Shown: piece by piece, positions 1 through 64,000 of the stretch
How positions within the stretch are numbered: position 1 is the stretch's first letter
Layout: the number at the start of each line of letters is the position of its first letter
Source of the DNA: a virus
DNA length: 64,000 bases
Virus record (IMG/VR): IMGVR_UViG_3300028534_000002
Direction: 5' to 3' (one strand)
The notes under the pieces: model-generated
Databases searched by the model: none
What the model saw: the letters and a program-made list of their open reading frames with translations, nothing else
What the model was told of the DNA's origin: nothing
Made by a program: the position numbers and the translations under genes

Positions 1-212
1 TATCAGAGAACATTCTAAAGACATATAGTCTTTACAACATAAGAGACACAATGCAGAAGGTTGGATTAGAACCAATTGGTGTTGAAGTTGATAATCCTGT
101 TCCATGGGCAAAAAAATATATGTACAGTGGAAATGTCCAGACTGCATTAAATGAAACAGATGGAGTTAACTATCTATTTGGGATCCTTGACAAAAACATT
201 GATGAATGGTAA
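1..212 (+). CDS. 3' end of an unidentified CDS entering from the left edge (partial)
   Basis: Frame 3 is open from nt 3 to TAA at 210-212 (...NPVPWAKKYMYSGNVQTALNETDGVNYLFGILDKNIDEW*). It is followed by the hairpin at 273-299 and is convergent with the minus-strand 1735-aa gene. No start codon or recognisable motif. Confidence 0.4.
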   Translation, partial: SENILKTYSLYNIRDTMQKVGLEPIGVEVDNPVPWAKKYMYSGNVQTALNETDGVNYLFGILDKNIDEW

Positions 213-272
213 AGAAAGTAGGTTGTGCACACTATAGTATGTGATGATAACCTATTTGAACCAGTATGTGTT

Positions 273-299
273 TTGCGGTCTAAAAAGTTGAGACCGCAA
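273..299. terminator. hairpin between convergent genes (candidate bidirectional terminator)
   Basis: TTGCGGTC-n11-GACCGCAA, 8-bp perfect stem, between the + strand stop (212) and the minus-strand stop (349). Nested inside GAACCAGT (258-265) ... ACTGGTTC (333-340). Confidence 0.6.
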
Positions 300-348
300 A
301 TAAGAGTTTGTATTTTACATACTTCCCACCTCACTGGTTCATGATTGT

Positions 349-3300
349 CTAATGATACACTTTAAACCATGCGTCTGTATCAAAGATTCCTAATGGTGTT
401 GTAATGTTTGGTGTTACCAGGTTAGATATAACTTCTATTGGGTCATCGCTCTGCCACCTATTGATAATGTTATCAGCTGGTCCATGATCAACAAGCGTAT
501 CCATTGGATCAGCTATATTTATACCAGTAACATGTTGTGCTGTTTGCTGTGCTGCAACAGCAGATGGATTACGTTTTATTACTTTCCAGTATGCCTTATG
601 GTGCTGGAATAAATACTTTAAGAACTGGATACCAAACACTCTTTCAACCCACATTTGTAATCCTGATACGTTGTATCCGTAGTTAATAAACTGCTCATCG
701 ACAAAATCTAATATATCTTGTTGTTCACGTTTGGTTAATTTTCTTTTATTTGTTAGCTCTTTCTTTTTTATCATGTGTTCAAGAAGCATTTGTCTTGCCA
801 ATGTGTCTGCGAACATTGTTATTTGTGTAGCTGTTCTGTGGGCTTGTGTGCCATTTGAGCCATATAGCAATGCCCTGGTTCTTGCAAGCTCAGCAGGAAT
901 TCTAAACTTCCACTTATTGTTTTTTAATTCTTTCTCTACTTCTGATATATATTTATTAACATCACCACCTCTTTCAGCTTTTCTTCTATAAGCTTCAACA
1001 ACTACCTGTGTATAATACTCTCTATCATTCTTTCCTTTCTCTGTCAAATCATTAATTAGATGGCCTATATACCCCTCTGGTTCATCAGATATATCGTCTA
1101 TCATCGCTGTAAACTGACCATCTTTAACAAGTTTAGCGAATGGATGCAAATCAATTCTTTTGTTTAGAATCTTAAGTTTGTCATCTACATCTTCTCCAAA
1201 GTTCTTTCTTAACGCAAGCGATATTCTTTGTCTACTTAAGTCTTGATACTCTTCTAGTTGATACCATTTGTTCCTAAACTCTTTTATATATCTGTATGGA
1301 TTTACACCATGCGACCACATTAGCATCATGTTTGAAATAAAGTTACCAACACCAATATCAGGATTAAATAAAATCGCAACTGTTTTGTTTTTATTAAGAA
1401 TTTCACCCCAAATCTTTTCTGCTGTCTTTATCGCTTTTCTTATTTTGTAACTTTTTATCAGAAGATCTTTATTGTTAGAAAATGGATTGATGTCTGACAT
1501 TGATATGTTTGCTAGAGAAGCTGATCGAGAACCAATCATTAGCTCAAGTATTTCGTCTGGCAAATGCAATACTCCATTATGCATGTCGTTTATATACTTC
1601 TTTACAGATGGAGACAGTTTATCCCATAGGTCTTTATTCTTATTCTTGCTTATTACAATAAAGTCTTTTTTGCTATATTTGTCATCATATTTTGTATCGC
1701 TATAGAACTGTTCTATGACATCAACAGCTTTTCTATTATGTATCGATGTTTGTCTTGCATTAACAAGCCTCTCTATTGTGTATGGAAGTGATGACATTAT
1801 ATCTATTGGAGCACCTATTGATTTTATATCATCATCTGATAACGGGAGTATCCAGTCAATAAGTCTTCCATTTTTGTCGTGTTTTGGCATAAGAACTAGA
1901 CCATCGTCTGACTTAAAAATATCATCTTTTTTTTGCGAAAGCATTTGCTTTAGCATCTTGTCTGTAAATTGAGCTACAGTAAGGTCTTTCATGCTATCAG
2001 GTGTAGATATCTTTTTTGCGTTATACAGAGCTGCTATTATTGACTTGATACCGTTCCCTTTTACTCCAATCGAAATTGAACCAAGCACGCCATCTTCATA
2101 TGGTACTGCGTCTTCTCCATGCTTTACCCTATAGAATTTCTCTCCACCTATTTCAAAACTATCAATTAACTCAATTTTACCAACAGTACTTTTGAATGTC
2201 TTAATATCATTATCGTGAACCAATGAGATCTGATATTTTGCTGTTCCTGTCTTGTTGTCTATAAACCCAAATGGAAGCGAGTTGAATCTTGAATTATCTA
2301 TAAATTCAGAATTTTTATATGCTTCAATTCTTGACTTGTATAGCTTCGTTACATGCTTCATCTCTTCGTTTAACTTTGGATTTTCATGCATAACTTCTAT
2401 AGCAATAAGCTCATCATCAGTCATTGACTCTAACGCTTTCATTGTTACATACTTATTTGCTAGCTCTATATCCTTATTTGTTGCTGTAACCTTGCTTTCA
2501 CCAATGCTTCTTCTTAATGGATCAAAATATCTAAGCAATACGTTTTGTGGATTGATTTGTTGGTTCTCTATGTGAACCTTTCCGTCAAGTGTCCATTTCG
2601 CAATTGCATCAAGATGCTCTTTTACTGAGTCTGTCATATTGTAACTTTTAGACAATTCATCAAGTGCTTCATTTGCCTTTCTTTTTGCCTGTGAGCGCAG
2701 TGACATTGACGAATAGTCAAACTCATCAATGTACTCATACATTCCAGACTTTAAAACTCTATTTACATAAACATACGAATTGTATGTATTGTCAGGGTTT
2801 GCAAGTTCAGTGTTTGACACAATGTTGGTTATCTCTGCAGATATATTTGTCATCATTGCTTCTATTGCTTGCTTCTGTCTTTTTAGTTGCAGAAGTGCTT
2901 GATACTTGTTCGTTGTGAAGTTTTGGAACATTAGGTTTTTCAATACTCTTGATGTCAATATCTTCTTCATAAATGATATCCTTTGTATACCATCAATCGC
3001 ATTTGCAACAACCTTGTTTGATTTTGGATCAAGCTTTGAAATTATTTTGTCTTTTTGTTCAAGTATTTTTCTAACTCCGTCCTCTATTGGGCCAGTAACA
3101 GCTCCCATTGCATCTATCACAGTTGCAGCAGTTTCAAGTGATTGACCAATAAATAATGGAGCATTGCTATACCCTCTTAATGTATCTGAAAAAGTTTCAT
3201 TTGCTAATAGGAATTGTTGTTTTAATTGAAACGCATGAACATCTTGCAATGTCTGCTTCATTATTTCATCACCAGTCTTTCCTATGTTTTGTTTTGGTGA

Positions 3301-5556
3301 AAATATTTTTCTTAATATCTCTGATAAGTATGCTGTCAGAACATCTATTGACCTATTTATTATTCCAAAAATTTTATTTCCACTACCCTTTAGTTTTCTT
3401 ACTTCTGCAAGTCTCGATAGTGCCTCATCAACTTTTGAAGGCACATCTTGTATCTGTATATCTTTTATAGCATCAAATAAGTAGCTATTTGACATTGCAT
3501 ATGCCATGAACTCCTCTATGTCTGCTCCATCTGATAGTATGTAATCAAATTTTCTTTGTATCAATTTCTCGTCTTCAGGAGTTAGTGATGTTGCACCCTC
3601 TTGAACCATTTGAATAGTAAAGACATCTGGACCAAGTTGCTTCTTAACTTCTCTTCTAAGATCCTCGAATGCTTTTCTCATTTTCAAATCTGAATCAAAT
3701 GCTCTTTTAAATAGACTGTGTAAAAGCTCGTGAAGCATTACCTCAGATGCAGAACTTGTTTTATCTGCAGGGTTGAACAGTACCTTGATAGCATCCCTAT
3801 CCTCCTGGTTCTCAAAGTCGAAGTCAGGTGTCCACATACCTTTTGTATTTGTACTATCTGTTACTCCAAGCGAGAAATCTATTTTTGTACCGTTATTCTT
3901 CATTACATCTTGAATTATTTTTAGTACTCTATCCATGTGATCATAATAGTCTTGAGTAATGTTAAGTACCTTTCCTGAAGCCATATCTACTTCTTGTACC
4001 ACCCTACTAAACACATCTCCAAGATTATTTTCTGTCAACAAGTCATTCATAAGTGCCGTCTCTGGAGTTAATTCAACAATGTCATCTGATGATCCCTTAT
4101 TGTAATCTTTATCAAAATTTGGTTCATGACTCTTATCAAATACTACAGCAAGTGACTCTGACAGTAGTGTTCTCTTATCATTATTTTTAACATTTTTTAG
4201 AAAGTGATTTAATATATCTTTTATGTGATCTAGGATTGTTTTTTTACCGTAGACTATCTTGTCTAACTCATCTCTAAGATCTTGTTTTTCGAGTAGTGTT
4301 GCAGTAAACTCATGCTCATTTGTAAACGCATATGTATCTTTCCATTGTGGGTTATGTTTAAGCGCTTCATTCATCAGCTTTTTGATTCTTTTTCTGTAAG
4401 AAGGATTTGAGTTTATCTCTTTTTCTGTAACCAAATGTCCAATTTCATGAATAATAACAGCATACGGATCAATGCTATTGTCTTTAATATTTGCAATATC
4501 GATTCCAATTGAATTTCTTCCTGCATATTGAATACCAGCTTTTCCAAGATTTTCTTGTAGCTTTATTTCAATGTCACCATTTATAGAGCTTAAAAGCAAG
4601 TCTATACTGCGTTTCTCGTCTTCGGTAATGTTTCTGTCAATGTCAGACAACAAGTCCTCTATATCGCTTACTTTTGAAGTTTTAATGCTTGGCTTCATAT
4701 TGTTGAATACAATTTTTCCGTTATCAAGCTTTTTTAGTATCTTGTATTTCTTTTGTTTCTTTCTTCCTTTAAAGAGTCCTATACCATCCTTTTCTCCGTA
4801 TTTATAGTTCTTTGATAGCTCTTCTTTTAATTTTCCTTCTCCTTGACTGTTGTACTCTCTGCTTGAATTTTTGTTGTCATCCAATAGAATAGTTGCTCCA
4901 GCATCTAGCGCTTTTTTTGCTTCTTCAAGAGTTTTATTAAAGTTTTCTTCAGTTATTTTCCCTTTTCCATTTATAGACAAAAACACAATATCATCTGAAG
5001 TATATTTTCCAGAATTTACTCTATCGGCGTGATCTTTTGATAGGACTGATGCATACTTTGCTGTACTTGAACCAGGTGCACCAAACCCTATAAATTTAGT
5101 TGCCTTAGACAGCTTTTTAGGAGCTTTTGTGCTGTCGGCCTTATTTGGACTTAGATTAACTTTTCTAAACGATTCTAGGTCGCCTTGTGTTCCATCTTCA
5201 AGAAATCTAGACTTTCCGTCATCTTCAACATTTGTGAACCAGTCTTTTACCTTGTTGTATGTATCCTCCTGGTTCTTTGTTAGTTTCTGTCCACTATTAA
5301 GCTTTTCTACTGCAGTAAAGAATGCATTTTTTTTTGCACCAAGTTGTCCGCCAGTAAGATCAGGAAACACCTTGTCAAATCCAAGTTCTTTTGCTGTTTT
5401 GCTTCTGCTAAATCTCTCTGGATGAAACTCAGGTCTGAGTCCTTTTCCTAGATCCTCTTTTATAGCTAATATATCTTTTTGAGAAAGTGACTCTTTCTCT
5501 GCATTATCAAGTTCTCTCATTAATGCGTCAAATCGCATTTCACCTGTACAAGCCAT
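349..5556 (-). CDS. giant 1735-aa multidomain protein with two HExxH zincin motifs (putative packaged/ejected polyvalent-type protein)
   Basis: Uninterrupted 1735-codon ORF with AGGAG 6 nt upstream of the ATG. HEIGH at aa 370-374 (nt 4435-4449) and HELLH at aa 609-613 (nt 3718-3732). Last gene of the late operon, directly downstream of the vRNAP-like gene. Confidence 0.6.
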   Translation of the reverse strand: MACTGEMRFDALMRELDNAEKESLSQKDILAIKEDLGKGLRPEFHPERFSRSKTAKELGFDKVFPDLTGGQLGAKKNAFFTAVEKLNSGQKLTKNQEDTYNKVKDWFTNVEDDGKSRFLEDGTQGDLESFRKVNLSPNKADSTKAPKKLSKATKFIGFGAPGSSTAKYASVLSKDHADRVNSGKYTSDDIVFLSINGKGKITEENFNKTLEEAKKALDAGATILLDDNKNSSREYNSQGEGKLKEELSKNYKYGEKDGIGLFKGRKKQKKYKILKKLDNGKIVFNNMKPSIKTSKVSDIEDLLSDIDRNITEDEKRSIDLLLSSINGDIEIKLQENLGKAGIQYAGRNSIGIDIANIKDNSIDPYAVIIHEIGHLVTEKEINSNPSYRKRIKKLMNEALKHNPQWKDTYAFTNEHEFTATLLEKQDLRDELDKIVYGKKTILDHIKDILNHFLKNVKNNDKRTLLSESLAVVFDKSHEPNFDKDYNKGSSDDIVELTPETALMNDLLTENNLGDVFSRVVQEVDMASGKVLNITQDYYDHMDRVLKIIQDVMKNNGTKIDFSLGVTDSTNTKGMWTPDFDFENQEDRDAIKVLFNPADKTSSASEVMLHELLHSLFKRAFDSDLKMRKAFEDLRREVKKQLGPDVFTIQMVQEGATSLTPEDEKLIQRKFDYILSDGADIEEFMAYAMSNSYLFDAIKDIQIQDVPSKVDEALSRLAEVRKLKGSGNKIFGIINRSIDVLTAYLSEILRKIFSPKQNIGKTGDEIMKQTLQDVHAFQLKQQFLLANETFSDTLRGYSNAPLFIGQSLETAATVIDAMGAVTGPIEDGVRKILEQKDKIISKLDPKSNKVVANAIDGIQRISFMKKILTSRVLKNLMFQNFTTNKYQALLQLKRQKQAIEAMMTNISAEITNIVSNTELANPDNTYNSYVYVNRVLKSGMYEYIDEFDYSSMSLRSQAKRKANEALDELSKSYNMTDSVKEHLDAIAKWTLDGKVHIENQQINPQNVLLRYFDPLRRSIGESKVTATNKDIELANKYVTMKALESMTDDELIAIEVMHENPKLNEEMKHVTKLYKSRIEAYKNSEFIDNSRFNSLPFGFIDNKTGTAKYQISLVHDNDIKTFKSTVGKIELIDSFEIGGEKFYRVKHGEDAVPYEDGVLGSISIGVKGNGIKSIIAALYNAKKISTPDSMKDLTVAQFTDKMLKQMLSQKKDDIFKSDDGLVLMPKHDKNGRLIDWILPLSDDDIKSIGAPIDIMSSLPYTIERLVNARQTSIHNRKAVDVIEQFYSDTKYDDKYSKKDFIVISKNKNKDLWDKLSPSVKKYINDMHNGVLHLPDEILELMIGSRSASLANISMSDINPFSNNKDLLIKSYKIRKAIKTAEKIWGEILNKNKTVAILFNPDIGVGNFISNMMLMWSHGVNPYRYIKEFRNKWYQLEEYQDLSRQRISLALRKNFGEDVDDKLKILNKRIDLHPFAKLVKDGQFTAMIDDISDEPEGYIGHLINDLTEKGKNDREYYTQVVVEAYRRKAERGGDVNKYISEVEKELKNNKWKFRIPAELARTRALLYGSNGTQAHRTATQITMFADTLARQMLLEHMIKKKELTNKRKLTKREQQDILDFVDEQFINYGYNVSGLQMWVERVFGIQFLKYLFQHHKAYWKVIKRNPSAVAAQQTAQHVTGINIADPMDTLVDHGPADNIINRWQSDDPIEVISNLVTPNITTPLGIFDTDAWFKVYH

Positions 5557-5596
5557 TGTTTGCTCCTATATACTATGTCTAAGTGTCTACAGTATA

Positions 5597-8500
5597 CTAT
5601 AGACACCCTTTTGTTTTGTCTTCAAAATAAGCTTTGAATTTTTTCTTAACTCTGTCAATTGGAGGAATGTTCTGTTTTTTGTCATCAATTTTCTTGTTTG
5701 CATTTTTTCCAATAAACATATCATATACTCCGTATAAATTTAATCTCTCCTGCTTTAGAAGAGACTCAATGTAAGATACTGCTTTTTTAACGCTATCTGT
5801 CTTATTGTGAACCAGTTGTTGTTCAATGTCATTAATATCATATTTTAGTTCAAGTTTTTCAAAATCTATCGTTCTTGTAATAGCATTTATATCATTTACT
5901 GTTAACCCGTTTTTTGCAGCATCCAATTGAATAAACTCTCTCAACTTGGTTCCATAGAGTTTAATTATTCCACTGTACATTGCTTTAAAATCATCTGACC
6001 AATCTTCAATTTCTCTTGGTCGCTTTTTAGTATGAGCTATATTTACTTCAACAATTCCTGTTCCAGCAACAAACATCTGGTTACTAAAGATTTTATTTAC
6101 ATTTTTATTGAAGTATCTTATTCCTTCGTTGACAACATTTTTTCCATGTGTTATCGCAAATGGAATGCTTAATAAGTTGTGTCCAAGGAATCCCCAGTCT
6201 CCATCTGGCTCAATTGATGCCTCATGCTTTTCAACTGCTATTGTTTTTGTTAGCATTGTATACATTGGTTCTTTTGTTTTATTTTTTGTGTCAATGTATG
6301 TCTTTGTATCCTTTGTTACCTTTCTGTTTATAGCCGATATGGCATCGTCAACACTTAGATCAGCAACACTGTCAATATTAAGTGGTACAACTACAGGCTT
6401 AGTTGCTTTCATAAACATACCATTTGGAGCAACAGCGAACACTTCTGCTTTTGCTACAACCTGCCCAGAATCATCTTTAAACACATCTATTCTTGCTACA
6501 TTTACACCATTGCTGTCATTTATTGATATTGATGCATTTTCTCCATCATTTGACATTATGTATTTAGTTTTTCCTTGGTATCTTTTATTTAGCACCCTTT
6601 TTGGAGCTTTCCCTTTTTCCTTGAAATCAAGAACATATACTGGTGCCCTATTCGTCTTACCTTCAGTAACTGACACATTCTTCTTTACAACTTTTATATC
6701 GTTAGTAAGATTAAAGAAGGCATCTAGTTCATCTTCTGTCATAGACGATACCATCTTGTCTGCTTTTTCCTTATACAATTTAAAGTCCTGTCTCTCAAGC
6801 GACTTCGTAACCCACTCAGTGTTATATATATCTGTTGCATTAGTTATTTTAGATTGAACTGCTCCAACAATTATTGCATCATATATGTTTGTAAAGTCAT
6901 TGTTTTTTAATGATTCTTGCATTACTGACCCATCAAGAGAGTGAATGCTGATTGTTACTGCTGCTCCAGAATTGCTCTTGAAGGTTAGTCCATCAGGAGT
7001 TACAGATGCAAAGTATTCATTTCCGTTTACAACAACTCTTTCAAAATCTCTTGTATTTGATTTTATTGAGTTGTCTGTTTTATACAGTGGTTGTCTTGTT
7101 TCTCCATTATCTAAAGAGTGTCCAAAACCTGATTCATGCAATTTTATTACTTCTTCAAAATACTTTTTCTTTGAAATTGATCCATTCTTTTTTCTTATGG
7201 CATCAAGCTTAACTTTAAGCTTCGCATTGAATACACTAGATACAAGAAGGTCTGTCGCTTTAAATGCATTCCTCATGTCAGATATCTCTCCAAAAGCCTT
7301 GTTTAGTGCATGCTTATAGAAGCTACCTATTGTATTTCTTCCATATGCACTATGAACCATTGCGTGAACATCATCTGATATTTCAATGAATTTATATTGC
7401 TCATTTTTCTCAATCATTCTGCTAAGCTCAACGTCTGTTGGTTCTCTAAAAATATCTCTATCTTTGTCATATATTGAGTAGTTTTTTGTGTTAGAAACAT
7501 ACTCATTTGCAAGCTTTGCTCCGTCTCTCTTGAATGACTCAATATCATCTTTAGATGGATCTTTCTTGTTGCTGTTTCTGTATGAAACAATTAGATTTTC
7601 TACGTGAGAATCAGAAATTGCTTTCTTCAAAATGTCAATAGACTTCGACTCTTTCATTTTGTCACGTATTGCTTTTATAAATGAATTCCATGTTAACGCT
7701 CTCTGTATTGATGATATCATAGCACCATATCCAAACGTCATTGTTGGATCCTTTGACAGAAATCTTAACTCACTAAGTGTTCCTTCTTCAAATACCATTC
7801 CATATAGTCTCTTTGCAAAAGCTGACAATTTATCGAAATTTGTTTTCCCGTCTTTATCTCTTCTTGACTCAAAGGCTTTTTTTGCTTCAAGAGAATACTG
7901 TCCAACTGTTGTATATAGATCAAGGAAAGCATCATATTTATCTCCATCAATCTCTATTCTCTTTACAATTATTTCGCCATCTTTAAGTGTTTCTGTTTCA
8001 CCATTTACAATATCCATATGGTACTTACCAGCCTCAACGAGTGATCCATGTGACAACTCTATTAGATCTTCGTGTATACCATGCTTTTTTGATAGAAGGA
8101 ATTTTGCATACCTTTCAAGTCTCTGTTTTGATTTGTCAGTATAGATACCAGCCTTCTCTAGCATTTTCAGCTGATGATCCCCAAGAACCTTCATATTTAA
8201 TAGTGCAGGACCAGATGTAATACCGTCAGCCTCTCCGTACAGTACTGTTTCAAAACTTGCAGTATCACTGGTTCGATTAAGTTTTCTAAGCTCTTTTGCT
8301 GCCATTACAGAATGCGCACCTTCAAACTTATGGAAGATTGTAGCAAGATTATCACTATCTTCACCAATACCTTTTACATAGTCGCTTAATGCCTTCCACT
8401 CACTCTCGCCGTCTTTATACGTTATTGAAACATTGCCACCATAAACATCTATTCTGCTTCTAATGCTTTTAAATACGTTGTATTTACTGTTCTTGTCAGG

Positions 8501-11500
8501 ATCCATTCCGAATGACTGCGCAAGGAATACCTCAAACATTTCAGTATTAGATAACTCTTCTGTTATCGCTATTTCATCAACTAATCTTTTGGAACCAGGT
8601 CGTGTGTCTAGTTTCGACTTGTAGTCTTTTGAAATTACGAATGTTCTGTGAATCTTTGACTCTTGAACATTTAGGTCAGATTTAATTGTCATACGCTCTG
8701 ATTTTGTTACTCCCCATGGTATGTAAAATGAGCTTACAGTACCATCCTGGTTCTTCATAGATTCATAGTGTTTGACAAGAGCATCTGCTTCACGCTCATA
8801 CTTCTCATTGTGAGCCTTCTGAAGCTTCATTTCATCAATTGTCATGTCATTTGTAAGCTCAACGTATCCAAACTGTTTAAGCGCTTGTTTTTTGTCTTTT
8901 TTATACTCCTTAACAAAGTCTTCTGTTGTATCTGCAAAGAACATCTCTGTTTCGTTATTTTTCTCTATGTCTTTCTTGTGCTTGTCGTCAAGCTTTATAA
9001 ACGAATTTATTAGAGTATCGTTTTCTTTTACTTTATATGGCATCCTCTTTGGTGGTAATCTTTTTGATCCTTCGTTAATGTATTGTATATTTGAATAGTC
9101 TTCTTTATATTCCTTCCATAGCATCATTTTTTCTGTGTCAATCTGAACCATGTGCATATTCTTGCCTGTCACATTTTCTTGAATGATCTCTCCTGCATCA
9201 TTCTCAATAACTAATCCGTTTAAATTTGCACCAATACTTGCTTCTATTCCAGCCTCAACAAGTCTTGACGTTTCTATGTCAATGTTGCTATTAAACTTTA
9301 TTCCAAGTCTTGACATCACAACAGATTTAACCTCTGACTCAAGTGTTCGCATTGGAACAAACCCTTTGAATGCCATTGTCTTTAGTTTCATTGCAGAGAC
9401 ATTATCTATTCCGAAATCTTTTGATATATCATCTGTATCCATTGATGCTATATTGTTTTTTACTGATGAATAACTCATTAGAGCCATTACGGTACCAAAC
9501 TTCAATGCATCCTTAAGCTGCTCAGATTCAACTCCTATTGCACTTAATGATGACACAAAGTCTTTTCCATCAGTATGGAAAATTTTACCATTATTGTCAA
9601 CCTCTGTTCTTGTTGATTCTATGATTTTTATATCATCAATTCTATGCATATATTTAGATACGTTTACTACTGATTTTACAACACTTTCATCAATCTTGTT
9701 TAGTTCAGCCCATGCCAACAGCTGTTCTTTTGTAGCGTTAAACAAATTTCCAAGTCTTGATAGAACTGTCTTTTTTTCTTTCATATACGCTTTTATATTG
9801 TCGTTCTTAACCTCTTCTACAAATTGTGAACCAGCTGTTTTTATGTCTTTTATAACATCATTTGGCTTGCTTATTTTTGCATTTAGAGATGATTCTATTC
9901 TTAGCTTATTTGATGATTCTACTGTTGCTATATCAAGGAAAACCTTTACTGCAACATCGTTGTTATTGCCAAGCTCTTTCATCGCCTTATTGACATACTC
10001 TTTTGTTTTTGCTTCAATATCTCTTCGCTTCTCTTCGAGCTCGAGAATCTTTTTGCGTTGCTTACTTCCATCTCTATCATCATTTAGTTTTGATGATATC
10101 TGTCTTAGTCTTGTTATGAACCTACTTTCTGTATCTCCAAACCTATCCTCTATTTCATTTATATACTTTATATGCTTTGCTATATTCTCATTGTGTTGCT
10201 TCACTCTTTTCTCTATTTTGTTAGCTTGTTTATCAAACTCTTTTTTGCCAATTGTTCCGTTTTTTAGTTTGCCAGCAAGAACAGTAAGGTTCATTTGAAG
10301 ATCACTTATTCTTTTTTGCTCAGACATTATTGTATTCTTGTTTTTTTCTACTGAATTATTTTTCTTTTCAAGTGATTCTTTGTATCTGTTATAAATTTTG
10401 TCATATGCATCTTCTAGCTTTTCTCTTGAAGTCTTTGCGTATTCTGTTGCTTTATCTATCTTGTCAAGCTTTTTTAGCTGACTCTCTATATCGGATCTTA
10501 TCTTCTTGACTTGGTTCTGATATATCGATGCAAGTTTCATTAGTTTGTTTTTCGCAGAGCTTCTTAGAGACGATGAATCGTTTCCTTTTCTAGACTGCTT
10601 TACATCCTCTTTGAGCTTTTTCCTTAATGACTCTTCGCTCTCTTTATTAAGTTTATTCTCTAATTCTTTTTTCTTTTCCTTTGTAGACTCTATTGCATTG
10701 TCTATCTCATCTATAACTCTTTTTTTTGAACGAATGTCAACTTTGCCTTTGCTCTCATATGCGTCTATGATATCATAAACCTTTTTTAATGAATCTCTTT
10801 TTTTCATTAATTTTGAAATAGTATTTTTTATTTTCTTTAATGATTTTTTTAGTGCGTCTATTGCATCAAGCACTGCTTGCTTTGAATTAGCAAGAATAGA
10901 ACTATTGCCTCTGTGAGATTTCTCTTTTTTTAGATCAATATTTTTTAACTTGTTTTTCTCTAGTCCTTTTTCCTGTCTTTCTTTTGCTCGCTCGTACTTC
11001 TTTATCTTTTCGTCAACTTTTCTTAGTTGCTTCTCTATTGATTTCTTGACATTTTTCAGTACAACCCTGTCAGCATCACTTAGGTTTTTATCGTCCTTAG
11101 TCATGTCATTTAATCGTTGCTTTAGATATTCAAATTCTCTTATTTCAGCATCAATTGACCTTGTATCGTATTCACCTACAGAATAGCCACTTGGCTCACT
11201 ATCACCTTCATTTGCGTTATTTTCTTTACTGTTATTTTTTGACTCACTAGTTACTACTTGTTCGACTTGCTTCTGAATGTTTTTGTAATTTTCTGCATTG
11301 CTATTATTTTCTACTATATTTGCACTATTGTTTTCTGTTTCTTTTGTTGTACCATTACTATCACCTGGTTCGCTGTTTTTTTGTTCTATCTCAGAAACTC
11401 TTTTTGCAACAAGATCCCTTAACTTCTTGTACAGTTTATATGATAGTGCATTATTGTTTATTATGTTTGCAAATCCAAGTTTTACTTCATCAACTGTTTT

Positions 11501-14500
11501 TGCTTCAACCACTCCCTTCTCAAGCTCTTCTGGAATAGACTGTATAACATCACTAGACCTAGTATTCATTCTATGAGACAGATACTCAAGTTCGTCATCT
11601 GTGCCTTTTAATGTTCCTGAATTTATAGCGCCTACTATGTCAGTCTTACTGAATGTTCCAGATTCAATTTCTCTAATGAAGTCTCTTGCTGTCTTGCCTG
11701 AACCAGTCTGCAGTGGATTTCCTTTTCCAGAAATTATCCCTGCATACATCTTCATAAATTCATTTGCAGTCTGTGGGTCAGAGAATCCATTATTTATTGA
11801 AAATAATATTCTGTTTGCATCATTTGCTGTTTTTGCAGATCTTATCTCATTTCTTAGCTTTACTGCCTCGTCTGGATCCATTGTTTTTTCTTGTACTTTG
11901 TTTCCTTCTGAAAACTTTGAGTTTATAAATTTTGTTGCATCACTTACAGTTGCATCCTCAAAATCTCTTATAGCATTCTCTAGATTCTCTTTCTCGTTTG
12001 GGTCAATATCTTTTACTGTTGATAGTACATTCCTAGCAAGATTTGCTGCCCTAATATTTTCGTCACCAGTTTGAGCAACAAAATTATAAACACCTCTAAT
12101 AGGTGTTCCATTGTCACTTTCGAATCTCAGCTTGTTTTTTCTTTCTTTTGCCCACTCAGCAAGCATTTCTGAGCTTGCAAAACCATCATCTGATTCTCTT
12201 ACATTATCGATTAAGTTAGCTTCATATTGCTTAAGTGATGGCTTTAGGATGCTTCCTGTGTCACCAACAAATCCAACTATGTCAACTTCTGAACCAACAC
12301 TGTCAAGTGACTTTTCAAAAACGTCTGATGTATTGTATGCATTAACAACTGCTCTAGCTTTCTTTAGGTCTGTACTGTCAATTCCTTGCTTCTCGGCATC
12401 CTCTATTGCTATATCGATTGAGTCAATAATTCCGCCAAGTTTTCCTTTTACAGGGTTTAGTGTGTCAACTTTATTGTCTGTTGTAGCAGAGTCAAGTAAG
12501 CCACCAACGTCGCTTTCTACATCTGAACTAATGTCAGATCCTCTTGATTCGGCTTTATACAGATCAACAACATCACGTATTGCATCTTGGGCGAACTTGT
12601 TAAAGAATGAACTTTTCTCATCGTCACTTAAAGAATCTGATGCAAACAATGCTTCAAGCATGTCTCTTTTTACTTCCTTTGGATGCTTGCTTTGTCTGAT
12701 TACGCTTGCAGTATCTCTTGCAATTTTTTCCTTCATGTCTGATGTTAGGTTTTCTCCAAACTTGTCAAGCGTATCTTTGTATGTTTTTTCTACCTCAACT
12801 TTTAGTTTTTCTGGATCAGTTGTTTGTGCAATTTTTGATGCAAGATATTTTGCAGAGTCTTTTGATGCTCTTCCAACTGATTTTGCAAGATCTGCGCTTG
12901 CTACTGCTGCATCCTCAAGCTTGTTGTCTGTTGACATATTGATTGTACCGAGAGCTTTTCCAGCACTTGACATCGCATATGAACCAGTTGATGCTGTAGC
13001 ATGCGTAACAAATCCTGCACCTGCACCCATAGCCATTGCACCAATTGCCTCATCCTGGTTCTCTTTGTCGTTGTATGATTCAACAAATGTTTTTCCATCC
13101 ACTCCAACGTCTTTTCCTAAAATCTCTCCCCACGTTTGCAAGTACTCTTGGACACCTTCTTTGCCTGTAGCCTCTGCCATTCCAATAGACGTGCTATATA
13201 TTTTGCCAAGAACGCTTTTTTCGTACGATGTTCCCTTTACTGCATCGTAAGCACTCTTGAATGCAGACCTAAGCTGTGTTGACTTTATGATGTCGTCAAA
13301 CGCAACTTTATCTAATCCAGTTAGGAAATATTGAGATGCTGCTATAGCAGTAAACTCTCCAAGACTAATATCATCATCTCCATTTGCCATTCTTTCTTCA
13401 ATTACATTGTTAGTATTTTTTGCCCAAACAGATTTGAATCCAAAGTTTGTTGATGCCTCTTTTGCAAGAGATGTAAACGTTGACTGGTTCGCAAGAGTTT
13501 CTACGGCAGCAATATCTGCTCCTTCAGTCCTTAATGCAGTTTTAAGAGAATTTAACTCAGATGTATACTTCTTTACCTTTGCAATGTCTCCAGTTGCCTC
13601 AGCAACCTTCAGAGCTTTTTCTGTGCTAGAAAATTTCTTTGCAAGACTTGCAGCCTTAACACCAGCACCTGCACCTAGTGAACCAGTCATCAGGATCATC
13701 TCTGGTAGCGATTCTACCATTGTGTTACCTTTTGCACCTAGGTCATTAAATACTGCGTCAAAATAGTCTCCTCTGTTCCATGCAGCAATCGCCTCTCTTG
13801 TTGCCTCTGTTTGAGCCTGTGTATCATATCCAACCCACTTTGCTGCATTGTCAGATATTGTGTCTCCAATATTATCTTCTAGAGAATTTTCTGCACCAAG
13901 CTTTTCAAGCACGTATCCGAGCGATGTGGAACCAACATCAATAAGGTCTCCTCCAAGTCTTACAGCACCGTATTGAAAAGCATCTATTACACTATCTGAT
14001 CCAGTATGCTTTTTCCAGTACTCATTGCTACTTTGTAGTGATTTTTCAGCATTAGCATATGTGTCATCTCTAGACTGGTTCTCGTCGACTCCAAGTAAGT
14101 CTTTTTGATATAGCTCTGTGTATCCATCGTTGAAATTTAATCCACTTGATTTGTTGTTTCCCTTGTCTACTGCAATATTGCTTATGAATCTTTTATGAAA
14201 AGAGTTTTCATACTCTTCGGCTCCGCCAAACCTCTTATCCCACAGAAGCTCAATTCCTTGAGATGCAAAATTTCCTTTTACCCTGTCCCATGCGCCTGCT
14301 TTTGCGTATCCAACTTTATAGTTGTATTGATCATTACCATCTTTATCTTTTCCAGCATATTGTTTATATGAGTATAAAACATTTTGAGCATTTGGATCCT
14401 CTTCTACATTTTTTGCATAAGCAATAAATTCATTATCATCCATTTCGTCGAATGCATTTGCTGAACCAGATGCATCATAATTTTTATTTGCTCCAGATAC

Positions 14501-14812
14501 AACACGTCCATTATCATATATATCAAACTGGTAACTATCTCCTGCATCAAACACTGATGATACAAAGCTATTGTATTTAGATTTAAGAGATTTTGTCCAA
14601 TCACTGTCTTCTTTTAGGAATCCTCTATCGTCTAATTCAAGTTTGTTTCTCTGATCATGTAGTGGATTATCGTCTCTGTAGTTTCTGTAATTTGCTAGTT
14701 CATAGTCGTACAGGAATCTGTCTGCACTACTGTATAAATCATTTACTTCATCATCATAGGATGCAAGCTGATTTTGTAAGTTTTCAAATTCTGATGGCAT
14801 ATTTTTCTCCAA
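5597..14812 (-). CDS. virion-encapsidated RNA polymerase-like giant protein (N4 gp50-type vRNAP), 3071 aa
   Basis: GGAG RBS. T7-like single-subunit polymerase motifs read directly: motif A YGEADGITSGP (Asp2196, nt 8225-8227); motif B RFLSKDPTMTFGYG (R-x3-K-x7-YG, aa 2350-2363, nt 7763-7765 for the Arg); motif C-like SIHSLDGS (Asp2627, nt 6932-6934). A-to-C spacing of 431 aa is close to what I recall for N4 mini-vRNAP (about 390). Sits at the distal end of the late operon as in N4. Confidence 0.8.
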   Translation of the reverse strand: MEKNMPSEFENLQNQLASYDDEVNDLYSSADRFLYDYELANYRNYRDDNPLHDQRNKLELDDRGFLKEDSDWTKSLKSKYNSFVSSVFDAGDSYQFDIYDNGRVVSGANKNYDASGSANAFDEMDDNEFIAYAKNVEEDPNAQNVLYSYKQYAGKDKDGNDQYNYKVGYAKAGAWDRVKGNFASQGIELLWDKRFGGAEEYENSFHKRFISNIAVDKGNNKSSGLNFNDGYTELYQKDLLGVDENQSRDDTYANAEKSLQSSNEYWKKHTGSDSVIDAFQYGAVRLGGDLIDVGSTSLGYVLEKLGAENSLEDNIGDTISDNAAKWVGYDTQAQTEATREAIAAWNRGDYFDAVFNDLGAKGNTMVESLPEMILMTGSLGAGAGVKAASLAKKFSSTEKALKVAEATGDIAKVKKYTSELNSLKTALRTEGADIAAVETLANQSTFTSLAKEASTNFGFKSVWAKNTNNVIEERMANGDDDISLGEFTAIAASQYFLTGLDKVAFDDIIKSTQLRSAFKSAYDAVKGTSYEKSVLGKIYSTSIGMAEATGKEGVQEYLQTWGEILGKDVGVDGKTFVESYNDKENQDEAIGAMAMGAGAGFVTHATASTGSYAMSSAGKALGTINMSTDNKLEDAAVASADLAKSVGRASKDSAKYLASKIAQTTDPEKLKVEVEKTYKDTLDKFGENLTSDMKEKIARDTASVIRQSKHPKEVKRDMLEALFASDSLSDDEKSSFFNKFAQDAIRDVVDLYKAESRGSDISSDVESDVGGLLDSATTDNKVDTLNPVKGKLGGIIDSIDIAIEDAEKQGIDSTDLKKARAVVNAYNTSDVFEKSLDSVGSEVDIVGFVGDTGSILKPSLKQYEANLIDNVRESDDGFASSEMLAEWAKERKNKLRFESDNGTPIRGVYNFVAQTGDENIRAANLARNVLSTVKDIDPNEKENLENAIRDFEDATVSDATKFINSKFSEGNKVQEKTMDPDEAVKLRNEIRSAKTANDANRILFSINNGFSDPQTANEFMKMYAGIISGKGNPLQTGSGKTARDFIREIESGTFSKTDIVGAINSGTLKGTDDELEYLSHRMNTRSSDVIQSIPEELEKGVVEAKTVDEVKLGFANIINNNALSYKLYKKLRDLVAKRVSEIEQKNSEPGDSNGTTKETENNSANIVENNSNAENYKNIQKQVEQVVTSESKNNSKENNANEGDSEPSGYSVGEYDTRSIDAEIREFEYLKQRLNDMTKDDKNLSDADRVVLKNVKKSIEKQLRKVDEKIKKYERAKERQEKGLEKNKLKNIDLKKEKSHRGNSSILANSKQAVLDAIDALKKSLKKIKNTISKLMKKRDSLKKVYDIIDAYESKGKVDIRSKKRVIDEIDNAIESTKEKKKELENKLNKESEESLRKKLKEDVKQSRKGNDSSSLRSSAKNKLMKLASIYQNQVKKIRSDIESQLKKLDKIDKATEYAKTSREKLEDAYDKIYNRYKESLEKKNNSVEKNKNTIMSEQKRISDLQMNLTVLAGKLKNGTIGKKEFDKQANKIEKRVKQHNENIAKHIKYINEIEDRFGDTESRFITRLRQISSKLNDDRDGSKQRKKILELEEKRRDIEAKTKEYVNKAMKELGNNNDVAVKVFLDIATVESSNKLRIESSLNAKISKPNDVIKDIKTAGSQFVEEVKNDNIKAYMKEKKTVLSRLGNLFNATKEQLLAWAELNKIDESVVKSVVNVSKYMHRIDDIKIIESTRTEVDNNGKIFHTDGKDFVSSLSAIGVESEQLKDALKFGTVMALMSYSSVKNNIASMDTDDISKDFGIDNVSAMKLKTMAFKGFVPMRTLESEVKSVVMSRLGIKFNSNIDIETSRLVEAGIEASIGANLNGLVIENDAGEIIQENVTGKNMHMVQIDTEKMMLWKEYKEDYSNIQYINEGSKRLPPKRMPYKVKENDTLINSFIKLDDKHKKDIEKNNETEMFFADTTEDFVKEYKKDKKQALKQFGYVELTNDMTIDEMKLQKAHNEKYEREADALVKHYESMKNQDGTVSSFYIPWGVTKSERMTIKSDLNVQESKIHRTFVISKDYKSKLDTRPGSKRLVDEIAITEELSNTEMFEVFLAQSFGMDPDKNSKYNVFKSIRSRIDVYGGNVSITYKDGESEWKALSDYVKGIGEDSDNLATIFHKFEGAHSVMAAKELRKLNRTSDTASFETVLYGEADGITSGPALLNMKVLGDHQLKMLEKAGIYTDKSKQRLERYAKFLLSKKHGIHEDLIELSHGSLVEAGKYHMDIVNGETETLKDGEIIVKRIEIDGDKYDAFLDLYTTVGQYSLEAKKAFESRRDKDGKTNFDKLSAFAKRLYGMVFEEGTLSELRFLSKDPTMTFGYGAMISSIQRALTWNSFIKAIRDKMKESKSIDILKKAISDSHVENLIVSYRNSNKKDPSKDDIESFKRDGAKLANEYVSNTKNYSIYDKDRDIFREPTDVELSRMIEKNEQYKFIEISDDVHAMVHSAYGRNTIGSFYKHALNKAFGEISDMRNAFKATDLLVSSVFNAKLKVKLDAIRKKNGSISKKKYFEEVIKLHESGFGHSLDNGETRQPLYKTDNSIKSNTRDFERVVVNGNEYFASVTPDGLTFKSNSGAAVTISIHSLDGSVMQESLKNNDFTNIYDAIIVGAVQSKITNATDIYNTEWVTKSLERQDFKLYKEKADKMVSSMTEDELDAFFNLTNDIKVVKKNVSVTEGKTNRAPVYVLDFKEKGKAPKRVLNKRYQGKTKYIMSNDGENASISINDSNGVNVARIDVFKDDSGQVVAKAEVFAVAPNGMFMKATKPVVVPLNIDSVADLSVDDAISAINRKVTKDTKTYIDTKNKTKEPMYTMLTKTIAVEKHEASIEPDGDWGFLGHNLLSIPFAITHGKNVVNEGIRYFNKNVNKIFSNQMFVAGTGIVEVNIAHTKKRPREIEDWSDDFKAMYSGIIKLYGTKLREFIQLDAAKNGLTVNDINAITRTIDFEKLELKYDINDIEQQLVHNKTDSVKKAVSYIESLLKQERLNLYGVYDMFIGKNANKKIDDKKQNIPPIDRVKKKFKAYFEDKTKGCL

Positions 14813-14851
14813 TATAAGTTATATTAGAGATTATACCATCATTAGGCTTTT

Positions 14852-15090
14852 TACTGAACTCCTCTATGCTTGTAGTTTTTTAATCTACAATTCAGACATC
14901 ATGAAATTCAGTGCCGTTTTAAACGGATCAGATTCGTTTAGGCTTAAAAGACACGTTTGATTAATTTTTTTGGTATCCATCGTGGATGTCCGTTCATGTA
15001 AGAACAAGACAGAATGGCTGCCCTCAATTTTGAGGGCTGGTTGATTGTTGAGAACGAAGATGGAAAATAATCCCTCTACTGAACTCCTCT
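14852..15090. repeat. 14-nt direct repeat TACTGAACTCCTCT (14852-14865 and 15077-15090) flanking a 211-nt non-coding insert
   Basis: Both copies read on the minus strand as H-R-G-V-Q-stop. The right copy is the real 3' end of the 467-aa gene; the left copy is an orphan duplicate. Confidence 0.8.
15020..15037 (-). terminator. hairpin downstream of the 467-aa gene (candidate terminator)
   Basis: GCCCTC-aatttt-GAGGGC, about 40 nt past the stop. No clean U-run on the minus strand. Confidence 0.4.
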
Positions 15091-16479
15091 GTGTCTTCCA
15101 CTTTTCTTTTTTGTATTAGGAAGAGATCCTTGTCCATATTTCTTTTTATACCAATTCGAGAATGTTAATCCTTCAACTTCCTTCTTATTGTCATCTGAAA
15201 GCTTGTCGTATATCTTTCTTGCAGCGTCAATATCTTGTTTTTTAGTATCCATTGCCAATTCTTTTACTTTTGCGTCACCATCGACTTTTACTTTTCTCTC
15301 TTTTGCAATGTTTTTCAGTATTACATCATTATCTTTTTGAAGCTTTTTAATTTCGTACAGCGCAACTTTTTGTCCAGCTTTTGTTAAATATGGAATTGAT
15401 TGTTCTATTTGAGCAATTCTTTCATTTCGTGCATTGTACAATCCAGTGTAATCTATTTTTTCTCCATACACATTTTTCTTTTTTTGCGGAACTATACTCT
15501 TGTTGTAATTCCACTCACTGCTAATCTCTGTTAGCGCTTTTGCACCATCAACATATTGGTCATATAGAGATAGAGAGTTCTTTATCTTATCTATTTCTTT
15601 TTGCTTCTTAACTGCTCTTGATCCTTTCAATTCTTTTCCGTCAACAGTAGAAGTGCTTTGTGTTGCATTGTTTGAACCAGCCCTGTTTACACCAGGCTTT
15701 GTTCCGTATCCATACTTTTTGTCTCCAGGAGATAAATATGCGTTATTCTTTTGGATAAGCTCTGCAATCTTTGCATTAATGTCATCTCTTGATGCTCCGC
15801 TTTCAACAAGCTTTTTAATGTCTGGATGCATATCATTTAATATACTAGACATTGAGCTTTTTGCTTTATCAAACTTCTGTTTATACTCATCGTTTACTTT
15901 TTCTTCGGCTGCTTTATTTGGAACAAACTCGTGACCAGTAACAGTTTTAACAGTAGGTGTTTTTACTGGCTGCAATATGCTTTGCAATATAGAATTAGTC
16001 TGCTGCTCTTTCGTTTTTGCTTCTTCTGCCTTTTTTATTGATTGATTGATATCGAAATTTGCTTTCCTTTCTTTTATTCCAATTTCTTTTCTTCTTAAAT
16101 CAAGCATACCATTTTGGTAATTTCCAGTATTTTCTACCTGTGCTCTCTGTATCCCTGTTCTCTCTATATCATTCATCTCAGAGGCTCTGTTGTGTTTAGC
16201 CGTTTCATTGATTTGAGCCTGTGTTAATCCTCTGTTTGCTTCGTTTTCTACATGAGTAAAATCTCTTTGTGCTTGAGCTGCTTCTCTAGCCCACTGGTTC
16301 TTAACGTTTTCACGCTCAGAAAGAAACTTGTTTGCATTTTCAATCTCTTTGCGTCTATTCTGTTGGTCAACAGCTTTTTGAGCCCAGTTCGCAATTGGTT
16401 GAAAAGCTGAACCATAGTTGTCTAGTCTCGGAGCAGCTACCTGAGTAGCTCTACCGTCCCATGAAATATCTCCAGCCAT
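15076..16479 (-). CDS. virion-associated protein, function unknown (467 aa, K/E/Q-rich)
   Basis: Long ORF with a 1-nt TAATG overlap to the upstream gene (translational coupling). Lies between the capsid block and vRNAP, where N4 carries internal virion proteins. Confidence 0.7.
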   Translation of the reverse strand: MAGDISWDGRATQVAAPRLDNYGSAFQPIANWAQKAVDQQNRRKEIENANKFLSERENVKNQWAREAAQAQRDFTHVENEANRGLTQAQINETAKHNRASEMNDIERTGIQRAQVENTGNYQNGMLDLRRKEIGIKERKANFDINQSIKKAEEAKTKEQQTNSILQSILQPVKTPTVKTVTGHEFVPNKAAEEKVNDEYKQKFDKAKSSMSSILNDMHPDIKKLVESGASRDDINAKIAELIQKNNAYLSPGDKKYGYGTKPGVNRAGSNNATQSTSTVDGKELKGSRAVKKQKEIDKIKNSLSLYDQYVDGAKALTEISSEWNYNKSIVPQKKKNVYGEKIDYTGLYNARNERIAQIEQSIPYLTKAGQKVALYEIKKLQKDNDVILKNIAKERKVKVDGDAKVKELAMDTKKQDIDAARKIYDKLSDDNKKEVEGLTFSNWYKKKYGQGSLPNTKKKSGRHRGVQ

Positions 16480-17090
16480 TACATCTTACCTTCAGACTCT
16501 AGTCTTGCATTTTTTGCATCTCTTGCAGCAGAATATTCCTGTTGAGCTGCATACACATCGTCGTAAGATTTTCCTGCAAGCTGATCAGAAATATTTGATC
16601 CTCTTCTTATTCTTCGATCATATGCATCTTTTGTCATATTATAGTTCTTTGTTGCCATTTCTTTATTGAATTTAAACGAGTCTTTCGCAAGCTTGTTTTG
16701 TTCGAACATTGAATACAGTCCACCTACTGTTGCAAGTGCATTTATTCCGAAATTAGTTTTTTCTGCTCCAGACATATCTCCGAAAAATCCAGAACTTCCT
16801 CCAGCAGCAGATCCAAATCCATCTTGACTTGATGCTGATCCAAAATCGTTTTTGTTGTATATGTTTTGACCTGTTCCACCAAGTTTGTATGACGGTGTTG
16901 ATCCGCTCGCCGTGTATCCGTTTGCGTACGTGAAGTCTCCAGCAACAGGAACATATGTTCCAGTGTTTGCCGATGTTTGCGCAGTAGCATTATTAAGTGC
17001 ACCTAGAGTATTGCTTTGAAAATCAAGAGATGGTATTGCTCCATATGTATTTGTCTGCGCTGTTCCGCTTGCATAATCTTGCCATGACAT
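16479..17090 (-). CDS. Gly/Ser/Thr/Asn-rich virion-associated protein, function unknown (203 aa)
   Basis: Track ORF trimmed to ATG 17090 (MSWQDY...) because AAAGGA lies 6 nt upstream and this start does not overlap the upstream stop at 17101. Low-complexity G/S/A-rich N-terminal half. Confidence 0.65.
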   Translation of the reverse strand: MSWQDYASGTAQTNTYGAIPSLDFQSNTLGALNNATAQTSANTGTYVPVAGDFTYANGYTASGSTPSYKLGGTGQNIYNKNDFGSASSQDGFGSAAGGSSGFFGDMSGAEKTNFGINALATVGGLYSMFEQNKLAKDSFKFNKEMATKNYNMTKDAYDRRIRRGSNISDQLAGKSYDDVYAAQQEYSAARDAKNARLESEGKM

Positions 17091-17100
17091 ATTATATCCT

Positions 17101-19647
17101 TTAATAGTTGTTTTGGTTTGCTCCAAATGTTGTTACAACATTCATTTGATGCTCAAACTCGTAGATCCCTCTTGGTATCTCTGTTGATTGATTATACAAT
17201 GTTTCAGCTAAATCATAGTCAACTTGCTTAACCTCTGGAAGCTTCCAATCTTCGTCTTGCATATCTTCAACAATCTCAGGCGTGAACAATATATCTGAAT
17301 ATCCTTCGTTATATGCTCTGTTTGCAATGTTCATTATTATAGCCTCTTGACTATATCCAGTTGCATCCATAGCTGCCATCTCCTGCTCCATATAGTAGAT
17401 CTGTTTATCTATTTTGCTTTTGAACTCATCATACATTTCCTGCATTTTCTTTATATCTTCTTTCACTTTTATGCTCTCAAGCTTTAGATACATATCTGAC
17501 GTTGATAGCCATAGATCAGCAGTAGACATACCAGAACCAGCTGGGTTAAAATACATTGATGCAGCAGCGACAACAGTACCTATTATCACTCCAAGTTCAC
17601 CACCTATTGCTTCAGCGATTTTCATTGCTACATATGCTATAGCATACGTTGAAGCCATACTCATTAGAGTTGCTCCTAGTCCAGCTCCACTACCTGCAGT
17701 CCAAACAGTAATCACAACGGCAGCTATTTGAAGGAATAGTTTGAACCACGACTTTTCATACCACCGCACCTTTATTCTTACTTGGCAATACGCAAGACCA
17801 CATAGAGATCTGTCATATATTGATGTGTACTCCTTAAATCTTTTATGAGCAAGATAGTCGTTCATCATAAATAGTCTAAAGGTTTTATCTGGTCTTTCAT
17901 GGTATACGCTTGCAGTGTGTCCGTCTATTTCATAGTCGAGTTTACCTGATCTGTAATGAAATTCTTTGTATTGTGAATCAGAAATATTCTTCCTTAAAAC
18001 GATTGACACAGACTTCATTTCGTCCTCTACAAGATCTCCAGTCTCTGGATCCTCTAGTAATAATATGTTTGTGTCTGATATAAGTTGAACATATAATGCT
18101 TCTTCTTCTGATGGCATTATTGATCTAAACCTTTTATATGACTCTATTTCCCAATATTGCTCATATACTGGATCATCTTCTTCCTGTGCAGTATTGAAAT
18201 TTAGCTCTTCAAACAGAACAGCATCCATGTCAGCAGGAGTACAAAATGCATATGTGTACTTATGAATTAATGACTCTCTATTATATCCCTCTGGAGGCAA
18301 CTTGTCATAGTAGCTCTTATATGTGTCATTATCGTTATTATATGCATCAACAACAGCATTATACATTTGTGTTATATCGGTTTCTGATCCACCAATTGCG
18401 TCGTCATATATCTCTTTTACATCGTCATAATATATGTCTGCATTTGACATCTTTTGCTTAAGCTTTACTTTGTATTCTGCAAAATCAGGATCTTTATCAA
18501 TCTGCCCATCAACTACCCTCTCTTCTAAGTGGAATAGTGTTTCTACTACAAGCTCATTATCTCCATCTCCAACAGAGAACTCTATTTTTCTATTTCTTTC
18601 TGTCCCTAGATTTATCCTTCCAGAATACGGATCTCCGCCAACCGCATCAAAGAACTCAAATAAATATTTTGCTATTGCAGCAGACTTTGCTGCGTCATCT
18701 GGAGGAATAGCAAATCCAAGCCTAAAGTCATCTATATCTCCATTATCAATCATACCTTGAACACTATCAAGTGATAGACCAAACGACTTTAGCATTCTCT
18801 TTTGCTCAATCTCTACATCGACTGGTTCATTGTCACCTTTTAATTGAAAAATTGGTGCGAACTCCATTGTTCGTTGATTGTCAGATTCGTATATTGAACC
18901 AGTGTAGTAGTCATATGGTACAAAGACTATATTGTTCTCTACATCAAATGTTCCATCAGTATCAATGTAATAACATTTTGCGTAAAACCATTTTGTTGAA
19001 TCAAAGTCTACAGAACTTTCTCCATCATCATATTCAACGATAACTGTGTCATCATCATCGTCACTGTCAGGATCATCTTCTTCCTCATACCTATATTGAT
19101 TATATGTAAATGTTACTATTTTACTGTCGTCAGACAGTTCTTCGCTTATAATCTTCCATCTTATCAATCCATCAAATTTGTCTGTTGAATTATAGTTACA
19201 GTAAAAATCATATCCATCTGCATTTAGTTTATATGGCATATCTGAACTACCCATATACTCTTCAACAACTTGTGATGGTGTTGGGAATTCATCTTCATCA
19301 AGATATTGATCTAGAATCCTATTCTCTTTCTTCCATACTTTTAACACAGATTGAAAATCTGTTATATCTGTATAGTTCTCTATGTAGTCGTGAATTCCGT
19401 CGACCTTCAAATTTTCTATTGGAAGGACTTCTGGCTGAGCATCAAGTCTTTTTGCTATATCTGAATTAAATTTGTGTCTATAATTTTTCTTATACTTCCA
19501 GATCTCCTTTCCAAAGGCTCTAGCATTTCCAACAGTTGCAAATGCTATTTGCTTTCTTGAATACCTGTATTCACCAAAAGGTTCATCCTTCATGGGCTGA
19601 AAGGATATTGACTGAAAGTATTTGTAAGACGAAGAAAATAAGCCCAT
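17101..19647 (-). CDS. large virion protein with C-terminal membrane-spanning region (848 aa), function unknown
   Basis: 848-codon ORF. The acidic body is followed by a hydrophobic stretch, FKLFLQIAAVVITVWTAGSGAGLGATLMSMASTYAIAYVAMKIAEAIGGELGVIIGTVVAAASMYF (2-3 TM helices). Position is consistent with an ejection/internal protein. Confidence 0.7.
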   Translation of the reverse strand: MGLFSSSYKYFQSISFQPMKDEPFGEYRYSRKQIAFATVGNARAFGKEIWKYKKNYRHKFNSDIAKRLDAQPEVLPIENLKVDGIHDYIENYTDITDFQSVLKVWKKENRILDQYLDEDEFPTPSQVVEEYMGSSDMPYKLNADGYDFYCNYNSTDKFDGLIRWKIISEELSDDSKIVTFTYNQYRYEEEDDPDSDDDDDTVIVEYDDGESSVDFDSTKWFYAKCYYIDTDGTFDVENNIVFVPYDYYTGSIYESDNQRTMEFAPIFQLKGDNEPVDVEIEQKRMLKSFGLSLDSVQGMIDNGDIDDFRLGFAIPPDDAAKSAAIAKYLFEFFDAVGGDPYSGRINLGTERNRKIEFSVGDGDNELVVETLFHLEERVVDGQIDKDPDFAEYKVKLKQKMSNADIYYDDVKEIYDDAIGGSETDITQMYNAVVDAYNNDNDTYKSYYDKLPPEGYNRESLIHKYTYAFCTPADMDAVLFEELNFNTAQEEDDPVYEQYWEIESYKRFRSIMPSEEEALYVQLISDTNILLLEDPETGDLVEDEMKSVSIVLRKNISDSQYKEFHYRSGKLDYEIDGHTASVYHERPDKTFRLFMMNDYLAHKRFKEYTSIYDRSLCGLAYCQVRIKVRWYEKSWFKLFLQIAAVVITVWTAGSGAGLGATLMSMASTYAIAYVAMKIAEAIGGELGVIIGTVVAAASMYFNPAGSGMSTADLWLSTSDMYLKLESIKVKEDIKKMQEMYDEFKSKIDKQIYYMEQEMAAMDATGYSQEAIIMNIANRAYNEGYSDILFTPEIVEDMQDEDWKLPEVKQVDYDLAETLYNQSTEIPRGIYEFEHQMNVVTTFGANQNNY

Positions 19648-19672
19648 GTACTATTCCTATTGCTAGTTATCA

Positions 19673-21022
19673 TTATATTTGATTTGGTGTAAGAAGGTTG
19701 TATGTATCAACAACAGCATCACCACCACCAATTTGTAACACCTCTGGTGTTTCCTCTGTTCTGTCAGCAAAGATCATTGCAGCATAGTTTACTTGAGTGT
19801 CAAACAATTTTTGATACTTTATATCATCGTATGAATCTTTTTGTCTTGTGTACAATTGGTTCTGAATACCCATTTGTTCAATCTTCTTGGCTGGCATAGA
19901 GTCATCTGCATTGTAATTACCAGCGTTAACTTCTTCTTGAAATGCTTTTGCATGAGCCATATCTTTTTCATATACTTGGATGTTATCATGATAGTATGTC
20001 TTGATTGAGCATTCAGCATTTTGTACACATGCTTGAGCATTGGTTAGCGACACTTGTGATGGAAGAACATTGTCAAGCTCATATTGTTTCATGTCAAGTT
20101 CTTTTTCTGCAAGATCAAGCTCTTTGTCCTTAAGTAGCAATTCTTTATCTTTCATTGCAAGCTCTTTATCTGCCAAATCAAGTTCTCTATCTTTTAGATC
20201 TACATTTTTTTGTGCGATCTCTCTATTTGCAACAAGCGTCAATTTCTCTTCTGGTTGCATTTCATCCTTGTAGTATATTTTTATTTCACAGTCAGTTGAC
20301 TTTATACAGTGCTCATCATCAAGTATACTCTTTTCTACTGTTTGCATTTCATCTTTGTAGTACGATCTTATACCTAACTCAGTTTCTTTTGCAGAGTGGT
20401 CATCATCAAGCAACGTTGCTTGTTTTGGAAGAATGTTATCAAGATTATATTGAGCCGTATTATTGTTTATCTCTGATCCATCATACTGGCTCTGTGTTAG
20501 TTGGTGCACTATATGCTGGTTCTCTACTTGCTCAACAAGCATTTCGTGATCAAGTGGCTTAATGTAATTTAGATCAAACATTTTAAGCTTTCTATCTTCT
20601 TGCATAGTTGCTACACCAAGCTTTGCTGCTTCTATTTCATATAGTTTTTGAACCATATCAAGAGATCGCTGCTTATCTGCCTGCTTCACTTCATTAGTTC
20701 TAAATACCCAATCAAGTGAACCAGTCAGTGCTGTTTGTATCAATGATGAGTATACTTGACCTGCAGTTGTTCTGTCAAGCTCACTCCTATTTATCATGTC
20801 ATTAACATGCACCCTTAACAGCTCAAGAAGGTCTCCAAGGACTCCGCCATCTGAAAGTGTCTTTGAGCCGACAAGCTCATCAACGGAGATTGATAGACCA
20901 CCTGGATCAATATTATCAACTATCTCATTTGTTGCTGTTACTCCATTTGAGTCGGCGTATCCAGTGTCAAGATCTGACACTTTCTCGCTATAATCCGTAT
21001 CTCCGTGATAAGGTATTGCCAT
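19673..21022 (-). CDS. coiled-coil virion protein with internal repeats (449 aa)
   Basis: Repeats KDRELDLADKEL / KDKELLLKDKELDLAEKEL and I(R/K)xYYKDEMQ seen in the translation. Tightly packed with the neighbouring genes. Confidence 0.7.
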   Translation of the reverse strand: MAIPYHGDTDYSEKVSDLDTGYADSNGVTATNEIVDNIDPGGLSISVDELVGSKTLSDGGVLGDLLELLRVHVNDMINRSELDRTTAGQVYSSLIQTALTGSLDWVFRTNEVKQADKQRSLDMVQKLYEIEAAKLGVATMQEDRKLKMFDLNYIKPLDHEMLVEQVENQHIVHQLTQSQYDGSEINNNTAQYNLDNILPKQATLLDDDHSAKETELGIRSYYKDEMQTVEKSILDDEHCIKSTDCEIKIYYKDEMQPEEKLTLVANREIAQKNVDLKDRELDLADKELAMKDKELLLKDKELDLAEKELDMKQYELDNVLPSQVSLTNAQACVQNAECSIKTYYHDNIQVYEKDMAHAKAFQEEVNAGNYNADDSMPAKKIEQMGIQNQLYTRQKDSYDDIKYQKLFDTQVNYAAMIFADRTEETPEVLQIGGGDAVVDTYNLLTPNQI

Positions 21023-21023
21023 A

Positions 21024-21599
21024 TTAGATTCCTTGCGCTTCTCTTAATTGTTGTCTTTTAGCAATGGCCTCAAGCTCCGCTTTTGTTGGCATAGGAAGGA
21101 AGTCAACTTTGTATGCTGGTTTTGGTGCACCAACTTGAGCAACCTGCGTCCTCTTGTTATCTACTTTTTGATATCTTACTGACTGAAGGTTCTTGATGCA
21201 TCCCATAGGTAAAAACCATGGAGTTCCAAATACAACTCTGTTTGTATGCATTCCAACGATAGCATTACCCCATGTGATAAAAACAACTCTGTTTGAGTCA
21301 TCATTCTCATATGTTTCAATTTTTCTTAACTCAGTTACTTCAACTCTATGTAAAGCCATTAGTTCTCTTTTTAACTCTGCTCGTGTCTTTTTCTTCGACT
21401 TCTTTTTTTCGTCAACAGATTTTGCATCAGAAAATTCTCTGTTAAAATCATCTTCTACTTTATTTATCGCATTTGCAATTTCCTGCTTTGTTGGCTTATC
21501 TGGATCCTTTGCTTCTGGGAACCAGTGCAATCCATAGTCTTCTTCTGCAATCTTAAGTAAGTCATCTTTTGAATATTTAGAAATATCTTCTATCTTCAT
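21024..21599 (-). CDS. hypothetical virion-module protein (191 aa)
   Basis: ORF with AAGGA-type RBS, 1 nt upstream of the next gene. First conserved-block gene after the accessory island. Confidence 0.7.
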   Translation of the reverse strand: MKIEDISKYSKDDLLKIAEEDYGLHWFPEAKDPDKPTKQEIANAINKVEDDFNREFSDAKSVDEKKKSKKKTRAELKRELMALHRVEVTELRKIETYENDDSNRVVFITWGNAIVGMHTNRVVFGTPWFLPMGCIKNLQSVRYQKVDNKRTQVAQVGAPKPAYKVDFLPMPTKAELEAIAKRQQLREAQGI

Positions 21600-21660
21600 C
21601 CTGTTTGTCCTTGTGTTAAATTTGTACTATTGTATCATATGGAAGTTTAGGAGGAGATTT

Positions 21661-21681
21661 GAACCAGAAGAGTACTGGTTC
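21661..21681. repeat. GAACCAG-n7-CTGGTTC hairpin
   Basis: Perfect 7-8 bp inverted repeat preceded on the + strand by GATTT. Lies between the 225-aa gene and the 191-aa gene. Confidence 0.8.
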
Positions 21682-21709
21682 ATTGGAGTTGTTCTATGCT
21701 GTTTGTTTT

Positions 21710-21732
21710 AACTCCCCCTCTAAAGGGGAGTT
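21710..21732 (-). terminator. hairpin after the 225-aa gene (candidate terminator)
   Basis: AACTCCCC-n7-GGGGAGTT, 8-bp stem, about 45 nt past the stop. Confidence 0.5.
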
Positions 21733-21774
21733 AGATTTGTTATAAGTAGGTCGCTGATTTATTGGATGGATGGA

Positions 21775-22452
21775 CTAAACTTTAAAGAGTTTGTCGATAG
21801 CTTTTTCTTTCACAAGTAATGTGCCTTTTTTGCCATGAAATGATTTTCCTTCTACTGGAAGTCTTACTTGCCTTGTTACGACTTTTGTATCAATCAACCC
21901 CTTATCTGACATCATGTCGAGAAGTTCAGTTGCCGTAATGTTAAGTTCTGGATGCTCTTTAACGTATCTTGATGCGGTGATAAATTCTTCATCCCAGTCG
22001 TTAAATTTGTCTAGCTCTAGTTTATTAACTTTCTTCTCAAGCTTCTTGATAAGTCTTTGTTGCTCTTTGTGCTTCATTAGGGCTAGTTCGAATTTTGTTG
22101 CAAAGAAATCTGCTATAAGATTTGCTTTATGCTCTTTAACTTGTTTTGTGTTTCTCATTAATGCCAATAGTAACTCTACATGTGGCTGATACAATCTAAC
22201 ACGATTCCAATTGATTTCATTTCTATTTTCTTTTTCAACTAATTCCAATTTTGGTATCTGTATTTGGTCGGATTTTAAATCCACCCGATTTTTTATGTTC
22301 TCAATTATTCTATCTGGAAGCTCATCAAACAACTTCACATTTCTAGTAATTAATTTCTGAACTGCATCTAAGCTTACTTCGCAATATTCTGCTATATCAG
22401 TTACTACTGCGTAAGAATCTCCATTGGTGTCTTGTTTTATGATTTTGCTCAT
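21775..22452 (-). CDS. putative DNA-binding protein: N-terminal HTH plus C-terminal KilAC-like antirepressor-type domain (225 aa)
   Basis: N-terminus TDIAEYCEVSLDAVQKLI looks like a helix-turn-helix. C-terminus ITATELLDMMSDKGLIDTKVVTRQVRLPVEGKSF...GTLLVKEKAIDKL resembles the KilA-C pattern as I remember it. RBS AAAGGA. Confidence 0.45.
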   Translation of the reverse strand: MSKIIKQDTNGDSYAVVTDIAEYCEVSLDAVQKLITRNVKLFDELPDRIIENIKNRVDLKSDQIQIPKLELVEKENRNEINWNRVRLYQPHVELLLALMRNTKQVKEHKANLIADFFATKFELALMKHKEQQRLIKKLEKKVNKLELDKFNDWDEEFITASRYVKEHPELNITATELLDMMSDKGLIDTKVVTRQVRLPVEGKSFHGKKGTLLVKEKAIDKLFKV

Positions 22453-22497
22453 AAAATATCCTTTAAAATAATTTATGTGATTCCGTCAAAGTAGGGT

Positions 22498-22597
22498 ATC
22501 AGGACTTTCACCTGATTGCTTTTCGTCATACTGTGGGTAGAGTAGTTTTCATACTCTGTAATTCCGTGAAGTTTGGGTTGGATAGTCTTTCATATCC
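22498..22597. promoter_or_regulatory. array of three tandem hairpins with different stems but conserved loops and flanks
   Basis: On the + strand: GGGT-ATCAGG-actttca-CCTGAT (22498-22516), GGGT-AGAGTA-gttttca-TACTCT (22539-22557), GGGTT-GGATA-gtctttca-TATCC (22580-22597). ATTCCGT(c/g)AA is repeated between the units. Lies in the 5' leader of the 225-aa gene. Confidence 0.75.
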
Positions 22598-22607
22598 GTA
22601 GAAGTAT

Positions 22608-22616
22608 ATTATAGCA
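22608..22616 (-). promoter_or_regulatory. extended -10 sigma70-type promoter element (TGcTATAAT on the minus strand)
   Basis: Read directly; there is no good -35. It would start a transcript about 145 nt upstream of the 225-aa gene, spanning the three hairpins. Confidence 0.4.
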
Positions 22617-22628
22617 TATATTTGATTT

Positions 22629-22651
22629 GAACCAGTCAATGCAACTGGTTC
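22629..22651. repeat. GAACCAGT-n7-ACTGGTTC hairpin
   Basis: Perfect 8-bp arms (9 with the flanking T/A), preceded on the + strand by GATTT. Lies just past the micropeptide stop. Confidence 0.8.
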
Positions 22652-22663
22652 ATGAGAGTTTGG

Positions 22664-22711
22664 TTAGCGTTTACGTTTACCGCCACCTTTTTTCTTGGTT
22701 TTACAAGCCAT
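22664..22711 (-). CDS. 15-aa highly basic micropeptide MACKTKKKGGGKRKR (candidate small ORF)
   Basis: ATG preceded by AAAGGAG at 6-nt spacing; 15 codons then TAA. Bracketed by the two GAACCAGT hairpins at 22773-22799 and 22629-22651. Below the size cutoff of the ORF track. Confidence 0.4.
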   Translation of the reverse strand: MACKTKKKGGGKRKR

Positions 22712-22772
22712 GGTGATCTCCTTTCATAGTTTGTAAGTTAATTATATTGTATTTTACTTTATGGATTGATTT

Positions 22773-22799
22773 GAACCAGTGAGAGAGGTTGACTGGTTC
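22773..22799. repeat. GAACCAGT-n11-ACTGGTTC hairpin
   Basis: Perfect 8-9 bp arms, preceded on the + strand by GATTT. Lies 17 nt past the J-domain gene stop. Confidence 0.8.
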
Positions 22800-22816
22800 A
22801 TAATGGATTATTGTTA

Positions 22817-23902
22817 CTACAAGAAAGCTTTGTTTACTTTATCGAGAGCAGATTCTCTTTTTGTCTTCCTTCCATTCTTCTTTGTTGGCTCTTTTTTTAT
22901 GATACATTCTTTATCTAAATACTGCTTCAGCACTCTCATGTTTGCCTCGGCAATCAAAAAGTCTCTATCTGTTCCTCCTTTGTCTGGGTGATTCTCTGAT
23001 AATATCTTTTTTCTGAACGTTTTGTATTTCGATTCAGTGTTTAGCGTTTTTATAAAATCTTCATCAATGCTATATGTACTCTTTATTCTCTCTATTGGCT
23101 TGTCAGAGAATGCTATTGCAAGTATGTTTCCGTTATATTTAGCGTTCATTTCTGAGAATGTTAAGTATTCGGCTTCTAGTATAGCTTTGAGTTTTTTTTC
23201 TTCAGCAATCTTGTTTGCAATCTCTTCGCCTTTCTTGACGGCATTTGTATCTGCGAAGTCAATAAATTCACATAAAATTTCTTCACCATTTTCTTCTGTT
23301 TCTTTTACGCTGATATACTCCGCGTGAACCTTAAGCACATCCTCTCTCCATGAGCCGTTTCCGAATAAAACGTGTTTAAAATCATACACATGATTAACCT
23401 TTATTACATCAACCTTCATCGTTTTTGCATCTTCGTCATACCCGTCATAGTTTATAACCTGTTCACCGTGTTGCATCTGTGCAAGAAGGTATACTGCTTC
23501 AATATCCTCTCTTGCTATGCCTTTGCCTGTCAAATTGTATATTGTACCAATAGTAACACCTTTGCCCGTAGTGCTGTTGTAGTCAAAAAAGTATAACGTA
23601 CAATAGAACGGACCAATAATTTGAACAAGGTATGGTCTATCTTCTTTTGAATAGTCAGAAAGGTTTTCGTGTGCATCGACGTATTCTGCAAAGTCATTCA
23701 GTAGTCTTGTTTGTTTTCTGTTTAACTTTTTATTGTATTTTCTCAGCGTTTTCAGGATATGCTTTGAGTCGTTGTATAGTGACATATACTCTTCTTTTCC
23801 AAACTCTTCCTTTAGCATTCTCTTTGCCTCAATAAGGTTACCGTTAAAAGTAACCATAAGTTTCTTCGCTTTCATTAATTTAATTTTATAGTCTTTAGTC
23901 AT
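22817..23902 (-). CDS. phage J-domain (DnaJ-like co-chaperone) protein, 361 aa
   Basis: The C-terminal segment YKTFRKKILSENHPDKGGTDRDFLIAEANMRVLKQYL carries the canonical HPD tripeptide between two helices. The start overlaps the upstream endonuclease stop by 1 nt (TAATG). Confidence 0.7.
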   Translation of the reverse strand: MTKDYKIKLMKAKKLMVTFNGNLIEAKRMLKEEFGKEEYMSLYNDSKHILKTLRKYNKKLNRKQTRLLNDFAEYVDAHENLSDYSKEDRPYLVQIIGPFYCTLYFFDYNSTTGKGVTIGTIYNLTGKGIAREDIEAVYLLAQMQHGEQVINYDGYDEDAKTMKVDVIKVNHVYDFKHVLFGNGSWREDVLKVHAEYISVKETEENGEEILCEFIDFADTNAVKKGEEIANKIAEEKKLKAILEAEYLTFSEMNAKYNGNILAIAFSDKPIERIKSTYSIDEDFIKTLNTESKYKTFRKKILSENHPDKGGTDRDFLIAEANMRVLKQYLDKECIIKKEPTKKNGRKTKRESALDKVNKAFL

Positions 23903-25476
23903 TACGCCATCTCCTTATATTCAAATCTATATTCATTCCAATCTTTTCCATCTCTAAGTCTTCTTGTCAGTGTTGCATTGGCTATTCCATATTTATCGCA
24001 TATATCTTTTTGTTTATTGAGCGTGTCTATATGTTTTCCATTCTTATATATGAGTATGTCTTTACCTGCCATCCTTACCTGTTTGACTGGTTCAACATGT
24101 TCATCGAAGCTCCATAAGTAACCTCCTGCGTGCTTTCTCTTTCCGTTGCACACTGCACCAATATGTCCTATTCCTGTCTCTTTTGAAGCCTCTGTAATAC
24201 TATTGAACTTTGCAATTAGCTCTCCATCCAATGTGAACTGATAGACCTCTTTCTGTTTTGATGGCATAGTGTATTCTCTGCATGACCATCCAGTAGCTTT
24301 TTTGTGCGATGATTTAGGAGTGACTGGTTCAATATGTGCTTTTGTAATCTCTTTTGCCTCCTGTTTAGTTTTATACGCTTTGTCAAGCTTCTTGAGGTTT
24401 TCATACGCCTGTTTTGCAAGTTGAGCTTTTACAGCCTCTCTCTGTTTTGCTTTTTCTTCTTTAGCTCTCTTATCTTCAAAATAGTTTATAGCAACAAGCA
24501 CAGGTTTGCTATCGTCTAGTATTCTTGTTATTTCGCCAATGTCATCATTGTTTAGCTCGAACCATTCTCTGAAGATGTTTTTGTCAGAATATTTGTCATG
24601 CAAAAACTTTTCAACGGTTGTTACGAAGTCTATTTCTTCTGAGACATACAAGAGCTCTATACCGTTTGGGTTGGAGTTTTTTAGTGACGATATTCTTTTT
24701 TCAATATCATGAGTTATTCCTATCTTGTGTGCAATTGAGATTTCGTTATCTTTAATGTATGGAGTTGTAACAATATAAACTTTATCACTTGCAGTCATTG
24801 ACTTCAATGATAGCAACTCTTCTATGACTTTATCTCTCTGGTTCTCAGTAAGCTTATATACTGTTTTTGTTCTAGGCGACAACCCTTTGAAATCGTTTTC
24901 ATCAAACACATCTTTGTATTTTTCTATTGAGGACATAAGTGCTCTGTTTATTAGCTCAAAGTTTGCACTTAGCTCTGCCCCTAACTTTGCTGTATTTGAA
25001 CCAGTCCAAGATAAAGCCTTTAATCTAATAGCTTCTTTTGTTTTATCTGAGGCATCGAAGTATGAATTCTCTTTTGAGTGTGGAAGATCTTTATTTTTCT
25101 TTAGCAATTTTGTTCTTCCATTTACTGCGTACATTCTAATGTTTGAAAAACAATTGTACATATCAGTAACAAAATCATGAAGACTTTTCCACTCTGAATC
25201 GTTTTTTACAGAAGTGTTCCATATCTTTTTTAATAAACTATAGTATGGTTTTGAGCTTAGGCCATGAGTTCTTCTTGCATCACCATCATACTCTCTATTG
25301 ATTGAGCCTGCTGATAGAGCTTTTGATTTGCACTCTTTTGATCCACATGTTTTATTTACTTTGCCGTGACTCATTCTTTTTACTACATGATTATTGCATA
25401 TTGGGCACTCAAATAGTCCTTGTCTTACTCTTTGATTATTTAGTCTGGTTGGTTCAACTTCTTTAATAAGCTTCAT
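23902..25476 (-). CDS. free-standing homing endonuclease-like protein (Zn finger + T5orf172/GIY-YIG-superfamily nuclease + NUMOD-like HTH repeats), 524 aa
   Basis: CPICN...CGSKEC at the N-terminus. Central HKIGITHDIEKRISSLKNSNP...FLHDKY...FREWFEL matches the T5orf172 pattern. Two C-terminal repeats of the type ...ASKETGIGHIGAVCNGKRKHAGGYLWSF. Inserted just downstream of the capsid gene. Confidence 0.75.
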   Translation of the reverse strand: MKLIKEVEPTRLNNQRVRQGLFECPICNNHVVKRMSHGKVNKTCGSKECKSKALSAGSINREYDGDARRTHGLSSKPYYSLLKKIWNTSVKNDSEWKSLHDFVTDMYNCFSNIRMYAVNGRTKLLKKNKDLPHSKENSYFDASDKTKEAIRLKALSWTGSNTAKLGAELSANFELINRALMSSIEKYKDVFDENDFKGLSPRTKTVYKLTENQRDKVIEELLSLKSMTASDKVYIVTTPYIKDNEISIAHKIGITHDIEKRISSLKNSNPNGIELLYVSEEIDFVTTVEKFLHDKYSDKNIFREWFELNNDDIGEITRILDDSKPVLVAINYFEDKRAKEEKAKQREAVKAQLAKQAYENLKKLDKAYKTKQEAKEITKAHIEPVTPKSSHKKATGWSCREYTMPSKQKEVYQFTLDGELIAKFNSITEASKETGIGHIGAVCNGKRKHAGGYLWSFDEHVEPVKQVRMAGKDILIYKNGKHIDTLNKQKDICDKYGIANATLTRRLRDGKDWNEYRFEYKEMA

Positions 25477-25617
25477 CTAATTCTCCTTGTTTTGTTTAGA
25501 TAAGATAATTATACGGTAGTTTGGATTAGAAGAAGTTGAAAAATTGAAATTTTGGTTGGATTTTTTTAGTTCTATATTTATTAGTTGTTTTGCTACTTAA
25601 CTGTGTTATGAAATTTT

Positions 25618-25648
25618 GGGTCAGCTTAAGTTTTTTCTAAGCTAACCC
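25618..25648 (-). terminator. hairpin after the capsid gene (terminator or processing site)
   Basis: 11-bp stem GGGTCAGCTTA / TAAGCTAACCC with one mismatch. The mismatch is C-A on the + strand but G-U on the minus strand, consistent with minus-strand RNA. Confidence 0.55.
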
Positions 25649-25673
25649 ATTGTAAAATATGGTTACTTATGCA

Positions 25674-27032
25674 CTAGGCCACCTTGCCGCTCACGAGCAT
25701 CGTTCTAATGTGTTCAGGTTTGTTCACAAGTAGTCCGAAGTACCAGTCAATCGCAATTGAACCGCGATCTCCATGATTATCAATACCAGGAATAACTCTA
25801 GGAGCACCATGTTTGACACGAGCAACTTCACCTTGAAGAGCATATGTTTCAAATGAATCACTACCAACAACCAACATTGGGAATACGTCATAATGACCAT
25901 CTGTTACGTGCATGTTTGCTCCGCTATCTTCAATTCCGTCGCCATCATTGTCAGCTCCGTCAGTTGCATCCGCACCTTCACCTTTGAATACTGGCATGTC
26001 ATGAACTGAGATGAATCTGAAGTCACCAATTCGTCCAATTTCTCCATCTGCTGTTGTAGATGTTTTATTAATAACGGTTGAACCAGCAGGCGCAATTCCA
26101 GCACCATCAGCATATTCAGCTACATCTTGGAATAAGACTTTACCATTGTGTTCAAGATCTTCTAGTGTAGGAATAAGCTCTTGTGGAACAAAGATGTATC
26201 GTGCAGAACGAATTGTAACAGTATCAATCTTTGTTGAACCAGTCACCATGTTTGTATCAACAGGACATCTTGCTTCATTGAGTGACTGCTTAAGCATACG
26301 AAGCATTGGGAATGTTAACTGACATGTTTCATCAACTTCTTCGATAGTTGTCGCTCCACCACCATAAGTAGCATTTTGCATACCTTGAGTAATTAACTCA
26401 TTTCTGATCTGTGCTTCACGAATATCGGCATATGCTTCTGCAACTTTTTGCACTTGCTTTGTCAATAAAGATGTATCGGTATCAAGATCCATTGCTGCTC
26501 TAGTATATTGAATAGCAAAACCAAATCGATTAATACGTGCCTCAACGATATCACGCTTTGTACCAACGATGTTTACGGCTCCACCCTCTTCACCAAGAAT
26601 TGGGAATGCTCCAGTCTGTACGTTAAAGTCTCGACTTGAACCAAATAGGTTACCATCACCTTTTTGTACACGTACTTGACCTGCTCGCGCTTTAGCTTCA
26701 GCAAGCGTATCATGCTCTTGTCTTGTTGCTGGATCAGTTGGATCTGTCCAAGAGTACCATTTTCCAGGAACCATTTTTACACCATTTGCATCAATACCTT
26801 GATCGTTGATGTTTGCATCATGTAGAATTGGATATTCTCGATACTTCTTGATTTTTACACCATAGTTCTTTGGTTGCTTTCGTGCAGCACCCATTTGAGA
26901 GAACACTTTTTTCTTTGCTGCTTCAAGTACTGCGAATCTAGACCAATGAAAGTCATTTAGCTGAGCACCAACACTTGAAGTTGCTGGATCTAATCCACCA
27001 TCGTTATACACTTGTCCGTTAAAATCGGCCAT
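25674..27032 (-). CDS. major capsid protein (452 aa)
   Basis: Strong RBS AAGGAA. Lies immediately downstream of the acidic scaffold-like gene and downstream of the portal, as in N4-like genomes. Visibly higher GC and more G/C-ending codons than its neighbours. Followed by the hairpin at 25618-25648. Call is positional and compositional, not homology-verified. Confidence 0.65.
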   Translation of the reverse strand: MADFNGQVYNDGGLDPATSSVGAQLNDFHWSRFAVLEAAKKKVFSQMGAARKQPKNYGVKIKKYREYPILHDANINDQGIDANGVKMVPGKWYSWTDPTDPATRQEHDTLAEAKARAGQVRVQKGDGNLFGSSRDFNVQTGAFPILGEEGGAVNIVGTKRDIVEARINRFGFAIQYTRAAMDLDTDTSLLTKQVQKVAEAYADIREAQIRNELITQGMQNATYGGGATTIEEVDETCQLTFPMLRMLKQSLNEARCPVDTNMVTGSTKIDTVTIRSARYIFVPQELIPTLEDLEHNGKVLFQDVAEYADGAGIAPAGSTVINKTSTTADGEIGRIGDFRFISVHDMPVFKGEGADATDGADNDGDGIEDSGANMHVTDGHYDVFPMLVVGSDSFETYALQGEVARVKHGAPRVIPGIDNHGDRGSIAIDWYFGLLVNKPEHIRTMLVSGKVA

Positions 27033-27057
27033 AATAGTTCCTTATGTGTTATATTTT

Positions 27058-28284
27058 TTATAGCATCTTATACATTTGTTCTAAGAATGCGTCATTGTCA
27101 AGATCCATAAGATCTCTTTTTTTGTTTGTTTTTGCAGTTGATTTATCAACCTGCTCACTTGATTTACTTGCTTTTTTTGCAGCCTCAAGTCTATTGTTTT
27201 TATTTTCAACTTTTTGTTTTACCTCTCTTTGTTCAACGGCTTCCTTTACTGGTTGCTCTTCAACAAGTCTTTGAGGTTCATTTTTTTTGACGTATTTCTC
27301 AGCGAGCGAATTGCTTGCTACAACATACTTGTCAAAATCACTCATATGTCTAAATTGTCCACTTAGGTCTCTAAGTTCAAGCGATTTGATTTCTTCTTGA
27401 ACCTTGTTAAATGAACCTGTTTTAATATGGTTTAGCAAATGTTGCTTTGAAGCATCATCATTGATTAGCTTCGTGATTGAGTCGCTATCCCATTTTTTGA
27501 CAACATTATCAACAAAAGGCTCTTCAATTCCAAGCTTTGCTGATGTGTCTAAAAGATCGTTAAATTTGATTTCAATCTCTGGAACCAAATGCTTAGAAGG
27601 ATCAATCGAGCTCTCATCAATCTCATCCAAGTCCAATTCCATTGGATCAATCTCATTCTCTTTCATTAGTTTCTTGAGTGCATCTGGGTTACCGTTTGCT
27701 GCTTCAAGAACCAATGCTAGTTTGTTCTGATCTTCAAGTAATCCGTTCTTTTTAAGCGCTTCCAGCATTGGTCGCTGCTTATCGAACGTATCAACTTTAC
27801 CAATCATTTCCGCATATTTCTTTTGCATCTGTATAATACTTTCAGGATCACTAAGTCCGTCAACTGTGAATCCATCAATATCAACTTTTGCTCCAGTAAG
27901 CGCTTCCTTGAATTTCTTTAGCTGTTCATACTCTTCAAGTTTTCGTCTTACATCTTCGTCAATGTCTAAATTTGCATTTTTGTCTGTTTCATCAGTTGTT
28001 TCCTCTGGTTGTTCCTGGTCGATGTCAATATCTTCCTCTGTTTCCTCAGAACCATCTGTTTCAACTACTTCAATGTTATCAGACTCTTCCTTAATGTTTT
28101 CTTCGTCACCTTCAACAGCATCATTGTCAATACTGTCCTGCTGAGTATCGTTATCTACTACATCGTCAACAGCACTAACTGGTTCATCAAGAACCAGTGG
28201 TTTCTGTGACTCTCTGTCGATAAACTCAAGAAAGTCCTCTGGACTCATTTCCATTGGGTCAATTTCATTTTCTGCTACAGACAT
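27058..28284 (-). CDS. scaffolding-like acidic protein (408 aa)
   Basis: Very D/E-rich, helical-looking sequence directly upstream of the capsid gene. Confidence 0.5.
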   Translation of the reverse strand: MSVAENEIDPMEMSPEDFLEFIDRESQKPLVLDEPVSAVDDVVDNDTQQDSIDNDAVEGDEENIKEESDNIEVVETDGSEETEEDIDIDQEQPEETTDETDKNANLDIDEDVRRKLEEYEQLKKFKEALTGAKVDIDGFTVDGLSDPESIIQMQKKYAEMIGKVDTFDKQRPMLEALKKNGLLEDQNKLALVLEAANGNPDALKKLMKENEIDPMELDLDEIDESSIDPSKHLVPEIEIKFNDLLDTSAKLGIEEPFVDNVVKKWDSDSITKLINDDASKQHLLNHIKTGSFNKVQEEIKSLELRDLSGQFRHMSDFDKYVVASNSLAEKYVKKNEPQRLVEEQPVKEAVEQREVKQKVENKNNRLEAAKKASKSSEQVDKSTAKTNKKRDLMDLDNDAFLEQMYKML

Positions 28285-28706
28285 GATACATCTCCAAATC
28301 CTCGCTCTTCAGCAACAAAATTCATGATCTCTAGCCGCTCTTCCAAATCTTTGATTGCTTGTCCTGAACCAGTTGATTCGATCTCAACATTATTCATAAA
28401 CAACTTAAGATGTCTAATTGACATTAGTTTTTGTTGCAACTGCTTCTCTGTTTCCTCTCTGAAAGGTGCTACAGATGTTAATGCATCTGCCAATCTCTTT
28501 TTTTCATCTGTAAAATACATTTCCTTGAATCGCTTCCAGTCATCGTTCTCCTCTAGGCGCATAAGTGCCGCAAAGTTCTCGTCAACCTTTCTGAACTCTT
28601 CAAGTGAATCTTTTACGTCACAGATTTCTTGTCTAAGATTATCCTCTTCCATTTCTCTAAAGTATTTAGTATACTGCTCTTTCAAGTCTTCGATTTCTTC
28701 TGCCAT
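28275..28706 (-). CDS. hypothetical head-module protein (143 aa)
   Basis: ORF overlapping the next gene by 10 nt; acidic and helical. Confidence 0.65.
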   Translation of the reverse strand: MAEEIEDLKEQYTKYFREMEEDNLRQEICDVKDSLEEFRKVDENFAALMRLEENDDWKRFKEMYFTDEKKRLADALTSVAPFREETEKQLQQKLMSIRHLKLFMNNVEIESTGSGQAIKDLEERLEIMNFVAEERGFGDVSCL

Positions 28707-28741
28707 GCTTTTCTCCTTGCTTTTTTTAATGTTTGATTGCC

Positions 28742-29224
28742 CTATTGTAGCGCTGCAATCTGTTTGGCTTGCTCTGTAATGTTAACAGGTTGTTGCTGAG
28801 GCATTGCTTGACCTTGAGCCATCATTTGTCTACCAATTCCCCTTCCTTGTCCTGATCCATCCATCATTGGTTGTCCAGGATTTGGATTATTAGGATTCAT
28901 TGGCAATGGTTGAAATTGCTCCATCGAGTTATCCTGTGGAGCACTCAATAGTTGTGCAACTCTGTCTTGCAATTCTGGTGGAAGTTGTTCAAACACTTGC
29001 ATTGGATCTCCACCGTCATCTTGCACTTGGTTCATTTGATCGATAAAGGCTAATGCGTCTTCAGTTAACGCTGAATCTGTTTTTTCGTTAAGAGTTTGTT
29101 CCTCTGCTGCAAGTCTTCTATCTTCATCTGCAAAACTCTCTTCTAACTGCTGATCAGCTAGTTTAGCGATTTTTGCTTGTCTACCAAGTCTTCTTTCTTC
29201 TACATCATCGTATGATACTGGCAT
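28742..29224 (-). CDS. hypothetical head-module protein with Q/P/M/G-rich tail (160 aa)
   Basis: ORF with low-complexity C-terminal half (NPNNPNPGQPMMDGSGQGRGIGRQMMAQGQAMPQQQP). Confidence 0.6.
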   Translation of the reverse strand: MPVSYDDVEERRLGRQAKIAKLADQQLEESFADEDRRLAAEEQTLNEKTDSALTEDALAFIDQMNQVQDDGGDPMQVFEQLPPELQDRVAQLLSAPQDNSMEQFQPLPMNPNNPNPGQPMMDGSGQGRGIGRQMMAQGQAMPQQQPVNITEQAKQIAALQ

Positions 29225-29268
29225 TGTTATTCCTTTTGTAATTTTATTTTATTGTATCGTCTATTGGC

Positions 29269-29925
29269 TTATCTTCCAATATCCGTATTGATTTTTGCTG
29301 TTCTTCTTACTGTATCTATTCTATTTGTATTTCTTTTTACTCTCTCTTGTCGTAGTCCAGCTTGCTTTTGTCTTAAATCTAATTCTCTATTTACTCCATT
29401 TGACAGTCCAATTATACCTGCTATTTTTGCATTCTTTGTTGCGTCGTATCCTAGCTGACTAGACACTGCATATTCCTGAGCACCTTGAGACACGGCATTT
29501 GTTGCTGCCGATGTTAATACTTTAGTTGCAACCTTTCCACCCTTTCCTGGTATCCACTCTAATGGGTTTATTGATTCACCAATTGATCCAGCAACATTCC
29601 ATTCAGATGGATGCGTAGCTGTATCATATATGTACTTCCCTGTATTAACAATAATGTCTGTATTGCTTTTTGAGTTTTTTAAATCATCTACAATTTTATC
29701 GTAATCTGCTTTTCTGTTTGCACTCATCTGACTTGCTTTGTATTCATCGTCTCTTTGATTAGCATCATTTACTATTTTTGCAGATATTTTATCAGGATCA
29801 TTCCCAAGCATGTAGTCTTTTATCAAATCAAGTTTTGCAATTCCAGCTTGAGCAGACCTATTAAGTCTTGCTCCAAAGCTTTGATCATTGCTAAAAGTAT
29901 TAAACTGTCCCATTATCTTCACCAA
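29269..29925 (-). CDS. hypothetical head-module protein (218 aa)
   Basis: ORF overlapping the portal gene 3' end by 26 nt. Confidence 0.6.
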   Translation of the reverse strand: MVKIMGQFNTFSNDQSFGARLNRSAQAGIAKLDLIKDYMLGNDPDKISAKIVNDANQRDDEYKASQMSANRKADYDKIVDDLKNSKSNTDIIVNTGKYIYDTATHPSEWNVAGSIGESINPLEWIPGKGGKVATKVLTSAATNAVSQGAQEYAVSSQLGYDATKNAKIAGIIGLSNGVNRELDLRQKQAGLRQERVKRNTNRIDTVRRTAKINTDIGR

Positions 29926-32323
29926 TCATTTCATCTGGTGCAATAGTGCTTCTAATTTCAGGATCTTTCATTGGTTGCTTTGTGCTTGGCATTCTCTGTA
30001 TTGATGGAAGATCCTTTGTATACTTTGATGTATCTAGACTATTTTTGTTTAGTATGTTTCTAAAGATGTCATCTGCAGCATCATATGTATCATTCTGCAT
30101 TGTACCACTCTTTATGTAGTCAAGGTTTTTTTCTTTTGACGTTTTATCTTCATTCTTTTTCTCATCTTTAAGCTTGATATTCTCTTGCTCCCTCTTGGTC
30201 CTGATCTCTTCTCTCTCAAGGTTTGCCAAGTGATGGAATTCATTATCTTCTTTTTCCCACTCACGCTTAACACCAGTATCAATAAGTTCAAACTCTTGAT
30301 TAAATAGTTTAACCTGCGCATCCATCTTGTCTGCTTGTGCTAGTGCTAGTTCTGCTTGTGATTTATCTTTGATAACTTTTGCTTCTTGTGAACCAGCCAT
30401 GATTGATTCTTTTATTTCGTCTATTTTTGCATCTTTGAATTCCATCTCTTTTATCTTGGCTAGTAATTCTATTTGTGCCTTTTTATTTTCCAACTTAAGT
30501 CTCTCAAGCTCTAGTTGTTGCGCTAAAACCTGTTCTTCTGACGGTGGTTTACTAGCCTCTTCAATTGTTGCTCTAGCAAGATCTGGAAGATTCCAAAGCT
30601 CAGCTGTTTTCGCATAGTGCTGTGCTGCTAACTGAGGAGACATGCTTGCACCATTGTTGTGCAAGAAGAACATTATCTTTGATGCTTTGTTGTCTGCTAT
30701 ACTTGGAGTTAGAACATCTACTGATATGTTGTATTCATCATTGAGTGCATCAGTATCGCCTATCTGCTCTGACGATCCACTTGCATTTGCATATACTGCA
30801 TCATCCAATAAGAATGCTTTATTCATTGATAAGATCAAGTCCCCTGCCTGCTCTATCATCGTTAGAAACCTTCTCAAGATTTCCATCTCTCTGTTTGTTT
30901 TGGCATCTATTGGCATTGGAGAATTTGAGATCGATTGAGTTATTCTTGATCCAGCTCCACCATCCATGTCTTCAACACCAGTTAGAAGTGTTGAATGCTC
31001 TGTATATATGTTTTTCATGTCGAATAACACTTTTGGCACTGGCTCAACAGATTTTCTCATTATTGCTCTGCTTAGATCTGTCCCCCTGTTGACGTATACA
31101 GTTTTCCCTCTTTCATAGTTATCCTTTTGAATTGGTGTTTTAAATATACTGTCATCAATAAATTCTTGTCCAGCAGCGTTTTCGTTTGTTATATCTTGCA
31201 TAGCTCTGTATGTTGCTGTTAGAGATTTTTGATCATCCTCTAGTAGTGTTGCGTAAGGCTCTCCCCATATTTCGTCCTTAAGTGGCCTAAATGATGCAAT
31301 TACATATGGTATTTTTTTATGAGGATATGGGTTTTCTTCTAGCCTAACAAGTCTGTCTCCAATCCATGATGCAACAATTGGAACCAGGTTGTTGTCGCCG
31401 TTTATATCCCAGTATCCCCAATATTCATACATTGTAATTTTCTTTCTTGCCAAGTCAGAAAACTCAAACATATCATCTTCATCATAGTCTGTATATGTTG
31501 CAAGATTATAGTCGTTTGTTCCTACACCAGACTTCCCCTTTATATATTCTTTTACATAGTCAAGATTGAAGTATGAATCATTCTTTGAGAGTGTTGCATA
31601 GTCTGTCTCCTGAATATCTATAACAAATTTAACATTATTCCAATCACCTTTTGCAGATGGATCAACAATAATTGCCCTATTATCTCTTACTGAAAGCATT
31701 GGTCTATTTTCAATTATTCTCTCAACTTCAACCTCAACTTCCTCTATTCCTATTGGTAACTGTCCACTACTGCTTAGCTCATTAACTAGACTATTGTACA
31801 GATCCTGGTTCTTACTTGCCCTCACAAGTATTTCATTAATTTCAGCTTTATCTGTTGTATATATCTTTCTCTCTGTTATCTCCAACTCTTTTTTAGTCTC
31901 GAGTTTCCATCCAACCTTTATTACACATGTTCCTTCTATTGCAAAGTTTCTTGCGGCCTTATTTACTAGAGCAACCTTTCCTATCTCTTTATCCCATTGA
32001 TGGTTTAGTATGTCTGCGTTTTTTGATGCAACCTGTATCGCTCCACTTGTTTTTGCAGTCAAATCAAACAGTCTTTTTTTTGACAATACTGGACTTTCTA
32101 TATTTGGGATCACCCACTCCATCATTTTCTTAAATAGATAACTTCTGTATGTTGACTTTATCTTTTTTAGACCTTTTCTTTGCTCTGTATATTTGTCTTC
32201 ATTGTATATGCGATTATAGAAATCCAATCTATCTATCTGTCTTAAGTGTGAAGATTCAGACGATTTGTAGTCAGACTTAAGGTCTGATATCTTTGGTTTA
32301 TTTTTCCAACTGTTGCTTGACAT
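29900..32323 (-). CDS. portal protein (807 aa)
   Basis: Largest protein between the terminase/tail block and the capsid. Size and position are typical of a portal (N4 gp59 position). RBS AAGAGG, and TAATG coupling to the upstream gene. Confidence 0.6.
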   Translation of the reverse strand: MSSNSWKNKPKISDLKSDYKSSESSHLRQIDRLDFYNRIYNEDKYTEQRKGLKKIKSTYRSYLFKKMMEWVIPNIESPVLSKKRLFDLTAKTSGAIQVASKNADILNHQWDKEIGKVALVNKAARNFAIEGTCVIKVGWKLETKKELEITERKIYTTDKAEINEILVRASKNQDLYNSLVNELSSSGQLPIGIEEVEVEVERIIENRPMLSVRDNRAIIVDPSAKGDWNNVKFVIDIQETDYATLSKNDSYFNLDYVKEYIKGKSGVGTNDYNLATYTDYDEDDMFEFSDLARKKITMYEYWGYWDINGDNNLVPIVASWIGDRLVRLEENPYPHKKIPYVIASFRPLKDEIWGEPYATLLEDDQKSLTATYRAMQDITNENAAGQEFIDDSIFKTPIQKDNYERGKTVYVNRGTDLSRAIMRKSVEPVPKVLFDMKNIYTEHSTLLTGVEDMDGGAGSRITQSISNSPMPIDAKTNREMEILRRFLTMIEQAGDLILSMNKAFLLDDAVYANASGSSEQIGDTDALNDEYNISVDVLTPSIADNKASKIMFFLHNNGASMSPQLAAQHYAKTAELWNLPDLARATIEEASKPPSEEQVLAQQLELERLKLENKKAQIELLAKIKEMEFKDAKIDEIKESIMAGSQEAKVIKDKSQAELALAQADKMDAQVKLFNQEFELIDTGVKREWEKEDNEFHHLANLEREEIRTKREQENIKLKDEKKNEDKTSKEKNLDYIKSGTMQNDTYDAADDIFRNILNKNSLDTSKYTKDLPSIQRMPSTKQPMKDPEIRSTIAPDEMIGEDNGTV

Positions 32324-32628
32324 TATTGATACCTCTTTACTTTTAGTAGTACTTTATCGATGATAGTATTTCCAGTGTTGTTGTTTTTTATCTCAAACGT
32401 TACATAGTATTCTCCCAATATTTTTTCTGACAACTCGCTTGGAACAGTGTATACGCTGTCAAGAACTTCAACATTGTCAATAATATTGCAGTTTGTATAT
32501 GCGCTATCAATTCTCATTTTTATAGAATAGTCGCTTGGAGAATAATCCTCTGGTACTGCTATCTTAATGTCAGTACTCTGGCCAGGATATAATTTGATTG
32601 GTGTATACCCAAACACTTCGCTATACAT
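32323..32628 (-). CDS. hypothetical protein (101 aa)
   Basis: ORF translationally coupled to the portal gene. Confidence 0.6.
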   Translation of the reverse strand: MYSEVFGYTPIKLYPGQSTDIKIAVPEDYSPSDYSIKMRIDSAYTNCNIIDNVEVLDSVYTVPSELSEKILGEYYVTFEIKNNNTGNTIIDKVLLKVKRYQ

Positions 32629-32768
32629 ATTATCTTCCTTTTCTAATAATTATAACAGCATCCAGTGGTAATGAAGTTTAAAACAAGGAGATTGTATTTT
32701 TTTTGTAGGAGTGTAGAAAGTATTAATTACTGAACTGGATGCCTTGACAATTATCTCCAAAATATGCT

Positions 32769-33191
32769 TTATTCTGCCTGGTTCTTATCTATTTTGTTCG
32801 CTTTCTCATATGTTCTTAGTCCTGCAATCCCTAACATAGCCATAACAAGATTTATAAGAAGTCCCATATCAAGCTCTGGCAATGGAAACTCTATGTTGTA
32901 AGCATAAAATGCGCTGTGCAAAAATGGTGCAAGCACAAACGTATACATTAGTGCAAAGCCTGAGACCCATCCAATAAATGGTCTCCATGATGACGCGAAC
33001 CAGTTTGATGATGATGCTTCTGCTTTATTTATCTCCATTTGGCCTTTAAGTAACTCGTTGTTTAGAGCTTGAAGTTTCAAGTCAAGTTCAGCTCTCCTAA
33101 CTGGATCATCTATTGCTTCTCCAGTTATTGCCTCTCTAACGTCTTTTATAAGTGTCCCTGCATCTCCTAGGCTAAAGTCTATTAGTGACAT
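32769..33191 (-). CDS. holin, 3-TM type (140 aa)
   Basis: An N-terminal amphipathic/coiled region is followed by hydrophobic segments (WRPFIGWVSGFALMYTFVLAPFL, LLINLVMAMLGIAGL). Lies immediately downstream of the amidase gene. Resembles the GTA-type 3-TM holin family as I recall it. Confidence 0.55.
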   Translation of the reverse strand: MSLIDFSLGDAGTLIKDVREAITGEAIDDPVRRAELDLKLQALNNELLKGQMEINKAEASSSNWFASSWRPFIGWVSGFALMYTFVLAPFLHSAFYAYNIEFPLPELDMGLLINLVMAMLGIAGLRTYEKANKIDKNQAE

Positions 33192-33193
33192 GA

Positions 33194-33631
33194 CTACTCC
33201 TTTATCCTGTTTTCTAGAAAATCCTTAACAGAGAAGCATGGACAGTTCTTGTGTACACCTTCAAAATCTCTGTGCCCAACGATTGCCTCTTCGCTTATTC
33301 CATATTTATCAGATAGATCAGCAAGAAGAGTTCTTAGTGAGGAGAACTGCTTGTCAGTAAACTCATCAAATTGCGACCCAGTTAAACATATTGCTATCAT
33401 TCCACTATTGTGCCCTCTTACTGCAGCAGGATCCTTATGCAATGATCTTCCAACTTCTATCTGGCCATCAAGTGATTTAATGTATCCATCGGCTGTTATT
33501 CCGTTTCCAATTACAAAGTGATACCCAATCTCAGACCAATGGTTATGAAGTCTATGGTACTTGTCGTACGATAATGCTGAACCAGTTGGTGTTGCACTAC
33601 AATGAATAGATATGTTTGTTATTGCTCTCAT
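33194..33631 (-). CDS. N-acetylmuramoyl-L-alanine amidase endolysin (Amidase_2/PGRP, T7-lysozyme type), 145 aa
   Basis: Signature segments ISIHCSATP, GYHFVI, GHNSGMIAICLTG and GHRDF..HKNCPCF. Confidence 0.85.
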   Translation of the reverse strand: MRAITNISIHCSATPTGSALSYDKYHRLHNHWSEIGYHFVIGNGITADGYIKSLDGQIEVGRSLHKDPAAVRGHNSGMIAICLTGSQFDEFTDKQFSSLRTLLADLSDKYGISEEAIVGHRDFEGVHKNCPCFSVKDFLENRIKE

Positions 33632-34122
33632 TACTCATCTCCTTCATATTCTGGCATCTGGCTCATGACGTATTCGACGCTAACTGAGTCAAGTTCTCCA
33701 GCTTCGTATTCTGCTCTAATTTCTTCTGCTTTTGCCCAACATGAAGCTCCCCATGTTGCCAACGCAAGGCACTCGTCTCTAAATGGGTTATCGAAGCCAG
33801 TATAGCTTCTTACAGACTTCATGTCATCGTATCCATGCATCTTTGCAACACCATCAACAAGAGCTGATATTTGCTTTGTTGTTTCTGTTTGCATGTTTGC
33901 CACATACTGCGAAAACACAGTTACAGAGAACTCAGGGAACATGTCTGCATGCTCCTCTATTAGTGCTGGTATATTTGGATTTGAATATTCAAATATATAA
34001 AACAACTCAGTCTCGTCAACGATTGTTGTTCCTGTTCCATAAAGTGTTGTCATAAATAATAGGTCTTTGTTTATTGTGTTTTTGTCTACACTTATTCTCA
34101 TATATCTAGTCCTCGCTTTCAA
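33631..34122 (-). CDS. hypothetical protein (163 aa)
   Basis: ORF coupled to both neighbours (overlaps at both ends). Confidence 0.6.
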   Translation of the reverse strand: MKARTRYMRISVDKNTINKDLLFMTTLYGTGTTIVDETELFYIFEYSNPNIPALIEEHADMFPEFSVTVFSQYVANMQTETTKQISALVDGVAKMHGYDDMKSVRSYTGFDNPFRDECLALATWGASCWAKAEEIRAEYEAGELDSVSVEYVMSQMPEYEGDE

Positions 34123-35584
34123 AAATTATATCGTCGATACATATATCGCCTTGATATCCTGTTGCATCATGGTATCTTATAAGTACCTTTTCTGCATTTG
34201 ATCCAGTTACGTCAAGATCAATCTGATGCCAATCTGTACCCTGGTCTCCAGATACAGAAAACTGAACAGTCTCACCGTCTGCATCATTCCATGTTACAAC
34301 TTCGAACACTCCAGAATTTGATCCTTCAAGTTGATACTGCAATGCTATTCTCGTTAATTTTGAAAAATAATTTGATGATAGCTCTAAAAACTCTTGGTTT
34401 CCATTTGATGACATCTCTCCATATACCATGTATGTGCCTTCTACTGGTTCTTGAGAACCAGTTCCAGACGATGGTGTTGTCGAGTCGTATCTGTTCCATT
34501 TACCAGCATCTGTTCCATTAACAGTATTTCCCCAATGGTCACTTTCAAAATGAAGATCTATATCATTCTCATCTTCCCATCCATTGCTGTATACTCCAGA
34601 TGGACCATCTCCGTATCCTGGCCTTGTTATTGATTTTCCAGTTCCTATCTCAACCCATTTGCTGACACTGTAGTCATATCTACAGAAGTTGTCTAGTTCT
34701 ATAAGATACGCAAGCTCTCCACTATACCTTGGCACATAATCCCATAGGTCTTCTCTTGTTTCAAAGAACTTTGTTAGTTGGATCTGATAATCTCCTATAT
34801 TGACCAGTCCAGGACTACGACCAGATGAAAATGTATCTAAAACACCCTTGTTGTCATGCGTGTGCAACGAACTAAGATCTGGCTTGTCAGTTAGTGAGTT
34901 GTATGACTTCTCAGAAAGGTTTGCTAGATTATGAGAATGTGTTCCATTTGCAACATCATCAACTCCTGTTCCAAAGTTCTTGTTGAATGCAGTATTCTTC
35001 TCAAAAGTATCTTCTTTAGAGTTTATCATACTTACTATAACTGGACCTTGTGATGCAGCAATCGACACTGTGCTATCAGTTGAATCTAGTCCGTCATACA
35101 CGTCTCTTTGCGCAACAACTGTATCAACCTCATTTCCATTGTATGTAAGATTTCCATCATCGTTTATACCTAATCCATCAAGAATGCTTTTGTTAGAATG
35201 ATCATGAACGTCAGGCTTATCTGTCAATGAATTGTAGCTTCTCTCTGATAAATCGGCTAGGTTATGCGTATGAACCAATGGTGCTTTTTCATTTAAAGCA
35301 AACTGAACGTCTGTTGATATAGGCTTGTCAATATCAGATGTATTGTCAACATTATCGAGTCCAATATGGTACTTCGTTACAGCATGTGGATTATTTGTAT
35401 TGTTTATGTGTTCAGAGTTGTCAACATTTAATTTAGCAGCGTTACCAAAAGTATGTGATTCAACAGACCCATCAAGGTTTGTCCAAGTGAATGTAACATC
35501 TTTTGCATCAACACCAGCCCAGTCCTTCATCACTGATAAGATTGCATTTGCATTCTGAACTAAAATATCTACTGCTCTTGCCAT
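34106..35584 (-). CDS. tail fibre / receptor-binding protein with MAM-like C-terminal domain (492 aa)
   Basis: Duplicated fibre motif H(T/S)HNLA(D/N)LSE(R/K)SYNSLTDKPD. The C-terminus ends ...VLIRYHDATGYQGDICIDDIIFE, resembling the GDIAIDDI end of MAM domains. Confidence 0.65.
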   Translation of the reverse strand: MARAVDILVQNANAILSVMKDWAGVDAKDVTFTWTNLDGSVESHTFGNAAKLNVDNSEHINNTNNPHAVTKYHIGLDNVDNTSDIDKPISTDVQFALNEKAPLVHTHNLADLSERSYNSLTDKPDVHDHSNKSILDGLGINDDGNLTYNGNEVDTVVAQRDVYDGLDSTDSTVSIAASQGPVIVSMINSKEDTFEKNTAFNKNFGTGVDDVANGTHSHNLANLSEKSYNSLTDKPDLSSLHTHDNKGVLDTFSSGRSPGLVNIGDYQIQLTKFFETREDLWDYVPRYSGELAYLIELDNFCRYDYSVSKWVEIGTGKSITRPGYGDGPSGVYSNGWEDENDIDLHFESDHWGNTVNGTDAGKWNRYDSTTPSSGTGSQEPVEGTYMVYGEMSSNGNQEFLELSSNYFSKLTRIALQYQLEGSNSGVFEVVTWNDADGETVQFSVSGDQGTDWHQIDLDVTGSNAEKVLIRYHDATGYQGDICIDDIIFESED

Positions 35585-35838
35585 TACGTCTCCAATCCAT
35601 CAATTTGCATTCCGCTTATTTTTTGAGAGTTTCCAAAGATAGCTATACTAAGAATTGCAGATTGCTCATCAAGATCGTCATGTGTTGGCATCTGAGAGAC
35701 CTCTTTGTCTCCATCTTCGTTAACCTTATTTAGATAAAGTCTTCCATCGTATGTATTTATTGCAAGCTCACCATCGTCAAGCGATGATGGTGATGCACCT
35801 TGCAATGATGATCTTTTTAAGATTATCTTTTTTGTCAT
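35584..35838 (-). CDS. small tail-fibre-associated protein (84 aa)
   Basis: N-terminus ILKRSSLQGASPSSLDDGELAINTYDGRLYL is a short version of the fibre N-terminal motif also seen in the 248-aa protein. Confidence 0.55.
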   Translation of the reverse strand: MTKKIILKRSSLQGASPSSLDDGELAINTYDGRLYLNKVNEDGDKEVSQMPTHDDLDEQSAILSIAIFGNSQKISGMQIDGLET

Positions 35839-35890
35839 ATATGTCTCCTTATTTTCGTTTGACTATAAGGAGATTATATCCTATATGCTA

Positions 35891-36637
35891 TTAAAATAGT
35901 CCACCATCAATAACTGACTCATCAACAAACTCTACACCAGATTCATCATCTTTAACCTTAAGTGTATACCCTCCAGAACCAGTGTAGTCAGTTGGAGTGT
36001 CATCAAGCGCAACAAGTGTTGTTCTTCCAACAGAGTCTACGTCAACTGGTTCATATTGGTTATTTGCAGATACATATTGTAGCAATTGTCCATCGCTTGG
36101 TGCGGTAGTGCTTACATCGCTTAAGTCTTGTACTTTTAGCTCAGATGCTGCAGCCTTTGCTCTATCTGTAGTGAAGTATAGGTTATTGCTTCCTTCGTCA
36201 ATATCATCTGTTGTGAGCGTAACTGCACCTGTTTGACCGTTTACAGACGTTACAGCATCAGTTGGAGTAAGAAGTTCTTGCCAATCACTCATTGACCCAT
36301 TTGTGTCATTTAGTGCTATATACGACTTGTTCTCATCTGTTCTAACAGCAATATCACCAGCTTGAACAGTTAACGCTAATTGATCTGTTTCATTATCTAC
36401 AACAAATGTTTCGCTAATCGCCAATGGAGGCAACACTGAGTTGTCGATCTTTCCGTCAGAGTTTAGCAGAGCAACGTTACTCAAGTCTGTTGCGATTGGA
36501 ATAGGTGTTACTCCTGAACCTTTACCAATAAATACCTCATTTGTGTCTTTTGCAAACAGCAACTCTCCTTCTAGTGCTTCCGAAGGTAAATTAGCCTTGT
36601 CTCCTCTTTTGATTTGCAATTGTTTTGTTATTGCCAT
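35891..36637 (-). CDS. tail fibre protein (248 aa)
   Basis: N-terminus LQIKRGDKANLPSEALEGELLFAKDTNEVFIGKG is the widespread phage fibre N-terminal motif (RG..A.....L..GEL....DT....IG.G). Confidence 0.6.
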   Translation of the reverse strand: MAITKQLQIKRGDKANLPSEALEGELLFAKDTNEVFIGKGSGVTPIPIATDLSNVALLNSDGKIDNSVLPPLAISETFVVDNETDQLALTVQAGDIAVRTDENKSYIALNDTNGSMSDWQELLTPTDAVTSVNGQTGAVTLTTDDIDEGSNNLYFTTDRAKAAASELKVQDLSDVSTTAPSDGQLLQYVSANNQYEPVDVDSVGRTTLVALDDTPTDYTGSGGYTLKVKDDESGVEFVDESVIDGGLF

Positions 36638-36650
36638 CTATTATTCCTTA

Positions 36651-36971
36651 TTAAAAATTTCCACAATCTAGTGGTTGTGCTATTAGCCATTCTATTTTAT
36701 CATCAAATTGCTTCTTGTTTACTGCATGACAATCTTCTGTGGCTTCGTTTACGCTAAACTGTTCTTCACAGTCACCATTTAATTTTGCTCCACCAAGCTC
36801 CTCGAGAGTTACATCTGAACCATCATCTGATGCAAGCCTCCACCCAGCTATTCCATTCTCATCTATACCAAGAAGATAGTTTCCTTCATCTTCTGGCTTG
36901 TCTGGCACCCTCCACCCTAACCTCCTTGTGCCTACAAATGCTGTCTCCTTATATCGTCTTCTCCATCCCAT
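36651..36971 (-). CDS. hypothetical tail-module protein (106 aa)
   Basis: ORF packed 1 nt from the neighbouring gene. Confidence 0.55.
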   Translation of the reverse strand: MGWRRRYKETAFVGTRRLGWRVPDKPEDEGNYLLGIDENGIAGWRLASDDGSDVTLEELGGAKLNGDCEEQFSVNEATEDCHAVNKKQFDDKIEWLIAQPLDCGNF

Positions 36972-36972
36972 A

Positions 36973-37248
36973 TCAGTTCACCACTAAACACGGTATTATG
37001 CATGGAAGCTTTGTGTATATATAAAATGGTGGCTCAAGAGACATGCATGTTTCTTGGGTTAGCCCAACCCATGTCTTAGCCATGTCACCATGGCTAGATA
37101 TATATACCCTAGCAAATGCATCATCTGGGAATGTTGGAACCTGAAAGAAATTTGCAGTCTCAACAATTATTGGCGTTTTAACCTCGTCTTTTGACACAAT
37201 AATTCTTCCATTGTCAATCTCTTCTGCCATATCATTAACCTCCTCCAA
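36973..37248 (-). CDS. hypothetical tail-module protein (91 aa)
   Basis: ORF overlapping the upstream gene by 14 nt. Confidence 0.5.
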   Translation of the reverse strand: MEEVNDMAEEIDNGRIIVSKDEVKTPIIVETANFFQVPTFPDDAFARVYISSHGDMAKTWVGLTQETCMSLEPPFYIYTKLPCIIPCLVVN

Positions 37249-37630
37249 GCAATGCTTTTATTTTCTTGTCTACACCAAAGAAGTACAGAACTGCTATTGC
37301 ACCGATTGCATAGTGAAAATACTTCTTATATACTTCTTGTACTTCTCTTAGTTCTGCTTGATCTTCTTTTATCTCATCAATAAGACTATTGTATTGAATC
37401 TTATTTTTTTCTTCAGACTTTTTGAATTCGTCCTTAAGCGTGTCAACTTGAACAATTAATTGTTCAAGTAAGATATTTGTCTTCACTCTTTGCTCCATGT
37501 TTACTGTTGAGCAGCATGTGTCATTAATACCCTTTACTGCCTCCTCTAATGATTCTACTCTGCCATGGTATGGGCATGTACTATTGTCGCTCACTTTTTT
37601 GTTCCCCCTACTCTTTATTTTCCAAAACAT
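37235..37630 (-). CDS. membrane-anchored coiled-coil protein (up to 131 aa; start uncertain)
   Basis: C-terminal TM segment YFHYAIGAIAVLYFFGV. An alternative GTG start at 37594 has an AGGGGG RBS. Confidence 0.5.
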   Translation of the reverse strand: MFWKIKSRGNKKVSDNSTCPYHGRVESLEEAVKGINDTCCSTVNMEQRVKTNILLEQLIVQVDTLKDEFKKSEEKNKIQYNSLIDEIKEDQAELREVQEVYKKYFHYAIGAIAVLYFFGVDKKIKALLGGG

Positions 37631-39366
37631 CGTACAATATCACCAGTTTCAGTATTCACACACATAAACTCGTTATCTTCCCAGTAGTTTTTAAATACTT
37701 TGTTGACCTTTGCTTCAAGTGACATTTCTTTTAGCGTGATTCCATCTTTTTCTGCTCTAACCTTTGAGTCACCTTCGACGTACACTCCGCTATCTGTTCC
37801 ATCATCAACCCACTCTCTTGTGATAACCTGTAGATTTGAATCGCTGTATGGCTTATAGATTCCAACTAACTGAGAGTTTGTATCAAGTGTTACATTTGTT
37901 GTACTATTTTTCGTCAATGAATTAACATTGTATTCAATAATTGAACCAGTTAGTTGTTGTTCGCCATTAGTCTCCTCATCATATGCTGTTGCAGTTATTA
38001 AATACAAGATACTTCCATCTGCGTTAGTCTCTCCTGCAACTATTTCTGCTGCCTCTGTAAACGTTCCAATAACTGTACCATCAGCCTTTATGCATGTATA
38101 CTCAGATCCTCTTTTAAATATCCTGCTTCCATTTCTTGCTCCAAAGACCATATCTGCATTATAGTTGTTGATTGTGATATTTGAGAATGTAGTATCATGA
38201 TATCTTGCGATCTTGTCTGATGTGTATGACAATCCATCTTTAATAAATTCTATATATGCATCTTTGACAACAATAGACGTTGCTCCAATTACGTTTGGAG
38301 AATTAAATGTTCCAAGTGTATCAACCTCTTCCATCCAATTTCCAACTTCTATATATGCATTGTTGTCGTCAAGTTTTTGATAGTCAACAACTTTGTCTGC
38401 AATCTTTGTTCCAGATATTGCGTCGCCTACATCTGCAATAAAGTTATATTTTCTCATCCTTAACACTGAAAATGGTGACTTAAGGTAGTTCGAGCTACTC
38501 CAGCAGCGTGTTTGGTACTGACCTTTTTCAGGTATTTCTATATCATACGTCATTCCACAAAACCTTACAGATGTATATCCAAATAGAGCATATGTCGTTG
38601 ATGCATAATCATATCCTATTGAATACTCTCTTTCTCCAGGAGTTGAGCCTGGACTTGGCGCTGCTCCTATATACCCATCAAGTATATATGGTGTATCAAG
38701 TGATCTAAACATTCTTGAGTTCCTATAGCTACCAGTATCTCCATCATCAGAGTTTGATGTTGTTACTTTTATATATGGAAAGAAGTCAATATGAGCACCG
38801 TAAAACATGCCTTGTGCTCTTGTTACAGCACTCGCCTCAATTAGCACATCGCCAAGTATTTTTATGTTACAACTATAAAACATCCAGTCAGTATTTGTCA
38901 TAAACGCACCAGGTTTTGACAATCTTATCTGTGATACAGCATCGATATTTGCAAGATTAAACATATAATTTGATTTGGTTGCCTCTGGAGCATATCCGAC
39001 ATTAACTGATTTTGCTATAGCGCACCTAAATGAAGATCTAAGATCAGTAACGTTATCTATATTCTGTAATCGTATTCTGTCTGCAATCGTATACATGAAA
39101 ATCTCATTTGCACTTGTCAATGATTTAGCATTTTTAAAATTAATATATTCATATATCCTTGATCTGAAACCTACCTTGTCAGGATCTAATTCTGTAACTG
39201 CATTTGTTGACCTGACCTTGACATCTTGTGCGTCAGACACCATCTCTGATGAATCAATGTCTATTCTCGTGTTTGCTGCTAGTGGTATCCAAGTTGTTCC
39301 GCCATCAACGGAATATTCTCCGTCAACTGGCAATTCAACAACTACTGGCAATCTTTTTTTTATCAT
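37615..39366 (-). CDS. tail protein, LRR-like repeat family, paralog 1 (583 aa)
   Basis: Shares its N-terminus (KK.LPVVVELPVDGEYSVDGGTTWIPLAANTR) and C-terminus (EFMCVN....IVRCFGK) with the 588-aa neighbour. The central part has BspA-type repeats (..MF..C.I..L..). Confidence 0.6.
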   Translation of the reverse strand: MIKKRLPVVVELPVDGEYSVDGGTTWIPLAANTRIDIDSSEMVSDAQDVKVRSTNAVTELDPDKVGFRSRIYEYINFKNAKSLTSANEIFMYTIADRIRLQNIDNVTDLRSSFRCAIAKSVNVGYAPEATKSNYMFNLANIDAVSQIRLSKPGAFMTNTDWMFYSCNIKILGDVLIEASAVTRAQGMFYGAHIDFFPYIKVTTSNSDDGDTGSYRNSRMFRSLDTPYILDGYIGAAPSPGSTPGEREYSIGYDYASTTYALFGYTSVRFCGMTYDIEIPEKGQYQTRCWSSSNYLKSPFSVLRMRKYNFIADVGDAISGTKIADKVVDYQKLDDNNAYIEVGNWMEEVDTLGTFNSPNVIGATSIVVKDAYIEFIKDGLSYTSDKIARYHDTTFSNITINNYNADMVFGARNGSRIFKRGSEYTCIKADGTVIGTFTEAAEIVAGETNADGSILYLITATAYDEETNGEQQLTGSIIEYNVNSLTKNSTTNVTLDTNSQLVGIYKPYSDSNLQVITREWVDDGTDSGVYVEGDSKVRAEKDGITLKEMSLEAKVNKVFKNYWEDNEFMCVNTETGDIVRCFGK

Positions 39367-39386
39367 CTGTTTTCCTTTTTGTTAAA

Positions 39387-41153
39387 TTATGAACCAAAGC
39401 ATCTTACAACTTTGATTGGTGATACAGCTCTATTGACACATACAAATTCGGCTGATTCAGCAAACGATGGAAACACTTCATTAACTGCTTCACTTAAGTC
39501 TGTAGACAACTCTTCTGAACCAGCTTGTGTCATTGACCTTACCTTTGAATTGTCTAATACTAGAGCTCCTCCAGCATCTACATATCCAACATCAAGCAAC
39601 TGAATATATGCTTTATCGTCTGAGCAGTATACTCCAGTGATCTCGTGATCATCTTCGTTCGTTACTGAGAACTGAGTACTTGATCCGTCAGCTGTATTAT
39701 ACACGGTAATTGTGTTTGTAACGTTTTGTCCTGCCGCTTGAGACTTATCAATTCTTTCTCCAGTTACAACATATAGTTTTGTTCCATCCGCATTCATTTG
39801 TGCAAAATTTGGTGTAACTCCAGCAATCGTTGCAAGAAGATTTCCTTGGTCATCGTACGTTTTCAAATCATCGCCATCTTGCACTGCATAAAATCCATTT
39901 CTAGAATACCACACACTATCTGATACAAGTCCATGAGCAACTGGTTCATCAAACACCAAGTTATCATCATGTCTGTCTGCCCACTTTGATACGTACTTGT
40001 TTCCATTATCAATCTTAACAATTCTATCATTTACTGCAGAAAGCATGCCAGAATCAATTAGTTGTGATCCATCGTATACTTCTAGTTCACTAAAAACTGG
40101 TATCCATTTAGCGTCCTCTAGGATATCATATGTTGCTGATCTCTTAAGTGGCTCAAGCTTCTCTATGAGCTCAGGCTTTAATCCATCAAAGCTCGAAGTA
40201 ATATCACTATACGATGACACTGTTCTGTCTACATATCTTGAGAAAAATGATTCAGCGTCTGACATATATGTAAAGCCATATGATCTGTCTCTATCAGCTG
40301 TAATCTCAAACTTCTCATCAATGTCAAATCCTGCAAATTTTAGATCGCAGTTCTTAAATGAAAATGAGTTAATGTAGCTTGAAGAGTGCCCTCCACTAAC
40401 AGGTGAAGCGCAAAATATATAATTGTCTTCGTATATATTAAATTTTGAATACAAGAAATATTTTGAGTTTGTATAGTAGAATGGTTGATATTTACCAGAT
40501 GCATAGTACGCTCCCTCTGAAATGAATTCAAAATATGGGAATAATTCAATATTTGAATATGCAAACATATAAGCATATTCGTCACCATGTCCATAGTTCT
40601 CAACTGGTGTCCCATCTACATTTCTTGGGAATAAAATACTTCCTAACCTCTTGATGTTCGCATAGTGGAATGTAGCGTAGAATCTAGTAATTCTTGTGTC
40701 ATTCGACTTGTCTATTCCACTTACCTCATTTATCGTTGCTCTGTTATATGTACTTTCATAATTAAGGCACTCTGGAGCATGTGCTACATATACTTGCTTT
40801 CCAGTAAACTTGTAAAACGCATCCTTCATCGTTGCTACTGCTGGAATGTTGTTTATTCTAACTTTTTCTATGTTTAAGTACTTAAACAACCCCTCTAGAG
40901 TTGTTAGATTCTTACCATTCCTAATATTAAAGCTTTTCATTATTCTATTGTCAATCCCTAGCAATGACCTATCAATAGACGTTGCATTGTCTGCAGTAGA
41001 CCTTACCATTACTTTTCCAGAGTCAGGCAGATCAGCTGCTTGTATCTCAGCTCTTGTGTTCGCTGCCAGTGTTGTCCAGGTTGATCCTTCGTCAGACGAG
41101 TATTCAACATCGTAGGCAAACTCTAAGACCACTGGGTAATATTTTCTTACCAT
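39387..41153 (-). CDS. tail protein, LRR-like repeat family, paralog 2 (588 aa)
   Basis: Clear paralog of 37615-39366, with the same N- and C-terminal signatures (YYPVVLEF..., ...EFVCVNRAVSPIKVVRCFGS). Confidence 0.6.
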   Translation of the reverse strand: MVRKYYPVVLEFAYDVEYSSDEGSTWTTLAANTRAEIQAADLPDSGKVMVRSTADNATSIDRSLLGIDNRIMKSFNIRNGKNLTTLEGLFKYLNIEKVRINNIPAVATMKDAFYKFTGKQVYVAHAPECLNYESTYNRATINEVSGIDKSNDTRITRFYATFHYANIKRLGSILFPRNVDGTPVENYGHGDEYAYMFAYSNIELFPYFEFISEGAYYASGKYQPFYYTNSKYFLYSKFNIYEDNYIFCASPVSGGHSSSYINSFSFKNCDLKFAGFDIDEKFEITADRDRSYGFTYMSDAESFFSRYVDRTVSSYSDITSSFDGLKPELIEKLEPLKRSATYDILEDAKWIPVFSELEVYDGSQLIDSGMLSAVNDRIVKIDNGNKYVSKWADRHDDNLVFDEPVAHGLVSDSVWYSRNGFYAVQDGDDLKTYDDQGNLLATIAGVTPNFAQMNADGTKLYVVTGERIDKSQAAGQNVTNTITVYNTADGSSTQFSVTNEDDHEITGVYCSDDKAYIQLLDVGYVDAGGALVLDNSKVRSMTQAGSEELSTDLSEAVNEVFPSFAESAEFVCVNRAVSPIKVVRCFGS

Positions 41154-41162
41154 GTTATTCCT

Positions 41163-43178
41163 TTATATTGTGTCTAAATATTGTATATCACTAAGCGTTA
41201 ATGTTCGGTTAAAAACCCAAACGCCACCGTTTGCCAAATAGTTATCATTTGCAGCATTATATTGTTGACAATAGAAACTGTCAGTATCACTTACTGGGTC
41301 AGTAAACGGCATAATAAATGAGTCTCCAACTTGTTGACCATTTATTACAAAATAGTATTCTCCGCTATCTTCTGCTGTCTCAATTATTGCAATAGAAAAT
41401 TCATCATCACCATTCTGAACCAGTGGCAGTAAATCGTCAGACTCAATCCTTGTAACAAAATCATCATCGTCATTATCTCTATTTCCAACTATTGCAGTCA
41501 ATGTTCCGTCACTGTTTTTTATAAACCCAATAAGAAATTTTGTTGGGCCTGTTTCGTCGATGATGCATCCAAATGCGTGATAATACTGATCAGAATCAGG
41601 GATTGTTTTCCACTTAACTCTTAGGTAAATATTTTTGTATGTTTCCTCTCTTACTCCTGCATCAGCAATTATGTTACACATGTATCCTCCAATTGGACTC
41701 ATCACTACACTTCCTCCAAACTTAGTAAATGTATACGATTTGTCCCATCCGTTTGCAGGATCTGGAAAAGCATCATCACTTATTCTATCGCAGCAATTGT
41801 TTTTCCCTATCATATATACACACGAGCCGTCATCGAACGGATCAACAATATCAGATTCTGGAACAATGTCAAATTCAAGCGTATATGTGCTGTCATCAAA
41901 CCCTGTGTCCAGTCCAGTGTCCACTTCGAATTCATCTCTTCTGCTCATTTGAACACTGTTGTTCAAGATATTGTAATCAATTTCAATAGTATATGCATCT
42001 GGATCAAAATCTATATCTAGCCCAGTGTCAACTTCAAGTTCCTCTCTTTGATGCATTGGTATTGTAGTGTTCTGTATTTCACTTGTTATCTCAAGCACAT
42101 ATGTGTCATCATCCATTGACTCATCAAGTCCAGTTTCAACTTCAAACTCTTCTCTTTGGTTTGCTGGAATATCATTGTTTGTGCATTTGACATCAAGTTC
42201 GATAAGTTGATTATCGTCTATCTCAGTAGGTAGTCCATCTTTTATCTCATATACTTCATGTGCATATACTTCTTTTGTTGCGATGTCATACTCTATCTCC
42301 ATACTGTCATCTATATTCTCTGGCAAACCATCAACTATCTCAAGTGCATCATGAGCCACATACTCTTTTGTTTTCATGTCAAATTCAAACGCTTGATACT
42401 CATCTGAACCAGTGCTTAGTCCATCTTCATTACTAAATTCTTCATGAGCTATGTATTCCTTTGTCTTTAAGTCAAACTCGATACTCATGTCGTCGTTTGC
42501 AATGTTCTCTGGAAGTCTTTCATACTTCTTTGTAAACATTATACGTTTTCTTGATATGAACAAGTCTAGTTCTGAGATAACTTTATCCGATTCAACTATT
42601 GTGCTGCGTATAGAGTCTTCGTCTAGATTTGTCAAGTCAAGTGACCCGATGTATTCTGGATCTGCTCGTAAAAACATTTCCTTTGCACCTTGCCCACTAA
42701 AGCTAGACATAGACTCAACTCTGTTAACGCTAGAGTGCTTGAACATCTCATTTGCACTCTTAAGGTTTGACGGTGACAACTGAATGGTTGATACATTCTT
42801 TGTGTTCTCAAACATGTTATCTGCAACAACAAGCGATACTGTTGGCATTACAACATTTGATAGCGAACTGTTTTTAAACGCCTCTACTGCGCTTGTTATT
42901 TGCGTTGATGATGCAACTTCAACAAATTGCAGCTCTGACAAGTCCATAAAAGACTGATTTAGACTTGTTATCTCAGAGTCTTCAATCTTTACATCTTTTA
43001 CTGCACCTCTTATCTTTAAATTATCAACAGTTGATGTTGAGCCAAATTCAACTACATCACCTGGCTGAAATTCTAGGTCATGCCACTCTTCACCTCTGAG
43101 TGTTATCCATGATCTAGATCCATAAATCCTGTATCTGAACGTATTTGAGGCGTATATGCTAACCTTTCTTGTACTCAT
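41163..43178 (-). CDS. tail protein, LRR-like N-part + acidic tandem repeats + LamG/ConA-like C-terminus (671 aa)
   Basis: The N-terminal 170 aa resemble the two paralogs. aa 218-438 (nt about 41865-42527) are six to seven roughly 30-35-aa acidic repeats (...KTKEY(I/V)AH... and ...QREE(F/L)EV(E/D)TGLD...). The C-terminus ...GGVWVFNRTLTLSDIQYL resembles a LamG-type end. Confidence 0.55.
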   Translation of the reverse strand: MSTRKVSIYASNTFRYRIYGSRSWITLRGEEWHDLEFQPGDVVEFGSTSTVDNLKIRGAVKDVKIEDSEITSLNQSFMDLSELQFVEVASSTQITSAVEAFKNSSLSNVVMPTVSLVVADNMFENTKNVSTIQLSPSNLKSANEMFKHSSVNRVESMSSFSGQGAKEMFLRADPEYIGSLDLTNLDEDSIRSTIVESDKVISELDLFISRKRIMFTKKYERLPENIANDDMSIEFDLKTKEYIAHEEFSNEDGLSTGSDEYQAFEFDMKTKEYVAHDALEIVDGLPENIDDSMEIEYDIATKEVYAHEVYEIKDGLPTEIDDNQLIELDVKCTNNDIPANQREEFEVETGLDESMDDDTYVLEITSEIQNTTIPMHQREELEVDTGLDIDFDPDAYTIEIDYNILNNSVQMSRRDEFEVDTGLDTGFDDSTYTLEFDIVPESDIVDPFDDGSCVYMIGKNNCCDRISDDAFPDPANGWDKSYTFTKFGGSVVMSPIGGYMCNIIADAGVREETYKNIYLRVKWKTIPDSDQYYHAFGCIIDETGPTKFLIGFIKNSDGTLTAIVGNRDNDDDDFVTRIESDDLLPLVQNGDDEFSIAIIETAEDSGEYYFVINGQQVGDSFIMPFTDPVSDTDSFYCQQYNAANDNYLANGGVWVFNRTLTLSDIQYLDTI

Positions 43179-44248
43179 TAATCATCCTCTCTTTCTATGT
43201 ATCTTATCTTTATTGAAGATATACTATGCTTCGACAAATCAGTGCTATTGCTGTACTTGTACTTTACATTGATTTTATCGTAAGTATGCTCAGTGTACGC
43301 TGTTTCCATAAGTAAGTTAAAGTTAGCCTCTGCACCATATACAACATGAAGCTCTGTGTCCGATCTTCCTTCTCTGTCTACAACAACAACCTCAGTCAAT
43401 GTGCTTTCGTCACTGCTAATTTTGTTCTCGATATGCATGAATGCATCAGGAATCATTTCAACCCAAATATATCCAATTGAATCAGATATCAATGTTTTAC
43501 CGTTAACTTCAACTGACAATATTAGCGTTTTGCTAGTATCAATGCCTCTAAAAAAGTTCATCTCTGTTACGTCAGAACCTCTTGCGTTAAGATAGAATCC
43601 ATCTGGCCCATCAACGATATCGCTTTGATCAGCTCTGTCACTTTCGTTGAAGAATTGATAAAACTCCTGGCTCGTTGATATTGTTACTTCTTTATATACA
43701 AGTGGATTGTTGTCTGAAACAGTTAGTGTACCATATAATTTTGGAGTTGTTACTTCACATCTATTGATAAACATATCAAGTGCTGTAATGTTTCTCCATG
43801 GTGATCCATATGTTAGTGGATATAGAGATGTATCCTCGTTTGCGGAAAACAGTAACCCATTAACCTCTACAACACTTCCTTTTCCATACTTTCTTCCATC
43901 TTCATATCTGTCTATCGCTATTCTTGTTGATACGTCAATAATTGATCTTTTTATCTGGATCCATTCGTTCATGTCTGCAGAATATATATACTCAGATCCA
44001 TCATGAAGAACAGTAACATCCATGTCTTTCTTTAAGGTAATATCAGACAACGATTGCACATATCTAACAACAGGCTGGTTTAGTATATAATTTATCGATC
44101 CTGCATTGTCATCCTTGCAGTCTGGTTCTGGAGGATTTACTTCAATTTGTTGCTCACTATTGTCAAATCTCTTTATTACTAAATATTTTCCAACTCTTCT
44201 AACGCCTACAATTTTGTTATTAAGCTCGCTAAGATTCTCTTGTATCAC
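43178..44248 (-). CDS. tail/virion structural protein, function unknown (356 aa)
   Basis: ORF coupled to both neighbours, within the tail block. Confidence 0.6.
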   Translation of the reverse strand: MIQENLSELNNKIVGVRRVGKYLVIKRFDNSEQQIEVNPPEPDCKDDNAGSINYILNQPVVRYVQSLSDITLKKDMDVTVLHDGSEYIYSADMNEWIQIKRSIIDVSTRIAIDRYEDGRKYGKGSVVEVNGLLFSANEDTSLYPLTYGSPWRNITALDMFINRCEVTTPKLYGTLTVSDNNPLVYKEVTISTSQEFYQFFNESDRADQSDIVDGPDGFYLNARGSDVTEMNFFRGIDTSKTLILSVEVNGKTLISDSIGYIWVEMIPDAFMHIENKISSDESTLTEVVVVDREGRSDTELHVVYGAEANFNLLMETAYTEHTYDKINVKYKYSNSTDLSKHSISSIKIRYIEREDD

Positions 44249-44249
44249 T

Positions 44250-46025
44250 TTATACCTCCAGCTTTAAAATTTCTTTTGTTCTATATTTAGTCATCAGATA
44301 CCTACCCTCAAGATCCATAACATACATAGAGTTATATCTTATATCAATATCTGTATCCAGTTTTCTATCAAGTGATGTCTTTGCAAGCATTGTTCCGTCA
44401 TTAACTGATACCTCGTATATTTCGCTATCACCTGGAAATATTGAAGATGCATACATTCTTGATGAATCAATAATAGATATTTTTGTTTTTGATGTATAGT
44501 TTTGCAATGCAATAATTCCTGATTGGTCAGAGTCTATATCATCAAACATGTAAACCTTCCCATTCGTTGTAAGTAGATACAGTGTGTCTCCTCTTGCTGA
44601 TGCAGACATTACGCCATAATCCTCAAGTATATCCTGCAGGTCAATTTGTCTCTTGTACTCAAGTGTATATGCATCATATATTTTAGCAACAAGACCACAA
44701 AATAGTATCAAATCTCCTTGAAATGATGCCAATGCTGTAACTATATCACCTGGTATAATAGAGCGCTCATAAACGTTGTTAAACACCCCATTTGATATAT
44801 CATAAATATATGTTTCTCCATTTAACTTATCTGAAGCAATTGATACATATTTTGATCCAGTGAAACAGAATCCTATTGGATTGAAATCATATACCTTATA
44901 GTTATACTTACTGTCGTCAACAATATTTATGTGCGTTAAAATCTTTACATACGACATGATACATTCGTCATCAATAGCAAATATATCTTCTGTTGTTATA
45001 ACTCTCCATGGAGACTGGTTCATCCTCTTCTTTCTTATAGCTAATCCATCAACATAATATAGATTGTTTCTATTGTCTATTGCATATATTTTTGAAGAGT
45101 CGATTTGAATACTATCAGATAGATCCATTTTTTTGATATTTAAAATTCTTGCAGTGTCATCATTCATGACTATAAGCAATTCTGCACTTGATCCTGTTAT
45201 CTGAGATATGTCTGCACCTACATCAACTACATCATCATCTATAGTCATTAGGTTTGTATCGACAAACAATACTTTTCTATCACTTGTTGCAACCGCAATC
45301 CTTCCATCTACCTCTGCTATTGATACTATATTTGATCCAATATCAATCTCTTTGTCTTCTATTTCGTGGTCAAGATCTGTCATTTTAAGGACAGACTCTT
45401 CTGTGTAGAATTTTAACCCAAAAACAACTATCTCCTTCATTTGTCCAGGCGGTGAATATCTCGTCTCTTCTCCAACAACTCCATCTTTATTGATTCTGTA
45501 TATACCTTGTGTTGATGATGCTACTAGAGACCTATATCCATTTATATACTCAAGGCCTGTGATACCAAAAATATCATTATTGGAGAATAGTTCTGAACCA
45601 GTGAGTGACAGGTCACTTGTTTCGCTTAATGGGGCTACTCCAGCTTGTACATCCTCTGTTGCAGCAAACTTTAATCCTTCGTATCCAACAACGCTATTTT
45701 CTTGGTATTCTAAATTCTCATCATAATAATCTATTCTGAAAATGTTTTTATCAAAATCATTTTTTAAAACTAGCTTCCACTTATCGTCTTCCCTAAAGAA
45801 TACGTCTCCAGTTGTTTCATTCTTGCATACAGAGTCATTTGGTGCACTAATGTATAAATCTGTGTATATCTTTGGCACCCTTCCCTCTGCTGTCAAAAAG
45901 TTTGCCTGTTCTGCATATCTTATTGTTGCGCTTGTTCCGTCTTCAGCAAAGAATCTAACTTTCCCAGTATCTTCAAATACTTGGAAGCTGTTAAATGCTG
46001 ACAGTATTGATGTTTTGCCTATCAT
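44250..46025 (-). CDS. tail/virion structural protein, function unknown (591 aa)
   Basis: ORF with a 4-nt ATGA overlap to the upstream gene. Confidence 0.6.
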   Translation of the reverse strand: MIGKTSILSAFNSFQVFEDTGKVRFFAEDGTSATIRYAEQANFLTAEGRVPKIYTDLYISAPNDSVCKNETTGDVFFREDDKWKLVLKNDFDKNIFRIDYYDENLEYQENSVVGYEGLKFAATEDVQAGVAPLSETSDLSLTGSELFSNNDIFGITGLEYINGYRSLVASSTQGIYRINKDGVVGEETRYSPPGQMKEIVVFGLKFYTEESVLKMTDLDHEIEDKEIDIGSNIVSIAEVDGRIAVATSDRKVLFVDTNLMTIDDDVVDVGADISQITGSSAELLIVMNDDTARILNIKKMDLSDSIQIDSSKIYAIDNRNNLYYVDGLAIRKKRMNQSPWRVITTEDIFAIDDECIMSYVKILTHINIVDDSKYNYKVYDFNPIGFCFTGSKYVSIASDKLNGETYIYDISNGVFNNVYERSIIPGDIVTALASFQGDLILFCGLVAKIYDAYTLEYKRQIDLQDILEDYGVMSASARGDTLYLLTTNGKVYMFDDIDSDQSGIIALQNYTSKTKISIIDSSRMYASSIFPGDSEIYEVSVNDGTMLAKTSLDRKLDTDIDIRYNSMYVMDLEGRYLMTKYRTKEILKLEV

Positions 46026-47734
46026 TTTTTATTTCCTATAACTATATCTTTAAACATTATGCTATCGTGCTCCATGTTTGACCCAACAATTTTTATAGTT
46101 GTTATCTCATACATTGTTGTTGGCATAATTATCATTTGCTTGTAAAACTCTTCTTGATACATATACACAATGTTTCCATCAGTGTCATACAACGCCATTG
46201 TTCCGTCTGTTTGTCTCTCTAGTCCATATTTGTACACCTTAGACCCGTCACTTGTCATTAGATATATTACAAATTTTGATCCTCTAGGTGTATTATCTTT
46301 TAAGTATTTTATTTCAACTTGAACCTGTGTTATAACGTTTGAGAACTCTTTTTCTGCAGAGAATTCCATATTCTCGTTTTGCTGAAAGATCCATCCGTCA
46401 TCAGACAATGACAACTCTGATGTTGTTCCAAAAAACGCATCAAGAGTAACAACATCCTGTATGTAATTTATTGCCTCTTCATCTATAACTAATATTTCTT
46501 TTTTTGCTAAATTTTTCATATCTATTGGATCAGCTGTTAGACTCTCTGTTGTTATATGAAAAGTTTCATCAAAATATATTATCTCGCCAACTTTTACTGG
46601 TATTGTTGTTTCTGTGTATCCAATAACAAGATTGTCATTTTCTTCGTGTAGATTAAGTTTTCTTTTGTTTTTATAATCTTCATAATTATTGTTTATCAGA
46701 GGCTTTATTCTTTCTATTCTATCATCTATTGAAAACATTGAATTCGTTAATGAGTCTTCGTCATCTGACGAGTCTAACAGTCTTATTAATATGTCTCTAT
46801 CAATCTCTGCATCTTCTATCGTTATACACTTTGATATCTCATATTCGTCTGCATTGTCTACATTAAACACATCAAGATCATTCTTTGACACAACACAACA
46901 AAGACTTTTTCCAATTGTAGCATCGCTATATTCAAAATGGTCTTCATTAAGCCGTTCACCATCCATGAACAGCATTACGTTTAATTCTTCAGTCCCAATT
47001 GTACTTGCGTTAATATTTCCGTATAGCTTGTTTCCACTTATAACATTGCTTACAGATATGTCTACTGAGTACTTGTTCCTGTCTATAGTGTGCGTTCCAT
47101 AGTTAACTTTAACACCATTAAATTCGGCATATATGTTTACATCTACCTTTCCTGTAAGTAGCGCAAGTCTGCTATCTTTTATGTCAAGTTCTTTAGAACC
47201 AGCTGATGCTGTATCCTCTTTTCCATCTATAAACCATTTGACTCCATTGTCAAGCGATATTCCTAGATACTGCGGCTTGCCTATATACTCTAATACAATC
47301 TTCTCAGCGATGTTATATTTAACTGTCTTTATTTTTGAAAAATCAAGTTCATACGACCTTTTAAAGTCACATCCAATAGACTTATCTTTACTAGATACAG
47401 ATATTGCTATGCTTTCTGTTCCTGATCCTTCAACTGTATCCATTATTGTTTTTAGCCCAGATATAGTATACTTTATTGCAGAACTATCTTCTGCTTTCTC
47501 TACACTTCCATATTCTGGCGCTTGTATATCAACAACTGGTTCTGATCCTACAGCTGGCATATATGCTTTAAGTACGTCAATACTAAGCACTCCTGTGTCT
47601 GCATTGTACACTGACGACAATATACTACCGTCAACAGCAGAGCAATCAGGAGCATCTTTTATGTGAGTCAACTCAACGCATTTAACGGACTCACTATCTT
47701 CATATCCAAAAAAACTTTTTGCTAAACTTGGCAT
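46022..47734 (-). CDS. tail/virion structural protein, function unknown (570 aa)
   Basis: ORF coupled to the 150-aa gene upstream. Confidence 0.6.
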   Translation of the reverse strand: MPSLAKSFFGYEDSESVKCVELTHIKDAPDCSAVDGSILSSVYNADTGVLSIDVLKAYMPAVGSEPVVDIQAPEYGSVEKAEDSSAIKYTISGLKTIMDTVEGSGTESIAISVSSKDKSIGCDFKRSYELDFSKIKTVKYNIAEKIVLEYIGKPQYLGISLDNGVKWFIDGKEDTASAGSKELDIKDSRLALLTGKVDVNIYAEFNGVKVNYGTHTIDRNKYSVDISVSNVISGNKLYGNINASTIGTEELNVMLFMDGERLNEDHFEYSDATIGKSLCCVVSKNDLDVFNVDNADEYEISKCITIEDAEIDRDILIRLLDSSDDEDSLTNSMFSIDDRIERIKPLINNNYEDYKNKRKLNLHEENDNLVIGYTETTIPVKVGEIIYFDETFHITTESLTADPIDMKNLAKKEILVIDEEAINYIQDVVTLDAFFGTTSELSLSDDGWIFQQNENMEFSAEKEFSNVITQVQVEIKYLKDNTPRGSKFVIYLMTSDGSKVYKYGLERQTDGTMALYDTDGNIVYMYQEEFYKQMIIMPTTMYEITTIKIVGSNMEHDSIMFKDIVIGNKK

Positions 47735-48186
47735 TACATATCCTCTTGTTCATATTGGTCTTCAAGTATAATAGTTTTTTCAAGCCCAACACCTAGTTCA
47801 GCGTAGTCGCTTCTTAGTGACATTATTTTCTGATTCCATGTATTTATTAAGTCTAACGCAAACTCTCTGTGCACATTAAACTTTTCCTTGCTAACATACG
47901 ATGCCATTAGTCTCGCTGCAGCGAAGCACAATCCAACATCAAGCTCTATTGTTGCGTCATCGTCAACTGGAAGATTTGGTCTTCTAACGTAGTATCCATT
48001 GTACGTCTTTCTAACCTTATCAACTGTGCTATCATCTGTCTCAAGATATAATACATCTGCTCTATCTGCTATCTCTTCATATGCGTACTGAAGAAGCGCA
48101 ACTCTTCCTTCTGGATTAACTGTTAGTGTATGATCCCCAGCAAGTAGTGCTTCAACTAGCGCTTGAAGTCGTCCCCATGTCATCAT
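47734..48186 (-). CDS. hypothetical protein downstream of the terminase gene (150 aa)
   Basis: ORF 15 nt downstream of TerL. Confidence 0.6.
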   Translation of the reverse strand: MMTWGRLQALVEALLAGDHTLTVNPEGRVALLQYAYEEIADRADVLYLETDDSTVDKVRKTYNGYYVRRPNLPVDDDATIELDVGLCFAAARLMASYVSKEKFNVHREFALDLINTWNQKIMSLRSDYAELGVGLEKTIILEDQYEQEDM

Positions 48187-48200
48187 TTTATTGCATCCTT

Positions 48201-50129
48201 TTAATTGAAGTACCCGCGTGTTTCATCGCATTTGTAACAGTCGTAATCAGTTATCTTGTTAGACGAATATACAGGGTCAAAAACTATACCATTATAACTT
48301 GTTTGTTCTTTGACTGGCATTTGCGGTACAAGTATGTCTATCAGTGCCATTTGGCTTATACAGTCAAGGCCATCATCGTGGTTTGCTTTTATTTCAGTTC
48401 CAGTTGTCATCTTTAGCTCATCTATCAGTTCAGCCATTCCTCTATTGAAATATTTTAGGGCTCTGTTAAAAAATACTTTCCCTTCATAAAATCTTTCTGC
48501 AACAAGATGAAGCCTCCATAGCTTATCTCCATTTCCTCTTGACTTTATTCCATCCCATGTTACTTTTTCATTTAGCTTTGGCTTTTGTCTTGCCAATATC
48601 AATGTCTCCTTGTTGTCGTCATAAAATCTTTGTAGTCCGCTTAAATGAAGCACTTGTTGTCCATCTATCTCGACAGCAACCTCATTTATGTACCCACCCC
48701 AACCTTTTGCTTTTTTTGAAAACTTAAATGTTGATCCATACTGCTCTTGTATTGTTTGCTTTTCGAGAACCAGGTCTACTAGATACCATCTATCCATCCA
48801 GTCAACTGCCCAAATAAATTGACCACTAAGGTCTGATCCCTTGTTTGCTGTTGTTGTGTAGTCTGTAGTTATGTACCATGAGTAGTCTTGTCCGTTATCT
48901 TTTATCTTTTGCATATCAATCCATTTAATATGCTTATCTTGTATTAGTCTTTCATGCTCGGAAGTTACTCTTACATAATACTCTTGATCAAGCGTTTTAA
49001 GCTTCTTTGTGTTACCTTTTTTTGCTGCACGCTCTGCAATCTCATATTCCTTCCTCTGCTTCTCAAATGTATGCCTATCTGGCCACACTGAAACAAATTG
49101 CTCTTTCGTCATTGCAGGCTTTATTAGCTCACCAGTCTTCTCGTCGTATATGTCTCCGTGAGGCTGAACTTCTGCTTTCGGAAATACAACAGGCAAGAAC
49201 GTCCCCTCAGTTACTCTTTTGTATACGGGGTCACCTGTATGATATGCTGTACCAATCAGTATTTGAAAATGCCCTTCTCCAGATAATGATGAACCAACAT
49301 CTGCTTCAATTGTGCTATCAATAGCACTTAGTACTGCCTTTGAATATGCATCTTTTTCATTAGCTACCATGTCATCGAATATTGCAAACTGTGGTCTGTC
49401 TAGCCCTGATCTAGATCCCCTACCACCAGATGATCCTAACCCTTGCACTTTGAATCTACGTTTCATTCTTCCTGGAACGCCATCTTCTCTTGCACCTTTC
49501 TTTGACATGTGATCGTTATATGCCTTTATCTCTTGCTTGGTTCTCGGCTTTCGTATCATCTCTATCGCAGAGTCCGTAAAGTGTGTCCATTCAAACCTAC
49601 TTTGAAGATACTTTGAACCTAGATACAGATCCTCTATCGTTCTCATCGTTGTCTTAACGTTACCATCCATTCTATCTGATACATACATTCCAAAGTTAAC
49701 TTTTCCAAATCCCGGCATCTCTCCTTGGTCTGCCATATACAGTATCATGTATGCAAGAATTGTAGATTTTGAGAACTCCCTTGTGCTTAGGATTAATGTA
49801 TTGCCTTTTAATGTATCAAAATCCATATTTCTAACTTGATAGTACGGTTTAACTTCTTCTGATTGAAACATGCAGTCAACAAAAAAGTAATGAGCTTTTG
49901 GGTTTAGATTCTCTGGCTCTTCGCCTATACACAAACGAATGAACGAAATAAACATGATTGCGTTTACCGATGGCGTATACCAATCCAATTTTAAATCTAC
50001 ATAGTCTAGTAGCATCTCGACTGTTATTTCATCTTTGTCCTTAAAAGCAGGAATAATATATCCAGTGTCAACAGCCCACTTCATCTCCTCTCTTGTTCTT
50101 GGAATTCCTTTTGGGTCACTTAAAATCAT
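48201..50129 (-). CDS. terL: terminase large subunit (642 aa)
   Basis: RBS AAGGAT. N-terminal ATPase-like segments (LILSTREFSKST, QFAIFDDM as Walker B). C-terminal RNaseH-like nuclease acidic motifs (WYITTDYTT..., NHDDGLDCISQ). Heads the packaging/tail block as in N4 (gp68 position). Confidence 0.8.
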   Translation of the reverse strand: MILSDPKGIPRTREEMKWAVDTGYIIPAFKDKDEITVEMLLDYVDLKLDWYTPSVNAIMFISFIRLCIGEEPENLNPKAHYFFVDCMFQSEEVKPYYQVRNMDFDTLKGNTLILSTREFSKSTILAYMILYMADQGEMPGFGKVNFGMYVSDRMDGNVKTTMRTIEDLYLGSKYLQSRFEWTHFTDSAIEMIRKPRTKQEIKAYNDHMSKKGAREDGVPGRMKRRFKVQGLGSSGGRGSRSGLDRPQFAIFDDMVANEKDAYSKAVLSAIDSTIEADVGSSLSGEGHFQILIGTAYHTGDPVYKRVTEGTFLPVVFPKAEVQPHGDIYDEKTGELIKPAMTKEQFVSVWPDRHTFEKQRKEYEIAERAAKKGNTKKLKTLDQEYYVRVTSEHERLIQDKHIKWIDMQKIKDNGQDYSWYITTDYTTTANKGSDLSGQFIWAVDWMDRWYLVDLVLEKQTIQEQYGSTFKFSKKAKGWGGYINEVAVEIDGQQVLHLSGLQRFYDDNKETLILARQKPKLNEKVTWDGIKSRGNGDKLWRLHLVAERFYEGKVFFNRALKYFNRGMAELIDELKMTTGTEIKANHDDGLDCISQMALIDILVPQMPVKEQTSYNGIVFDPVYSSNKITDYDCYKCDETRGYFN

Positions 50130-50183
50130 AATGTAATCCTTGTGAATAAGTGATCATGTTGGTATCTCATTAAGTAAAACATA

Positions 50184-50978
50184 CTACTCATCTCTACTCT
50201 CCAATACATGTCCTATAACCTGTACATCCTCTATTGATGCTCCATTCTCTAGTGCCTCTCTCATCTGCTCTGCTAATGCTCTCATTGCATCCGATGTCTC
50301 TCTCTGTGCCTCTACTGCTTCATCTGACATTCCTAACTTAAGTGTTATATTCTTCTCTTCTGGAGGAGCTGTTATGTCAAGTATTTTTGCTGCTGCAACC
50401 TGCTGAACTGTTGCCGATACCATTGGTCGTATCTCATCATATATTGGTTCACCGTTGTCGTCTCTAACTATTACCATTTTTCCAGTATCTGGATCTTTTA
50501 TTTTTCTTGGAACCTGAGTTGGTGCAGCAATACCTCTCATTAAGTCAATATTCTTCATCATTGCTTCATGTCTAGCCCAATGGTAGTATATTGAGAAGTC
50601 TAGGATCATCTGTGCTTCTATATCTACTATGAACCAGTTAGTGTTATATGCCGCTACAGATGCAGAGATTGTCTTGTCATCGTGTCCTTTGTCCACCATT
50701 CTATTATATCTATCTGGAAATGTTTTCTTCCATGCCTCAAAATTAGACATTCTCTTCTTTAATGAGACATATTTAATTGCATCGAGATATCTCTCTATAC
50801 TTAGATTTCCTTTCCCTGTAACAATATTTATGTTTCTAGAGACCATCTCTTCCATGTATTCTTGAACAATTCCTGTGTCGTTTTCTAGATTCTCAAATAT
50901 CTCTGCAGCCCTATCACTTACTGCGACACTTGTTCCTCTTGGAAGCATTTTTCTTATTTTAAGTTTTGTGTCTATCAT
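50184..50978 (-). CDS. hypothetical protein upstream of TerL (positional candidate for the small terminase subunit), 264 aa
   Basis: Position only; no motif recognised. Confidence 0.35.
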   Translation of the reverse strand: MIDTKLKIRKMLPRGTSVAVSDRAAEIFENLENDTGIVQEYMEEMVSRNINIVTGKGNLSIERYLDAIKYVSLKKRMSNFEAWKKTFPDRYNRMVDKGHDDKTISASVAAYNTNWFIVDIEAQMILDFSIYYHWARHEAMMKNIDLMRGIAAPTQVPRKIKDPDTGKMVIVRDDNGEPIYDEIRPMVSATVQQVAAAKILDITAPPEEKNITLKLGMSDEAVEAQRETSDAMRALAEQMREALENGASIEDVQVIGHVLESRDE

Positions 50979-51096
50979 TTTGTTTCATCCTTTATTTAAC
51001 AAATGTTTCTACATATACAGACACTTCACCAAGACGCTTAGCTTCTCGCTGCGCTCGAATGCAGAGTCTTGGCTCGAATCTGTATATGTAGACGAG

Positions 51097-51615
51097 CTAT
51101 AATATTTTTCCGTTTCTTTCTCTTATAAGTTTCCAAAACAATCTTCTTGGTGAGTAGTTACATGCTCCAGCCTTTCCAAATACAACCTCATGAACTACCT
51201 CTGAGCAAAACACTTTACTGTTACCGCAGAACCAGTCTATAAAGCTGAATGCAGAAAATATTGCACCAAAGTAATCATATCTTTTATCACTGTACATACT
51301 TACAACTTCAAGTATATTTGCGTCTATGTTTTCAATGCTATCTACATCTATCTCAACGATATCCCAATTGTCATTATTTAGTAATCTATCAATAGCAGCT
51401 TTTCTTATTGTTATCCCATTACTCCTAGGCGATACAGACAGCAACGACTTATTGTCGCTCATGTATATTTCAACATGACTATAATTGCTAAATGTTGCAA
51501 GTCCTATTGTCCAGTCAACAATTGTAGATCCATTGCAAAATGATCTATAAAATGCTATGTACGCTTTATCCATTATTGTCCCTCCAAATATGATTATATC
51601 AGTCAATTGGTTCAT
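51097..51615 (-). CDS. first late-operon gene; possible permuted papain-fold (NlpC/P60, YiiX-like) peptidase (172 aa)
   Basis: SNYSHVEIY and ...KVFCSEVVHEVVFG resemble the His and Cys segments of YiiX/C92-type enzymes. This is a weak, memory-based call. Confidence 0.35.
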   Translation of the reverse strand: MNQLTDIIIFGGTIMDKAYIAFYRSFCNGSTIVDWTIGLATFSNYSHVEIYMSDNKSLLSVSPRSNGITIRKAAIDRLLNNDNWDIVEIDVDSIENIDANILEVVSMYSDKRYDYFGAIFSAFSFIDWFCGNSKVFCSEVVHEVVFGKAGACNYSPRRLFWKLIRERNGKIL

Positions 51616-51745
51616 GTTAGTTTAGGTTGGTTTAGTATTGCACTAATTTTAACATGCTCTACTCGAACTCGAACACTCTAAAACACTTAAAGTATATCTC
51701 TTCTCGAAGTCAATACCTTCCACATTGAGTATATACTCGATGCTA

Positions 51746-51837
51746 AACGAAGCCGAAGCTTAGTGGCTAAGTATATGCTTATTTGAATGATGACTGGTTT
51801 GAATGATGACTGAATGGTGATACCAACGAAGCCGAAG
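51746..51837. repeat. direct repeat AACGAAGCCGAAG (51746-51758, 51825-51837)
   Basis: 13/13 identical; each copy is followed within 12 nt by AAGTATAT. Confidence 0.8.
51782..51812. repeat. tandem repeat TTTGAATGATGACTG x2 (plus a degenerate third unit)
   Basis: 51782-51796 and 51798-51812 are identical; 51813-51820 (aatggtga) is a partial third unit. Confidence 0.85.
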
Positions 51838-51860
51838 TATATACCTATAGTGACATCTAA

Positions 51861-51930
51861 TGCACCCCGGGGGGGCATAAATACAAATAGCTAAATAGAT
51901 TCCAAAAATCCTGCAAGCATACCCCCCCAT
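51861..51930. other. C4G7 palindromic core and a C7 run 47 nt downstream (G7/C7 long-range complement)
   Basis: TGCACCCCGGGGGGGCAT at 51861-51878 and CATACCCCCCCAT at 51918-51930. These are the only long G/C homopolymers I see in this AT-rich window. Confidence 0.7.
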
Positions 51931-52158
51931 ATATGCATACACTACGAAACATACAGTACTCAATGTGTCTATCATAGGTGCACAGTGCAACAAGCGCAGA
52001 AGATCTCAAGCAGTACGCAAGCAAATGCACTACTGGTTCCAAATACGATACGTACTCCTATGCGACAAGCAACAACAACCATGTGTCAAGCCATACTACA
52101 ACAAAGGATCATACTACAAATACCAGTAGTAGTGCAAACTACTACAAAAGGATTTATC

Positions 52159-52374
52159 ATGACAAATGTAATCAGAACAATCAGAGAACAAATTAATAGC
52201 AACCAACGTATCGCATTCGATATGTTACTAGAGATCGACCCTAGCGGTCTAAATAAAGCAATGCAGACAGGAATCAAGATAACAAAATACAAGGACATGT
52301 GGAGTAATGGAGGATTAAGAACCAACGTTCAAGTCCTTCCTGAATTCAAACGCTACTTAAGAGAGAGGTTTTAA
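52159..52374 (+). CDS. small early protein (71 aa)
   Basis: Start chosen at MTNVIRT (AAAAGGA 7 nt upstream) rather than the track start at 51985, whose extension is translated CA-rich low-complexity sequence. The stop is embedded in the terminator at 52361-52397. Confidence 0.55.
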   Translation: MTNVIRTIREQINSNQRIAFDMLLEIDPSGLNKAMQTGIKITKYKDMWSNGGLRTNVQVLPEFKRYLRERF

Positions 52375-52397
52375 GCCTCTTTCTTATTTTTCTTTTT
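52361..52397 (+). terminator. rho-independent terminator
   Basis: GAGAGAGG-ttttaag-CCTCTTTC (one G-U) followed by TTATTTTTCTTTTT. Contains the stop of the 71-aa gene. Confidence 0.75.
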
Positions 52398-52500
52398 ACA
52401 TCACATAGTCATTAGCACTCCTTCGTCGCGCTACTGCCATTAATACCTGTAATAGTGCATCGTTAGCATGCGGTGCAAAAACTAATTCAAAGGATAAAAC

Positions 52501-52905
52501 ATGCTTAACTTCCAACCAACTACAATCGAAAGTAAAAAAGACCTTAAGACCGCTTCTCTCAAGCTTGGAGGCAAAACTCTTGATGCATTAGGAGCGTCTT
52601 TAGACGTTGTTACTGGCACAGCAATACTGTTGAATAAGTTAGTTGACAGCTTCGACAAGTTGTTGTTCGGCACAGCTCAGTCTCAGATACAGGACTTGTT
52701 CGATGAAATGCTTGAAGCTATCAAACAGTTCGACAGTAACGACTCCAGAGACAATCTCCACCTCAAGGCAATGAGAATATCAATTTTCATAGAAAGTTCT
52801 ACAGAAGTCAAATCAGACTTCAAGCAATCAGATACGTACAAGATTGCGAAAAGTATGCTTGACGATTGTGGAATCGTTGCGCTCAAGAAAGAGGGAGAGG
52901 CTTAG
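52501..52905 (+). CDS. early protein, family A (134 aa), paralog of 61133-61534
   Basis: RBS AAAGGA. Same length as the paralog, with position-matched DLK (aa 14-16), L..G...L, F..MLE and MRISIF. Confidence 0.7.
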   Translation: MLNFQPTTIESKKDLKTASLKLGGKTLDALGASLDVVTGTAILLNKLVDSFDKLLFGTAQSQIQDLFDEMLEAIKQFDSNDSRDNLHLKAMRISIFIESSTEVKSDFKQSDTYKIAKSMLDDCGIVALKKEGEA

Positions 52906-52927
52906 GCCTCTTCCCCTTCTTTTTTTA
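52893..52927 (+). terminator. rho-independent terminator
   Basis: GGGAGAGG-cttagg-CCTCTTCC followed by CCTTCTTTTTTT. Contains the stop of family-A gene 52501-52905. Confidence 0.75.
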
Positions 52928-53252
52928 TAACATCACTGCAACATCACAGTCATATCACTAAACCGATAATGGGTCAAGGGGAGTCGCATTCAAACTCCCA
53001 CAAACAAACCAGAACCAATGCACTACACACAAATACACACCATACCACACAGTATATACAACACAGTACACGTCACACACGTGCACATCTGTCTAGTTGG
53101 TTCTGGATAGTCTTGCTCAACATGTCACCTAACACACTGCTTGCCTTATGTACTGCAGACTAAATATTGTTTAGTGCTACAGACTCAACTTTCTTTATAC
53201 CTGTACTATTGGGTTTCTTGAACCAGTGCATAGTAGATGCCGTTCAAATCCC

Positions 53253-53272
53253 ACAGTTTCGGGCTTTCTGGT
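53253..53272 (+). promoter_or_regulatory. conserved 20-nt motif TTCAAATCCCACAGTTTCGG (copy 1)
   Basis: 18/20 identical to 57497-57516. Intergenic, 24 nt after a GAACCAGT. Confidence 0.5.
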
Positions 53273-53539
53273 TTAAGTCGTGAACAAAATTTGTCAAATC
53301 CAAAACTTACCTTCAATATATAATGTAAGTTCGACTTTTGATTTCGACCTAAATTTTCCTAAATCAATATTACCTTTTCAAATTTAACATTGAACTAACC
53401 TTCAATCTTTTTGATACTGGTAGTATTGGTATCAACCTGCTGTTGCTCATCTTTGAGCTAACCTTCGTCTACTCTCTGTCATTGTGGAGTAGATTTCGAG
53501 ATCCAGTGATCTTGATACAATTAATACAAAGGATTAACT

Positions 53540-54097
53540 ATGGCACAAATTACTTTCGGAAACACTACACAAACTACTTCAATTTCTACTACAGCAATTG
53601 ATTACTCTATTCTAACAGACGCTGAGTTGGTTCAAGAGTTGTTTAACCTTCTTACCAAAGAGCAACGTCAAGAGATTCAGAACATGAGCATTGGCTTAAA
53701 GCCTGCGTTAGACGCATTAGCAGAACTAAAATCTGCTCTCGTGTCAAAGTTTTCTAATGTCCGAGAGGACTTAATCGAGGAGAAACTAGCAAACGCTTTG
53801 GCATTGGCCAAACGTGAATATGGTTCATCTCTTCGATTCGTTGATGGCAACTTGGGTCTAATCAAGTTCCTAAAATCTGATGAGAAGCTTGATTCCGATA
53901 ATTTCAAGTTCTTGGCATCATTGTCACAAGAGCCAAAGCCACTTGAGGTAATGTTCCTAGAAAGCGGTTTGAGAAAACTGCTTGAGATTAGTGAGAATAT
54001 TCTCAGAGATGTGCCGTCTGAGTTCATTATTGAACTCAAGCGTCGCATCAACGGCATCAAGCCGTTAGAAGATGACGCTCTCGATGGCATCTTCTAG
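53540..54097 (+). CDS. early protein, family B (185 aa), paralog of 60479-61000
   Basis: RBS AAAGGATTAACT-ATG. Roughly 40% identity by eye to the 173-aa protein (SIGLKP, KLA.ALALAK, VDG.L..IK, LEVM.LE.GLRK, RING.KPL.D.ALD). Confidence 0.75.
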   Translation: MAQITFGNTTQTTSISTTAIDYSILTDAELVQELFNLLTKEQRQEIQNMSIGLKPALDALAELKSALVSKFSNVREDLIEEKLANALALAKREYGSSLRFVDGNLGLIKFLKSDEKLDSDNFKFLASLSQEPKPLEVMFLESGLRKLLEISENILRDVPSEFIIELKRRINGIKPLEDDALDGIF

Positions 54098-54104
54098 GCA
54101 TATT

Positions 54105-54136
54105 TGAACCAGTGAGTGTGTAAGCTCATTGGTTCA
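54105..54136 (+). other. TGAACCAGTGAG-n8-CTCATTGGTTCA hairpin after family-B gene
   Basis: 12-bp stem with a single G-T (G-U) pair on the + strand, 8 nt past the stop at 54097. Confidence 0.75.
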
Positions 54137-54250
54137 TAGTTTGGACTGATGGAGCATATTTCGGTATGTTCCACAGGTTTAAACTGCTATACAAAACATT
54201 CGAGTCTCTAGTTTCATGGCTAGAGATGCTTTAACCACAAAGGATTAATC

Positions 54251-56038
54251 ATGAAAACAACTGAAATAAAAACTAACAATACAAACGCTGTACTCAACTA
54301 TAACCAAATCGTTGAGTTGTTAAGTTCTTACAACTTCCCAATCTCTATGACCGATTACGTTAGTCAAATTGCTTCAATCATTAATATTACTGATGTAATG
54401 GTTGATTCTAACCGATTGGTTGAGGATCACCCTCTTATAGATGAACTAATAGGTAAAGTTGTTGACAAGCTACTTTACCAACCTCAATACAAAGAGATTA
54501 ATGATGGAAGTTTCATGTTCAAGAAGTCTCTCATCGCTGTTGCAGGAACTATCATTGAGAACTGCATCCCTTGGTCTACCAAGGTTGTCAAGTACTTTGA
54601 TGAGAATGGGAACTTGTGTACCCGTGAGACCAAGTATTTCTCAAATGCCTCAGATGAGGAGTATGTAGAACCAGAGTATGCTCGCCTTCCTGAGAAATAT
54701 GACGCAACGTACGTCATGAAAGGGAGCAAAAAGCAAATTGAATGTGTCATTCGAGAGAAGCATCTCAACATGCTATCTCGACAAGAGTTCATGGTTAGAG
54801 CAATTGACCATGACTTAGTGTATACCTATGCTAACATGAAATTCAGTGAGAACGTAGGGAATGTCAAATATTCTCCATCCAAGTATCTCAAAGAATTAGA
54901 GAGTTTCGCCAGTGTTACCATTGCCCACGCTGGGTTCCGCTATTCAAACATCCGTAAACTTGATGGGTCTGGAAGAGACTATCCTGCTGTTTCAATTGGA
55001 TTTGCAAAACAGTACGGAGATAGTTTCGAAAAGTTCCTCATCGAGTCTGACTACACTTATGTAGTAACTAAAGAAGACGTTAAACTTGCCAAAGAATTCA
55101 TCAAGGAAGAATTTAAGGTTAAGTCTTGGAGAAAGCTGTTCGAGCGTTCTTCCAAGGCTATAGAGAAAGCTAGACGGCTTAATGTTGTATTTCAAACTGG
55201 ACGAAAAGTTAAGTGGAATATGACATCAAAGGAGTTTGGTGAGGCTCTCTGGATATGTGATATTGTTAATAATATCATATACAATGAGGGAGGTGTATCA
55301 TCAAGCTACATCATGGCTGACCTAACAAACTCTGGGGCAATCATGACTGCCTACCAATTTGGAGACGAAAAGTATATGCGTGTTGCCAACTTATTAGGAG
55401 GCGATAAGATTGACACTCACCAGCTTGTTGCGGACTTCTTTGGTATCTCTCGCAAAGAAAGTAAAACCAAGTTTGTAGGTGCCACACATGGCGCTAGAGT
55501 AACAGATGAACTTGTTGAGTGTAAAGATGAGGTGTATGGTGAGCGGTTCGACTATATCAGACTTATCGCAGAGTACGGCATTAAGCTTGCTAAAGCAGGT
55601 GTTCCATACGTTGAGATGATTCAGCGTGATGGTATGAAAGTTATTTGGGAACCGTATATGCGAAACTGTAGAGTTAGCTTAGAGCTCTCAAATCTCTCTG
55701 TTCATGCGATTATGCCCTTTACTCAAGGACTCGAAGGTAGTCCAAAAGTAAGTGGTCTCTATGCAAGAATGGTACATAGCTGTGACAGTTATGTACTTAG
55801 AAAGATTCAGCGTCAGCTTCATGACAAAGGCATTCATGTTAAGACTACGCTTGATTGCTATTATGTGCGTCCATCGCTCAAACCAATCATTGTTAGTATG
55901 GTTTGGGATGCATTGAAAGATTTGGACAGTTGGTTCAAAGAGCAAATCAAGTATATCGAAGAGCAAACAGGAATCAAGGCTGATTTCGAGTTGCCAAATC
56001 GAGAACTTGATGTTGTGGAAACATCAAACATTATGTAG
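54251..56038 (+). CDS. compact T7-like single-subunit RNA polymerase (N4 RNAPII-equivalent, single chain), 595 aa
   Basis: DGSGR (T/DxxGR, aa 238-242). Motif A MADLTNSG (Asp357, nt 55319-55321). Motif B RKESKTKFVGATHG (R-x3-K-x7-HG, aa 401-414). Motif C-like VHSCDSY (Asp512, nt 55784-55786). DxxGR-to-A spacing of 119 aa matches T7 (about 116). Lies in the early block as in N4. Confidence 0.65.
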   Translation: MKTTEIKTNNTNAVLNYNQIVELLSSYNFPISMTDYVSQIASIINITDVMVDSNRLVEDHPLIDELIGKVVDKLLYQPQYKEINDGSFMFKKSLIAVAGTIIENCIPWSTKVVKYFDENGNLCTRETKYFSNASDEEYVEPEYARLPEKYDATYVMKGSKKQIECVIREKHLNMLSRQEFMVRAIDHDLVYTYANMKFSENVGNVKYSPSKYLKELESFASVTIAHAGFRYSNIRKLDGSGRDYPAVSIGFAKQYGDSFEKFLIESDYTYVVTKEDVKLAKEFIKEEFKVKSWRKLFERSSKAIEKARRLNVVFQTGRKVKWNMTSKEFGEALWICDIVNNIIYNEGGVSSSYIMADLTNSGAIMTAYQFGDEKYMRVANLLGGDKIDTHQLVADFFGISRKESKTKFVGATHGARVTDELVECKDEVYGERFDYIRLIAEYGIKLAKAGVPYVEMIQRDGMKVIWEPYMRNCRVSLELSNLSVHAIMPFTQGLEGSPKVSGLYARMVHSCDSYVLRKIQRQLHDKGIHVKTTLDCYYVRPSLKPIIVSMVWDALKDLDSWFKEQIKYIEEQTGIKADFELPNRELDVVETSNIM

Positions 56039-56070
56039 CCTAAAGGCTACATAAGTTATACTTTTTTTTA
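56035..56070 (+). terminator. terminator after the RNAP gene
   Basis: GTAGCC-taaa-GGCTAC (includes the stop codon), then ataagttataCTTTTTTTT. Confidence 0.55.
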
Positions 56071-56083
56071 CAAGGAGAACGTA

Positions 56084-57094
56084 ATGAAGCTACATAAAAA
56101 TGCAAAAAAGAATGCACAAAAAGCGTTTGACGTGCTTGACGACAAAATTAAGTCAATTCACGGCAACAGATACAAATATGACAACTTTGTATATTTGTCA
56201 TCGTCAGATAAATCACATGTTACGTGTAGACTACATGGTGATTTTCTTGTCTCAATGAGAGCTCATTTGTCAAAAGATGAAAAAATAAGAACTCATTGTC
56301 CAAAATGTAAAAAGATTTACACAAAAAGGCAGAACATCAAAAAACGAAAGGACAAGGCTTTATCTGACGCAAAAAGACTTCATAACGGATATTATGATTA
56401 TTCAAAGTTCGTCTTTGAGGGAATGTCAAAAAAAGGTATAGTAATATGCCCTGAGCATGGTGAGTTCTTAGTAAATATGACTGAACATACTGGAGTCAGA
56501 AGAACCAGATGCAGGAAGTGTGTAGACAGAGATATGGGTATCGCAAACAGAAACTCACAGGACGACGTAGTTAAGCGTTTTTTTGAAGTGCATGGAGACA
56601 AATATGATTACTCTGCTGTTAAGTATACTAGAACTTGTGACAAGGTTGATATTTATTGTAAAAAACATAGAGTTTGGTTCAAGCAGACTCCAAATGGTCA
56701 CCTTACTGGAAGGTCTGGGTGTACAACTTGTGCTGAAATAAAGATGATTACATCAAAGCTCTCAGAGGAGCATAGAAATGTAAAATTCAATATATACTAC
56801 ATAGAGCTTAATGGAGTGTATAAGATTGGAGTTACATCAAGAGGACTTCGTTCTCGCTATGGAAAAGATGTTATGAATATTGCAAAAATATTATACTGGT
56901 CTAAAGAGCTTGATATTGATACTGCTGTATCTGTAGAGCAAAAAATTGTTAGACGCTACAGTAAGTTTACTTATACTGGAAAGCCACTTATTGAGAAGGA
57001 TAGATATGTTGGTAATCACAAAGAATGGTTTTGTACAGACATCTTCAAAGGAGATTACTCAAGACTCCAAAAGATGTGCAATAAACAAAGATAG
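56084..57094 (+). CDS. free-standing homing endonuclease-like protein (3 Cys/His repeats + T5orf172/GIY-YIG-superfamily domain), 336 aa
   Basis: Three repeats of the type HG..Y.Y..V.......(V/I).C..HG.F......H.......C..C. C-terminus YYIELNGVYKIGVTSRGLRSRY...NHKEWF. Lies directly after the RNAP gene. Confidence 0.7.
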   Translation: MKLHKNAKKNAQKAFDVLDDKIKSIHGNRYKYDNFVYLSSSDKSHVTCRLHGDFLVSMRAHLSKDEKIRTHCPKCKKIYTKRQNIKKRKDKALSDAKRLHNGYYDYSKFVFEGMSKKGIVICPEHGEFLVNMTEHTGVRRTRCRKCVDRDMGIANRNSQDDVVKRFFEVHGDKYDYSAVKYTRTCDKVDIYCKKHRVWFKQTPNGHLTGRSGCTTCAEIKMITSKLSEEHRNVKFNIYYIELNGVYKIGVTSRGLRSRYGKDVMNIAKILYWSKELDIDTAVSVEQKIVRRYSKFTYTGKPLIEKDRYVGNHKEWFCTDIFKGDYSRLQKMCNKQR

Positions 57095-57124
57095 GCACTC
57101 CTTGTGAGTGTCTTCTTTTTTTTC
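57094..57124 (+). terminator. rho-independent terminator
   Basis: GGCACTC-cttgt-GAGTGTC (one G-U) followed by TTCTTTTTTTTT. Confidence 0.8.
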
Positions 57125-57133
57125 TTAAAACTG

Positions 57134-57156
57134 AAAGAGCATAGCTCTTTTTTATA
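57134..57156 (+). terminator. second tandem terminator
   Basis: AAAGAGC-ata-GCTCTTT followed by TTTTAT. Confidence 0.6.
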
Positions 57157-57397
57157 ATTGTTGTCTTGCAGACGGCTTTTTTTTGTTTATTAAGCGATAA
57201 TGGCATGATATAAGAGGCATGATATGAGATTGTGAACCAGTTGAATGTGTTGTTCTATGAAAGTCTTTATTCTTTTCTATATAAGGCGAAAATGAAATCT
57301 GCTTTAAATTCATTGATTGTGGTGTTTGGAAGAGTTTTTGTGTGTAAAGTGTGGTCTTACACTGTGTATAATGAGACCATACAGTATTTCCTTATTA

Positions 57398-57670
57398 TTT
57401 TGTATATATCTGCATTGTTTTGTATATATCTGCAGAACTATAGGAACAATAGGAATAGTTCTTGTTTCTTGCATTGTTCCTGCATTGTTCCTGTTTTTCA
57501 AATCCCACAATCTCGGTCATTTCCTATTGTTCTTGTTGTTCTGCGAGAATATGGCATATTATTGTTCTTGTGTCCAATTGTTCCTGTTCTAAACTCAGGA
57601 ATAATACAAGAATAATAAAGAAAATAATAGTTCTTATATTTTTTTAACATAATATTACAAGAACTATTGT
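57398..57670. repeat. iteron-like repeat array (candidate replication origin or operator array)
   Basis: TGTATATATCTGCA x2 with period 20 (57401-57414, 57421-57434). GCATTGTTCCT x2 in tandem (57471-57492). ATTGTTC(T/C)TG at 57526, 57561 and 57577. Inverted copies AGGAACAAT (57442) and CAAGAACTATT (57659) versus AATAGTTCTTG (57454). Confidence 0.7.
57497..57516 (+). promoter_or_regulatory. conserved 20-nt motif TTCAAATCCCACAATCTCGG (copy 2)
   Basis: 18/20 identical to 53253-53272. Lies inside the iteron region upstream of the ATPase gene. Confidence 0.5.
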
Positions 57671-57706
57671 ATACTTGTAGTGTATTATATTTTCGGAAAA
57701 GAGTTA

Positions 57707-58762
57707 ATGATGAAAAACTACAAAGAAGAGCTATTCTTGGATGATGCATTCTGGAATAAGTTCGGAGAGATTGAACCAGACAATGCATCAGATAATAAGG
57801 TACTGCCTTACAATGGAGTTGGTTTTGTGTTTGGAAAACCTGCTAGTAGAAAAACAACCATTGTATTAGACACTGTCAAATCAATGTCTTTCGATAGAAA
57901 GTATTACGTTGATTGCGACAGTAAAAGTATAGCACAAGCAAAAACAACATTTACTGAATTATCTAAATTTGATAACTTCAAGTACATGAATACTTTGTTG
58001 GCTGATGTTGAACCAGTAGAGTATCTCAATAGAATACTTGAAACAATCAAGTTGGCAAAAGAAGATGTTAAGTATGAGTTCGATGAAGAACTTCAAGAAG
58101 AAGTTGAGATTAAAGGTGATTTGGTTGATGCTTCGTTTTGTATTGTTGTTGACACTTGGCATCAGGTTATAGAAGATGAAAACGACAATCATCTTGTAAA
58201 GGCTTTGATGAAGAAGTGCAGAAGCTATGCTCAAAGGTATAACATTTTAATTGTATTTATTGCTCATGTTGGCAAGTCTAAAGATAACGATATCAGAGGA
58301 GCATCAGCAGTCTCTGGTGATGCAACATTCAAAGTTCTTGTTGAGTCTTCTGATATTGACAATGAGTTTAAGATAACACCAACAAAAGATAGTTTGGGTA
58401 TTCTTGAATCAAGCACAGCAATATTTACACAAAGCTCATCAATCTCTAACTCAGAGATTAAATATTCAACTGAAATTAAAGAGGAGAAAAAAGTGAAGCC
58501 AAAAGATGCAGCATTACAGGCAACAATGGTGAATATTGTTAGAGATAAAATAAAAGAGAATGGCAATATAAGATTACTGTTTGGGGAGTTTAAAGAGTTC
58601 TTGATTGATAACGCAAACAAGATAAACAAATTTAAGCCATCCGATCCATTATTTTTATCAGAGTATTTTATAAAAAATAACTTTTCTGATTTTGCAACAT
58701 CTTTATTTGAGGTTGAAAATGCAGGTAGACGAAAATATATCGTAGGTATTTTGAACCAGTGA
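57707..58762 (+). CDS. RecA-fold P-loop ATPase (RepA/DnaB-C-terminal-like), 351 aa
   Basis: Start moved to ATG 57707 (GGAAAAGAG RBS). Walker A GKPASRKTT, Walker B FCIVVDTW, then ILIVFIAHVGKS...RGASA. Lies downstream of the iteron array. Confidence 0.65.
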   Translation: MMKNYKEELFLDDAFWNKFGEIEPDNASDNKVLPYNGVGFVFGKPASRKTTIVLDTVKSMSFDRKYYVDCDSKSIAQAKTTFTELSKFDNFKYMNTLLADVEPVEYLNRILETIKLAKEDVKYEFDEELQEEVEIKGDLVDASFCIVVDTWHQVIEDENDNHLVKALMKKCRSYAQRYNILIVFIAHVGKSKDNDIRGASAVSGDATFKVLVESSDIDNEFKITPTKDSLGILESSTAIFTQSSSISNSEIKYSTEIKEEKKVKPKDAALQATMVNIVRDKIKENGNIRLLFGEFKEFLIDNANKINKFKPSDPLFLSEYFIKNNFSDFATSLFEVENAGRRKYIVGILNQ

Positions 58763-58987
58763 TGCACAATGATTGACTTTCTTTAAAAACAATTGTTTAA
58801 AAAATAAGAGCTTTTAACTGCTTACCTATGCCATGGTATAGGAAAGGCATAGTTTTGAGCTCTGAGGCTAAGCTAGACTGCTTAACTAATGTATCAATAT
58901 AAAACAATAAAACTAATTTGAGCCAATCTAAATCTGATTTGTTCTGATGAGTTTTATGCTCAATTTTTTTTCTCAAAAGGATTAACT

Positions 58988-59299
58988 ATGAAAACAACTA
59001 AAATTGAAATTACAACCGACCTTCTTAATGAGATTCTTGTTGACGAGGATCACTCACTCGCTGAGATGATCTTGTGCGAAGATGAGATCATTGATCTCTA
59101 CAATGGTGGAGATATTGATGAGCTCGTTGAGCGAATCAACGCATCTACTGACGACATAGTTGAAGAGATTCAGCGTGCTAAAGAAGATGGCGATAGTCGT
59201 CGTTTCTTCACCTGGGTTCAGGCAATGGAGAATCGTCTTAAGCGTGAGGTTGTGGAGTTCAACTCTACGCCTATTGGTACTTGTAACGACTGTGGATGA
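58988..59299 (+). CDS. acidic protein ending in half a zinc ribbon (103 aa; continues in frame past TGA to 59362)
   Basis: RBS AAAGGATTAACT-ATG. Ends ...GTCNDCG-TGA. The next 20 in-frame codons read TVTRRDGHHCPSCGSDAIIS-TAA, which completes a CxxC-x12-CxxC ribbon. Confidence 0.6.
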   Translation: MKTTKIEITTDLLNEILVDEDHSLAEMILCEDEIIDLYNGGDIDELVERINASTDDIVEEIQRAKEDGDSRRFFTWVQAMENRLKREVVEFNSTPIGTCNDCG

Positions 59300-59425
59300 A
59301 CAGTCACACGCAGAGATGGACATCATTGTCCATCGTGTGGCAGTGATGCCATTATTAGCTAAGGCTAATTTGTAGGCTCTTAGGAGTCTACTGATTAACT
59401 TTTGAACCAAGTAAAGGAGTATGTT

Positions 59426-59608
59426 ATGAAGAAGTTGATTGATGTTGGAGATAGATTTGTATCCAAGAAGTATGGTTACATTGTGACAATTATCAAGTTG
59501 CCTATAGGAAAGGTGTGTTTCTCTGCGCAAAATAGAGATACTGTTGTAGAAATGTCAAAGGCAGACTTCTTCGACTGCTTTAAAAAATTCTTAGAAGGAG
59601 ATAGATAA
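59426..59608 (+). CDS. small early protein (60 aa)
   Basis: Start moved to MKKLIDV (AAGGAG 6 nt upstream). Confidence 0.6.
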   Translation: MKKLIDVGDRFVSKKYGYIVTIIKLPIGKVCFSAQNRDTVVEMSKADFFDCFKKFLEGDR

Positions 59609-59609
59609 G

Positions 59610-59831
59610 ATGAAATATTTACTAATAGTTTTACTTGGATTGGTTCTAGTTGGTTGTGGAGAGACTCAAAACAACATTAATAATGTCCAGTTTACAGCAT
59701 CAGAAATGTATTCAAATTGTATCGAGGATTATATGTCGGATGCTACTAAACTTGATAAAGACCTTGATCCTTATGAAGCAATTGATATCTTGAGTTATCA
59801 AGCTCAAGAATATTGTGACGCTACTCTTTAG
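59610..59831 (+). CDS. small lipoprotein (73 aa)
   Basis: Signal peptide MKYLLIVLLGLVLVG-C with lipobox LVGC. GGAG RBS overlapping the upstream stop. Confidence 0.7.
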   Translation: MKYLLIVLLGLVLVGCGETQNNINNVQFTASEMYSNCIEDYMSDATKLDKDLDPYEAIDILSYQAQEYCDATL

Positions 59832-59924
59832 AGTAGTGCTCAACAATTGAGATACATTCGTGTATTTGACTGGTTTAGCACGCTTCTTTAACCACATTCT
59901 CATAATCTTACAAAGGACAATATC

Positions 59925-60404
59925 ATGACTTACGAAAATCTTACTGTATCTCAAATTATAGCCACAATAAATTCTATTAATAATCTTTACAGAGCCGCAA
60001 AGCCTGCAAAGCCAATTCTCGATGCATTAGAGATCCTCGAGTCAGTTGCTAGTAGCAGAATAGACTTGGAAGAAGAGATCTATTACGATAGATTAGAGTT
60101 TGAGAAATTTGATAAATCCATTCAAGCAGAATTCGACATTAGCAACAACTTCTACGAAGAAGATGTTGATGAATTCGAATGGCATGATAATCCTAATGTC
60201 TATGAACCAGTTCTAGATGATACGGTTCGCTTACTCTTGGATCTCTATCCTAGAGAATCTTTAAACGATATGATGCTGGACTTGATGTCTGGAATCGATA
60301 GAGTATTCTACTCGTTCAATGGCGTACCTCTACTGTTGTCAGAGGAGGCAGAGTTTATAACGATGTCTGCCATCTCGCTACTAGAGAGTCGTATAAAGAG
60401 ATAA
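59925..60404 (+). CDS. strongly acidic early protein (159 aa)
   Basis: About 33 D/E versus 13 K/R by count. RBS AAAGGA. Confidence 0.65.
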   Translation: MTYENLTVSQIIATINSINNLYRAAKPAKPILDALEILESVASSRIDLEEEIYYDRLEFEKFDKSIQAEFDISNNFYEEDVDEFEWHDNPNVYEPVLDDTVRLLLDLYPRESLNDMMLDLMSGIDRVFYSFNGVPLLLSEEAEFITMSAISLLESRIKR

Positions 60405-60478
60405 TATCTCTATTTGAGTGCATATTTGTGCACTCTGATAGGCATATTTATATGTCAATTTTCCTTTAGGAGTTCGAA

Positions 60479-61000
60479 ATGAAATACAGTAAAATGACAG
60501 ATATTGAATTAATCAGCTTAGTTACAGAGAAGTTATCTCCAGAGCAAATTGCTGAGATTAATAATCTGAGTATTGGCCTCAAACCAAAGGCTGATATGCT
60601 TGATGAGGTAAAAAAGACTTTGACTAAAAAGTATCCTGATATTAGAGAAGAGCTTGTTGAGCTTAAGCTTGCCAAGGCCTTAGCACTGGCAAAGAAGCTT
60701 TACCAAAGCTCTCTACATATCGTAGATGGTCATTTGGCTGTTATAAAGACAATCCATATGGACGATGAACTGGATAAGCTCAATGAGAAAGAGTATAAGA
60801 ACTTCCTGTTCATGGCCAACCTCAAGCAAAGCGTTAACACATTAGAGGTGATGGTGCTTGAGCAAGGATTGAGAAAGGTGATGTCAATTAGTAGCAATAT
60901 TCTACTTGATCTCGAGCCAGAGTTGATCGTCGAGATCAAGAAACGCATAAATGGAGAGAAACCTCTACCAGACAACGCACTAGACAACGTAATATTCTAG
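60479..61000 (+). CDS. early protein, family B (173 aa), paralog of 53540-54097
   Basis: See 53540-54097. RBS TAGGAG. Confidence 0.75.
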   Translation: MKYSKMTDIELISLVTEKLSPEQIAEINNLSIGLKPKADMLDEVKKTLTKKYPDIREELVELKLAKALALAKKLYQSSLHIVDGHLAVIKTIHMDDELDKLNEKEYKNFLFMANLKQSVNTLEVMVLEQGLRKVMSISSNILLDLEPELIVEIKKRINGEKPLPDNALDNVIF

Positions 61001-61008
61001 TGGTACAG

Positions 61009-61060
61009 TGAACCAATGAGTGAGTGAGTCTATCCAATAGTAATACTACTCATTGGTTCA
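61009..61060 (+). other. TGAACCAATGAGT-n26-ACTCATTGGTTCA hairpin after family-B' gene
   Basis: 13-bp perfect stem, 9 nt past the stop at 61000. Variant of the 54105 element (GAACCAaT instead of GAACCAgT). Confidence 0.75.
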
Positions 61061-61065
61061 GATAA

Positions 61066-61113
61066 GTTTATATGGACACATCTTTTAATCCTTTGTGGTG
61101 TGTCTATATAAAC
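61066..61113 (+). promoter_or_regulatory. 15-bp-stem hairpin with conserved loop ...AATCCTTTGTGG, upstream of 61133
   Basis: GTTTATATGGACACA / TGTGTCTATATAAAC with one G-U on the + strand. Ends 19 nt before the ATG. Confidence 0.7.
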
Positions 61114-61132
61114 TTATAAATAGGAGTCGAAA

Positions 61133-61534
61133 ATGGCAATATTAAGTAGAGACATAATCAATACACCAAGCGATTTAAAAGGAGTAGCATTAGATACTGG
61201 AGCGGAAGCATTATTTGCTACCAGAGAAGTATTGAGAGTTACAACAAATACTCTTCAACTTATGAACATGATGTTAGAGCGTATGGCTCATGCACTTGAG
61301 TTGATCAATAGTGAAGAGTTAGATGATGCATTCTCTAACATGCTTGAGTCACTTGAAAATATTAAGCGATCAGAAGAGTTCACCGAGGATGAGAAGAAAA
61401 ATCTGTCTTTAATGAGAATTTCTATTTTTGAGATGAGATCCAAAGAAATTGTAGAAAAAGATTACGATACTCATCCAATCAAAGATACAATTGAAGATCT
61501 TAAAAAGAAATACAAAGCAACTAAGAGGGGATAA
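61133..61534 (+). CDS. early protein, family A (133 aa), paralog of 52501-52905
   Basis: See 52501-52905. RBS TAGGAG. Confidence 0.7.
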   Translation: MAILSRDIINTPSDLKGVALDTGAEALFATREVLRVTTNTLQLMNMMLERMAHALELINSEELDDAFSNMLESLENIKRSEEFTEDEKKNLSLMRISIFEMRSKEIVEKDYDTHPIKDTIEDLKKKYKATKRG

Positions 61535-61553
61535 TTCCCTCTCTGCATTGAGC

Positions 61554-61600
61554 TTATATGAGCCTATATTTTCTATATCCTTTGGTATAGGTTCATATAA
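61554..61600 (+). promoter_or_regulatory. 15-bp-stem hairpin with conserved loop ...ATATCCTTTGG, upstream of 61622
   Basis: TTATATGAGCCTATA / TATAGGTTCATATAA with one G-U on the + strand. Ends 21 nt before the ATG. Homologous in layout to 61066-61113. Confidence 0.7.
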
Positions 61601-61621
61601 ATTCAATACAAGGAGAAAGCA

Positions 61622-61852
61622 ATGGATTTTAGAATACCTGATGATTATTGCAAAGCAGAAGTAGCTATGCATAAAATAATAGTCGATACAATCACGAGGT
61701 TCGACAATAAGAGCTTAAATGGAGTCCTGAGACACCTACCTAAGGGTCTAAGACCAAAGCTCTTATTTGGCGTTCTAAGCAGTATCCTTGAAATTAGCCA
61801 AGAACGTTGCAGAAGTGCAGTGAACCAGAAGTATAAGAGGAGAAAAAAATAA
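61622..61852 (+). CDS. small early protein with basic C-terminus (76 aa)
   Basis: RBS AAGGAG at 7-nt spacing. Confidence 0.6.
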   Translation: MDFRIPDDYCKAEVAMHKIIVDTITRFDNKSLNGVLRHLPKGLRPKLLFGVLSSILEISQERCRSAVNQKYKRRKK

Positions 61853-61940
61853 ATATCTATGTAGAAGATGTGTAGGTTCATCGAGTATCCTTAGGGGTAC
61901 TCTCTTGAGCTTAGCTCATATTCTAAAACAGGAGAATGTT

Positions 61941-62117
61941 ATGACGCAGTTAGAATTAGAAACAATTAAGGTACAGGCAGAGGCATTAGAGATTGATATA
62001 GTAGTCACTCACTATGACGTAAACAGATTCAGTGTAACAATTTGTTCACATGTCTACACAGACCTACACAGAGCACTTAGTGCTCTGAGCACTATATTTC
62101 TTAAAAGGAATAAATAA
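61941..62117 (+). CDS. small early protein (58 aa)
   Basis: Start moved to MTQLELE (CAGGAG RBS). The track start at 61905 lies inside a hairpin. Confidence 0.55.
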   Translation: MTQLELETIKVQAEALEIDIVVTHYDVNRFSVTICSHVYTDLHRALSALSTIFLKRNK

Positions 62118-62347
62118 TGATAGATTATGAAGTTTCAAATGTTATTAGTATTGAGTTTTCAGAGCTATCAAAAAATTGCATCAATGGACTTAACAAAATT
62201 AATCCAAGACATTCTCGTATTTCTTTTGGCAAAAGAGAGATTGTTCTTACAATAGAATCTATAGCTACAATACATGAGCTCTATGATATTAAAAAACTAA
62301 TGATTGAAGAAAAATGCAATCTTTTGATTGTATTTGACAGTTATTAA
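62117..62347 (+). CDS. small early protein (76 aa)
   Basis: ATG overlaps the upstream stop (TAATGA). Confidence 0.55.
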   Translation: MIDYEVSNVISIEFSELSKNCINGLNKINPRHSRISFGKREIVLTIESIATIHELYDIKKLMIEEKCNLLIVFDSY

Positions 62348-62425
62348 AAAGTAATAAAACATATCATTTATTACAATATTTAAAAAATATATCAATTAGC
62401 TTACAACATGAATTGTTCTACACAT

Positions 62426-62449
62426 TAAAATAAGCACTTTTTAGTGCTT
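62426..62449. repeat. 24-nt hairpin repeat TAAAATAAGCACTTTTTAGTGCTT (copy 1; candidate terminator)
   Basis: AAGCACT-tttt-AGTGCTT; identical to 63295-63318. Confidence 0.8.
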
Positions 62450-62454
62450 GGCTC

Positions 62455-62483
62455 TTGACAAATAAGTAAATTTTTGATATAAT
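62455..62483 (+). promoter_or_regulatory. consensus sigma70 promoter (TTGACA-17 nt-TGaTATAAT)
   Basis: Perfect -35 at 62455-62460, exact 17-nt spacer, extended -10 TG at 62475-62476, perfect -10 at 62478-62483. Confidence 0.75.
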
Positions 62484-62489
62484 GTTTTT

Positions 62490-62646
62490 TATAAAAAAAC
62501 ATTAAAATCAACTTCCAACAAAGAGGATAACAAAGGTTTACCAGTCTTCCTGTAGCTGTCCTCTTTCTTGGTGGTTGTAACAGCTATGAATGACTGGTAA
62601 TCTTTCAACAAGCTAATCACTAAAATTATAATTATACCGAGGATAA
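62490..62646 (+). promoter_or_regulatory. about 157-nt structured 5' leader of the small ATPase gene
   Basis: Nested stems TTACCAGTC (62538-62546)/GACTGGTAA (62592-62600) and TAGCTGT (62553-62559)/ACAGCTA (62580-62586). A competing pair AAGAGGA (62521-62527)/TCCTCTT (62559-62565). Confidence 0.5.
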
Positions 62647-63297
62647 ATGACACTTATGGATAAAGATAGATTAGTTCTTTCTCCTGTGAAGCGTTTAGCC
62701 GAAGTATTTCCTGAAAATAAGGTAACTTTGGTTCTTGGGCTTCCAGGAAGTGGAAAAACGACCAGTGTGCTTAAAGCACTAAAACAGGACGGAATTAAGC
62801 CAATATGGTTTAATTATGATCATTCTGATACTGTCATTGACACAAGCAATGATGTTGATATGTTTGATGGTGAGTATGTTCCATACTTTATAAATGGAGA
62901 AATAGACGATATAAAAAATCGTGTTATTGTTATTGACACCTATGAAAGAATGTGGGAGCAGCTAGAGTTCAGAAACATGCAGAAGGAGAAAGAGTTCAGA
63001 TTGACAAGAGTTGAGCTTCAGCACAGCATAGTAACACTTCTTGAAAAAGTTTCTGAACAAAACAATAATACTATTATCGTTATAGCTCACCCAGAAGAAT
63101 ATGTTGGTAGAGATGGTATCTTTAAGGACAATCCTACATTGGCTAGAAGAGCCTATGAAATATTGTCTTTTGAAAAGAGACTAAGTACATCAATAAAGGA
63201 GTTAAAGGCTGGAAATGCTGAAACAAATTTTATGTACATAAAGAAAGGCAGATGTTATACTGGAAAAACAACATTCATTGATTGGATGAGAGACTAA
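62647..63297 (+). CDS. small RecA-fold P-loop ATPase (AAA_24/Sak4-like size and motifs), 216 aa
   Basis: Walker A GLPGSGKTT, Walker B RVIVIDTY, then TIIVIAHPE. Motif-level paralog of 57707-58762. Confidence 0.6.
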   Translation: MTLMDKDRLVLSPVKRLAEVFPENKVTLVLGLPGSGKTTSVLKALKQDGIKPIWFNYDHSDTVIDTSNDVDMFDGEYVPYFINGEIDDIKNRVIVIDTYERMWEQLEFRNMQKEKEFRLTRVELQHSIVTLLEKVSEQNNNTIIVIAHPEEYVGRDGIFKDNPTLARRAYEILSFEKRLSTSIKELKAGNAETNFMYIKKGRCYTGKTTFIDWMRD

Positions 63298-63318
63298 AAT
63301 AAGCACTTTTTAGTGCTT
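63295..63318. repeat. 24-nt hairpin repeat (copy 2; candidate terminator)
   Basis: Identical 24-mer overlapping the stop of the ATPase gene 62647-63297. Confidence 0.8.
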
Positions 63319-63456
63319 ATGTATACAATGACATACCTAACAGGTAGAAAGTGGCTAGAATCGCATGCTAGACGCATTAAATGAGGTGCTACTTGGTTCT
63401 AGTTAGTAGAGAACCAGTGAGAGTAGTTAACTTAATCAAATACAAGGAGAAAACAA

Positions 63457-63708
63457 ATGAAAACAGTACAAATGCTAATTGAGAAAGAAATCGCAAAACT
63501 AGGAGACAATGAGTTAGGTTATAAGGAAATTGAAGTAAAGACTCATCTCAAAGATGACATTTACGAAATTCATAGAGCGGCTATTAAGCTTGACAAATTG
63601 AATAAAAAACTTGTATCAGTAGAATACAAAGCTGGCGTGTTTGAGGCACTAGAGAACTACAATGACAGATTGTACATTAGAGAGATCATATCTGAAAAGG
63701 AGTATTAA
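63457..63708 (+). CDS. small early protein (83 aa)
   Basis: RBS AAGGAG. The stop is embedded in the hairpin AAAGGAG-n12-CTCCTTT. Confidence 0.6.
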   Translation: MKTVQMLIEKEIAKLGDNELGYKEIEVKTHLKDDIYEIHRAAIKLDKLNKKLVSVEYKAGVFEALENYNDRLYIREIISEKEY

Positions 63709-63726
63709 CTAAATCTCCTTTCCACG

Positions 63727-63840
63727 TCTAGGTCAATGTGCCTGCACTCAAGGATGGCGTTCACTTTTTTTTAGAGGAGCGGAGCGACGAGAAAAACAAA
63801 GTGGATGGTATCCTTGGAAGTGTAGGTACATTGGTATAGA
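63727..63840 (+). other. long imperfect RNA-type hairpin (candidate ncRNA or RNase III-type processing site)
   Basis: Arms of about 38 nt (63727-63764 and 63801-63840), extended by T8 versus AAAAACAAA. About 7 G-U pairs, all valid only on the + strand. Apical loop agaggagcggagcgacgag. Confidence 0.55.
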
Positions 63841-64000
63841 AACATTTGTTAAACGAGAGATATCCTACCACGCGAAGCGTGTAGTGTTTGGAAGAAACCT
63901 ATCCTTGACTGGTTCCCCAATGCTATGTTATATTTAACTATAAGAAAAACTTATGTAAAAAAAAATAAAATGAGTTTCCTTATATAGTATTAGTATGTAG

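Follow-up and report, generated by a model that had tools for sequence, protein, structure and literature searches.

A divergent N4-like phage and its dominant heptamer

The DNA analyzed here, a 64-kb stretch referred to below as the window, belongs to a divergent N4-like (Schitoviridae) phage of ~99 kb. The minus strand of the window encodes the N-terminal and central part of a virion RNA polymerase (vRNAP; 3071 aa, 5597..14812, weak match to Pfam vRNAP_dom_2), a gene that marks the genome as N4-like, along with a 1735-aa ORF (349..5556) similar to the C-terminal half of the N4-type enzyme (phrog_2206, E = 1.3e-39, covering profile positions 1860-3372 of 3406). The portal protein, also on the minus strand (29900..32323), matched only portals from isolated N4-like phages, at 28-29% identity, and the capsid, portal, and gp57-like proteins all matched PHROGs. 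Across the 94 kb examined, a weak match at 54251-56038 was the only sign of RNAPII genes. Beyond the window, the same phage encodes a gp43 homologue (L210:528-2435) that retains the invariant primase motifs, matches phrog_2135 “DNA primase” (E = 9e-40) and N4 gp43 itself (BLASTP, E = 3e-19), and, in the same arrangement as in N4, precedes Sak4-like and SSB-like genes. N4 gp43 combines DUF3987 and PriCT_1 domains. The genome is not crAss-like.

Across the window, GAACCAG is about 15 times too common. A first-pass annotation, which did not recognize the genome as N4-like, had noted this excess, put its size at ~20-fold and the GC content at ~33% (measured: 36.1%), and estimated at least 48 GAACCAG and at least 30 CTGGTTC on the plus strand, with ~24 and ~12 copies of two 9-mers. 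By exact search there are 49 and 31 copies, i.e., 80 in total, and the 9-mers TGAACCAGT and ACTGGTTCA occur 25 and 11 times on the plus strand, close to these estimates. The 49 plus-strand copies are dispersed over 258..63417, with starts at 258, 5069, 5236, 5809, 8592, 9828, 11700, 12981, 13680, 14463, 15674, 17534, 18896, 20718, 21519, 21661, 22629, 22773, 24998, 26080, 26236, 28191, 28366, 30390, 31381, 32997, 33579, 34455, 35976, 37943, 39517, 41417, 42406, 45595, 47196, 48767, 50631, 51229, 53220, 54106, 54668, 56502, 57234, 57773, 58010, 58753, 60204, 61822, and 63411. The 31 copies on the minus strand (CTGGTTC on the plus strand) are dispersed over 334..63915, with starts at 334, 875, 1077, 3805, 5269, 8268, 8747, 11365, 13055, 13484, 14075, 16294, 18822, 20516, 21675, 22645, 22793, 24087, 24324, 24838, 28179, 31805, 32778, 34444, 36046, 39941, 44122, 45015, 47536, 52033, and 63909.

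The excess far surpassed every null model considered. For both orientations together, dinucleotide shuffles yielded 5.1 copies (sd 2.2, maximum 11) and Markov models of order 0 to order 3 yielded 4.6 to 9.6, with an expectation of 5.2 once the motif was masked out of the order-3 background; no other 7-mer with meaningful counts came close to GAACCAG in over-representation (z = 22.7). Coding sequences hold 69 sites against 12.8 under synonymous-codon shuffling and 7.3 under codon-order shuffling (maxima of 14 to 16 for either single orientation), and the word occupies all six sense frames, in agreement with the frame-independent, DNA-level enrichment initially proposed and with the peptide readings given for the copies at 875, 1077, 5069, 5236, 5269, and 5809, all of which are correct. 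Conservation of the flanks is limited to a T at -1 (47/80) and a T at +1 (51/80), and the copies are therefore not parts of a few repeated segments. Among one-off variants, GAACCAA (37 vs 9.3 expected) and GATCCAG (19 vs 6.2) are also enriched, while TAACCAG is rarer than expected (1 vs 6).

Some copies face each other as inverted pairs. Three intergenic pairs on the minus strand are of one cassette type, as judged by cassette alignment: TGAACCAG-loop-CTGGTTCAAATC at 21661..21681 (RNA fold -11.0 kcal/mol, z = -3.4), the 9-mers TGAACCAGT and ACTGGTTCA at 22629..22651 (-13.5 kcal/mol, z = -4.6), and a third at 22773..22799 (-11.1 kcal/mol, z = -4.7). The first of these has a -10-like box ~20 nt downstream on the minus strand, with a promoter-like match TTCAAA-18-TATGAT. 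A strong intergenic hairpin on the plus strand (54105..54136, -19.9 kcal/mol, z = -5.0) combines the perfect arm TGAACCAGTG with the imperfect arm CATTGGTTCA, and two further pairs lie within coding sequences, CTGGTTC atcaa GAACCAG at 28179..28197 and CTGGTTC ttga GAACCAG at 34444..34461.

Distribution across N4-like phages and hosts

The same word dominates the genome of coliphage N4. When 7-mers were ranked over 8192 strand-merged classes, with T7 as a control, GAACCAG came first in N4 (110 copies in 70 kb, or 1.57 per kb, vs 8 to 22 expected), where coding sequences contain 102 sites against 28.6 (synonymous shuffle) and 16.5 (codon-order shuffle) and all six frames are used. It was also the top 7-mer in Klebsiella phage KP8 and in an N4-like phage of the human microbiome (3.1 per kb). 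More broadly, the top 7-mer was of the form NNNCCAR in the window, N4, KP8, Vibrio phi1, Rhizobium X2_28B, and Pseudomonas Pae575P-3, as well as in human-microbiome contig L197, L199, L007, and L002, whereas no word of this form was found within the top 12 7-mers of T7. The variants differ by lineage (GAACCAA, AAGCCAA, GATCCAA, and ACACCAA): CCA is common to nearly all those with a clear signal, and positions 1-3 and 7 vary among lineages. Distant relatives found via gp43 carry pairs of such words, namely GAACCAG and GAACCAA (L212), GAACCAC and GAACCAT (L213), and GATCCAA and GAACCAA (L214). Overall, the word or its variants were 5- to 36-fold enriched across genomes and led the k-mer ranking in N4-like phages of five host genera and in human-microbiome and environmental contigs, with the identical word in E. 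coli and Klebsiella phages and low-GC metagenomic phages, and variants in Vibrio, Sinorhizobium, and Pseudomonas phages. About two-thirds of 51 further N4-like loci, mostly high-GC and each represented by a 12-22 kb sample, had another top word, and the signal is therefore not demonstrably universal.

Individual sites are poorly conserved between relatives. Only 4 of 11 sites are common to the window and L001 (77% portal identity), and 1 of ~17 to the window and L002 (57% portal identity), with the differences often due to amino acid-changing substitutions. These comparisons indicate that it is the density of the word that is selected and not its individual positions, which turn over fast.

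The host of N4 is E. coli K-12, and a 50-kb sample of it contained 3 copies (0.06 per kb, ~26× below N4). Among the first 120 matches listed in a genome scan, none displayed dispersed enrichment. In a scan of viral contigs, dispersed enrichment was restricted to three contigs (L038, L063, and L057), all N4-like. The word is a signal of the phage family and not of the host. No account of it was found in the open literature searched.

Orientation and spacing of the sites

The plus orientation predominates in six genomes (fraction of 0.61 to 0.71). In N4 the bias is alike in the rightward-transcribed half (31:18) and the leftward-transcribed half (38:23), so that directionality is independent of transcription. 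Within the window, the first-pass annotation had pointed to a polarity right of 52.16 kb, and exact counting returned the same 11 GAACCAG and 1 CTGGTTC. The full polar zone (47543..63908) includes 14 plus sites and a single minus site (52033), and covers the end of the late block on the TerL side, the strand switch at ~51.6-52.0 kb, and ~12 kb at the start of the rightward genes, which synteny with N4 suggests are the early region. Accordingly placed losses of the minus orientation were seen in other genomes: plus-to-minus counts in the first 6 kb were 5:0 in N4, 10:1 in KP8, 5:0 in Rhizobium X2_28B, 11:1 in Pseudomonas Pae575P-3, and 15:7 in Vibrio phi1. Taken over six genomes, the minus orientation is nearly missing from the first 6 to 12 kb, with 11 early-region minus sites tallied against ~28 expected. 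No reversal of polarity was detected along N4 or the 94-kb composite genome of the window phage, the ratio being ~62:38; the last ~10 kb of N4, counted from site positions, stand at 13:6, and the polar zone of the window runs across the presumed terminus.

Sites in the window are also more even than random. In the 94-kb composite, plus sites recur at a mean gap of 1.4 kb with a coefficient of variation (CV) of 0.64 vs 0.98 for random placement, and none of 4000 simulations was as even. Minus sites (mean gap 1.9 kb) are random-like, with a CV of 1.02 and a site-free stretch of 11.9 kb matching the polar zone. Plus sites of KP8 are evenly spaced as well; even spacing was looked for and absent in N4, phi1, and Pae575P-3.

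Candidate readers of the word

Starting from the observed enrichment, frame independence, family spread, host independence, turnover, and polarity, and from the presence of a gp43 homologue, we infer each step that would tie the word to a primase and to fork direction. With a probability of roughly one in three, GAACCAG is the local form of an N4-family signal, selected for density and read by a phage protein, the likeliest being a gp43-type primase-helicase for which it would be an initiation site. The usual family form would be GA(A/T)CCA followed by a seventh base that depends on the lineage; each kb would carry ~1 to 3 copies, with both strands used, and the reader would be encoded by the phage and not by the host. 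The gp43 type, a hallmark of the family in which a PriCT-1 domain accompanies an archaeo-eukaryotic primase core, may recognize the word on the single-stranded lagging-strand template, and the gp43 homologue provides the window phage with a primase that could serve as reader. By chance alone, a 6- to 7-nt site would turn up only about once in every 8 to 16 kb of each strand, too rarely for Okazaki priming every 1 to 2 kb, so that the genome would be forced to carry many extra copies in any frame. The conservation pattern makes 5'-NNNCCAR-3' the best-fitting template reading, in which CC would template a pppGG start while A and R would be uncopied 3' bases. From the plus excess and the near-exclusive use of plus sites in the early region, we further propose that replication forks travel mostly rightward, starting at the left end. 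Both strands carry sites, with the mean gaps and plus bias given above, and even plus spacing was limited to the window phage and KP8.

Several known primases offer parallels. The T7 primase site is 5'-(G/T)(G/T)GTC-3' with an uncopied 3' base, and yields the primers pppACCA and pppACCC; ACCA lies inside GAACCAG, and T7's own GGGTC is mildly enriched in T7 (94 vs 55 expected). Together with those of T4 (GTT/GCT), E. coli DnaG (CTG), and pRN1 ORF904 (GTG, which this primase requires and which a helix-bundle domain reads), such sites are short asymmetric words on single-stranded templates, needed on both strands at kilobase intervals, with a core conserved for initiation, 3' bases that are left uncopied, and a less constant portion for extension. 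A conserved CCA core flanked by variable positions fits this logic, although it is not specific to primases. Unlike the word described here (6 to 7 nt, 5- to 36-fold enriched), known primase sites measure 3 to 5 nt and are common by chance, which counts against the primase reading, and we know of no strong genome-wide enrichment of a primase site. Also against it, the window phage and N4 share an identical heptamer yet their gp43 proteins are only 22% identical, while closer relatives of N4 use GAACCAA or AAGCCAA. A fork model on a linear genome predicts a polarity reversal at the right end, which neither the last ~10 kb of N4 nor the polar zone displays. Finally, among 469 GenBank records gp43 is restricted to N4-like phages, and its distribution is therefore inseparable from those of further hallmark genes such as vRNAP, RNAPII, gp24/25, the exonuclease, Sak4, and SSB.

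Unlikely, but in our view the strongest of the alternatives, is that some other conserved protein of the N4 family binds the word in duplex DNA and thereby organizes the genome. Condensation or packaging, stepwise transcription-driven entry, or the coupling of replication to late transcription could each need a dense array of sites in either orientation over the entire chromosome, and the wide family distribution, host independence, and density selection speak for this option too. A plus bias independent of transcription would suit a process of fixed direction such as left-end entry or packaging, and the paired motifs in hairpins directly upstream of late-gene -10-like boxes would also be accommodated. 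As an oriented word with a gene-independent, genome-wide strand bias, GAACCAG resembles the FtsK-orienting KOPS GGGNAGGG and the SpoIIIE SRS, themselves heptamers or octamers; unlike KOPS, whose skew is strong and flips at dif, it stands at ~62:38 without a flip and loses one orientation in the early region only. KOPS-type words being far more skewed, 62:38 is a weak bias for a signal of strictly polar translocation. No candidate sequence-specific duplex-binding protein was identified; N4 gp2, Drc, and N4SSB are reported to bind single strands, gp2 without sequence specificity (PMC4496689, PMC7145618).

Less probable again is a Chi-like “self” marker, read by a phage module of helicase-nuclease and recombination proteins (gp37 helicase, gp42 exonuclease, Sak4-like protein, and SSB), that would shield phage DNA during replication or recombination or steer recombination-dependent replication. 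The word is dense, frame-independent, present in both orientations, and, in N4, ~26× as dense as in the host sample, and the recombination module is conserved beside gp43 in both N4 and the window phage. Against this, N4 is not known to degrade host DNA, and to our knowledge a phage-encoded Chi system is without precedent. Under RecBCD-type rules, the orientation protecting the left end should be enriched there; assuming these polarity rules, the orientation facing left-end entry is instead the one depleted from the first 6 to 12 kb in the six genomes.

We regard as quite improbable, and slightly below the self marker, that a phage enzyme nicks DNA site-specifically at the word or modifies a base or the backbone there. 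GAAC and CCA, the cores of Dnd and Ssp phosphorothioation (GAAC/GTTC and CCA), both lie inside GAACCAG, and the phage encodes several HNH and GIY-YIG nucleases and a weak methyltransferase-like ORF. However, these nuclease genes look like mobile homing genes, variable among near-identical contigs, and the 94 kb examined showed neither dnd nor ssp genes, nor any others for modification. The nick sites of T5, the phiKMV group, and Pseudomonas phage tf are likewise short phage-specific consensus words, marking set places in virion DNA; unlike GAACCAG they are few, often on one strand, and not enriched in coding sequences. N4 behaves as intact linear DNA, with which ~110 nicks per genome would conflict, and being a target would in itself leave a 15-fold enrichment maintained through rapid turnover unexplained.

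Lower still we place a functionless word generated by mutational or repair drive, through very-short-patch-like biased repair or the retention of primers made by an error-prone primase-polymerase. Fast turnover of positions, sites created by amino acid-changing substitutions, the enrichment of GAACCAA and GATCCAG, and the depletion of TAACCAG speak for this reading, but even plus spacing and region-specific loss of one orientation point to functional selection rather than a uniform drive, and the word persists through deeply diverged lineages.

A host-derived signal carried by the phage, whether an uptake sequence or a host Chi, was rejected and seems hardly conceivable: the likeness to Haemophilus USS and Neisseria DUS (~1 copy per kb, any frame, even spacing, intergenic hairpin pairs, density kept through turnover) and to Chi (an over-represented, oriented 5-8-mer acting at the DNA level) is superficial. 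Unlike USS/DUS, which belong to competent-host genomes and their uptake machinery, and unlike Chi, which is host-specific and strongly co-oriented with replication, the same word recurs in a lytic family whose hosts are unrelated and is rare in the E. coli sample. In the viral-contig scan the only contigs with dispersed enrichment are N4-like, the 120 genome-scan matches listed show none, and N4 has just 2 + 4 copies of the E. coli Chi GCTGGTGG, with the end-proximal orientation of GAACCAG opposite to the one that protection against entry at the ends would call for. The host-linked analogies drawn at first are not supported; the accompanying suggestion, that a DNA enzyme or binding protein encoded by the phage recognizes densely placed sites, is the best fit to the evidence.

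Despite >50 years of work on N4 and hundreds of publicly available N4-like genomes, the strongest k-mer signal of many of them seems undescribed in the open literature searched. The word points to an unrecognized sequence-specific DNA transaction common to the N4-like family. It already offers a cheap marker to flag N4-like contigs in metagenomes, and since synonymous changes could destroy needed sites, it matters when therapeutic N4-like phages are to be recoded or synthetically redesigned. How N4 replicates (its origin, fork direction, and primase specificity) has in our assessment long been a gap, on which the word provides a concrete handle, directly testable in N4 and E. coli. As a tentative generalization of the primase reading, and a doubtful one, Schitoviridae may have been selected to carry a lineage-tunable and unusually long (6-7 nt) gp43 initiation word about every kb, which would co-evolve with the primase. 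If true, this would be the first primase whose specificity writes a dominant k-mer signature into a genome, and fork direction and initiation zones could be deduced from the sequence by itself.

Over-representation of GAACCAG in the window

An exact search of the + strand of the window recovered 49 copies of GAACCAG and 31 of CTGGTTC (the + and − orientations of the word, respectively), together with 25 copies of the 9-mer TGAACCAGT and 11 of ACTGGTTCA. The first-pass annotation had counted at least 48, at least 30, about 24, and about 12 by eye and was thus close to exact, although its GC estimate of ~33% was too low (36.1% computed). For both orientations combined, dinucleotide-preserving shuffles of the window yielded 5.1 ± 2.2 copies (maximum 11), and order-0 to order-3 Markov models 4.6 to 9.6, against 80 observed; with the motif masked from the background, the order-3 expectation was 5.2. 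With z = 22.7, GAACCAG is the most over-represented 7-mer of the window, leaving aside two CG-rich words seen 1–2 times.

The excess also survives codon-preserving controls: 69 of the 80 copies lie within called genes, where 12.8 and 7.3 were expected from within-gene synonymous-codon and codon-order shuffles, respectively, and the other 11 are intergenic. Copies fall in all six sense frames (TGS 15, AGS 7, EPV 10, xNQ 15, LVx 6, xWF 5, RTx 3), in agreement with the frame independence noted initially, and the individual peptide readings given at that stage were correct. Coliphage N4 behaves in the same way, with 102 copies in coding sequences, again in all six frames, vs 28.6 and 16.5 under the two codon shuffles, and a codon or dipeptide artefact is therefore ruled out as the source of the enrichment. 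The only flank preferences around window copies are a T at −1 (47/80) and a T at +1 (51/80); since the flanks are otherwise unrelated, these copies are not pieces of longer repeats, which rules out repeated segments as their origin. The copies are also evenly spread, with a gap coefficient of variation (CV) of 0.81 (0.73 with close pairs merged) vs 0.98 for random placement, and a widest gap of 2.7 kb vs ~4 kb.

Three late-strand intergenic inverted pairs (21661, 22629, and 22773), which make up just 6 of the 80 copies, are all arranged as TGAACCAG-loop-CTGGTTCAAATC. Their predicted hairpins have fold energies of −11 to −13.5 kcal/mol (z = −3.4 to −4.7), and a TATAAT-like box lies ~20 nt downstream of each on the − strand, ahead of a late gene; judging from these features, the units resemble cassettes of a terminator plus a promoter, each of which also provides one site per orientation. 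In all three intergenic cassettes (21600–21700, 22568–22668, and 22712–22812, − strand), the hairpin ends in GTTCAAATC, a 9-mer with 4 occurrences vs ~1 expected and also listed at 53242–53250 (+), and the cassettes with this ending may serve late genes as terminators and promoters.

A divergent N4-like genome

Protein searches against isolated phages matched the window portal to N4-like podoviruses only, at 28–29% identity, and the 3071-aa and 1735-aa ORFs to N4-type virion RNA polymerase (vRNAP). A crAss-like identity, considered because of the giant ORFs and PHROG hits, was ruled out, as portal and RNAPII searches matched N4-like isolates only. The structural and late genes, between 1 and 51.6 kb, point leftward, and those from 52 kb onward point rightward. 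Inside the window itself, searches recovered none of the core replication genes of N4; however, a near-identical contig of 98,987 bp (SRR8439170_5366) allowed 94.3 kb to be assembled around it, and a homologue of gp43, the hallmark primase of the N4 family, lies ~18 kb to the left of the window, with conserved catalytic motifs and a gene neighbourhood as in N4. In N4, gp43 combines DUF3987 and PriCT_1 domains.

The vRNAP is seemingly split between adjoining ORFs at 349–5556 and 5597–14812 (−), of 1735 aa and 3071 aa, the former aligning with the C-terminal half of the profile for N4-type vRNAP and the latter giving a weak vRNAP_dom_2 match; combined, they reach ~4800 aa, well above the ~3500 aa of N4. 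A 595-aa ORF at 54251–56038 (+) has a faint N4 RNAP2 PHROG match (E = 0.003). Because clear RNAPII genes were not found in the 94 kb examined, the middle polymerase of this clade is either very divergent or encoded in the remaining ~5 kb of the genome. Mobile elements were seen in several places. Next to the major capsid gene, an ORF of 524 aa (23902–25476, −) encodes an HNH endonuclease domain. The otherwise identical contig L016 lacks this ORF and has a 354-aa KilA-N ORF after the capsid gene; the HNH ORF was probably gained, by insertion or replacement, as a mobile homing-type element. In the left flank (L018/L210; SRR8439170_5366 9.6–28 kb), the ribonucleotide reductase large subunit holds an intein with a LAGLIDADG domain, near a GIY-YIG (SegE-like) gene and several HNH genes; selfish elements are thus densely packed in the replication module.

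Distribution, turnover, and orientation of the word

Enrichment is retained in close relatives (98, 77, and 57% portal identity) at 1.1 to 1.5 copies per kb, and was not seen for GAACCAG in several relatives at ~30% portal identity. A scan of viral contigs for the inverted 9-mer pair returned one further dispersed case, represented by contigs L038 and L063 from the human microbiome (27 copies vs 0.75 expected over 9.2 kb; 45 to 46 in 14 kb for longer pieces). These contigs encode N4-type RNAP1 and RNAP2, and the idea that L038 represents an unrelated family sharing a host-derived word was rejected, since it and the window phage are both N4-like. Another candidate, L070, was likewise discarded: its ten copies are ~33-nt iterons in the replication-initiator gene of an unrelated siphophage (10876–11127; nine of ten inside the gene, six direct with a ~28–34-nt period).

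Among isolates, GAACCAG is the top 7-mer of N4 (70,153 bp; 110 copies vs 8 to 22 expected) and of KP8, while GAACCAA leads in Vibrio phi1 (95 vs 30 expected) and Rhizobium X2_28B, and AAGCCAA (67 vs 14) and AAACCAA in Pseudomonas Pae575P-3. Overall, a word of the form NNNCCAR ranked first among 8192 strand-merged 7-mer classes in ten N4-like sequences, whereas in the T7 control none was found in the top 12. Relatives reached through the primase use GAACCAG/GAACCAA, GAACCAC/GAACCAT, or GATCCAA/GAACCAA. Such a word was at rank 1 in 16 of 51 further N4-like loci (12 to 22 kb), high-GC loci having mostly other, weaker top words; the signal is thus widespread, if not demonstrably universal. Top words of the high-GC loci L225, L277, L279, and L282 were CAAGCTG, GAAGCTG, CAAGCAG, and CCAGCTT, which may be another dialect of the same signal. 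In L201 (IMGVR_UViG_2791355157_000004; N4-like, GC 54%), the top 7-mer is GCGATCG (24 vs 4.5 expected), whose resemblance to the cyanobacterial HIP1 palindrome hints at a cyanobacterial host; GAACCAG occurs there 18 times vs 6 expected.

Orthologous proteins were aligned to map site sharing. Of 11 window sites, only 4 recur in the relative with 77% portal identity, and of ~17, only 1 recurs in that with 57%; private sites often fall at amino acid differences (e.g., TGS vs NAK, EPV vs VYD), and a frequent counterpart is CTGGATC. Density is thus upheld despite the turnover of individual positions, which comes at some expense to the proteins' sequences. In the window, one-off variants are uneven, with GAACCAA (37 vs 9.3) and GATCCAG (19 vs 6.2) elevated and TAACCAG (1 vs 6) depleted. 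In the 57% relative (L002, IMGVR_UViG_3300005095_000028), GAACCAG (21 vs 2.6) and GATCCAG (16 vs 2.9) are co-dominant, so position 3 tolerates A or T in that clade. The secondary words of N4 are GACCCAG and GAGCCAG, the GATC-containing form being wholly absent. GATCCAG, second-ranked in the window clade, has an order-3 expectation of 0.0 in N4 (NC_008720; L202 + L203), implying that this genome has few if any GATC tetramers.

With early and middle genes set on the + strand, every genome examined had an excess of GAACCAG or its lineage word on that strand, the + fraction being 0.63 in N4, 0.62 in KP8, 0.64 in phi1, 0.71 in X2_28B, 0.63–0.68 in Pae575P-3, and 0.61 in the window. The +:− ratio in N4 is 31:18 in the rightward-transcribed half and 38:23 in the leftward-transcribed half, and the bias is therefore independent of transcription. 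It is strongest in the early region: the first 6 kb hold 5:0 sites in N4, 10:1 in KP8, 5:0 in Rhizobium, 11:1 in Pseudomonas, and 15:7 in phi1, and window 52–64 kb holds 11:2, i.e., 11 − sites summed vs ~28 expected. The polarity first seen in the window thus holds, and a near-pure + early region characterises the family. The composite of window and flanks (94 kb) totals 66:49; its polar zone, at 14:1, covers window positions from ~48 to 64 kb and crosses the presumed genome terminus. Spacing of the + class in this composite is even (CV 0.64; 0 of 4000 simulations as even), while no even spacing was found for the − class.

Candidate readers of the word

Any explanation should account for a phage-encoded reader, sites in both orientations at kilobase spacing throughout and indifferent to genes, a genome-wide directional bias, one orientation being dispensable at the left end, and a CCA core with lineage-specific neighbours. 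Known N4 promoters take other forms, early ones being hairpins with 3-nt loops and RNAPII (middle) ones AT-rich from −7 to +2 (PMC4496689, PMC9163698), which rules out a promoter for RNAPII or vRNAP; moreover, 80 to 110 intragenic sites in both orientations cannot all be promoters. Among N4 single-strand binders, gp2 is reported to lack sequence specificity, and Drc and N4SSB also bind single strands (PMC4496689, PMC7145618).

The best fit to these properties, to which we give about one chance in three, is a lagging-strand priming site of the gp43 primase-helicase. Primases as a rule initiate sequence-specifically with uncopied 3′ bases (T7, T4, DnaG, pRN1), and T7's own primase site, GGGTC, is mildly enriched in the T7 genome. 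In the scheme we infer, a gp43-type enzyme would read the template word 5′-NNNCCAR-3′ to initiate lagging-strand primers; a 6 to 7 nt site would occur too rarely by chance for priming, so that extra copies would be selected. With this template, the + bias and pure + early region would indicate that forks start at the left end and move mostly rightward. However, N4, phi1, and Pae575P-3 lack even spacing, no reversal of polarity is seen at the right end, and the identical heptamer occurs in phages whose gp43 are only 22% identical. Furthermore, gp43 is phyletically inseparable from other hallmark genes: it was not found outside N4-like phages, the best 80 gp43 loci all being close N4 relatives.

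Alternatively, the word could be the duplex target of a protein that organises packaging, entry, or late transcription, serve as a phage-encoded Chi-like self marker, be a nick or modification target, or reflect mutational drive without function. A host uptake sequence or host Chi carried by the phage, in line with the resemblance to uptake sequences and Chi-like oligomers noted in the first-pass annotation, is effectively excluded: the word tops N4-like phages, and is rare in the host of N4, the one host counted (3 copies, or 0.06 per kb, in 50 kb sampled from E. coli K-12), and thus belongs to the phage family, while E. coli Chi occurs only 6 times in N4. A hairpin-pattern scan of 185k genomes for the host gave no dispersed enrichment among the 120 matches listed, which looked random.

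No description of the word turned up in the open-access literature searched, whether by itself or in connection with N4, Schitoviridae, or primases. We regard GAACCAG as a functional, density-selected, oriented oligomer, for which the logic of a primase site is the likeliest reading. Interest in it is high because the model phage N4 carries the word, so that every proposed mechanism is quickly testable.

Follow-up and report, generated by a model that had tools for sequence, protein, structure and literature searches.

The intergenic inverted pairs GAACCAG(T)...(A)CTGGTTC of this phage are, on balance, probably composite regulatory cassettes of its late gene block, with stems built of a word of the N4 family that is under DNA-level selection. 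Each cassette is predicted to combine two activities: a stem-loop just after one gene, which would attenuate or end the upstream transcript or protect its 3' end, and a −10 element of the host sigma-70 type following the stem-loop in the late-gene direction, which would start the next transcript. The AAAT flank of the pairs would be the promoter side of the module and the source of their apparent genome polarity. Repeated modules bracket a Rha-like gene, a micro-ORF, and an HNH gene with a 361-aa gene (the 'J-domain' gene of the sequence-only reading), they coincide with breakpoints of gene replacement and relocation, at which recombination may occur, and their action would resemble that of PeSL cassettes in T4-type phages, or that of 'morons'. 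The stems would consist of a single word because the whole genome appears to be strongly selected, at the DNA level, to carry GA(A/T)CCAG on both strands, as coliphage N4 likewise appears to be; in gene-free DNA, an inverted pair would supply the word on both strands and a hairpin at once.

The stretch of DNA analysed (64,000 nt, hereafter the window) comes from a distant N4-like podophage whose minus strand carries the late genes (349-51975) and whose plus strand carries the early ones. Its major capsid protein finds matches to 477 Schitoviridae records, and its 3071-aa ORF aligns with the catalytic region of the N4 virion RNA polymerase (vRNAP), including LYxEADGxTxGP; as both proteins are N4-like, a crAss-like identity was ruled out. 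No known RNA genes were detected in the window by Rfam or tRNA scans, and CTGGTTCAAATC, considered as a tRNA T-arm, was dropped since it has no 3' stem. Window queries gave no matches in the phage collection, either in a first megablast or in one tblastn, the Rha-like protein as query found no further relatives, and one metagenome scan returned a single relative, L161, without the word. The 1.5 kb of sequence past the window end contains no word pairs.

A heptamer shared with coliphage N4

The word is far more abundant than expected, as the sequence-only reading had noticed. GAACCAGT occurs 51 times in the window against 1.4 expected, and GAACCAG 80 times, where shuffles that preserve dinucleotides give 5.1 ± 2.2, with 19 further copies of the variant GATCCAG; enrichment over chance is about 15- to 30-fold, and the word is likewise over-represented in coliphage N4. 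Copies within CDSs fall in all six reading frames and number 64, where shuffled synonymous codons leave 11.5 ± 2.9. In coliphage N4 there are 110 copies versus ~6.5 expected (~17-fold over composition), 107 of them in CDSs versus 29.4 ± 4.4 after synonymous-codon shuffling (3.6-fold), so that codon or amino-acid usage is ruled out as the cause of the excess in both genomes. GAACCAG is also the top 7-mer in L140-L148, and the N4-like contigs with the word span 31% to 43% GC and come from differing habitats. T7, with nine copies, shows no excess, and the word is not enriched in 50 kb of E. coli (9 versus 6 expected), where Chi occurs 14 times versus 1.4. The sequence-only reading gave too little weight to one aspect of these data, namely that the pairs are a small part of a word common to coliphage N4.

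Word positions turn over among relatives while density is maintained: the window and L016 have one word site in common and 15 private ones at equal density. Individually conserved sites were therefore rejected as an idea, only one of about nine being common to L016, as expected at 70% identity. Related N4-like phages favour other words (AAACCAG, AAGCCAG, ATGGTTC and AGAAGCT). Per strand, spacing in the window is more even than random (CV 0.66-0.70, P 0.001-0.03), a regularity that is absent in N4, where word orientations alternate beyond random instead (P 0.017). One genome strand carries 61% of copies in the window and 63% in N4 (pooled P 0.001), the strand share being 72-92% in early/middle regions and 56-62% in late regions. 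Intergenic DNA, about 9% of the sequence, holds 16 of the 80 window copies. A possible extra word position, Y at +9 after CTGGTTC, was significant in the window with codon phase controlled; it is absent in N4 and hence not part of the shared word. A literature search on this word and on over-represented motifs in N4-like phages found no description.

Hairpins and promoter-like sites at gene ends

Exact GAACCAG/CTGGTTC pairs are found at four places in the window (258/334, 21661/21675, 22629/22645 and 22773/22793), all of them inside or at the end of the minus-strand late block, and they account for 8 of the 80 word copies (Table 1). Three convergent intergenic pairs lie no more than 30 nt apart, where about 0.06 would be expected by chance (P ~4e-5). 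These four are what remains of a longer list of GAACCAGT...ACTGGTTC intergenic pairs in the sequence-only reading: hairpin 54105 carries one word copy, on its left arm, the right arm being TTGGTTC with a G.T wobble, hairpin 61009 carries none, and the weaker element at 63393-63417 is no better than its shuffles. Hairpins 54105 and 61009 are the homologous 3' ends of paralogous genes (51% amino-acid identity), between which pairing is kept, with G.U in one and A-U in the other. The inside-out copies reported within CDSs are indeed there, at two sites. Coliphage N4, with its 110 copies of the word, has no intergenic word pairs, which shows that the word and the module are separable layers.

Folding energies of the hairpins range from −11 to −34 kcal/mol (z −3.5 to −5.4); stems measure 8-13 bp and loops 5-11 nt, up to 67 nt. 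Their arms are conserved in the relatives L139 and L015, and their loops vary by substitution and indel. The statement in the sequence-only reading that each hairpin lies just past a stop codon holds for most of them, at 8-17 nt, and fails for hairpin 21661, which is separated from the stop of the 225-aa gene by 94 nt, with a second, GC-rich hairpin (21707-21735) in between. The absence of U-runs that it described is real. The stems have AAATC as 3' neighbour in the late sense and AT in the plus sense, a terminator scan did not call the word hairpins, and in the test for intrinsic terminators a GC-rich hairpin was found and a U-tract directly 3' of it was not; with no U-tract after any stem, they are not canonical intrinsic terminators. 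Since these are genuine, conserved and stable gene-end hairpins that lack U-runs, a predicted role at transcript boundaries, as terminator or attenuator, is reasonable.

The second part of the module is a promoter-like site. The −10 calls assume a host sigma-70 consensus. A −10-like hexamer matching at five or more of its six positions is found after all four AAAT-side arms, after none of the four opposite arms, and after 7 of the 64 word copies in CDSs. The element is of the type TAnAnT, often with TG, and follows the AAAT flank in 4/4 modules of the window and 3/3 of L016; in an alignment of these seven modules TAnAnT is invariant and TGn present in four. Read in the late-gene direction, it often has the extended form TGnTAnAAT, and a promoter scan independently called TTCAAA-17/18-TAnnnT at three modules. 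Downstream of hairpin 21660-21682 an alternative −10, TATGAT at 21634-21639, would have TTCAAA as its −35. Between the element at 22608..22616 and the 225-aa gene next to it lies a leader of ~150 nt. The module at 258 faces left, towards the 3' end of a gene on the plus strand, and no gene stands behind it. Looked for in both directions from hairpin 54105..54136, no −10 was found. In L140, a hairpin that is not made of the word occupies the same position ahead of the same downstream motif.

These elements bear on polarity. The flank TTTGAACCAG occurs eight times on the plus strand and never on the minus strand, five of the eight being at intergenic hairpins, and to that extent the polarity described in the sequence-only reading is there. 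Its conclusion, that the element is oriented to the genome and not to the gene, is not supported: the four exact pairs share the orientation of the late genes, with the AAAT flank and then a −10-type element, so that the polarity is that of the promoter-like site. Every one of the four true pairs sits in the minus-strand late block, which leaves 54106 as the single site that argues for genome polarity. In L140/L141, which represent another N4-like phage, both polarities are seen among co-directional genes.

Table 1. Word copies, hairpins, promoter-like elements and accessory genes in the window
Feature	Position	Strand	Remarks
Word GAACCAG(T)	1..64000	49 +, 31 -	80 copies; 64 in CDSs, 16 intergenic
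-10-like TATAGT	231..236	-	29 nt after CTGGTTC of 258 arm
Outer word pair	257..341	.	TGAACCAGT (257-265) and ACTGGTTCA (333-341), enclosing inner GC hairpin 275-297; where + and - transcription units converge
Extended -10-like TGaTACAAT	21629..21637	-	Downstream of hairpin 21660-21682
Word hairpin	21660..21682	-	8-bp stem, 7-nt loop; upstream of 191-aa gene (21024-21599)
GC-rich hairpin	21707..21735	-	-16 kcal/mol; 40 nt past stop of 225-aa gene, then A-tract
225-aa accessory gene	21775..22452	-	Weak Phage_pRha match; word hairpins on both sides
Extended -10-like TGcTATAAT	22608..22616	-	23 nt after CTGGTTC of hairpin 22628-22652
Word hairpin	22628..22652	-	10-bp stem; 12 nt past micro-ORF stop
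15-aa basic micro-ORF MACKTKKKGGGKRKR	22664..22711	-	Strong SD; between two word hairpins
-10-like TACAAT/TATAAT	22741..22751	-	After hairpin 22772-22800; possible -35 TTCAAA 22770-22775
Word hairpin	22772..22800	-	9-bp stem, 11-nt loop; 17 nt past stop of 361-aa gene
Inside-out word pair in CDS	28178..28198	.	Encodes LVLDEPV; conserved in L014
Variant module	32658..32742	-	GCATCCAGT, 67 nt, ACTGGATGC, then TGTTATAAT; upstream of 101-aa gene
Inside-out word pair in CDS	34443..34462	.	Encodes TGSQEPV
Gene-end hairpin of gene 53540-54097	54105..54136	+	13 pairs including one G.U
Paralogous gene-end hairpin of gene 60479-61000	61009..61060	+	Both arms GAACCAAT; pairing perfect, no exact word
Weak inside-out stem GGTTCTA/TAGAACC	63393..63417	+	z -0.55, no better than shuffles

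Accessory genes and comparison with known systems

Mobility of the cassettes is based on two comparisons, with L139 and L016. L139 has an identical capsid gene and a KilA-N gene instead of the HNH and 361-aa genes; homology runs as far as the stop of the capsid gene and begins again 12 nt upstream of hairpin 22772-22800. In L016 the Rha-like gene is at another genome position, between other genes and flanked by one word pair to either side, and the GC hairpin 21707..21735 has moved with it as part of the cassette; at the position equivalent to that in the window, L016 has a single word pair.

The closest parallel is PeSL (promoter-early stem-loop) of T4-type phages, a stem-loop with a sigma-70 promoter at indel breakpoints (Arbiol et al. 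2010, PMC2839356; PMC4122927). At the level of sequence, the window modules share with PeSL an intergenic stem-loop and a sigma-70-type promoter between an upstream stop and the next SD/start, a stem-loop that may overlap the −35, repetition around non-essential genes, and insertion, deletion or replacement breakpoints of close relatives at the cassettes. They differ in belonging to the late structural block of an N4-like podophage and not to the early hyperplastic regions of T4, in number (4-5 versus ~50), in stems made of one heptamer that recurs throughout coding DNA, and in being known from sequence alone. The cassette would thus work like PeSL and is not a PeSL member by descent. The likeness to morons lies in genes that one relative carries and another lacks or has at a different site. 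Morons are accessory genes with their own promoter and a terminator-like hairpin inserted between conserved genes, and the classical ones, in lambdoid and other phages, have canonical factor-independent terminators with U-runs; the flanks in the window differ in being copies of one repeated module that has no U-run.

For the word itself, three kinds of short signal invite comparison. The DNA-uptake sequences DUS (Neisseria) and USS (Pasteurellaceae) are short words found about once per kb in every frame of either strand; where they form inverted pairs behind genes, these are hairpins that double as terminators. The window word resembles them in its presence on both strands and in all frames, its turnover of position at a kept density and its pairs after genes; it differs in belonging to a phage lineage and not to a host, and in having no uptake machinery. 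Chi of E. coli, which is read on one strand, is GCTGGTGG (bioRxiv 10.1101/2020.08.13.249359). Like Chi, the word is over-represented, short and asymmetric, with a mild genome-strand bias, and (A)CTGGTTC shares CTGGT with it; unlike Chi, it reaches a density 5-8 times that of Chi in E. coli with a strand bias of only ~62%. It is not E. coli Chi, GCTGGTGG being present in 6 copies in N4 versus 110 of the word. The T7 primase recognises 5'-TGGTC-3'. The primase-polymerase of NrS-1 has the recognition site 5'-TTTGGTTA-3' (PMC8718748). A 7-8-nt template word with TGGT(T/C), which would be needed on both strands every ~1-2 kb, could be comparable to such sites; N4 word spacing differs in being irregular, and the window does not include the primase gene. 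Circumstantially, the PriCT-1 domain carried by N4 gp43 and the even per-strand spacing in the window make a primase priming site a candidate role that the word may have.

Alternative readings and the role of the word

Besides the composite cassette that we favour, the pairs could be RNA-level signals only, i.e., phage-RNAP terminators or processing and stability hairpins that have no part in promoters or gene shuffling. Stable folding, the position just past stop codons, and the sense-strand G.U pairing at 54105, whose change relative to 61009 preserves pairing, all suit this reading, which we nevertheless find fairly unlikely: the stems have no U-run, those of 8-10 bp are too short for RNase III, the −10 element is fixed after the 3' arm in 7/7 aligned modules, breakpoints between relatives fall at the modules, and N4-type late genes are read by the host RNA polymerase, as in N4. 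We are slightly more sceptical still of a mainly DNA-level reading, under which the word is needed regularly on both strands, an inverted pair is its most compact form in gene-free DNA, and hairpin and promoter are incidental. It accounts well for four stems that are exactly the word, for the share of copies in intergenic DNA, for the even per-strand spacing in the window and the alternating orientations in N4, and for the inside-out pairs in CDSs, where pairing is seen with no hairpin function expected; since the same word makes up all four stems and is unneeded for a hairpin, a DNA-level function of the pair may even be primary. However, N4 has a higher density of the word yet lacks intergenic pairs, the structure of the paralogous hairpin 61009 persists with no word, and the hairpin of L140 takes the same position before the same motif with a non-word stem.

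The remaining readings fare worse. Another idea of the sequence-only reading was that the pairs are N4 vRNAP-type signals formed by hairpins or cruciforms in the DNA, their polarity being set by the genome. Such signals would fit the family to which the phage belongs, in which a DNA hairpin serves as signal, its vRNAP homologue, the presence of ATTTGAACCAG on the plus strand in 5/5 hairpins and the mild strand bias of the word. The early promoters of N4 are, however, DNA hairpins that precede early genes and have stems of 5-7 bp and loops of 3 nt, whereas the loops here measure 5-11 nt or longer and the hairpins follow genes of the late block; as N4 itself has no such pairs, the downstream −10 element explains the polarity and L140 shows both polarities, we judge a vRNAP signal very improbable. 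Even less room is left for a host-directed signal, a DNA-uptake sequence or the Chi of the host, to which the DUS/USS-like pattern points (a copy about every 0.8 kb, in all frames and on both strands, with inverted pairs after genes): the word is the top 7-mer in coliphage N4, yet 50 kb of its host, E. coli, shows no enrichment, nor does T7; contigs with the word differ in GC content and habitat; and a paired-copy scan (18 specified bases, 185,579 genomes) gave scattered chance matches only, across all phyla. Equally implausible, to our mind, are operators of a dimeric DNA-binding regulator overlapping the −35 of late promoters. Inverted repeats directly upstream of −10 elements are what such operators would look like, but the spacing of the arms ranges from 5 nt to 67 nt and varies by indels between close relatives, 72 of 80 copies are unpaired and 64 of 80 lie in CDSs.

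What the composite cassette leaves to be explained is the word, a sequence-level trait for whose role we can offer a best guess: it would be read by a conserved replication or recombination protein of the N4 family, one strand at a time, for example as a priming or loading site. More specifically, and as a tentative proposal that we hold possible rather than probable, GA(A/T)CCAG may be an undescribed cis-acting 'family word' of N4-type phages, read per strand by a phage-encoded protein (for example as the priming site of a gp43-type primase/helicase or the private Chi-like password of a phage helicase-nuclease), kept at about one per 0.6-0.8 kb by six-frame recoding, with a specificity drifting by lineage (GAACCAG, AAACCAG, AAGCCAG, GAACCAT, AGAAGCT), its inverted pairs having been co-opted here as the stems of mobile hairpin-promoter cassettes.

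The modules would carry the shuffling of accessory genes known for PeSL and morons over to N4-like podophages, and they offer testable limits for the transcription units of a phage that is uncultured. More weight falls on the word than on the modules, as coliphage N4, studied as a model for decades, has 110 copies of a single heptamer, and the same heptamer recurs in distant relatives of 31-43% GC but is not enriched in the host E. coli or in T7. Such a word implies a genome-wide sequence-specific step, be it in replication, recombination, packaging or self-recognition, which is directly testable in N4.

The heptamer GAACCAG across N4-like phages

As judged from its predicted proteins, the phage is a distant N4-like podophage, because its major capsid protein matched 477 Schitoviridae records at 31-35% identity, its PHROG matches (capsid, tape-measure-like and terminase families) are consistent with these records, and a 3071-aa ORF can be aligned to the catalytic region of the N4 virion RNA polymerase (vRNAP), LYxEADGxTxGP included. 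Late genes occupy the minus strand (349-51975); the early genes, read rightward, begin at ~52060. Genes have strong Shine-Dalgarno (SD) sites. The junction where the two blocks diverge (51600-52100), which probably marks a genome end or packaging region in a circle-joined assembly, carries a tandem TTTGAATGATGACTG twice (51782-51812) and AACGAAGCCGAAG twice (51746, 51825). Before the first sizeable plus-strand gene lie 376 nt without genes (53164-53539), with three AAC(T/A)TAACCTTCAAT-like sequences (53304, 53393, 53453) and a 28-nt direct repeat (53185/53402), which are candidate early-promoter or genome-end signals. A variant contig continuing past the window's right end (L162) has ~1.1 kb free of genes (~2780-3900) with two long palindromes (~2910-3060 and ~3385-3495).

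The true core of the over-represented GAACCAGT (51 copies versus 1.4 expected) is the heptamer GAACCAG, present 80 times in the window versus 5.1 +/- 2.2 in dinucleotide-preserving shuffles. Sixty-four copies are intragenic, in all six frames (xGS 24, EPx 14, NQ 13, WF 5, LV 5, RT 3), versus 11.5 +/- 2.9 after in-gene synonymous-codon shuffling, and 14 of 18 EP[VADEG] tripeptides use the word in their codons. The variant GATCCAG/CTGGATC is itself enriched (19 further copies in the window, 18 in the relative L016). The word is likewise enriched in the close same-metagenome relatives L014, L015 and L016 and in the Logan contig L139. Window and L016 (~70% nucleotide identity) have one word site in common and 15 private ones at equal density, which argues that density, not position, is maintained. 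Per-strand spacing is evener than random in the window, whereas N4 lacks such evenness; a pyrimidine 9 nt 3' of CTGGTTC (66 of 80 copies versus ~41 expected with a codon-phase control) is also absent in N4.

Among further N4-like contigs, located through an RNAPII subunit, GAACCAG is the top 7-mer at GC contents of 31%, 39% and 43%, with 38 copies in 13 kb of L140. It is also the top 7-mer of coliphage N4 (NC_008720; 110 copies versus 6.5 expected), where 107 copies fall in CDSs in six frames versus 29.4 +/- 4.4 after synonymous-codon shuffles. T7 has nine copies, and 50 kb of E. coli K-12 has nine versus 6 expected (Chi, 14 versus 1.4). The word therefore belongs to the phage lineage and not to a host, which rules out an uptake sequence or the host's Chi. 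The family word appears, from these sequences, to switch between lineages: the top words are AAACCAG(A) in Klebsiella phage cp20, AAGCCAG/AAACCAG in Pectobacterium phage Arno152 and ATGGTTC in L150, and words differ or are weaker in Acinetobacter N4-likes. L161 (Ga0256828_1000439, GC 33%), a closer relative of the window with a 48%-identical capsid, lacks GAACCAG (three copies over the whole locus); AGAAGCT(G) is its top word instead (23 versus 2.3 expected). A search for GAACCAG found nothing in the searchable literature.

GAACCAG lies on the early-gene sense strand for 61% of window copies and 63% of N4 copies (pooled P 0.001), rising to 72-92% in early/middle regions (plus strand in 11 of 12 copies at 52000-64000 of the window; 72% in L142-L148; 21:7 in the left 20 kb of N4). 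This bias does not track transcription direction.

Hairpins and promoter-like sites

The sequence-only reading described intergenic word-pair hairpins at gene ends, of which four exact convergent pairs stand, as do its two inside-out pairs. The four fold at -11 to -34 kcal/mol (z -3.5 to -5.4), and intergenic convergent pairs at most 30 nt apart number three versus ~0.06 expected. The stems at 54105 and 61009 are real hairpins, not word pairs: they form the homologous 3' termini of two paralogues (51% identity) and share the right arm ATTGGTTC, which pairs perfectly with the left arm GAACCAAT at 61009 and with a G.U pair with GAACCAGT at 54106. The proposed stem at 63393 folds no better than shuffles. 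Arms are conserved and loops variable, and no stem is followed by a U-run, in agreement with the sequence-only reading. On the plus strand, two GC-rich hairpins are preceded by a T-run and followed by an A-run, so that in minus-gene sense an A-tract follows, a canonical terminator reversed.

Coordinates of sequence features in the window
Feature	Position	Strand	Details
Exact convergent word pair	258/334
Exact convergent word pair	21661/21675
Exact convergent word pair	22629/22645
Exact convergent word pair	22773/22793
Inside-out word pair	28178-28198		within CDS
Inside-out word pair	34443-34462		within CDS
Variant module	32658-32742		GCATCCAGT, 67 nt, ACTGGATGC; late sense: TGTTATAAT directly after; upstream of 101-aa gene
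Hairpin	54105-54136		-21 kcal/mol
Hairpin	61009-61060		-23 kcal/mol
GC-rich hairpin	21707-21735
GC-rich hairpin	275-297
Micro-ORF MACKTKKKGGGKRKR	22664-22711	-	15 aa, very basic, strong SD; identical in L139
Major capsid protein	25674-27032	-
3071-aa ORF	5597-14812	-
HNH-domain gene	23902-25476		endonuclease-type
T5orf172/GIY-YIG-like gene	56084-57094		endonuclease-type

In late-gene sense, the 3' arm of each of the four pairs reads CTGGTTCAAAT and is followed by a -10-type hexamer (TGcTATAAT, TGaTACAAT, TACAAT/TATAAT, TATAGT), which is absent after the opposite arms and follows 7 of 64 coding copies. Across seven modules (four from the window, three from L016) TAnAnT is invariant, and an extended TGn occurs in four. 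Each module lies between a gene's stop codon and the SD or start of the gene that follows; the one at 258 is directed into a plus-strand gene's 3' end, with no gene to serve. The Rha-like gene has a leader of ~150-190 nt from promoter-like site to start in both the window (22453-22607) and L016 (19860-20035), without obvious sequence similarity between the two.

A different conserved motif, T(T/C)CACTTTCAA, occurs in the HMP N4-like phage L140 (and in L141). In L140 it stands at 416, 2372 and 3438, at a distance of 15-25 nt before three start codons, and may be a middle (RNAPII) promoter. A hairpin precedes every copy; two of these hairpins are word-built and one is not, which suggests that the function lies in the structure, for which the word is the usual building block.

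The hairpins had also been read as having a polarity fixed to the genome. TTTGAACCAG does occur eight times on the plus strand and never on the minus, hairpins accounting for five. However, all four true pairs are in late-gene orientation with the AAAT flank on the promoter-like side, and the only flanked example at a plus-strand gene, 54106, is no true pair, and no -10 element follows it. Co-directional genes of L140/L141 show both hairpin polarities, and the L016 flanks differ. The hairpins are therefore oriented to late transcription units, and only the word's own mild strand bias is oriented to the genome.

Modules at accessory genes and possible roles of the word

The genes boxed by modules are accessory: the basic micro-ORF, flanked by two word hairpins with a promoter-like site at each, the 225-aa Rha-like gene, and the pair formed by the HNH gene and a 361-aa gene (the 'J-domain' gene of the sequence-only reading). 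In L139, whose capsid gene is identical to the window's, a KilA-N gene replaces the HNH and 361-aa pair; homology ends at the capsid gene stop and restarts 12 nt ahead of the hairpin at 22772-22800. The HNH gene, one of the window's two endonuclease-type genes, falls within this swapped segment. In L016 the Rha-like gene is found several genes farther on, flanked on each side by a word pair, its 3' end keeping the window's GC hairpin and A-tract, and the locus equivalent to the window's Rha-like site has one word pair.

N4 late genes are transcribed by host RNA polymerase. Of the roles proposed earlier for the gene-end hairpins, a vRNAP-type signal is not supported. T4-type phages carry PeSL cassettes, in which a stem-loop accompanies a sigma-70 promoter, sometimes over its -35, at breakpoints of modular shuffling (PMC2839356). 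The modules share this anatomy and behaviour, with promoters here predicted from sequence, and also match the description of morons. The stem-loops may attenuate or bound transcripts even without U-tracts, the -10 elements would fire with host RNA polymerase, and module-module recombination would move genes.

As for the word itself, we favour the guess that a conserved replication or recombination protein uses it as a strand-specific site. A PriCT-1 domain is present in N4 gp43, and the NrS-1 primase-polymerase recognizes an 8-nt site, 5'-TTTGGTTA-3' (PMC8718748). Our second guess is that a phage nuclease reads it as a private Chi-like password. The heptamer, which the model phage N4 shares, is the main phenomenon and merits follow-up.

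Follow-up and report, generated by a model that had tools for sequence, protein, structure and literature searches.

A variable region of accessory genes between the capsid and gp55-like genes of a distant relative of phage N4

The junction between the capsid gene and the gp55-like gene of this phage, a distant relative of N4 from a little-sampled lineage of N4-like phages, is probably (we put it at roughly 65%) a hyperplastic accessory hotspot, i.e. a mosaic, made up of four or more modules of separate history, that would have arisen from turnover of homing endonuclease genes and recombination at repeated stem-loop/promoter units. This reading starts from gene content, domains, patchy distribution, breakpoints at the units and purifying selection, as observed when the window, by which we mean the whole 64-kb stretch of DNA analysed, was compared with 13 related metagenomic contigs (here given L numbers), N4 and XC38. 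The members of the lineage that were found are metagenomic contigs only. Since these relatives are mostly short contigs, and several break off within the capsid/gp55 region, the calls of presence and absence are incomplete.

The capsid/gp55 junction in the window and in related genomes

In N4 and XC38, the gp55-type gene, to whose product the 191-aa protein of the window is homologous, starts within about 63 nt after the capsid gene, in agreement with the first-pass annotation that the capsid gene of N4-like genomes directly precedes a virion gene. In the window, the two genes are separated by an insert of about 4 kb, which extends in the ORF reading from the capsid stop at 25674 to the start of the 191-aa gene at 21599 (Table 1). 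The insert is absent from N4, XC38 and the relatives at 49-54% capsid identity, which supports its earlier description as an accessory stretch splitting the conserved capsid-to-vRNAP block. Relatives at 63-92% capsid identity carry differing gene sets at this junction. The alignment against related genomes revealed a variable junction with independently distributed modules, and not uniform core genes across the relatives.

The capsid stop is followed by an imperfect stem-loop, at the equivalent place of which contig L002 has a stem-loop of other sequence, and by a conserved segment ending in a TATAAT box. The homology between the window and L002 stops at this box (BLAST end point at window position 25511) and at stem-loop 1 (22800), and these two elements appear in the alignment as the left and right breakpoints, respectively, of a segment replaced in L002. 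The TATAAT box was not flagged by the promoter scan; judging by its sequence, it would act as a promoter.

Table 1 Features of the capsid/gp55 junction in the window.
Feature	Position	Strand	Description	Basis
Capsid gene	25674-27032	minus		phrog_1357, E 8.6e-66
Post-capsid stem-loop	25618..25648	minus	imperfect, just 3' of capsid stop, GGGTTAGCTTAG...CTTAAGCTGACCC	sequence reading
Post-capsid segment	25507..25560	minus	conserved; ends in TATAAT -10-like box (25507-25512) upstream of 524-aa gene	alignment of window, L008, L016, L002
524-aa gene	23902..25476	minus	homing-endonuclease-like	Pfam and PADLOC matches
361-aa gene	22817..23902	minus	ORFan, TAATG-coupled to 524-aa gene	ORF reading, homology searches
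Unit 1	22772..22800	minus	TGAACCAGT-N11-ACTGGTTCA; 3' arm runs into TTCAAA, 18 nt, TACAAT/TATAAT	repeat and promoter scan
Micro-ORF	22664..22711	minus	15 aa, polybasic, MACKTKKKGGGKRKR	strong Shine-Dalgarno AAAGGAG upstream
Unit 2	22628..22652	minus	TGAACCAGT-N7-ACTGGTTCA, TTCAAA, 17 nt, -10-like box	repeat and promoter scan
Leader of 225-aa gene	22453..22627	minus	conserved, about 150 nt, three short hairpins with UGAAA-type loops	alignment with L139, L137
225-aa gene	21775..22452	minus	weak Rha-like N-terminal DNA-binding domain, coiled coil, conserved C-terminal domain	weak profile match, family comparison
Small stem-loop	21709..21733	minus	G+C-rich, TAACTCCCC...GGGGAGTTA, then AAAACAAACA	3' flank of 225-aa cassette
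Unit 3	21634..21682 (inverted repeat 21660-21682)	minus	TGAACCAG-N7-CTGGTTCA, TTCAAA, 18 nt, TATGAT/TACAAT; upstream of gp55-like gene	repeat and promoter scan
gp55-like 191-aa gene	21024-21599	minus		phrog_2130

Repeated stem-loop/promoter units

The hairpin array reported for the region was located as three GAACCAG inverted repeats, TGAACCAG(T)...(A)CTGGTTCA, and of the four GAACCAG stem-loops in the 64-kb window, three fall within the 4-kb island. In an alignment of 11 units, the stems are invariant, and TTCAAA and a -10-like box come next at nearly constant spacing; the stem of L137 is a compensatory variant (GAACCAC/GTGGTTC). In L009/L010 and L139, the 186/189-aa gene has an equivalent of unit 3 in front of it, and other units in the relatives border KilA-N, micro-ORF and Rha-like genes. 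The claim that each gene is delimited by a hairpin applies to three junctions, but not to those between the capsid and 524-aa genes and between the 524-aa and 361-aa genes. The stem octamer GAACCAGT is not restricted to the island: it occurs in 51 copies in the window compared to 1.4 expected, and is over-represented in coliphage N4 as well.

Because promoter-like matches in the region are no commoner than in shuffled sequence (11 versus 15.9), the promoter reading of the units rests on the conserved position of the boxes after each stem-loop. A U-tract is missing from the stem-loops, which are therefore not canonical intrinsic terminators. The units may block or weaken transcription that reads through from the strongly expressed capsid gene, restart transcription for every cassette and for the downstream virion genes, and offer short identical sequences at which recombination could insert, delete, invert or relocate cassettes.

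Genes of the region and their distribution

The product of the 524-aa gene consists of a conserved Cys-rich N-terminus, a T5orf172 core of the GIY-YIG superfamily (residues 233-318) and a tandem NUMOD-like DNA-binding C-terminus. The core is complete (profile positions 3-98 of 101 of PF10544, E 6e-11) and was also matched by MUG113 (PF13455, E 7e-12), whereas the DNA-binding modules were matched by NUMOD1 (E 6e-7) and I-HmuI NUMOD-like (E 4e-5), and the PADLOC 'homing endonuclease' model covers residues 357-459 (E 9e-12). With regard to its domains, the T5orf172/NUMOD homing endonuclease gene of the first-pass annotation is present; nuclease and homing activities of the protein would be predicted from these matches. 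Homologues are found at the equivalent site in L140 (79% identity), L008 (60%) and L016 (37%). A gene of this type thus lies beside the capsid gene in the window and these three contigs, is absent from L013-L015, and gives way to a KilA-N+NUMOD gene in L002, L003 and L009/L010; L137 has a decayed KilA-N remnant 3' of the capsid gene. The two gene types have the NUMOD C-terminus in common (29% identity, E 5e-10). Which of them occupies the slot is independent of capsid relatedness: in the order of decreasing capsid identity, the KilA-N type is found in L002 (92%), the 524-type in L008 (79%), the KilA-N type in L003 (78%) and L009 (77%), and again the 524-type in L016 (70%).

The 361-aa gene had been described as coding for a J-domain protein translationally coupled to the nuclease gene. 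The two genes do overlap at TAATG (stop/start), and AAGGAG precedes the ATG by 8 nt. A 59-aa ORF in L140 has the first 29 codons in common with the 361-aa gene; homology with L140 ends at window position 23817. The body of the protein has no relative in 5.8 billion proteins or among 1.8 billion cluster representatives that were searched exhaustively, and its N-terminal 270 residues are without relatives. The J domain was confirmed in part only. The C-terminal region (approximately residues 285-335) is probably a J domain, with a basic helix II and HPD in the loop between helices II and III (KYKTFRKKILSEN-HPD-KGG); the structure model of this region has helices at 27-40 and 49-68, HPD at 42-44 and a core pLDDT >90. 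The Tim14 J domain (2guz_A) aligns with HPDKGG at E 0.004 as the sole sequence support, and Pfam DnaJ (PF00226) did not match the protein even at E up to 10. The top three Foldseek matches of the model are all J or J-like domains (1faf; 2guz_B, TM 0.68, rmsd 2.7; 2guz_A, 33% identity), and five further J-domain proteins rank lower; the E-values are non-significant throughout (at least 1.3). A TPR repeat with 'ENHPDYA' also matched the J motif region, which is weakly specific, and was rejected as spurious. As far as can be judged from motif and model, the domain might recruit host DnaK/Hsp70 via the HPD loop.

The 15-aa basic micropeptide, already noted in the first pass, is encoded behind a strong AAAGGAG and recurs in identical or near-identical form in L002 and L139. 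L003, L138 and L140 carry another allele, MACKKKRKCKGKKCKK, on the opposite strand; the micro-ORF is thus conserved and found in both orientations.

The 225-aa protein had been taken for KilAC-like, an assignment that is not supported, since Pfam gave no match to the ANT/KilAC domain and the Rha match is weak and sub-threshold (22.7 bits versus a cut-off of 29.9, with weak matches in 7 of 9 family members). No solved structure was matched by the family profile. The family occurs in eight contigs and always within the structural block. As a gene of this clade it does not keep to one site; three differing positions were seen across genomes. In L003, the cassette precedes the vRNAP gene and lies between stem-loop/promoter units as in the window, with which it shares the 3' flank including the small G+C-rich stem-loop. 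In L137, the homologue is located 3' of the portal gene, and in L139 and L138 the 225-type gene is followed by the 191-type gene, the cassette of L139 sitting between two identical 38-nt unit copies (direct repeats). The leader of the 225-aa gene has no match in Rfam, and its folding stability is not unusual (z-score 0.12).

Alternative explanations and related systems

We consider it unlikely that the genes represent domesticated, lineage-specific functions, with the T5orf172+NUMOD and Rha-like proteins as regulators of capsid or late genes and the J-domain protein as an assembly helper. The 524-aa gene (dN/dS of about 0.10 compared to L140) and the 225-aa gene (about 0.18) are under strong purifying selection at saturated synonymous divergence; in the case of the 524-aa gene, this would be expected of an active homing enzyme no less than of a domesticated regulator. 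The constant location of the 225-aa family in the structural block and the high conservation of micro-ORF and leader speak for domestication, and the capsid-adjacent position parallels CapR, the homing-endonuclease-derived repressor of the ICP1 capsid operon, and its targets (Netter et al. 2021, PMC8096241). However, close relatives dispense with each of the genes here, L009/L010 lacking the 524-type gene, the micro-ORF and the 225-aa gene at this site, the alternative occupants swap irrespective of phylogeny, the copy in L137 has decayed, and the T5orf172 core is complete. CapR and the 524-aa protein are both of homing endonuclease lineage and linked to capsid gene expression, a link suggested for the latter by its gene position, but CapR comprises the DNA-binding part only and is satellite-encoded, whereas the 524-aa protein keeps the complete core and is phage-encoded.

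Distinctly less probable is the first-pass proposal that the 4 kb as a whole form a single mobile cassette of nuclease, chaperone hijacker and regulator, moving as a unit and serving host takeover or counter-defence. A mobile-type nuclease gene and genes for a J-domain and a DNA-binding protein do adjoin, the first two are translationally coupled, and the region is missing from the canonical relatives. In no relative, however, does the set occur as a unit, every module being distributed separately, only this genome has the body of the J-domain gene, and the G+C content resembles that of the flanks. PADLOC gave no match to a defence or anti-defence family apart from two nuclease-type models, homing endonuclease and PDC-S57, which hit the 524-aa protein; the 361-, 225- and 191-aa proteins had no match. 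As all genes of the island belong to the late structural block and are encoded on the late strand, an early takeover role would be disfavoured by analogy with N4. Since the modules have independent histories across the 13 contigs, we read the region as one of mosaic plasticity and not as a single cassette. That the insert is an assembly artefact, i.e. a chimeric join in the one metagenomic contig from which the window derives, is very improbable in spite of the 1-kb body of the 361-aa gene having no counterpart anywhere searched, as this part is a single intact in-frame ORF of typical composition and the junctions are reproduced piecewise by independent contigs from other assemblies (524-aa gene, TAATG overlap and first 29 codons of the next ORF in L140; stem-loop 1, micro-ORF and stem-loop 2 in L002 and L139; 225-type then 191-type gene in L139 and L138; capsid then 524-type gene in L008 and L016).

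In a mosaic hotspot, homing-endonuclease turnover and recombination at the stem-loop/promoter units would jointly account for the content of the island. In the first module, the post-capsid promoter would drive a free-standing homing-endonuclease-like gene, in whose place other members have the KilA-N+NUMOD gene. In the second, the coupled downstream ORF would have turned into the 361-aa ORFan ending in a putative DnaK/Hsp70-recruiting J domain. The third would be the polybasic micro-ORF with its own promoter and stem-loops on both sides, and the fourth the Rha-like DNA-binding protein with its own promoter and conserved leader. Free-standing homing endonuclease genes are represented in T4 by seg and mob, which are likewise intergenic nuclease genes between conserved genes and optional among relatives, but belong to a different nuclease family with different DNA-binding modules; homing in the present case is predicted from the sequence.

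T5orf172 homing endonuclease genes cluster near essential phage genes and shuffle their domains (PMC10448857). As in ICP1 and other phages (Barth, Dunham and Seed 2023, PMC10448857), the gene described here combines a T5orf172 core with modular DNA-binding domains, lies beside an essential (capsid) gene, is patchy among relatives and shows domain shuffling, here with the KilA-N protein. It differs in its low identity to any phage record (about 37-41%, over short domain stretches only) and in its lineage-specific Cys-rich N-terminal region, and the nucleotide identity profile of window and L002 revealed neither a flanking high-identity 'HEG island' nor a clear co-conversion tract of raised identity beside the island. 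Rki of the T4-related phage RB43 is, like the 361-aa protein, a phage ORFan with an HPD J domain expected to engage host DnaK (Perrody et al. 2012, PMC3486835), but there is no detectable sequence similarity between the two, and the J domain of the 361-aa protein is C-terminal, nearest to the short Tim14/Pam18 type and fails the Pfam DnaJ model.

The closest analogue is the PeSL (promoter-early stem-loop) cassette in the hyperplastic regions of T4-type phages (Arbiol et al. 2010, PMC2839356; Comeau et al. 2014, PMC4122927). In both cases, a repeated intergenic stem-loop is combined with a sigma-70-like promoter, the units are concentrated at ORFans and optional genes, and the breakpoints of insertions, deletions, replacements and relocations between related genomes fall at the units. 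In contrast to PeSLs, which are found in early regions, the units described here lie within the late structural block of a phage of another family (N4-like podovirus), are unrelated in sequence and have a stem formed by an octamer over-represented genome-wide, and their promoter and terminator roles are predicted. The region is a case of ordinary phage genome plasticity, in which optional genes are swapped in and out.

Extra DNA at the capsid/gp55 junction

All genes across 15-51 kb of the window are carried by the minus strand, and the structural block runs from the portal gene to the gene of the 3071-aa virion RNA polymerase (vRNAP). The 191-aa protein encoded in this block is a homologue of the post-capsid gene product of coliphage N4 and Acinetobacter phage XC38 (phrog_2130; BLASTP E 2e-10). 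In these two phages, about 63 nt lead from the capsid gene to gp55 or the 196-aa gene, respectively, which are followed by virion proteins and then the vRNAP gene. Since the 191-aa protein is a gp55-type homologue, about 4.07 kb (21600-25673) are extra in the window compared to N4 and XC38, as the first-pass annotation had noticed. The structural block of N4-like phages is usually described as rigid and syntenic. None of 477 Schitoviridae records exceeds 35% identity to the capsid protein, and a near-identity DNA search of the island region against 50,697 phage records gave no match. The contigs of the lineage span 87-112 kb, the one that contains the window measuring 99,878 nt, compared to about 70-80 kb for typical N4-like phages, which suggests larger genomes or else concatenated assemblies.

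Coordinates and arrangement of the features discussed (L numbers denote related metagenomic contigs)
Feature	Sequence	Coordinates	Strand	Remark
Portal gene	window	29900-32323	minus	first in listed order of structural block
408-aa protein gene	window		minus	between portal and major capsid genes
Major capsid protein gene	window	25674-27032	minus	PHROG 1357, E 8.6e-66
524-, 361-, 225-aa ORFs	window		minus	after capsid gene, in this order
191-, 449-, 848-, 215-, 467-aa genes, then vRNAP gene	window		minus	after 225-aa ORF
Micro-ORF	window	22664-22711
Micro-ORF	L002	5357-5404
Micro-ORF	L139	180-224
Micro-ORF	L003	12906-12956	opposite
Micro-ORF	L138	about 908-960
Micro-ORF	L140	about 1660-1710
Leader of Rha-like gene	window	22453-22627
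Leader of Rha-like gene	L139	262-440
Leader of Rha-like gene	L137	14960-15118
Rha-like gene	window	21775-22452	minus	225 aa
Rha-like gene	L139	440-1081		213 aa
Decayed KilA-N gene	L137	14540-14830		downstream of capsid gene
Stem-loop outside island	window	54106-54135		one arm mismatch, 16-nt loop
Opposite octamer pair	window	28178-28198
Opposite octamer pair	window	34443-34462

The junction was compared in 13 contigs of the same lineage, obtained from IMG/VR, a protein database and contig look-ups; a scan of metagenome contigs with the capsid alignment yielded one weak locus only. The junction differs in content among these relatives, which marks it as a variable hotspot that came about within the clade. 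The accessory status proposed for the insert is thereby borne out: the same genes are not found at this position in all relatives.

Content of the junction downstream of the capsid gene in related contigs (capsid identity relative to the window)
Contig	Capsid identity	Content
L002	92%	KilA-N+NUMOD gene, small ribbon-helix-helix ORF, stem-loop 1, micro-ORF
L008	79%	524-type gene, 60% identical; contig ends there
L003	78%	KilA-N+NUMOD gene, small ORF, stem-loop, opposite-strand micro-ORF, gp55-like gene
L009/L010	77%	KilA-N gene, single stem-loop/promoter unit, gp55-like gene
L016	70%	524-type gene, 37% identical; contig ends there
L011	67%	four other small genes, one Rha-like
L137	65%	variant stem-loop, decayed KilA-N remnant, Rha-like gene with same leader, gp55-like gene
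L012	63%	gp55-like gene directly; then two reverse-strand genes, one KilA-N
L013/L014	54%	insert absent
L015	49%	insert absent

Modules of the insert

The 524-aa protein contains a complete T5orf172/MUG113 core plus NUMOD-type DNA-binding modules and matches the homing-endonuclease model of PADLOC; its likeness to annotated phage homing endonucleases is limited to individual domains. Judging from these domains, it would be a nuclease. Genes of this type alternate with KilA-N+NUMOD genes beside the capsid gene irrespective of capsid relatedness, and the NUMOD C-termini of the two types of protein are homologous (29% identity, E 5e-10). Between the window and L002, homology stops at 25511, in the -10 box that precedes the 524-aa gene, and restarts exactly at stem-loop 1 (22800). 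The remnant in L137, whose translation (KIHSELLIEFARQISINFEIWCDNAIYL) resembles the L002 and L003 proteins, is consistent with a former occupant of the site that degenerated. The 524-aa gene is under purifying selection (dN/dS 0.10, with saturated synonymous divergence).

The stop codon of the 524-aa gene overlaps the start of the 361-aa ORF (TAATG), with AAGGAG upstream. The same overlap is present in L140, a contig from a different metagenome with a 79% identical 524-type gene, which is followed by a 59-aa ORF having only its first 29 codons in common with the 361-aa gene. Nucleotide homology to L140 stops at window position 23817, so that no other genome has the 1-kb body of the J-domain gene. 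Searches of 5.8 billion proteins and an exhaustive HMMER search of 1.8 billion representatives identified the 361-aa protein as an ORFan, recovering solely the protein itself, the 59-aa fragment and, in the HMMER search, a TPR-repeat match (KKLLTENHPDYA) that was judged spurious; no Pfam family matched. The C-terminal domain aligns with the Tim14 J domain over HPDKGG (E 0.004). As the model of the whole protein (pLDDT 44) made a Foldseek search meaningless, the search was rerun with the C-terminal domain alone, for which helix II, the HPD loop and helix III were modelled confidently (core pLDDT >90). The best three matches were the polyomavirus T-antigen J domain, Tim16 and Tim14, and five further J-domain proteins appeared lower in the list, all with non-significant E-values. 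Taken together, the C-terminal domain is probably a J domain, through which the protein might recruit DnaK.

The micro-ORF is equipped with a Shine-Dalgarno sequence (a strong one in the window) and a -10 box of its own and encodes a conserved, polybasic, Cys-containing peptide of 15-16 aa (15 aa in the window). The allele MACK(T/K)KKKGGGKRKR is found in forward orientation in the window, L002 and L139, and the allele MACKKKRKCKGKKCKK in inverted orientation in L003, L138 and L140, with synonymous changes only between L003 and L140. The product might be a small peptide of the virion or one associated with DNA. Identity between the window and L002 is 95% in the micro-ORF module versus 83-90% over most of the capsid gene; a recent transfer of the module was rejected, the value being only somewhat above the local level.

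The 225-aa protein gave a sub-threshold match to Rha, repeated weakly in seven of nine family members, no match to KilAC or to a relative with solved structure, and none among 50,697 phage records. Eight homologues were found. In the window, L138 and L139, a member of the family directly precedes the gp55-like gene. In L003 it separates the vRNAP gene from the last of the internal-protein genes, and in L137 it follows the portal gene. The cassette has stem-loop/promoter units on either side in the window and in L003, with one and the same 3' flank in both, and is bracketed by identical 38-nt unit copies in L139. The gene is under purifying selection (dN/dS about 0.18, synonymous divergence again saturated). 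The L139 and window proteins have in common only the C-terminal half (85% identity), the N-terminal halves being unrelated, a domain replacement inside the Rha-like family. Upstream, the Rha-like genes have a leader of about 150 nt, which is kept even with a different downstream protein (238-aa gene, L137). It contains three short hairpins with UGAAA-type loops and folds no better than shuffled sequence; neither an Rfam search of the island region, leader included, nor a search of viral contigs with a 19-mer from the leader gave a match.

Stem-loop/promoter-like units and a genome-wide octamer

Inverted repeats TGAACCAG(T)/(A)CTGGTTCA follow the 361-aa gene, the micro-ORF and the 225-aa gene. 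The first-pass annotation, whose observation as a whole was real and mostly accurate, had every gene delimited by a hairpin; this holds for these three junctions and fails at the capsid/524-aa and 524-aa/361-aa junctions. In each island stem-loop, the 3' arm enters a TTCAAA box, followed by a -10-like box 17-18 nt on. Among 11 aligned units from the window and its relatives, stems were invariant, loops measured 5-16 nt and the distance to the -10 box was near-constant; the L137 unit carries a compensatory stem variant (GAACCAC/GTGGTTC). No U-runs follow the stems. The units are predicted to act as promoters and terminators. An operator of a rigid dimeric protein is unlikely, given the arm spacing of 5-16 nt.

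Three of the four such stem-loops of the 64-kb window fall in the island; the fourth is found towards the window's other end, between plus-strand genes. Inverted octamer pairs in the opposite arrangement (ACTGGTTC-N4-5-GAACCAGT) occur within the 408-aa and 492-aa coding regions. Reasoning that a host genome might be rich in the motif, as with uptake-signal sequences, we scanned genome contigs for TGAACCAGT-N5-12-ACTGGTTCA; the matches listed were single, scattered ones in unrelated taxa, with no stem-loop-rich host genome and no host clue among them.

No octamer of the window is more over-represented than GAACCAGT (51 copies versus 1.4 in dinucleotide-preserving shuffles; 19-fold above third-order Markov expectation), whose sites are spread over every reading frame and both strands (e.g. 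258, 5236, 26236, 63411). Sister lineages are enriched in their own stem variants, GAACCAC in L137 and GATCCAG in L138 and L008. Coliphage N4 has 21 copies in 28 kb versus 0.95 expected, and 48 in its whole 70-kb genome, where one strand carries 35; intergenic GAACCAG stem-loops were absent from N4, and the octamer was not enriched in XC38. A literature search on the octamer found nothing relevant. The analysis reveals an unexplained octamer common to the window and N4.

Origin of the insert

The distribution and breakpoints of the modules across related contigs indicate separate histories. In our best reading, the island is a hyperplastic accessory region arising from two known processes. In the first, free-standing homing-endonuclease-like genes would turn over beside an essential gene and shuffle their domains, as has been described for genes of the T5orf172 type (PMC10448857). 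In the second, recombination would take place at the repeated stem-loop/promoter units, which would also insulate and drive each cassette. Such recombination and insulation are known from the PeSLs of T4-type phages (PMC2839356, PMC4122927); the island units follow the same logic, but their sequences are unrelated, the phage family is a different one, and their place is within the late structural block.

Less probably, the 524-aa and 225-aa genes are domesticated regulators: selection on both is strong, and CapR provides a precedent (PMC8096241). We consider it improbable that in this N4-like lineage the GAACCAG units serve as a system dedicated to exchanging and insulating cassettes, with the capsid/gp55 junction as main acceptor and the invertible micro-ORF and J-domain ORFan recently captured or newly created; under that reading, the enrichment and strand bias across the genome, N4 included, of the octamer from which the units are built, and its co-change with the stems, would point to a conserved word-recognising protein. 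The first-pass annotation had read the insert as a single takeover or counter-defence cassette. This is half right: the insert is accessory, and it is mosaic, but one functional cassette is not supported, as relatives share no such unit, the island proteins gave no defence-related matches beyond nuclease-type models and the genes are placed in the late block. An assembly artefact is unlikely, since every junction recurs, piece by piece, in independent contigs.

The island is thus a variant of known phage genome plasticity, without a new kind of system. It locates a plasticity hotspot within the structural block of an N4-like lineage, where PeSL-like logic goes together with the turnover of genes resembling homing-endonuclease genes. 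It also offers concrete material for experiments, namely two alternative nuclease-type proteins with a common DNA-binding end, a phage J-domain ORFan and the conserved polybasic micro-ORF; the latter and the octamer are the most promising leads.
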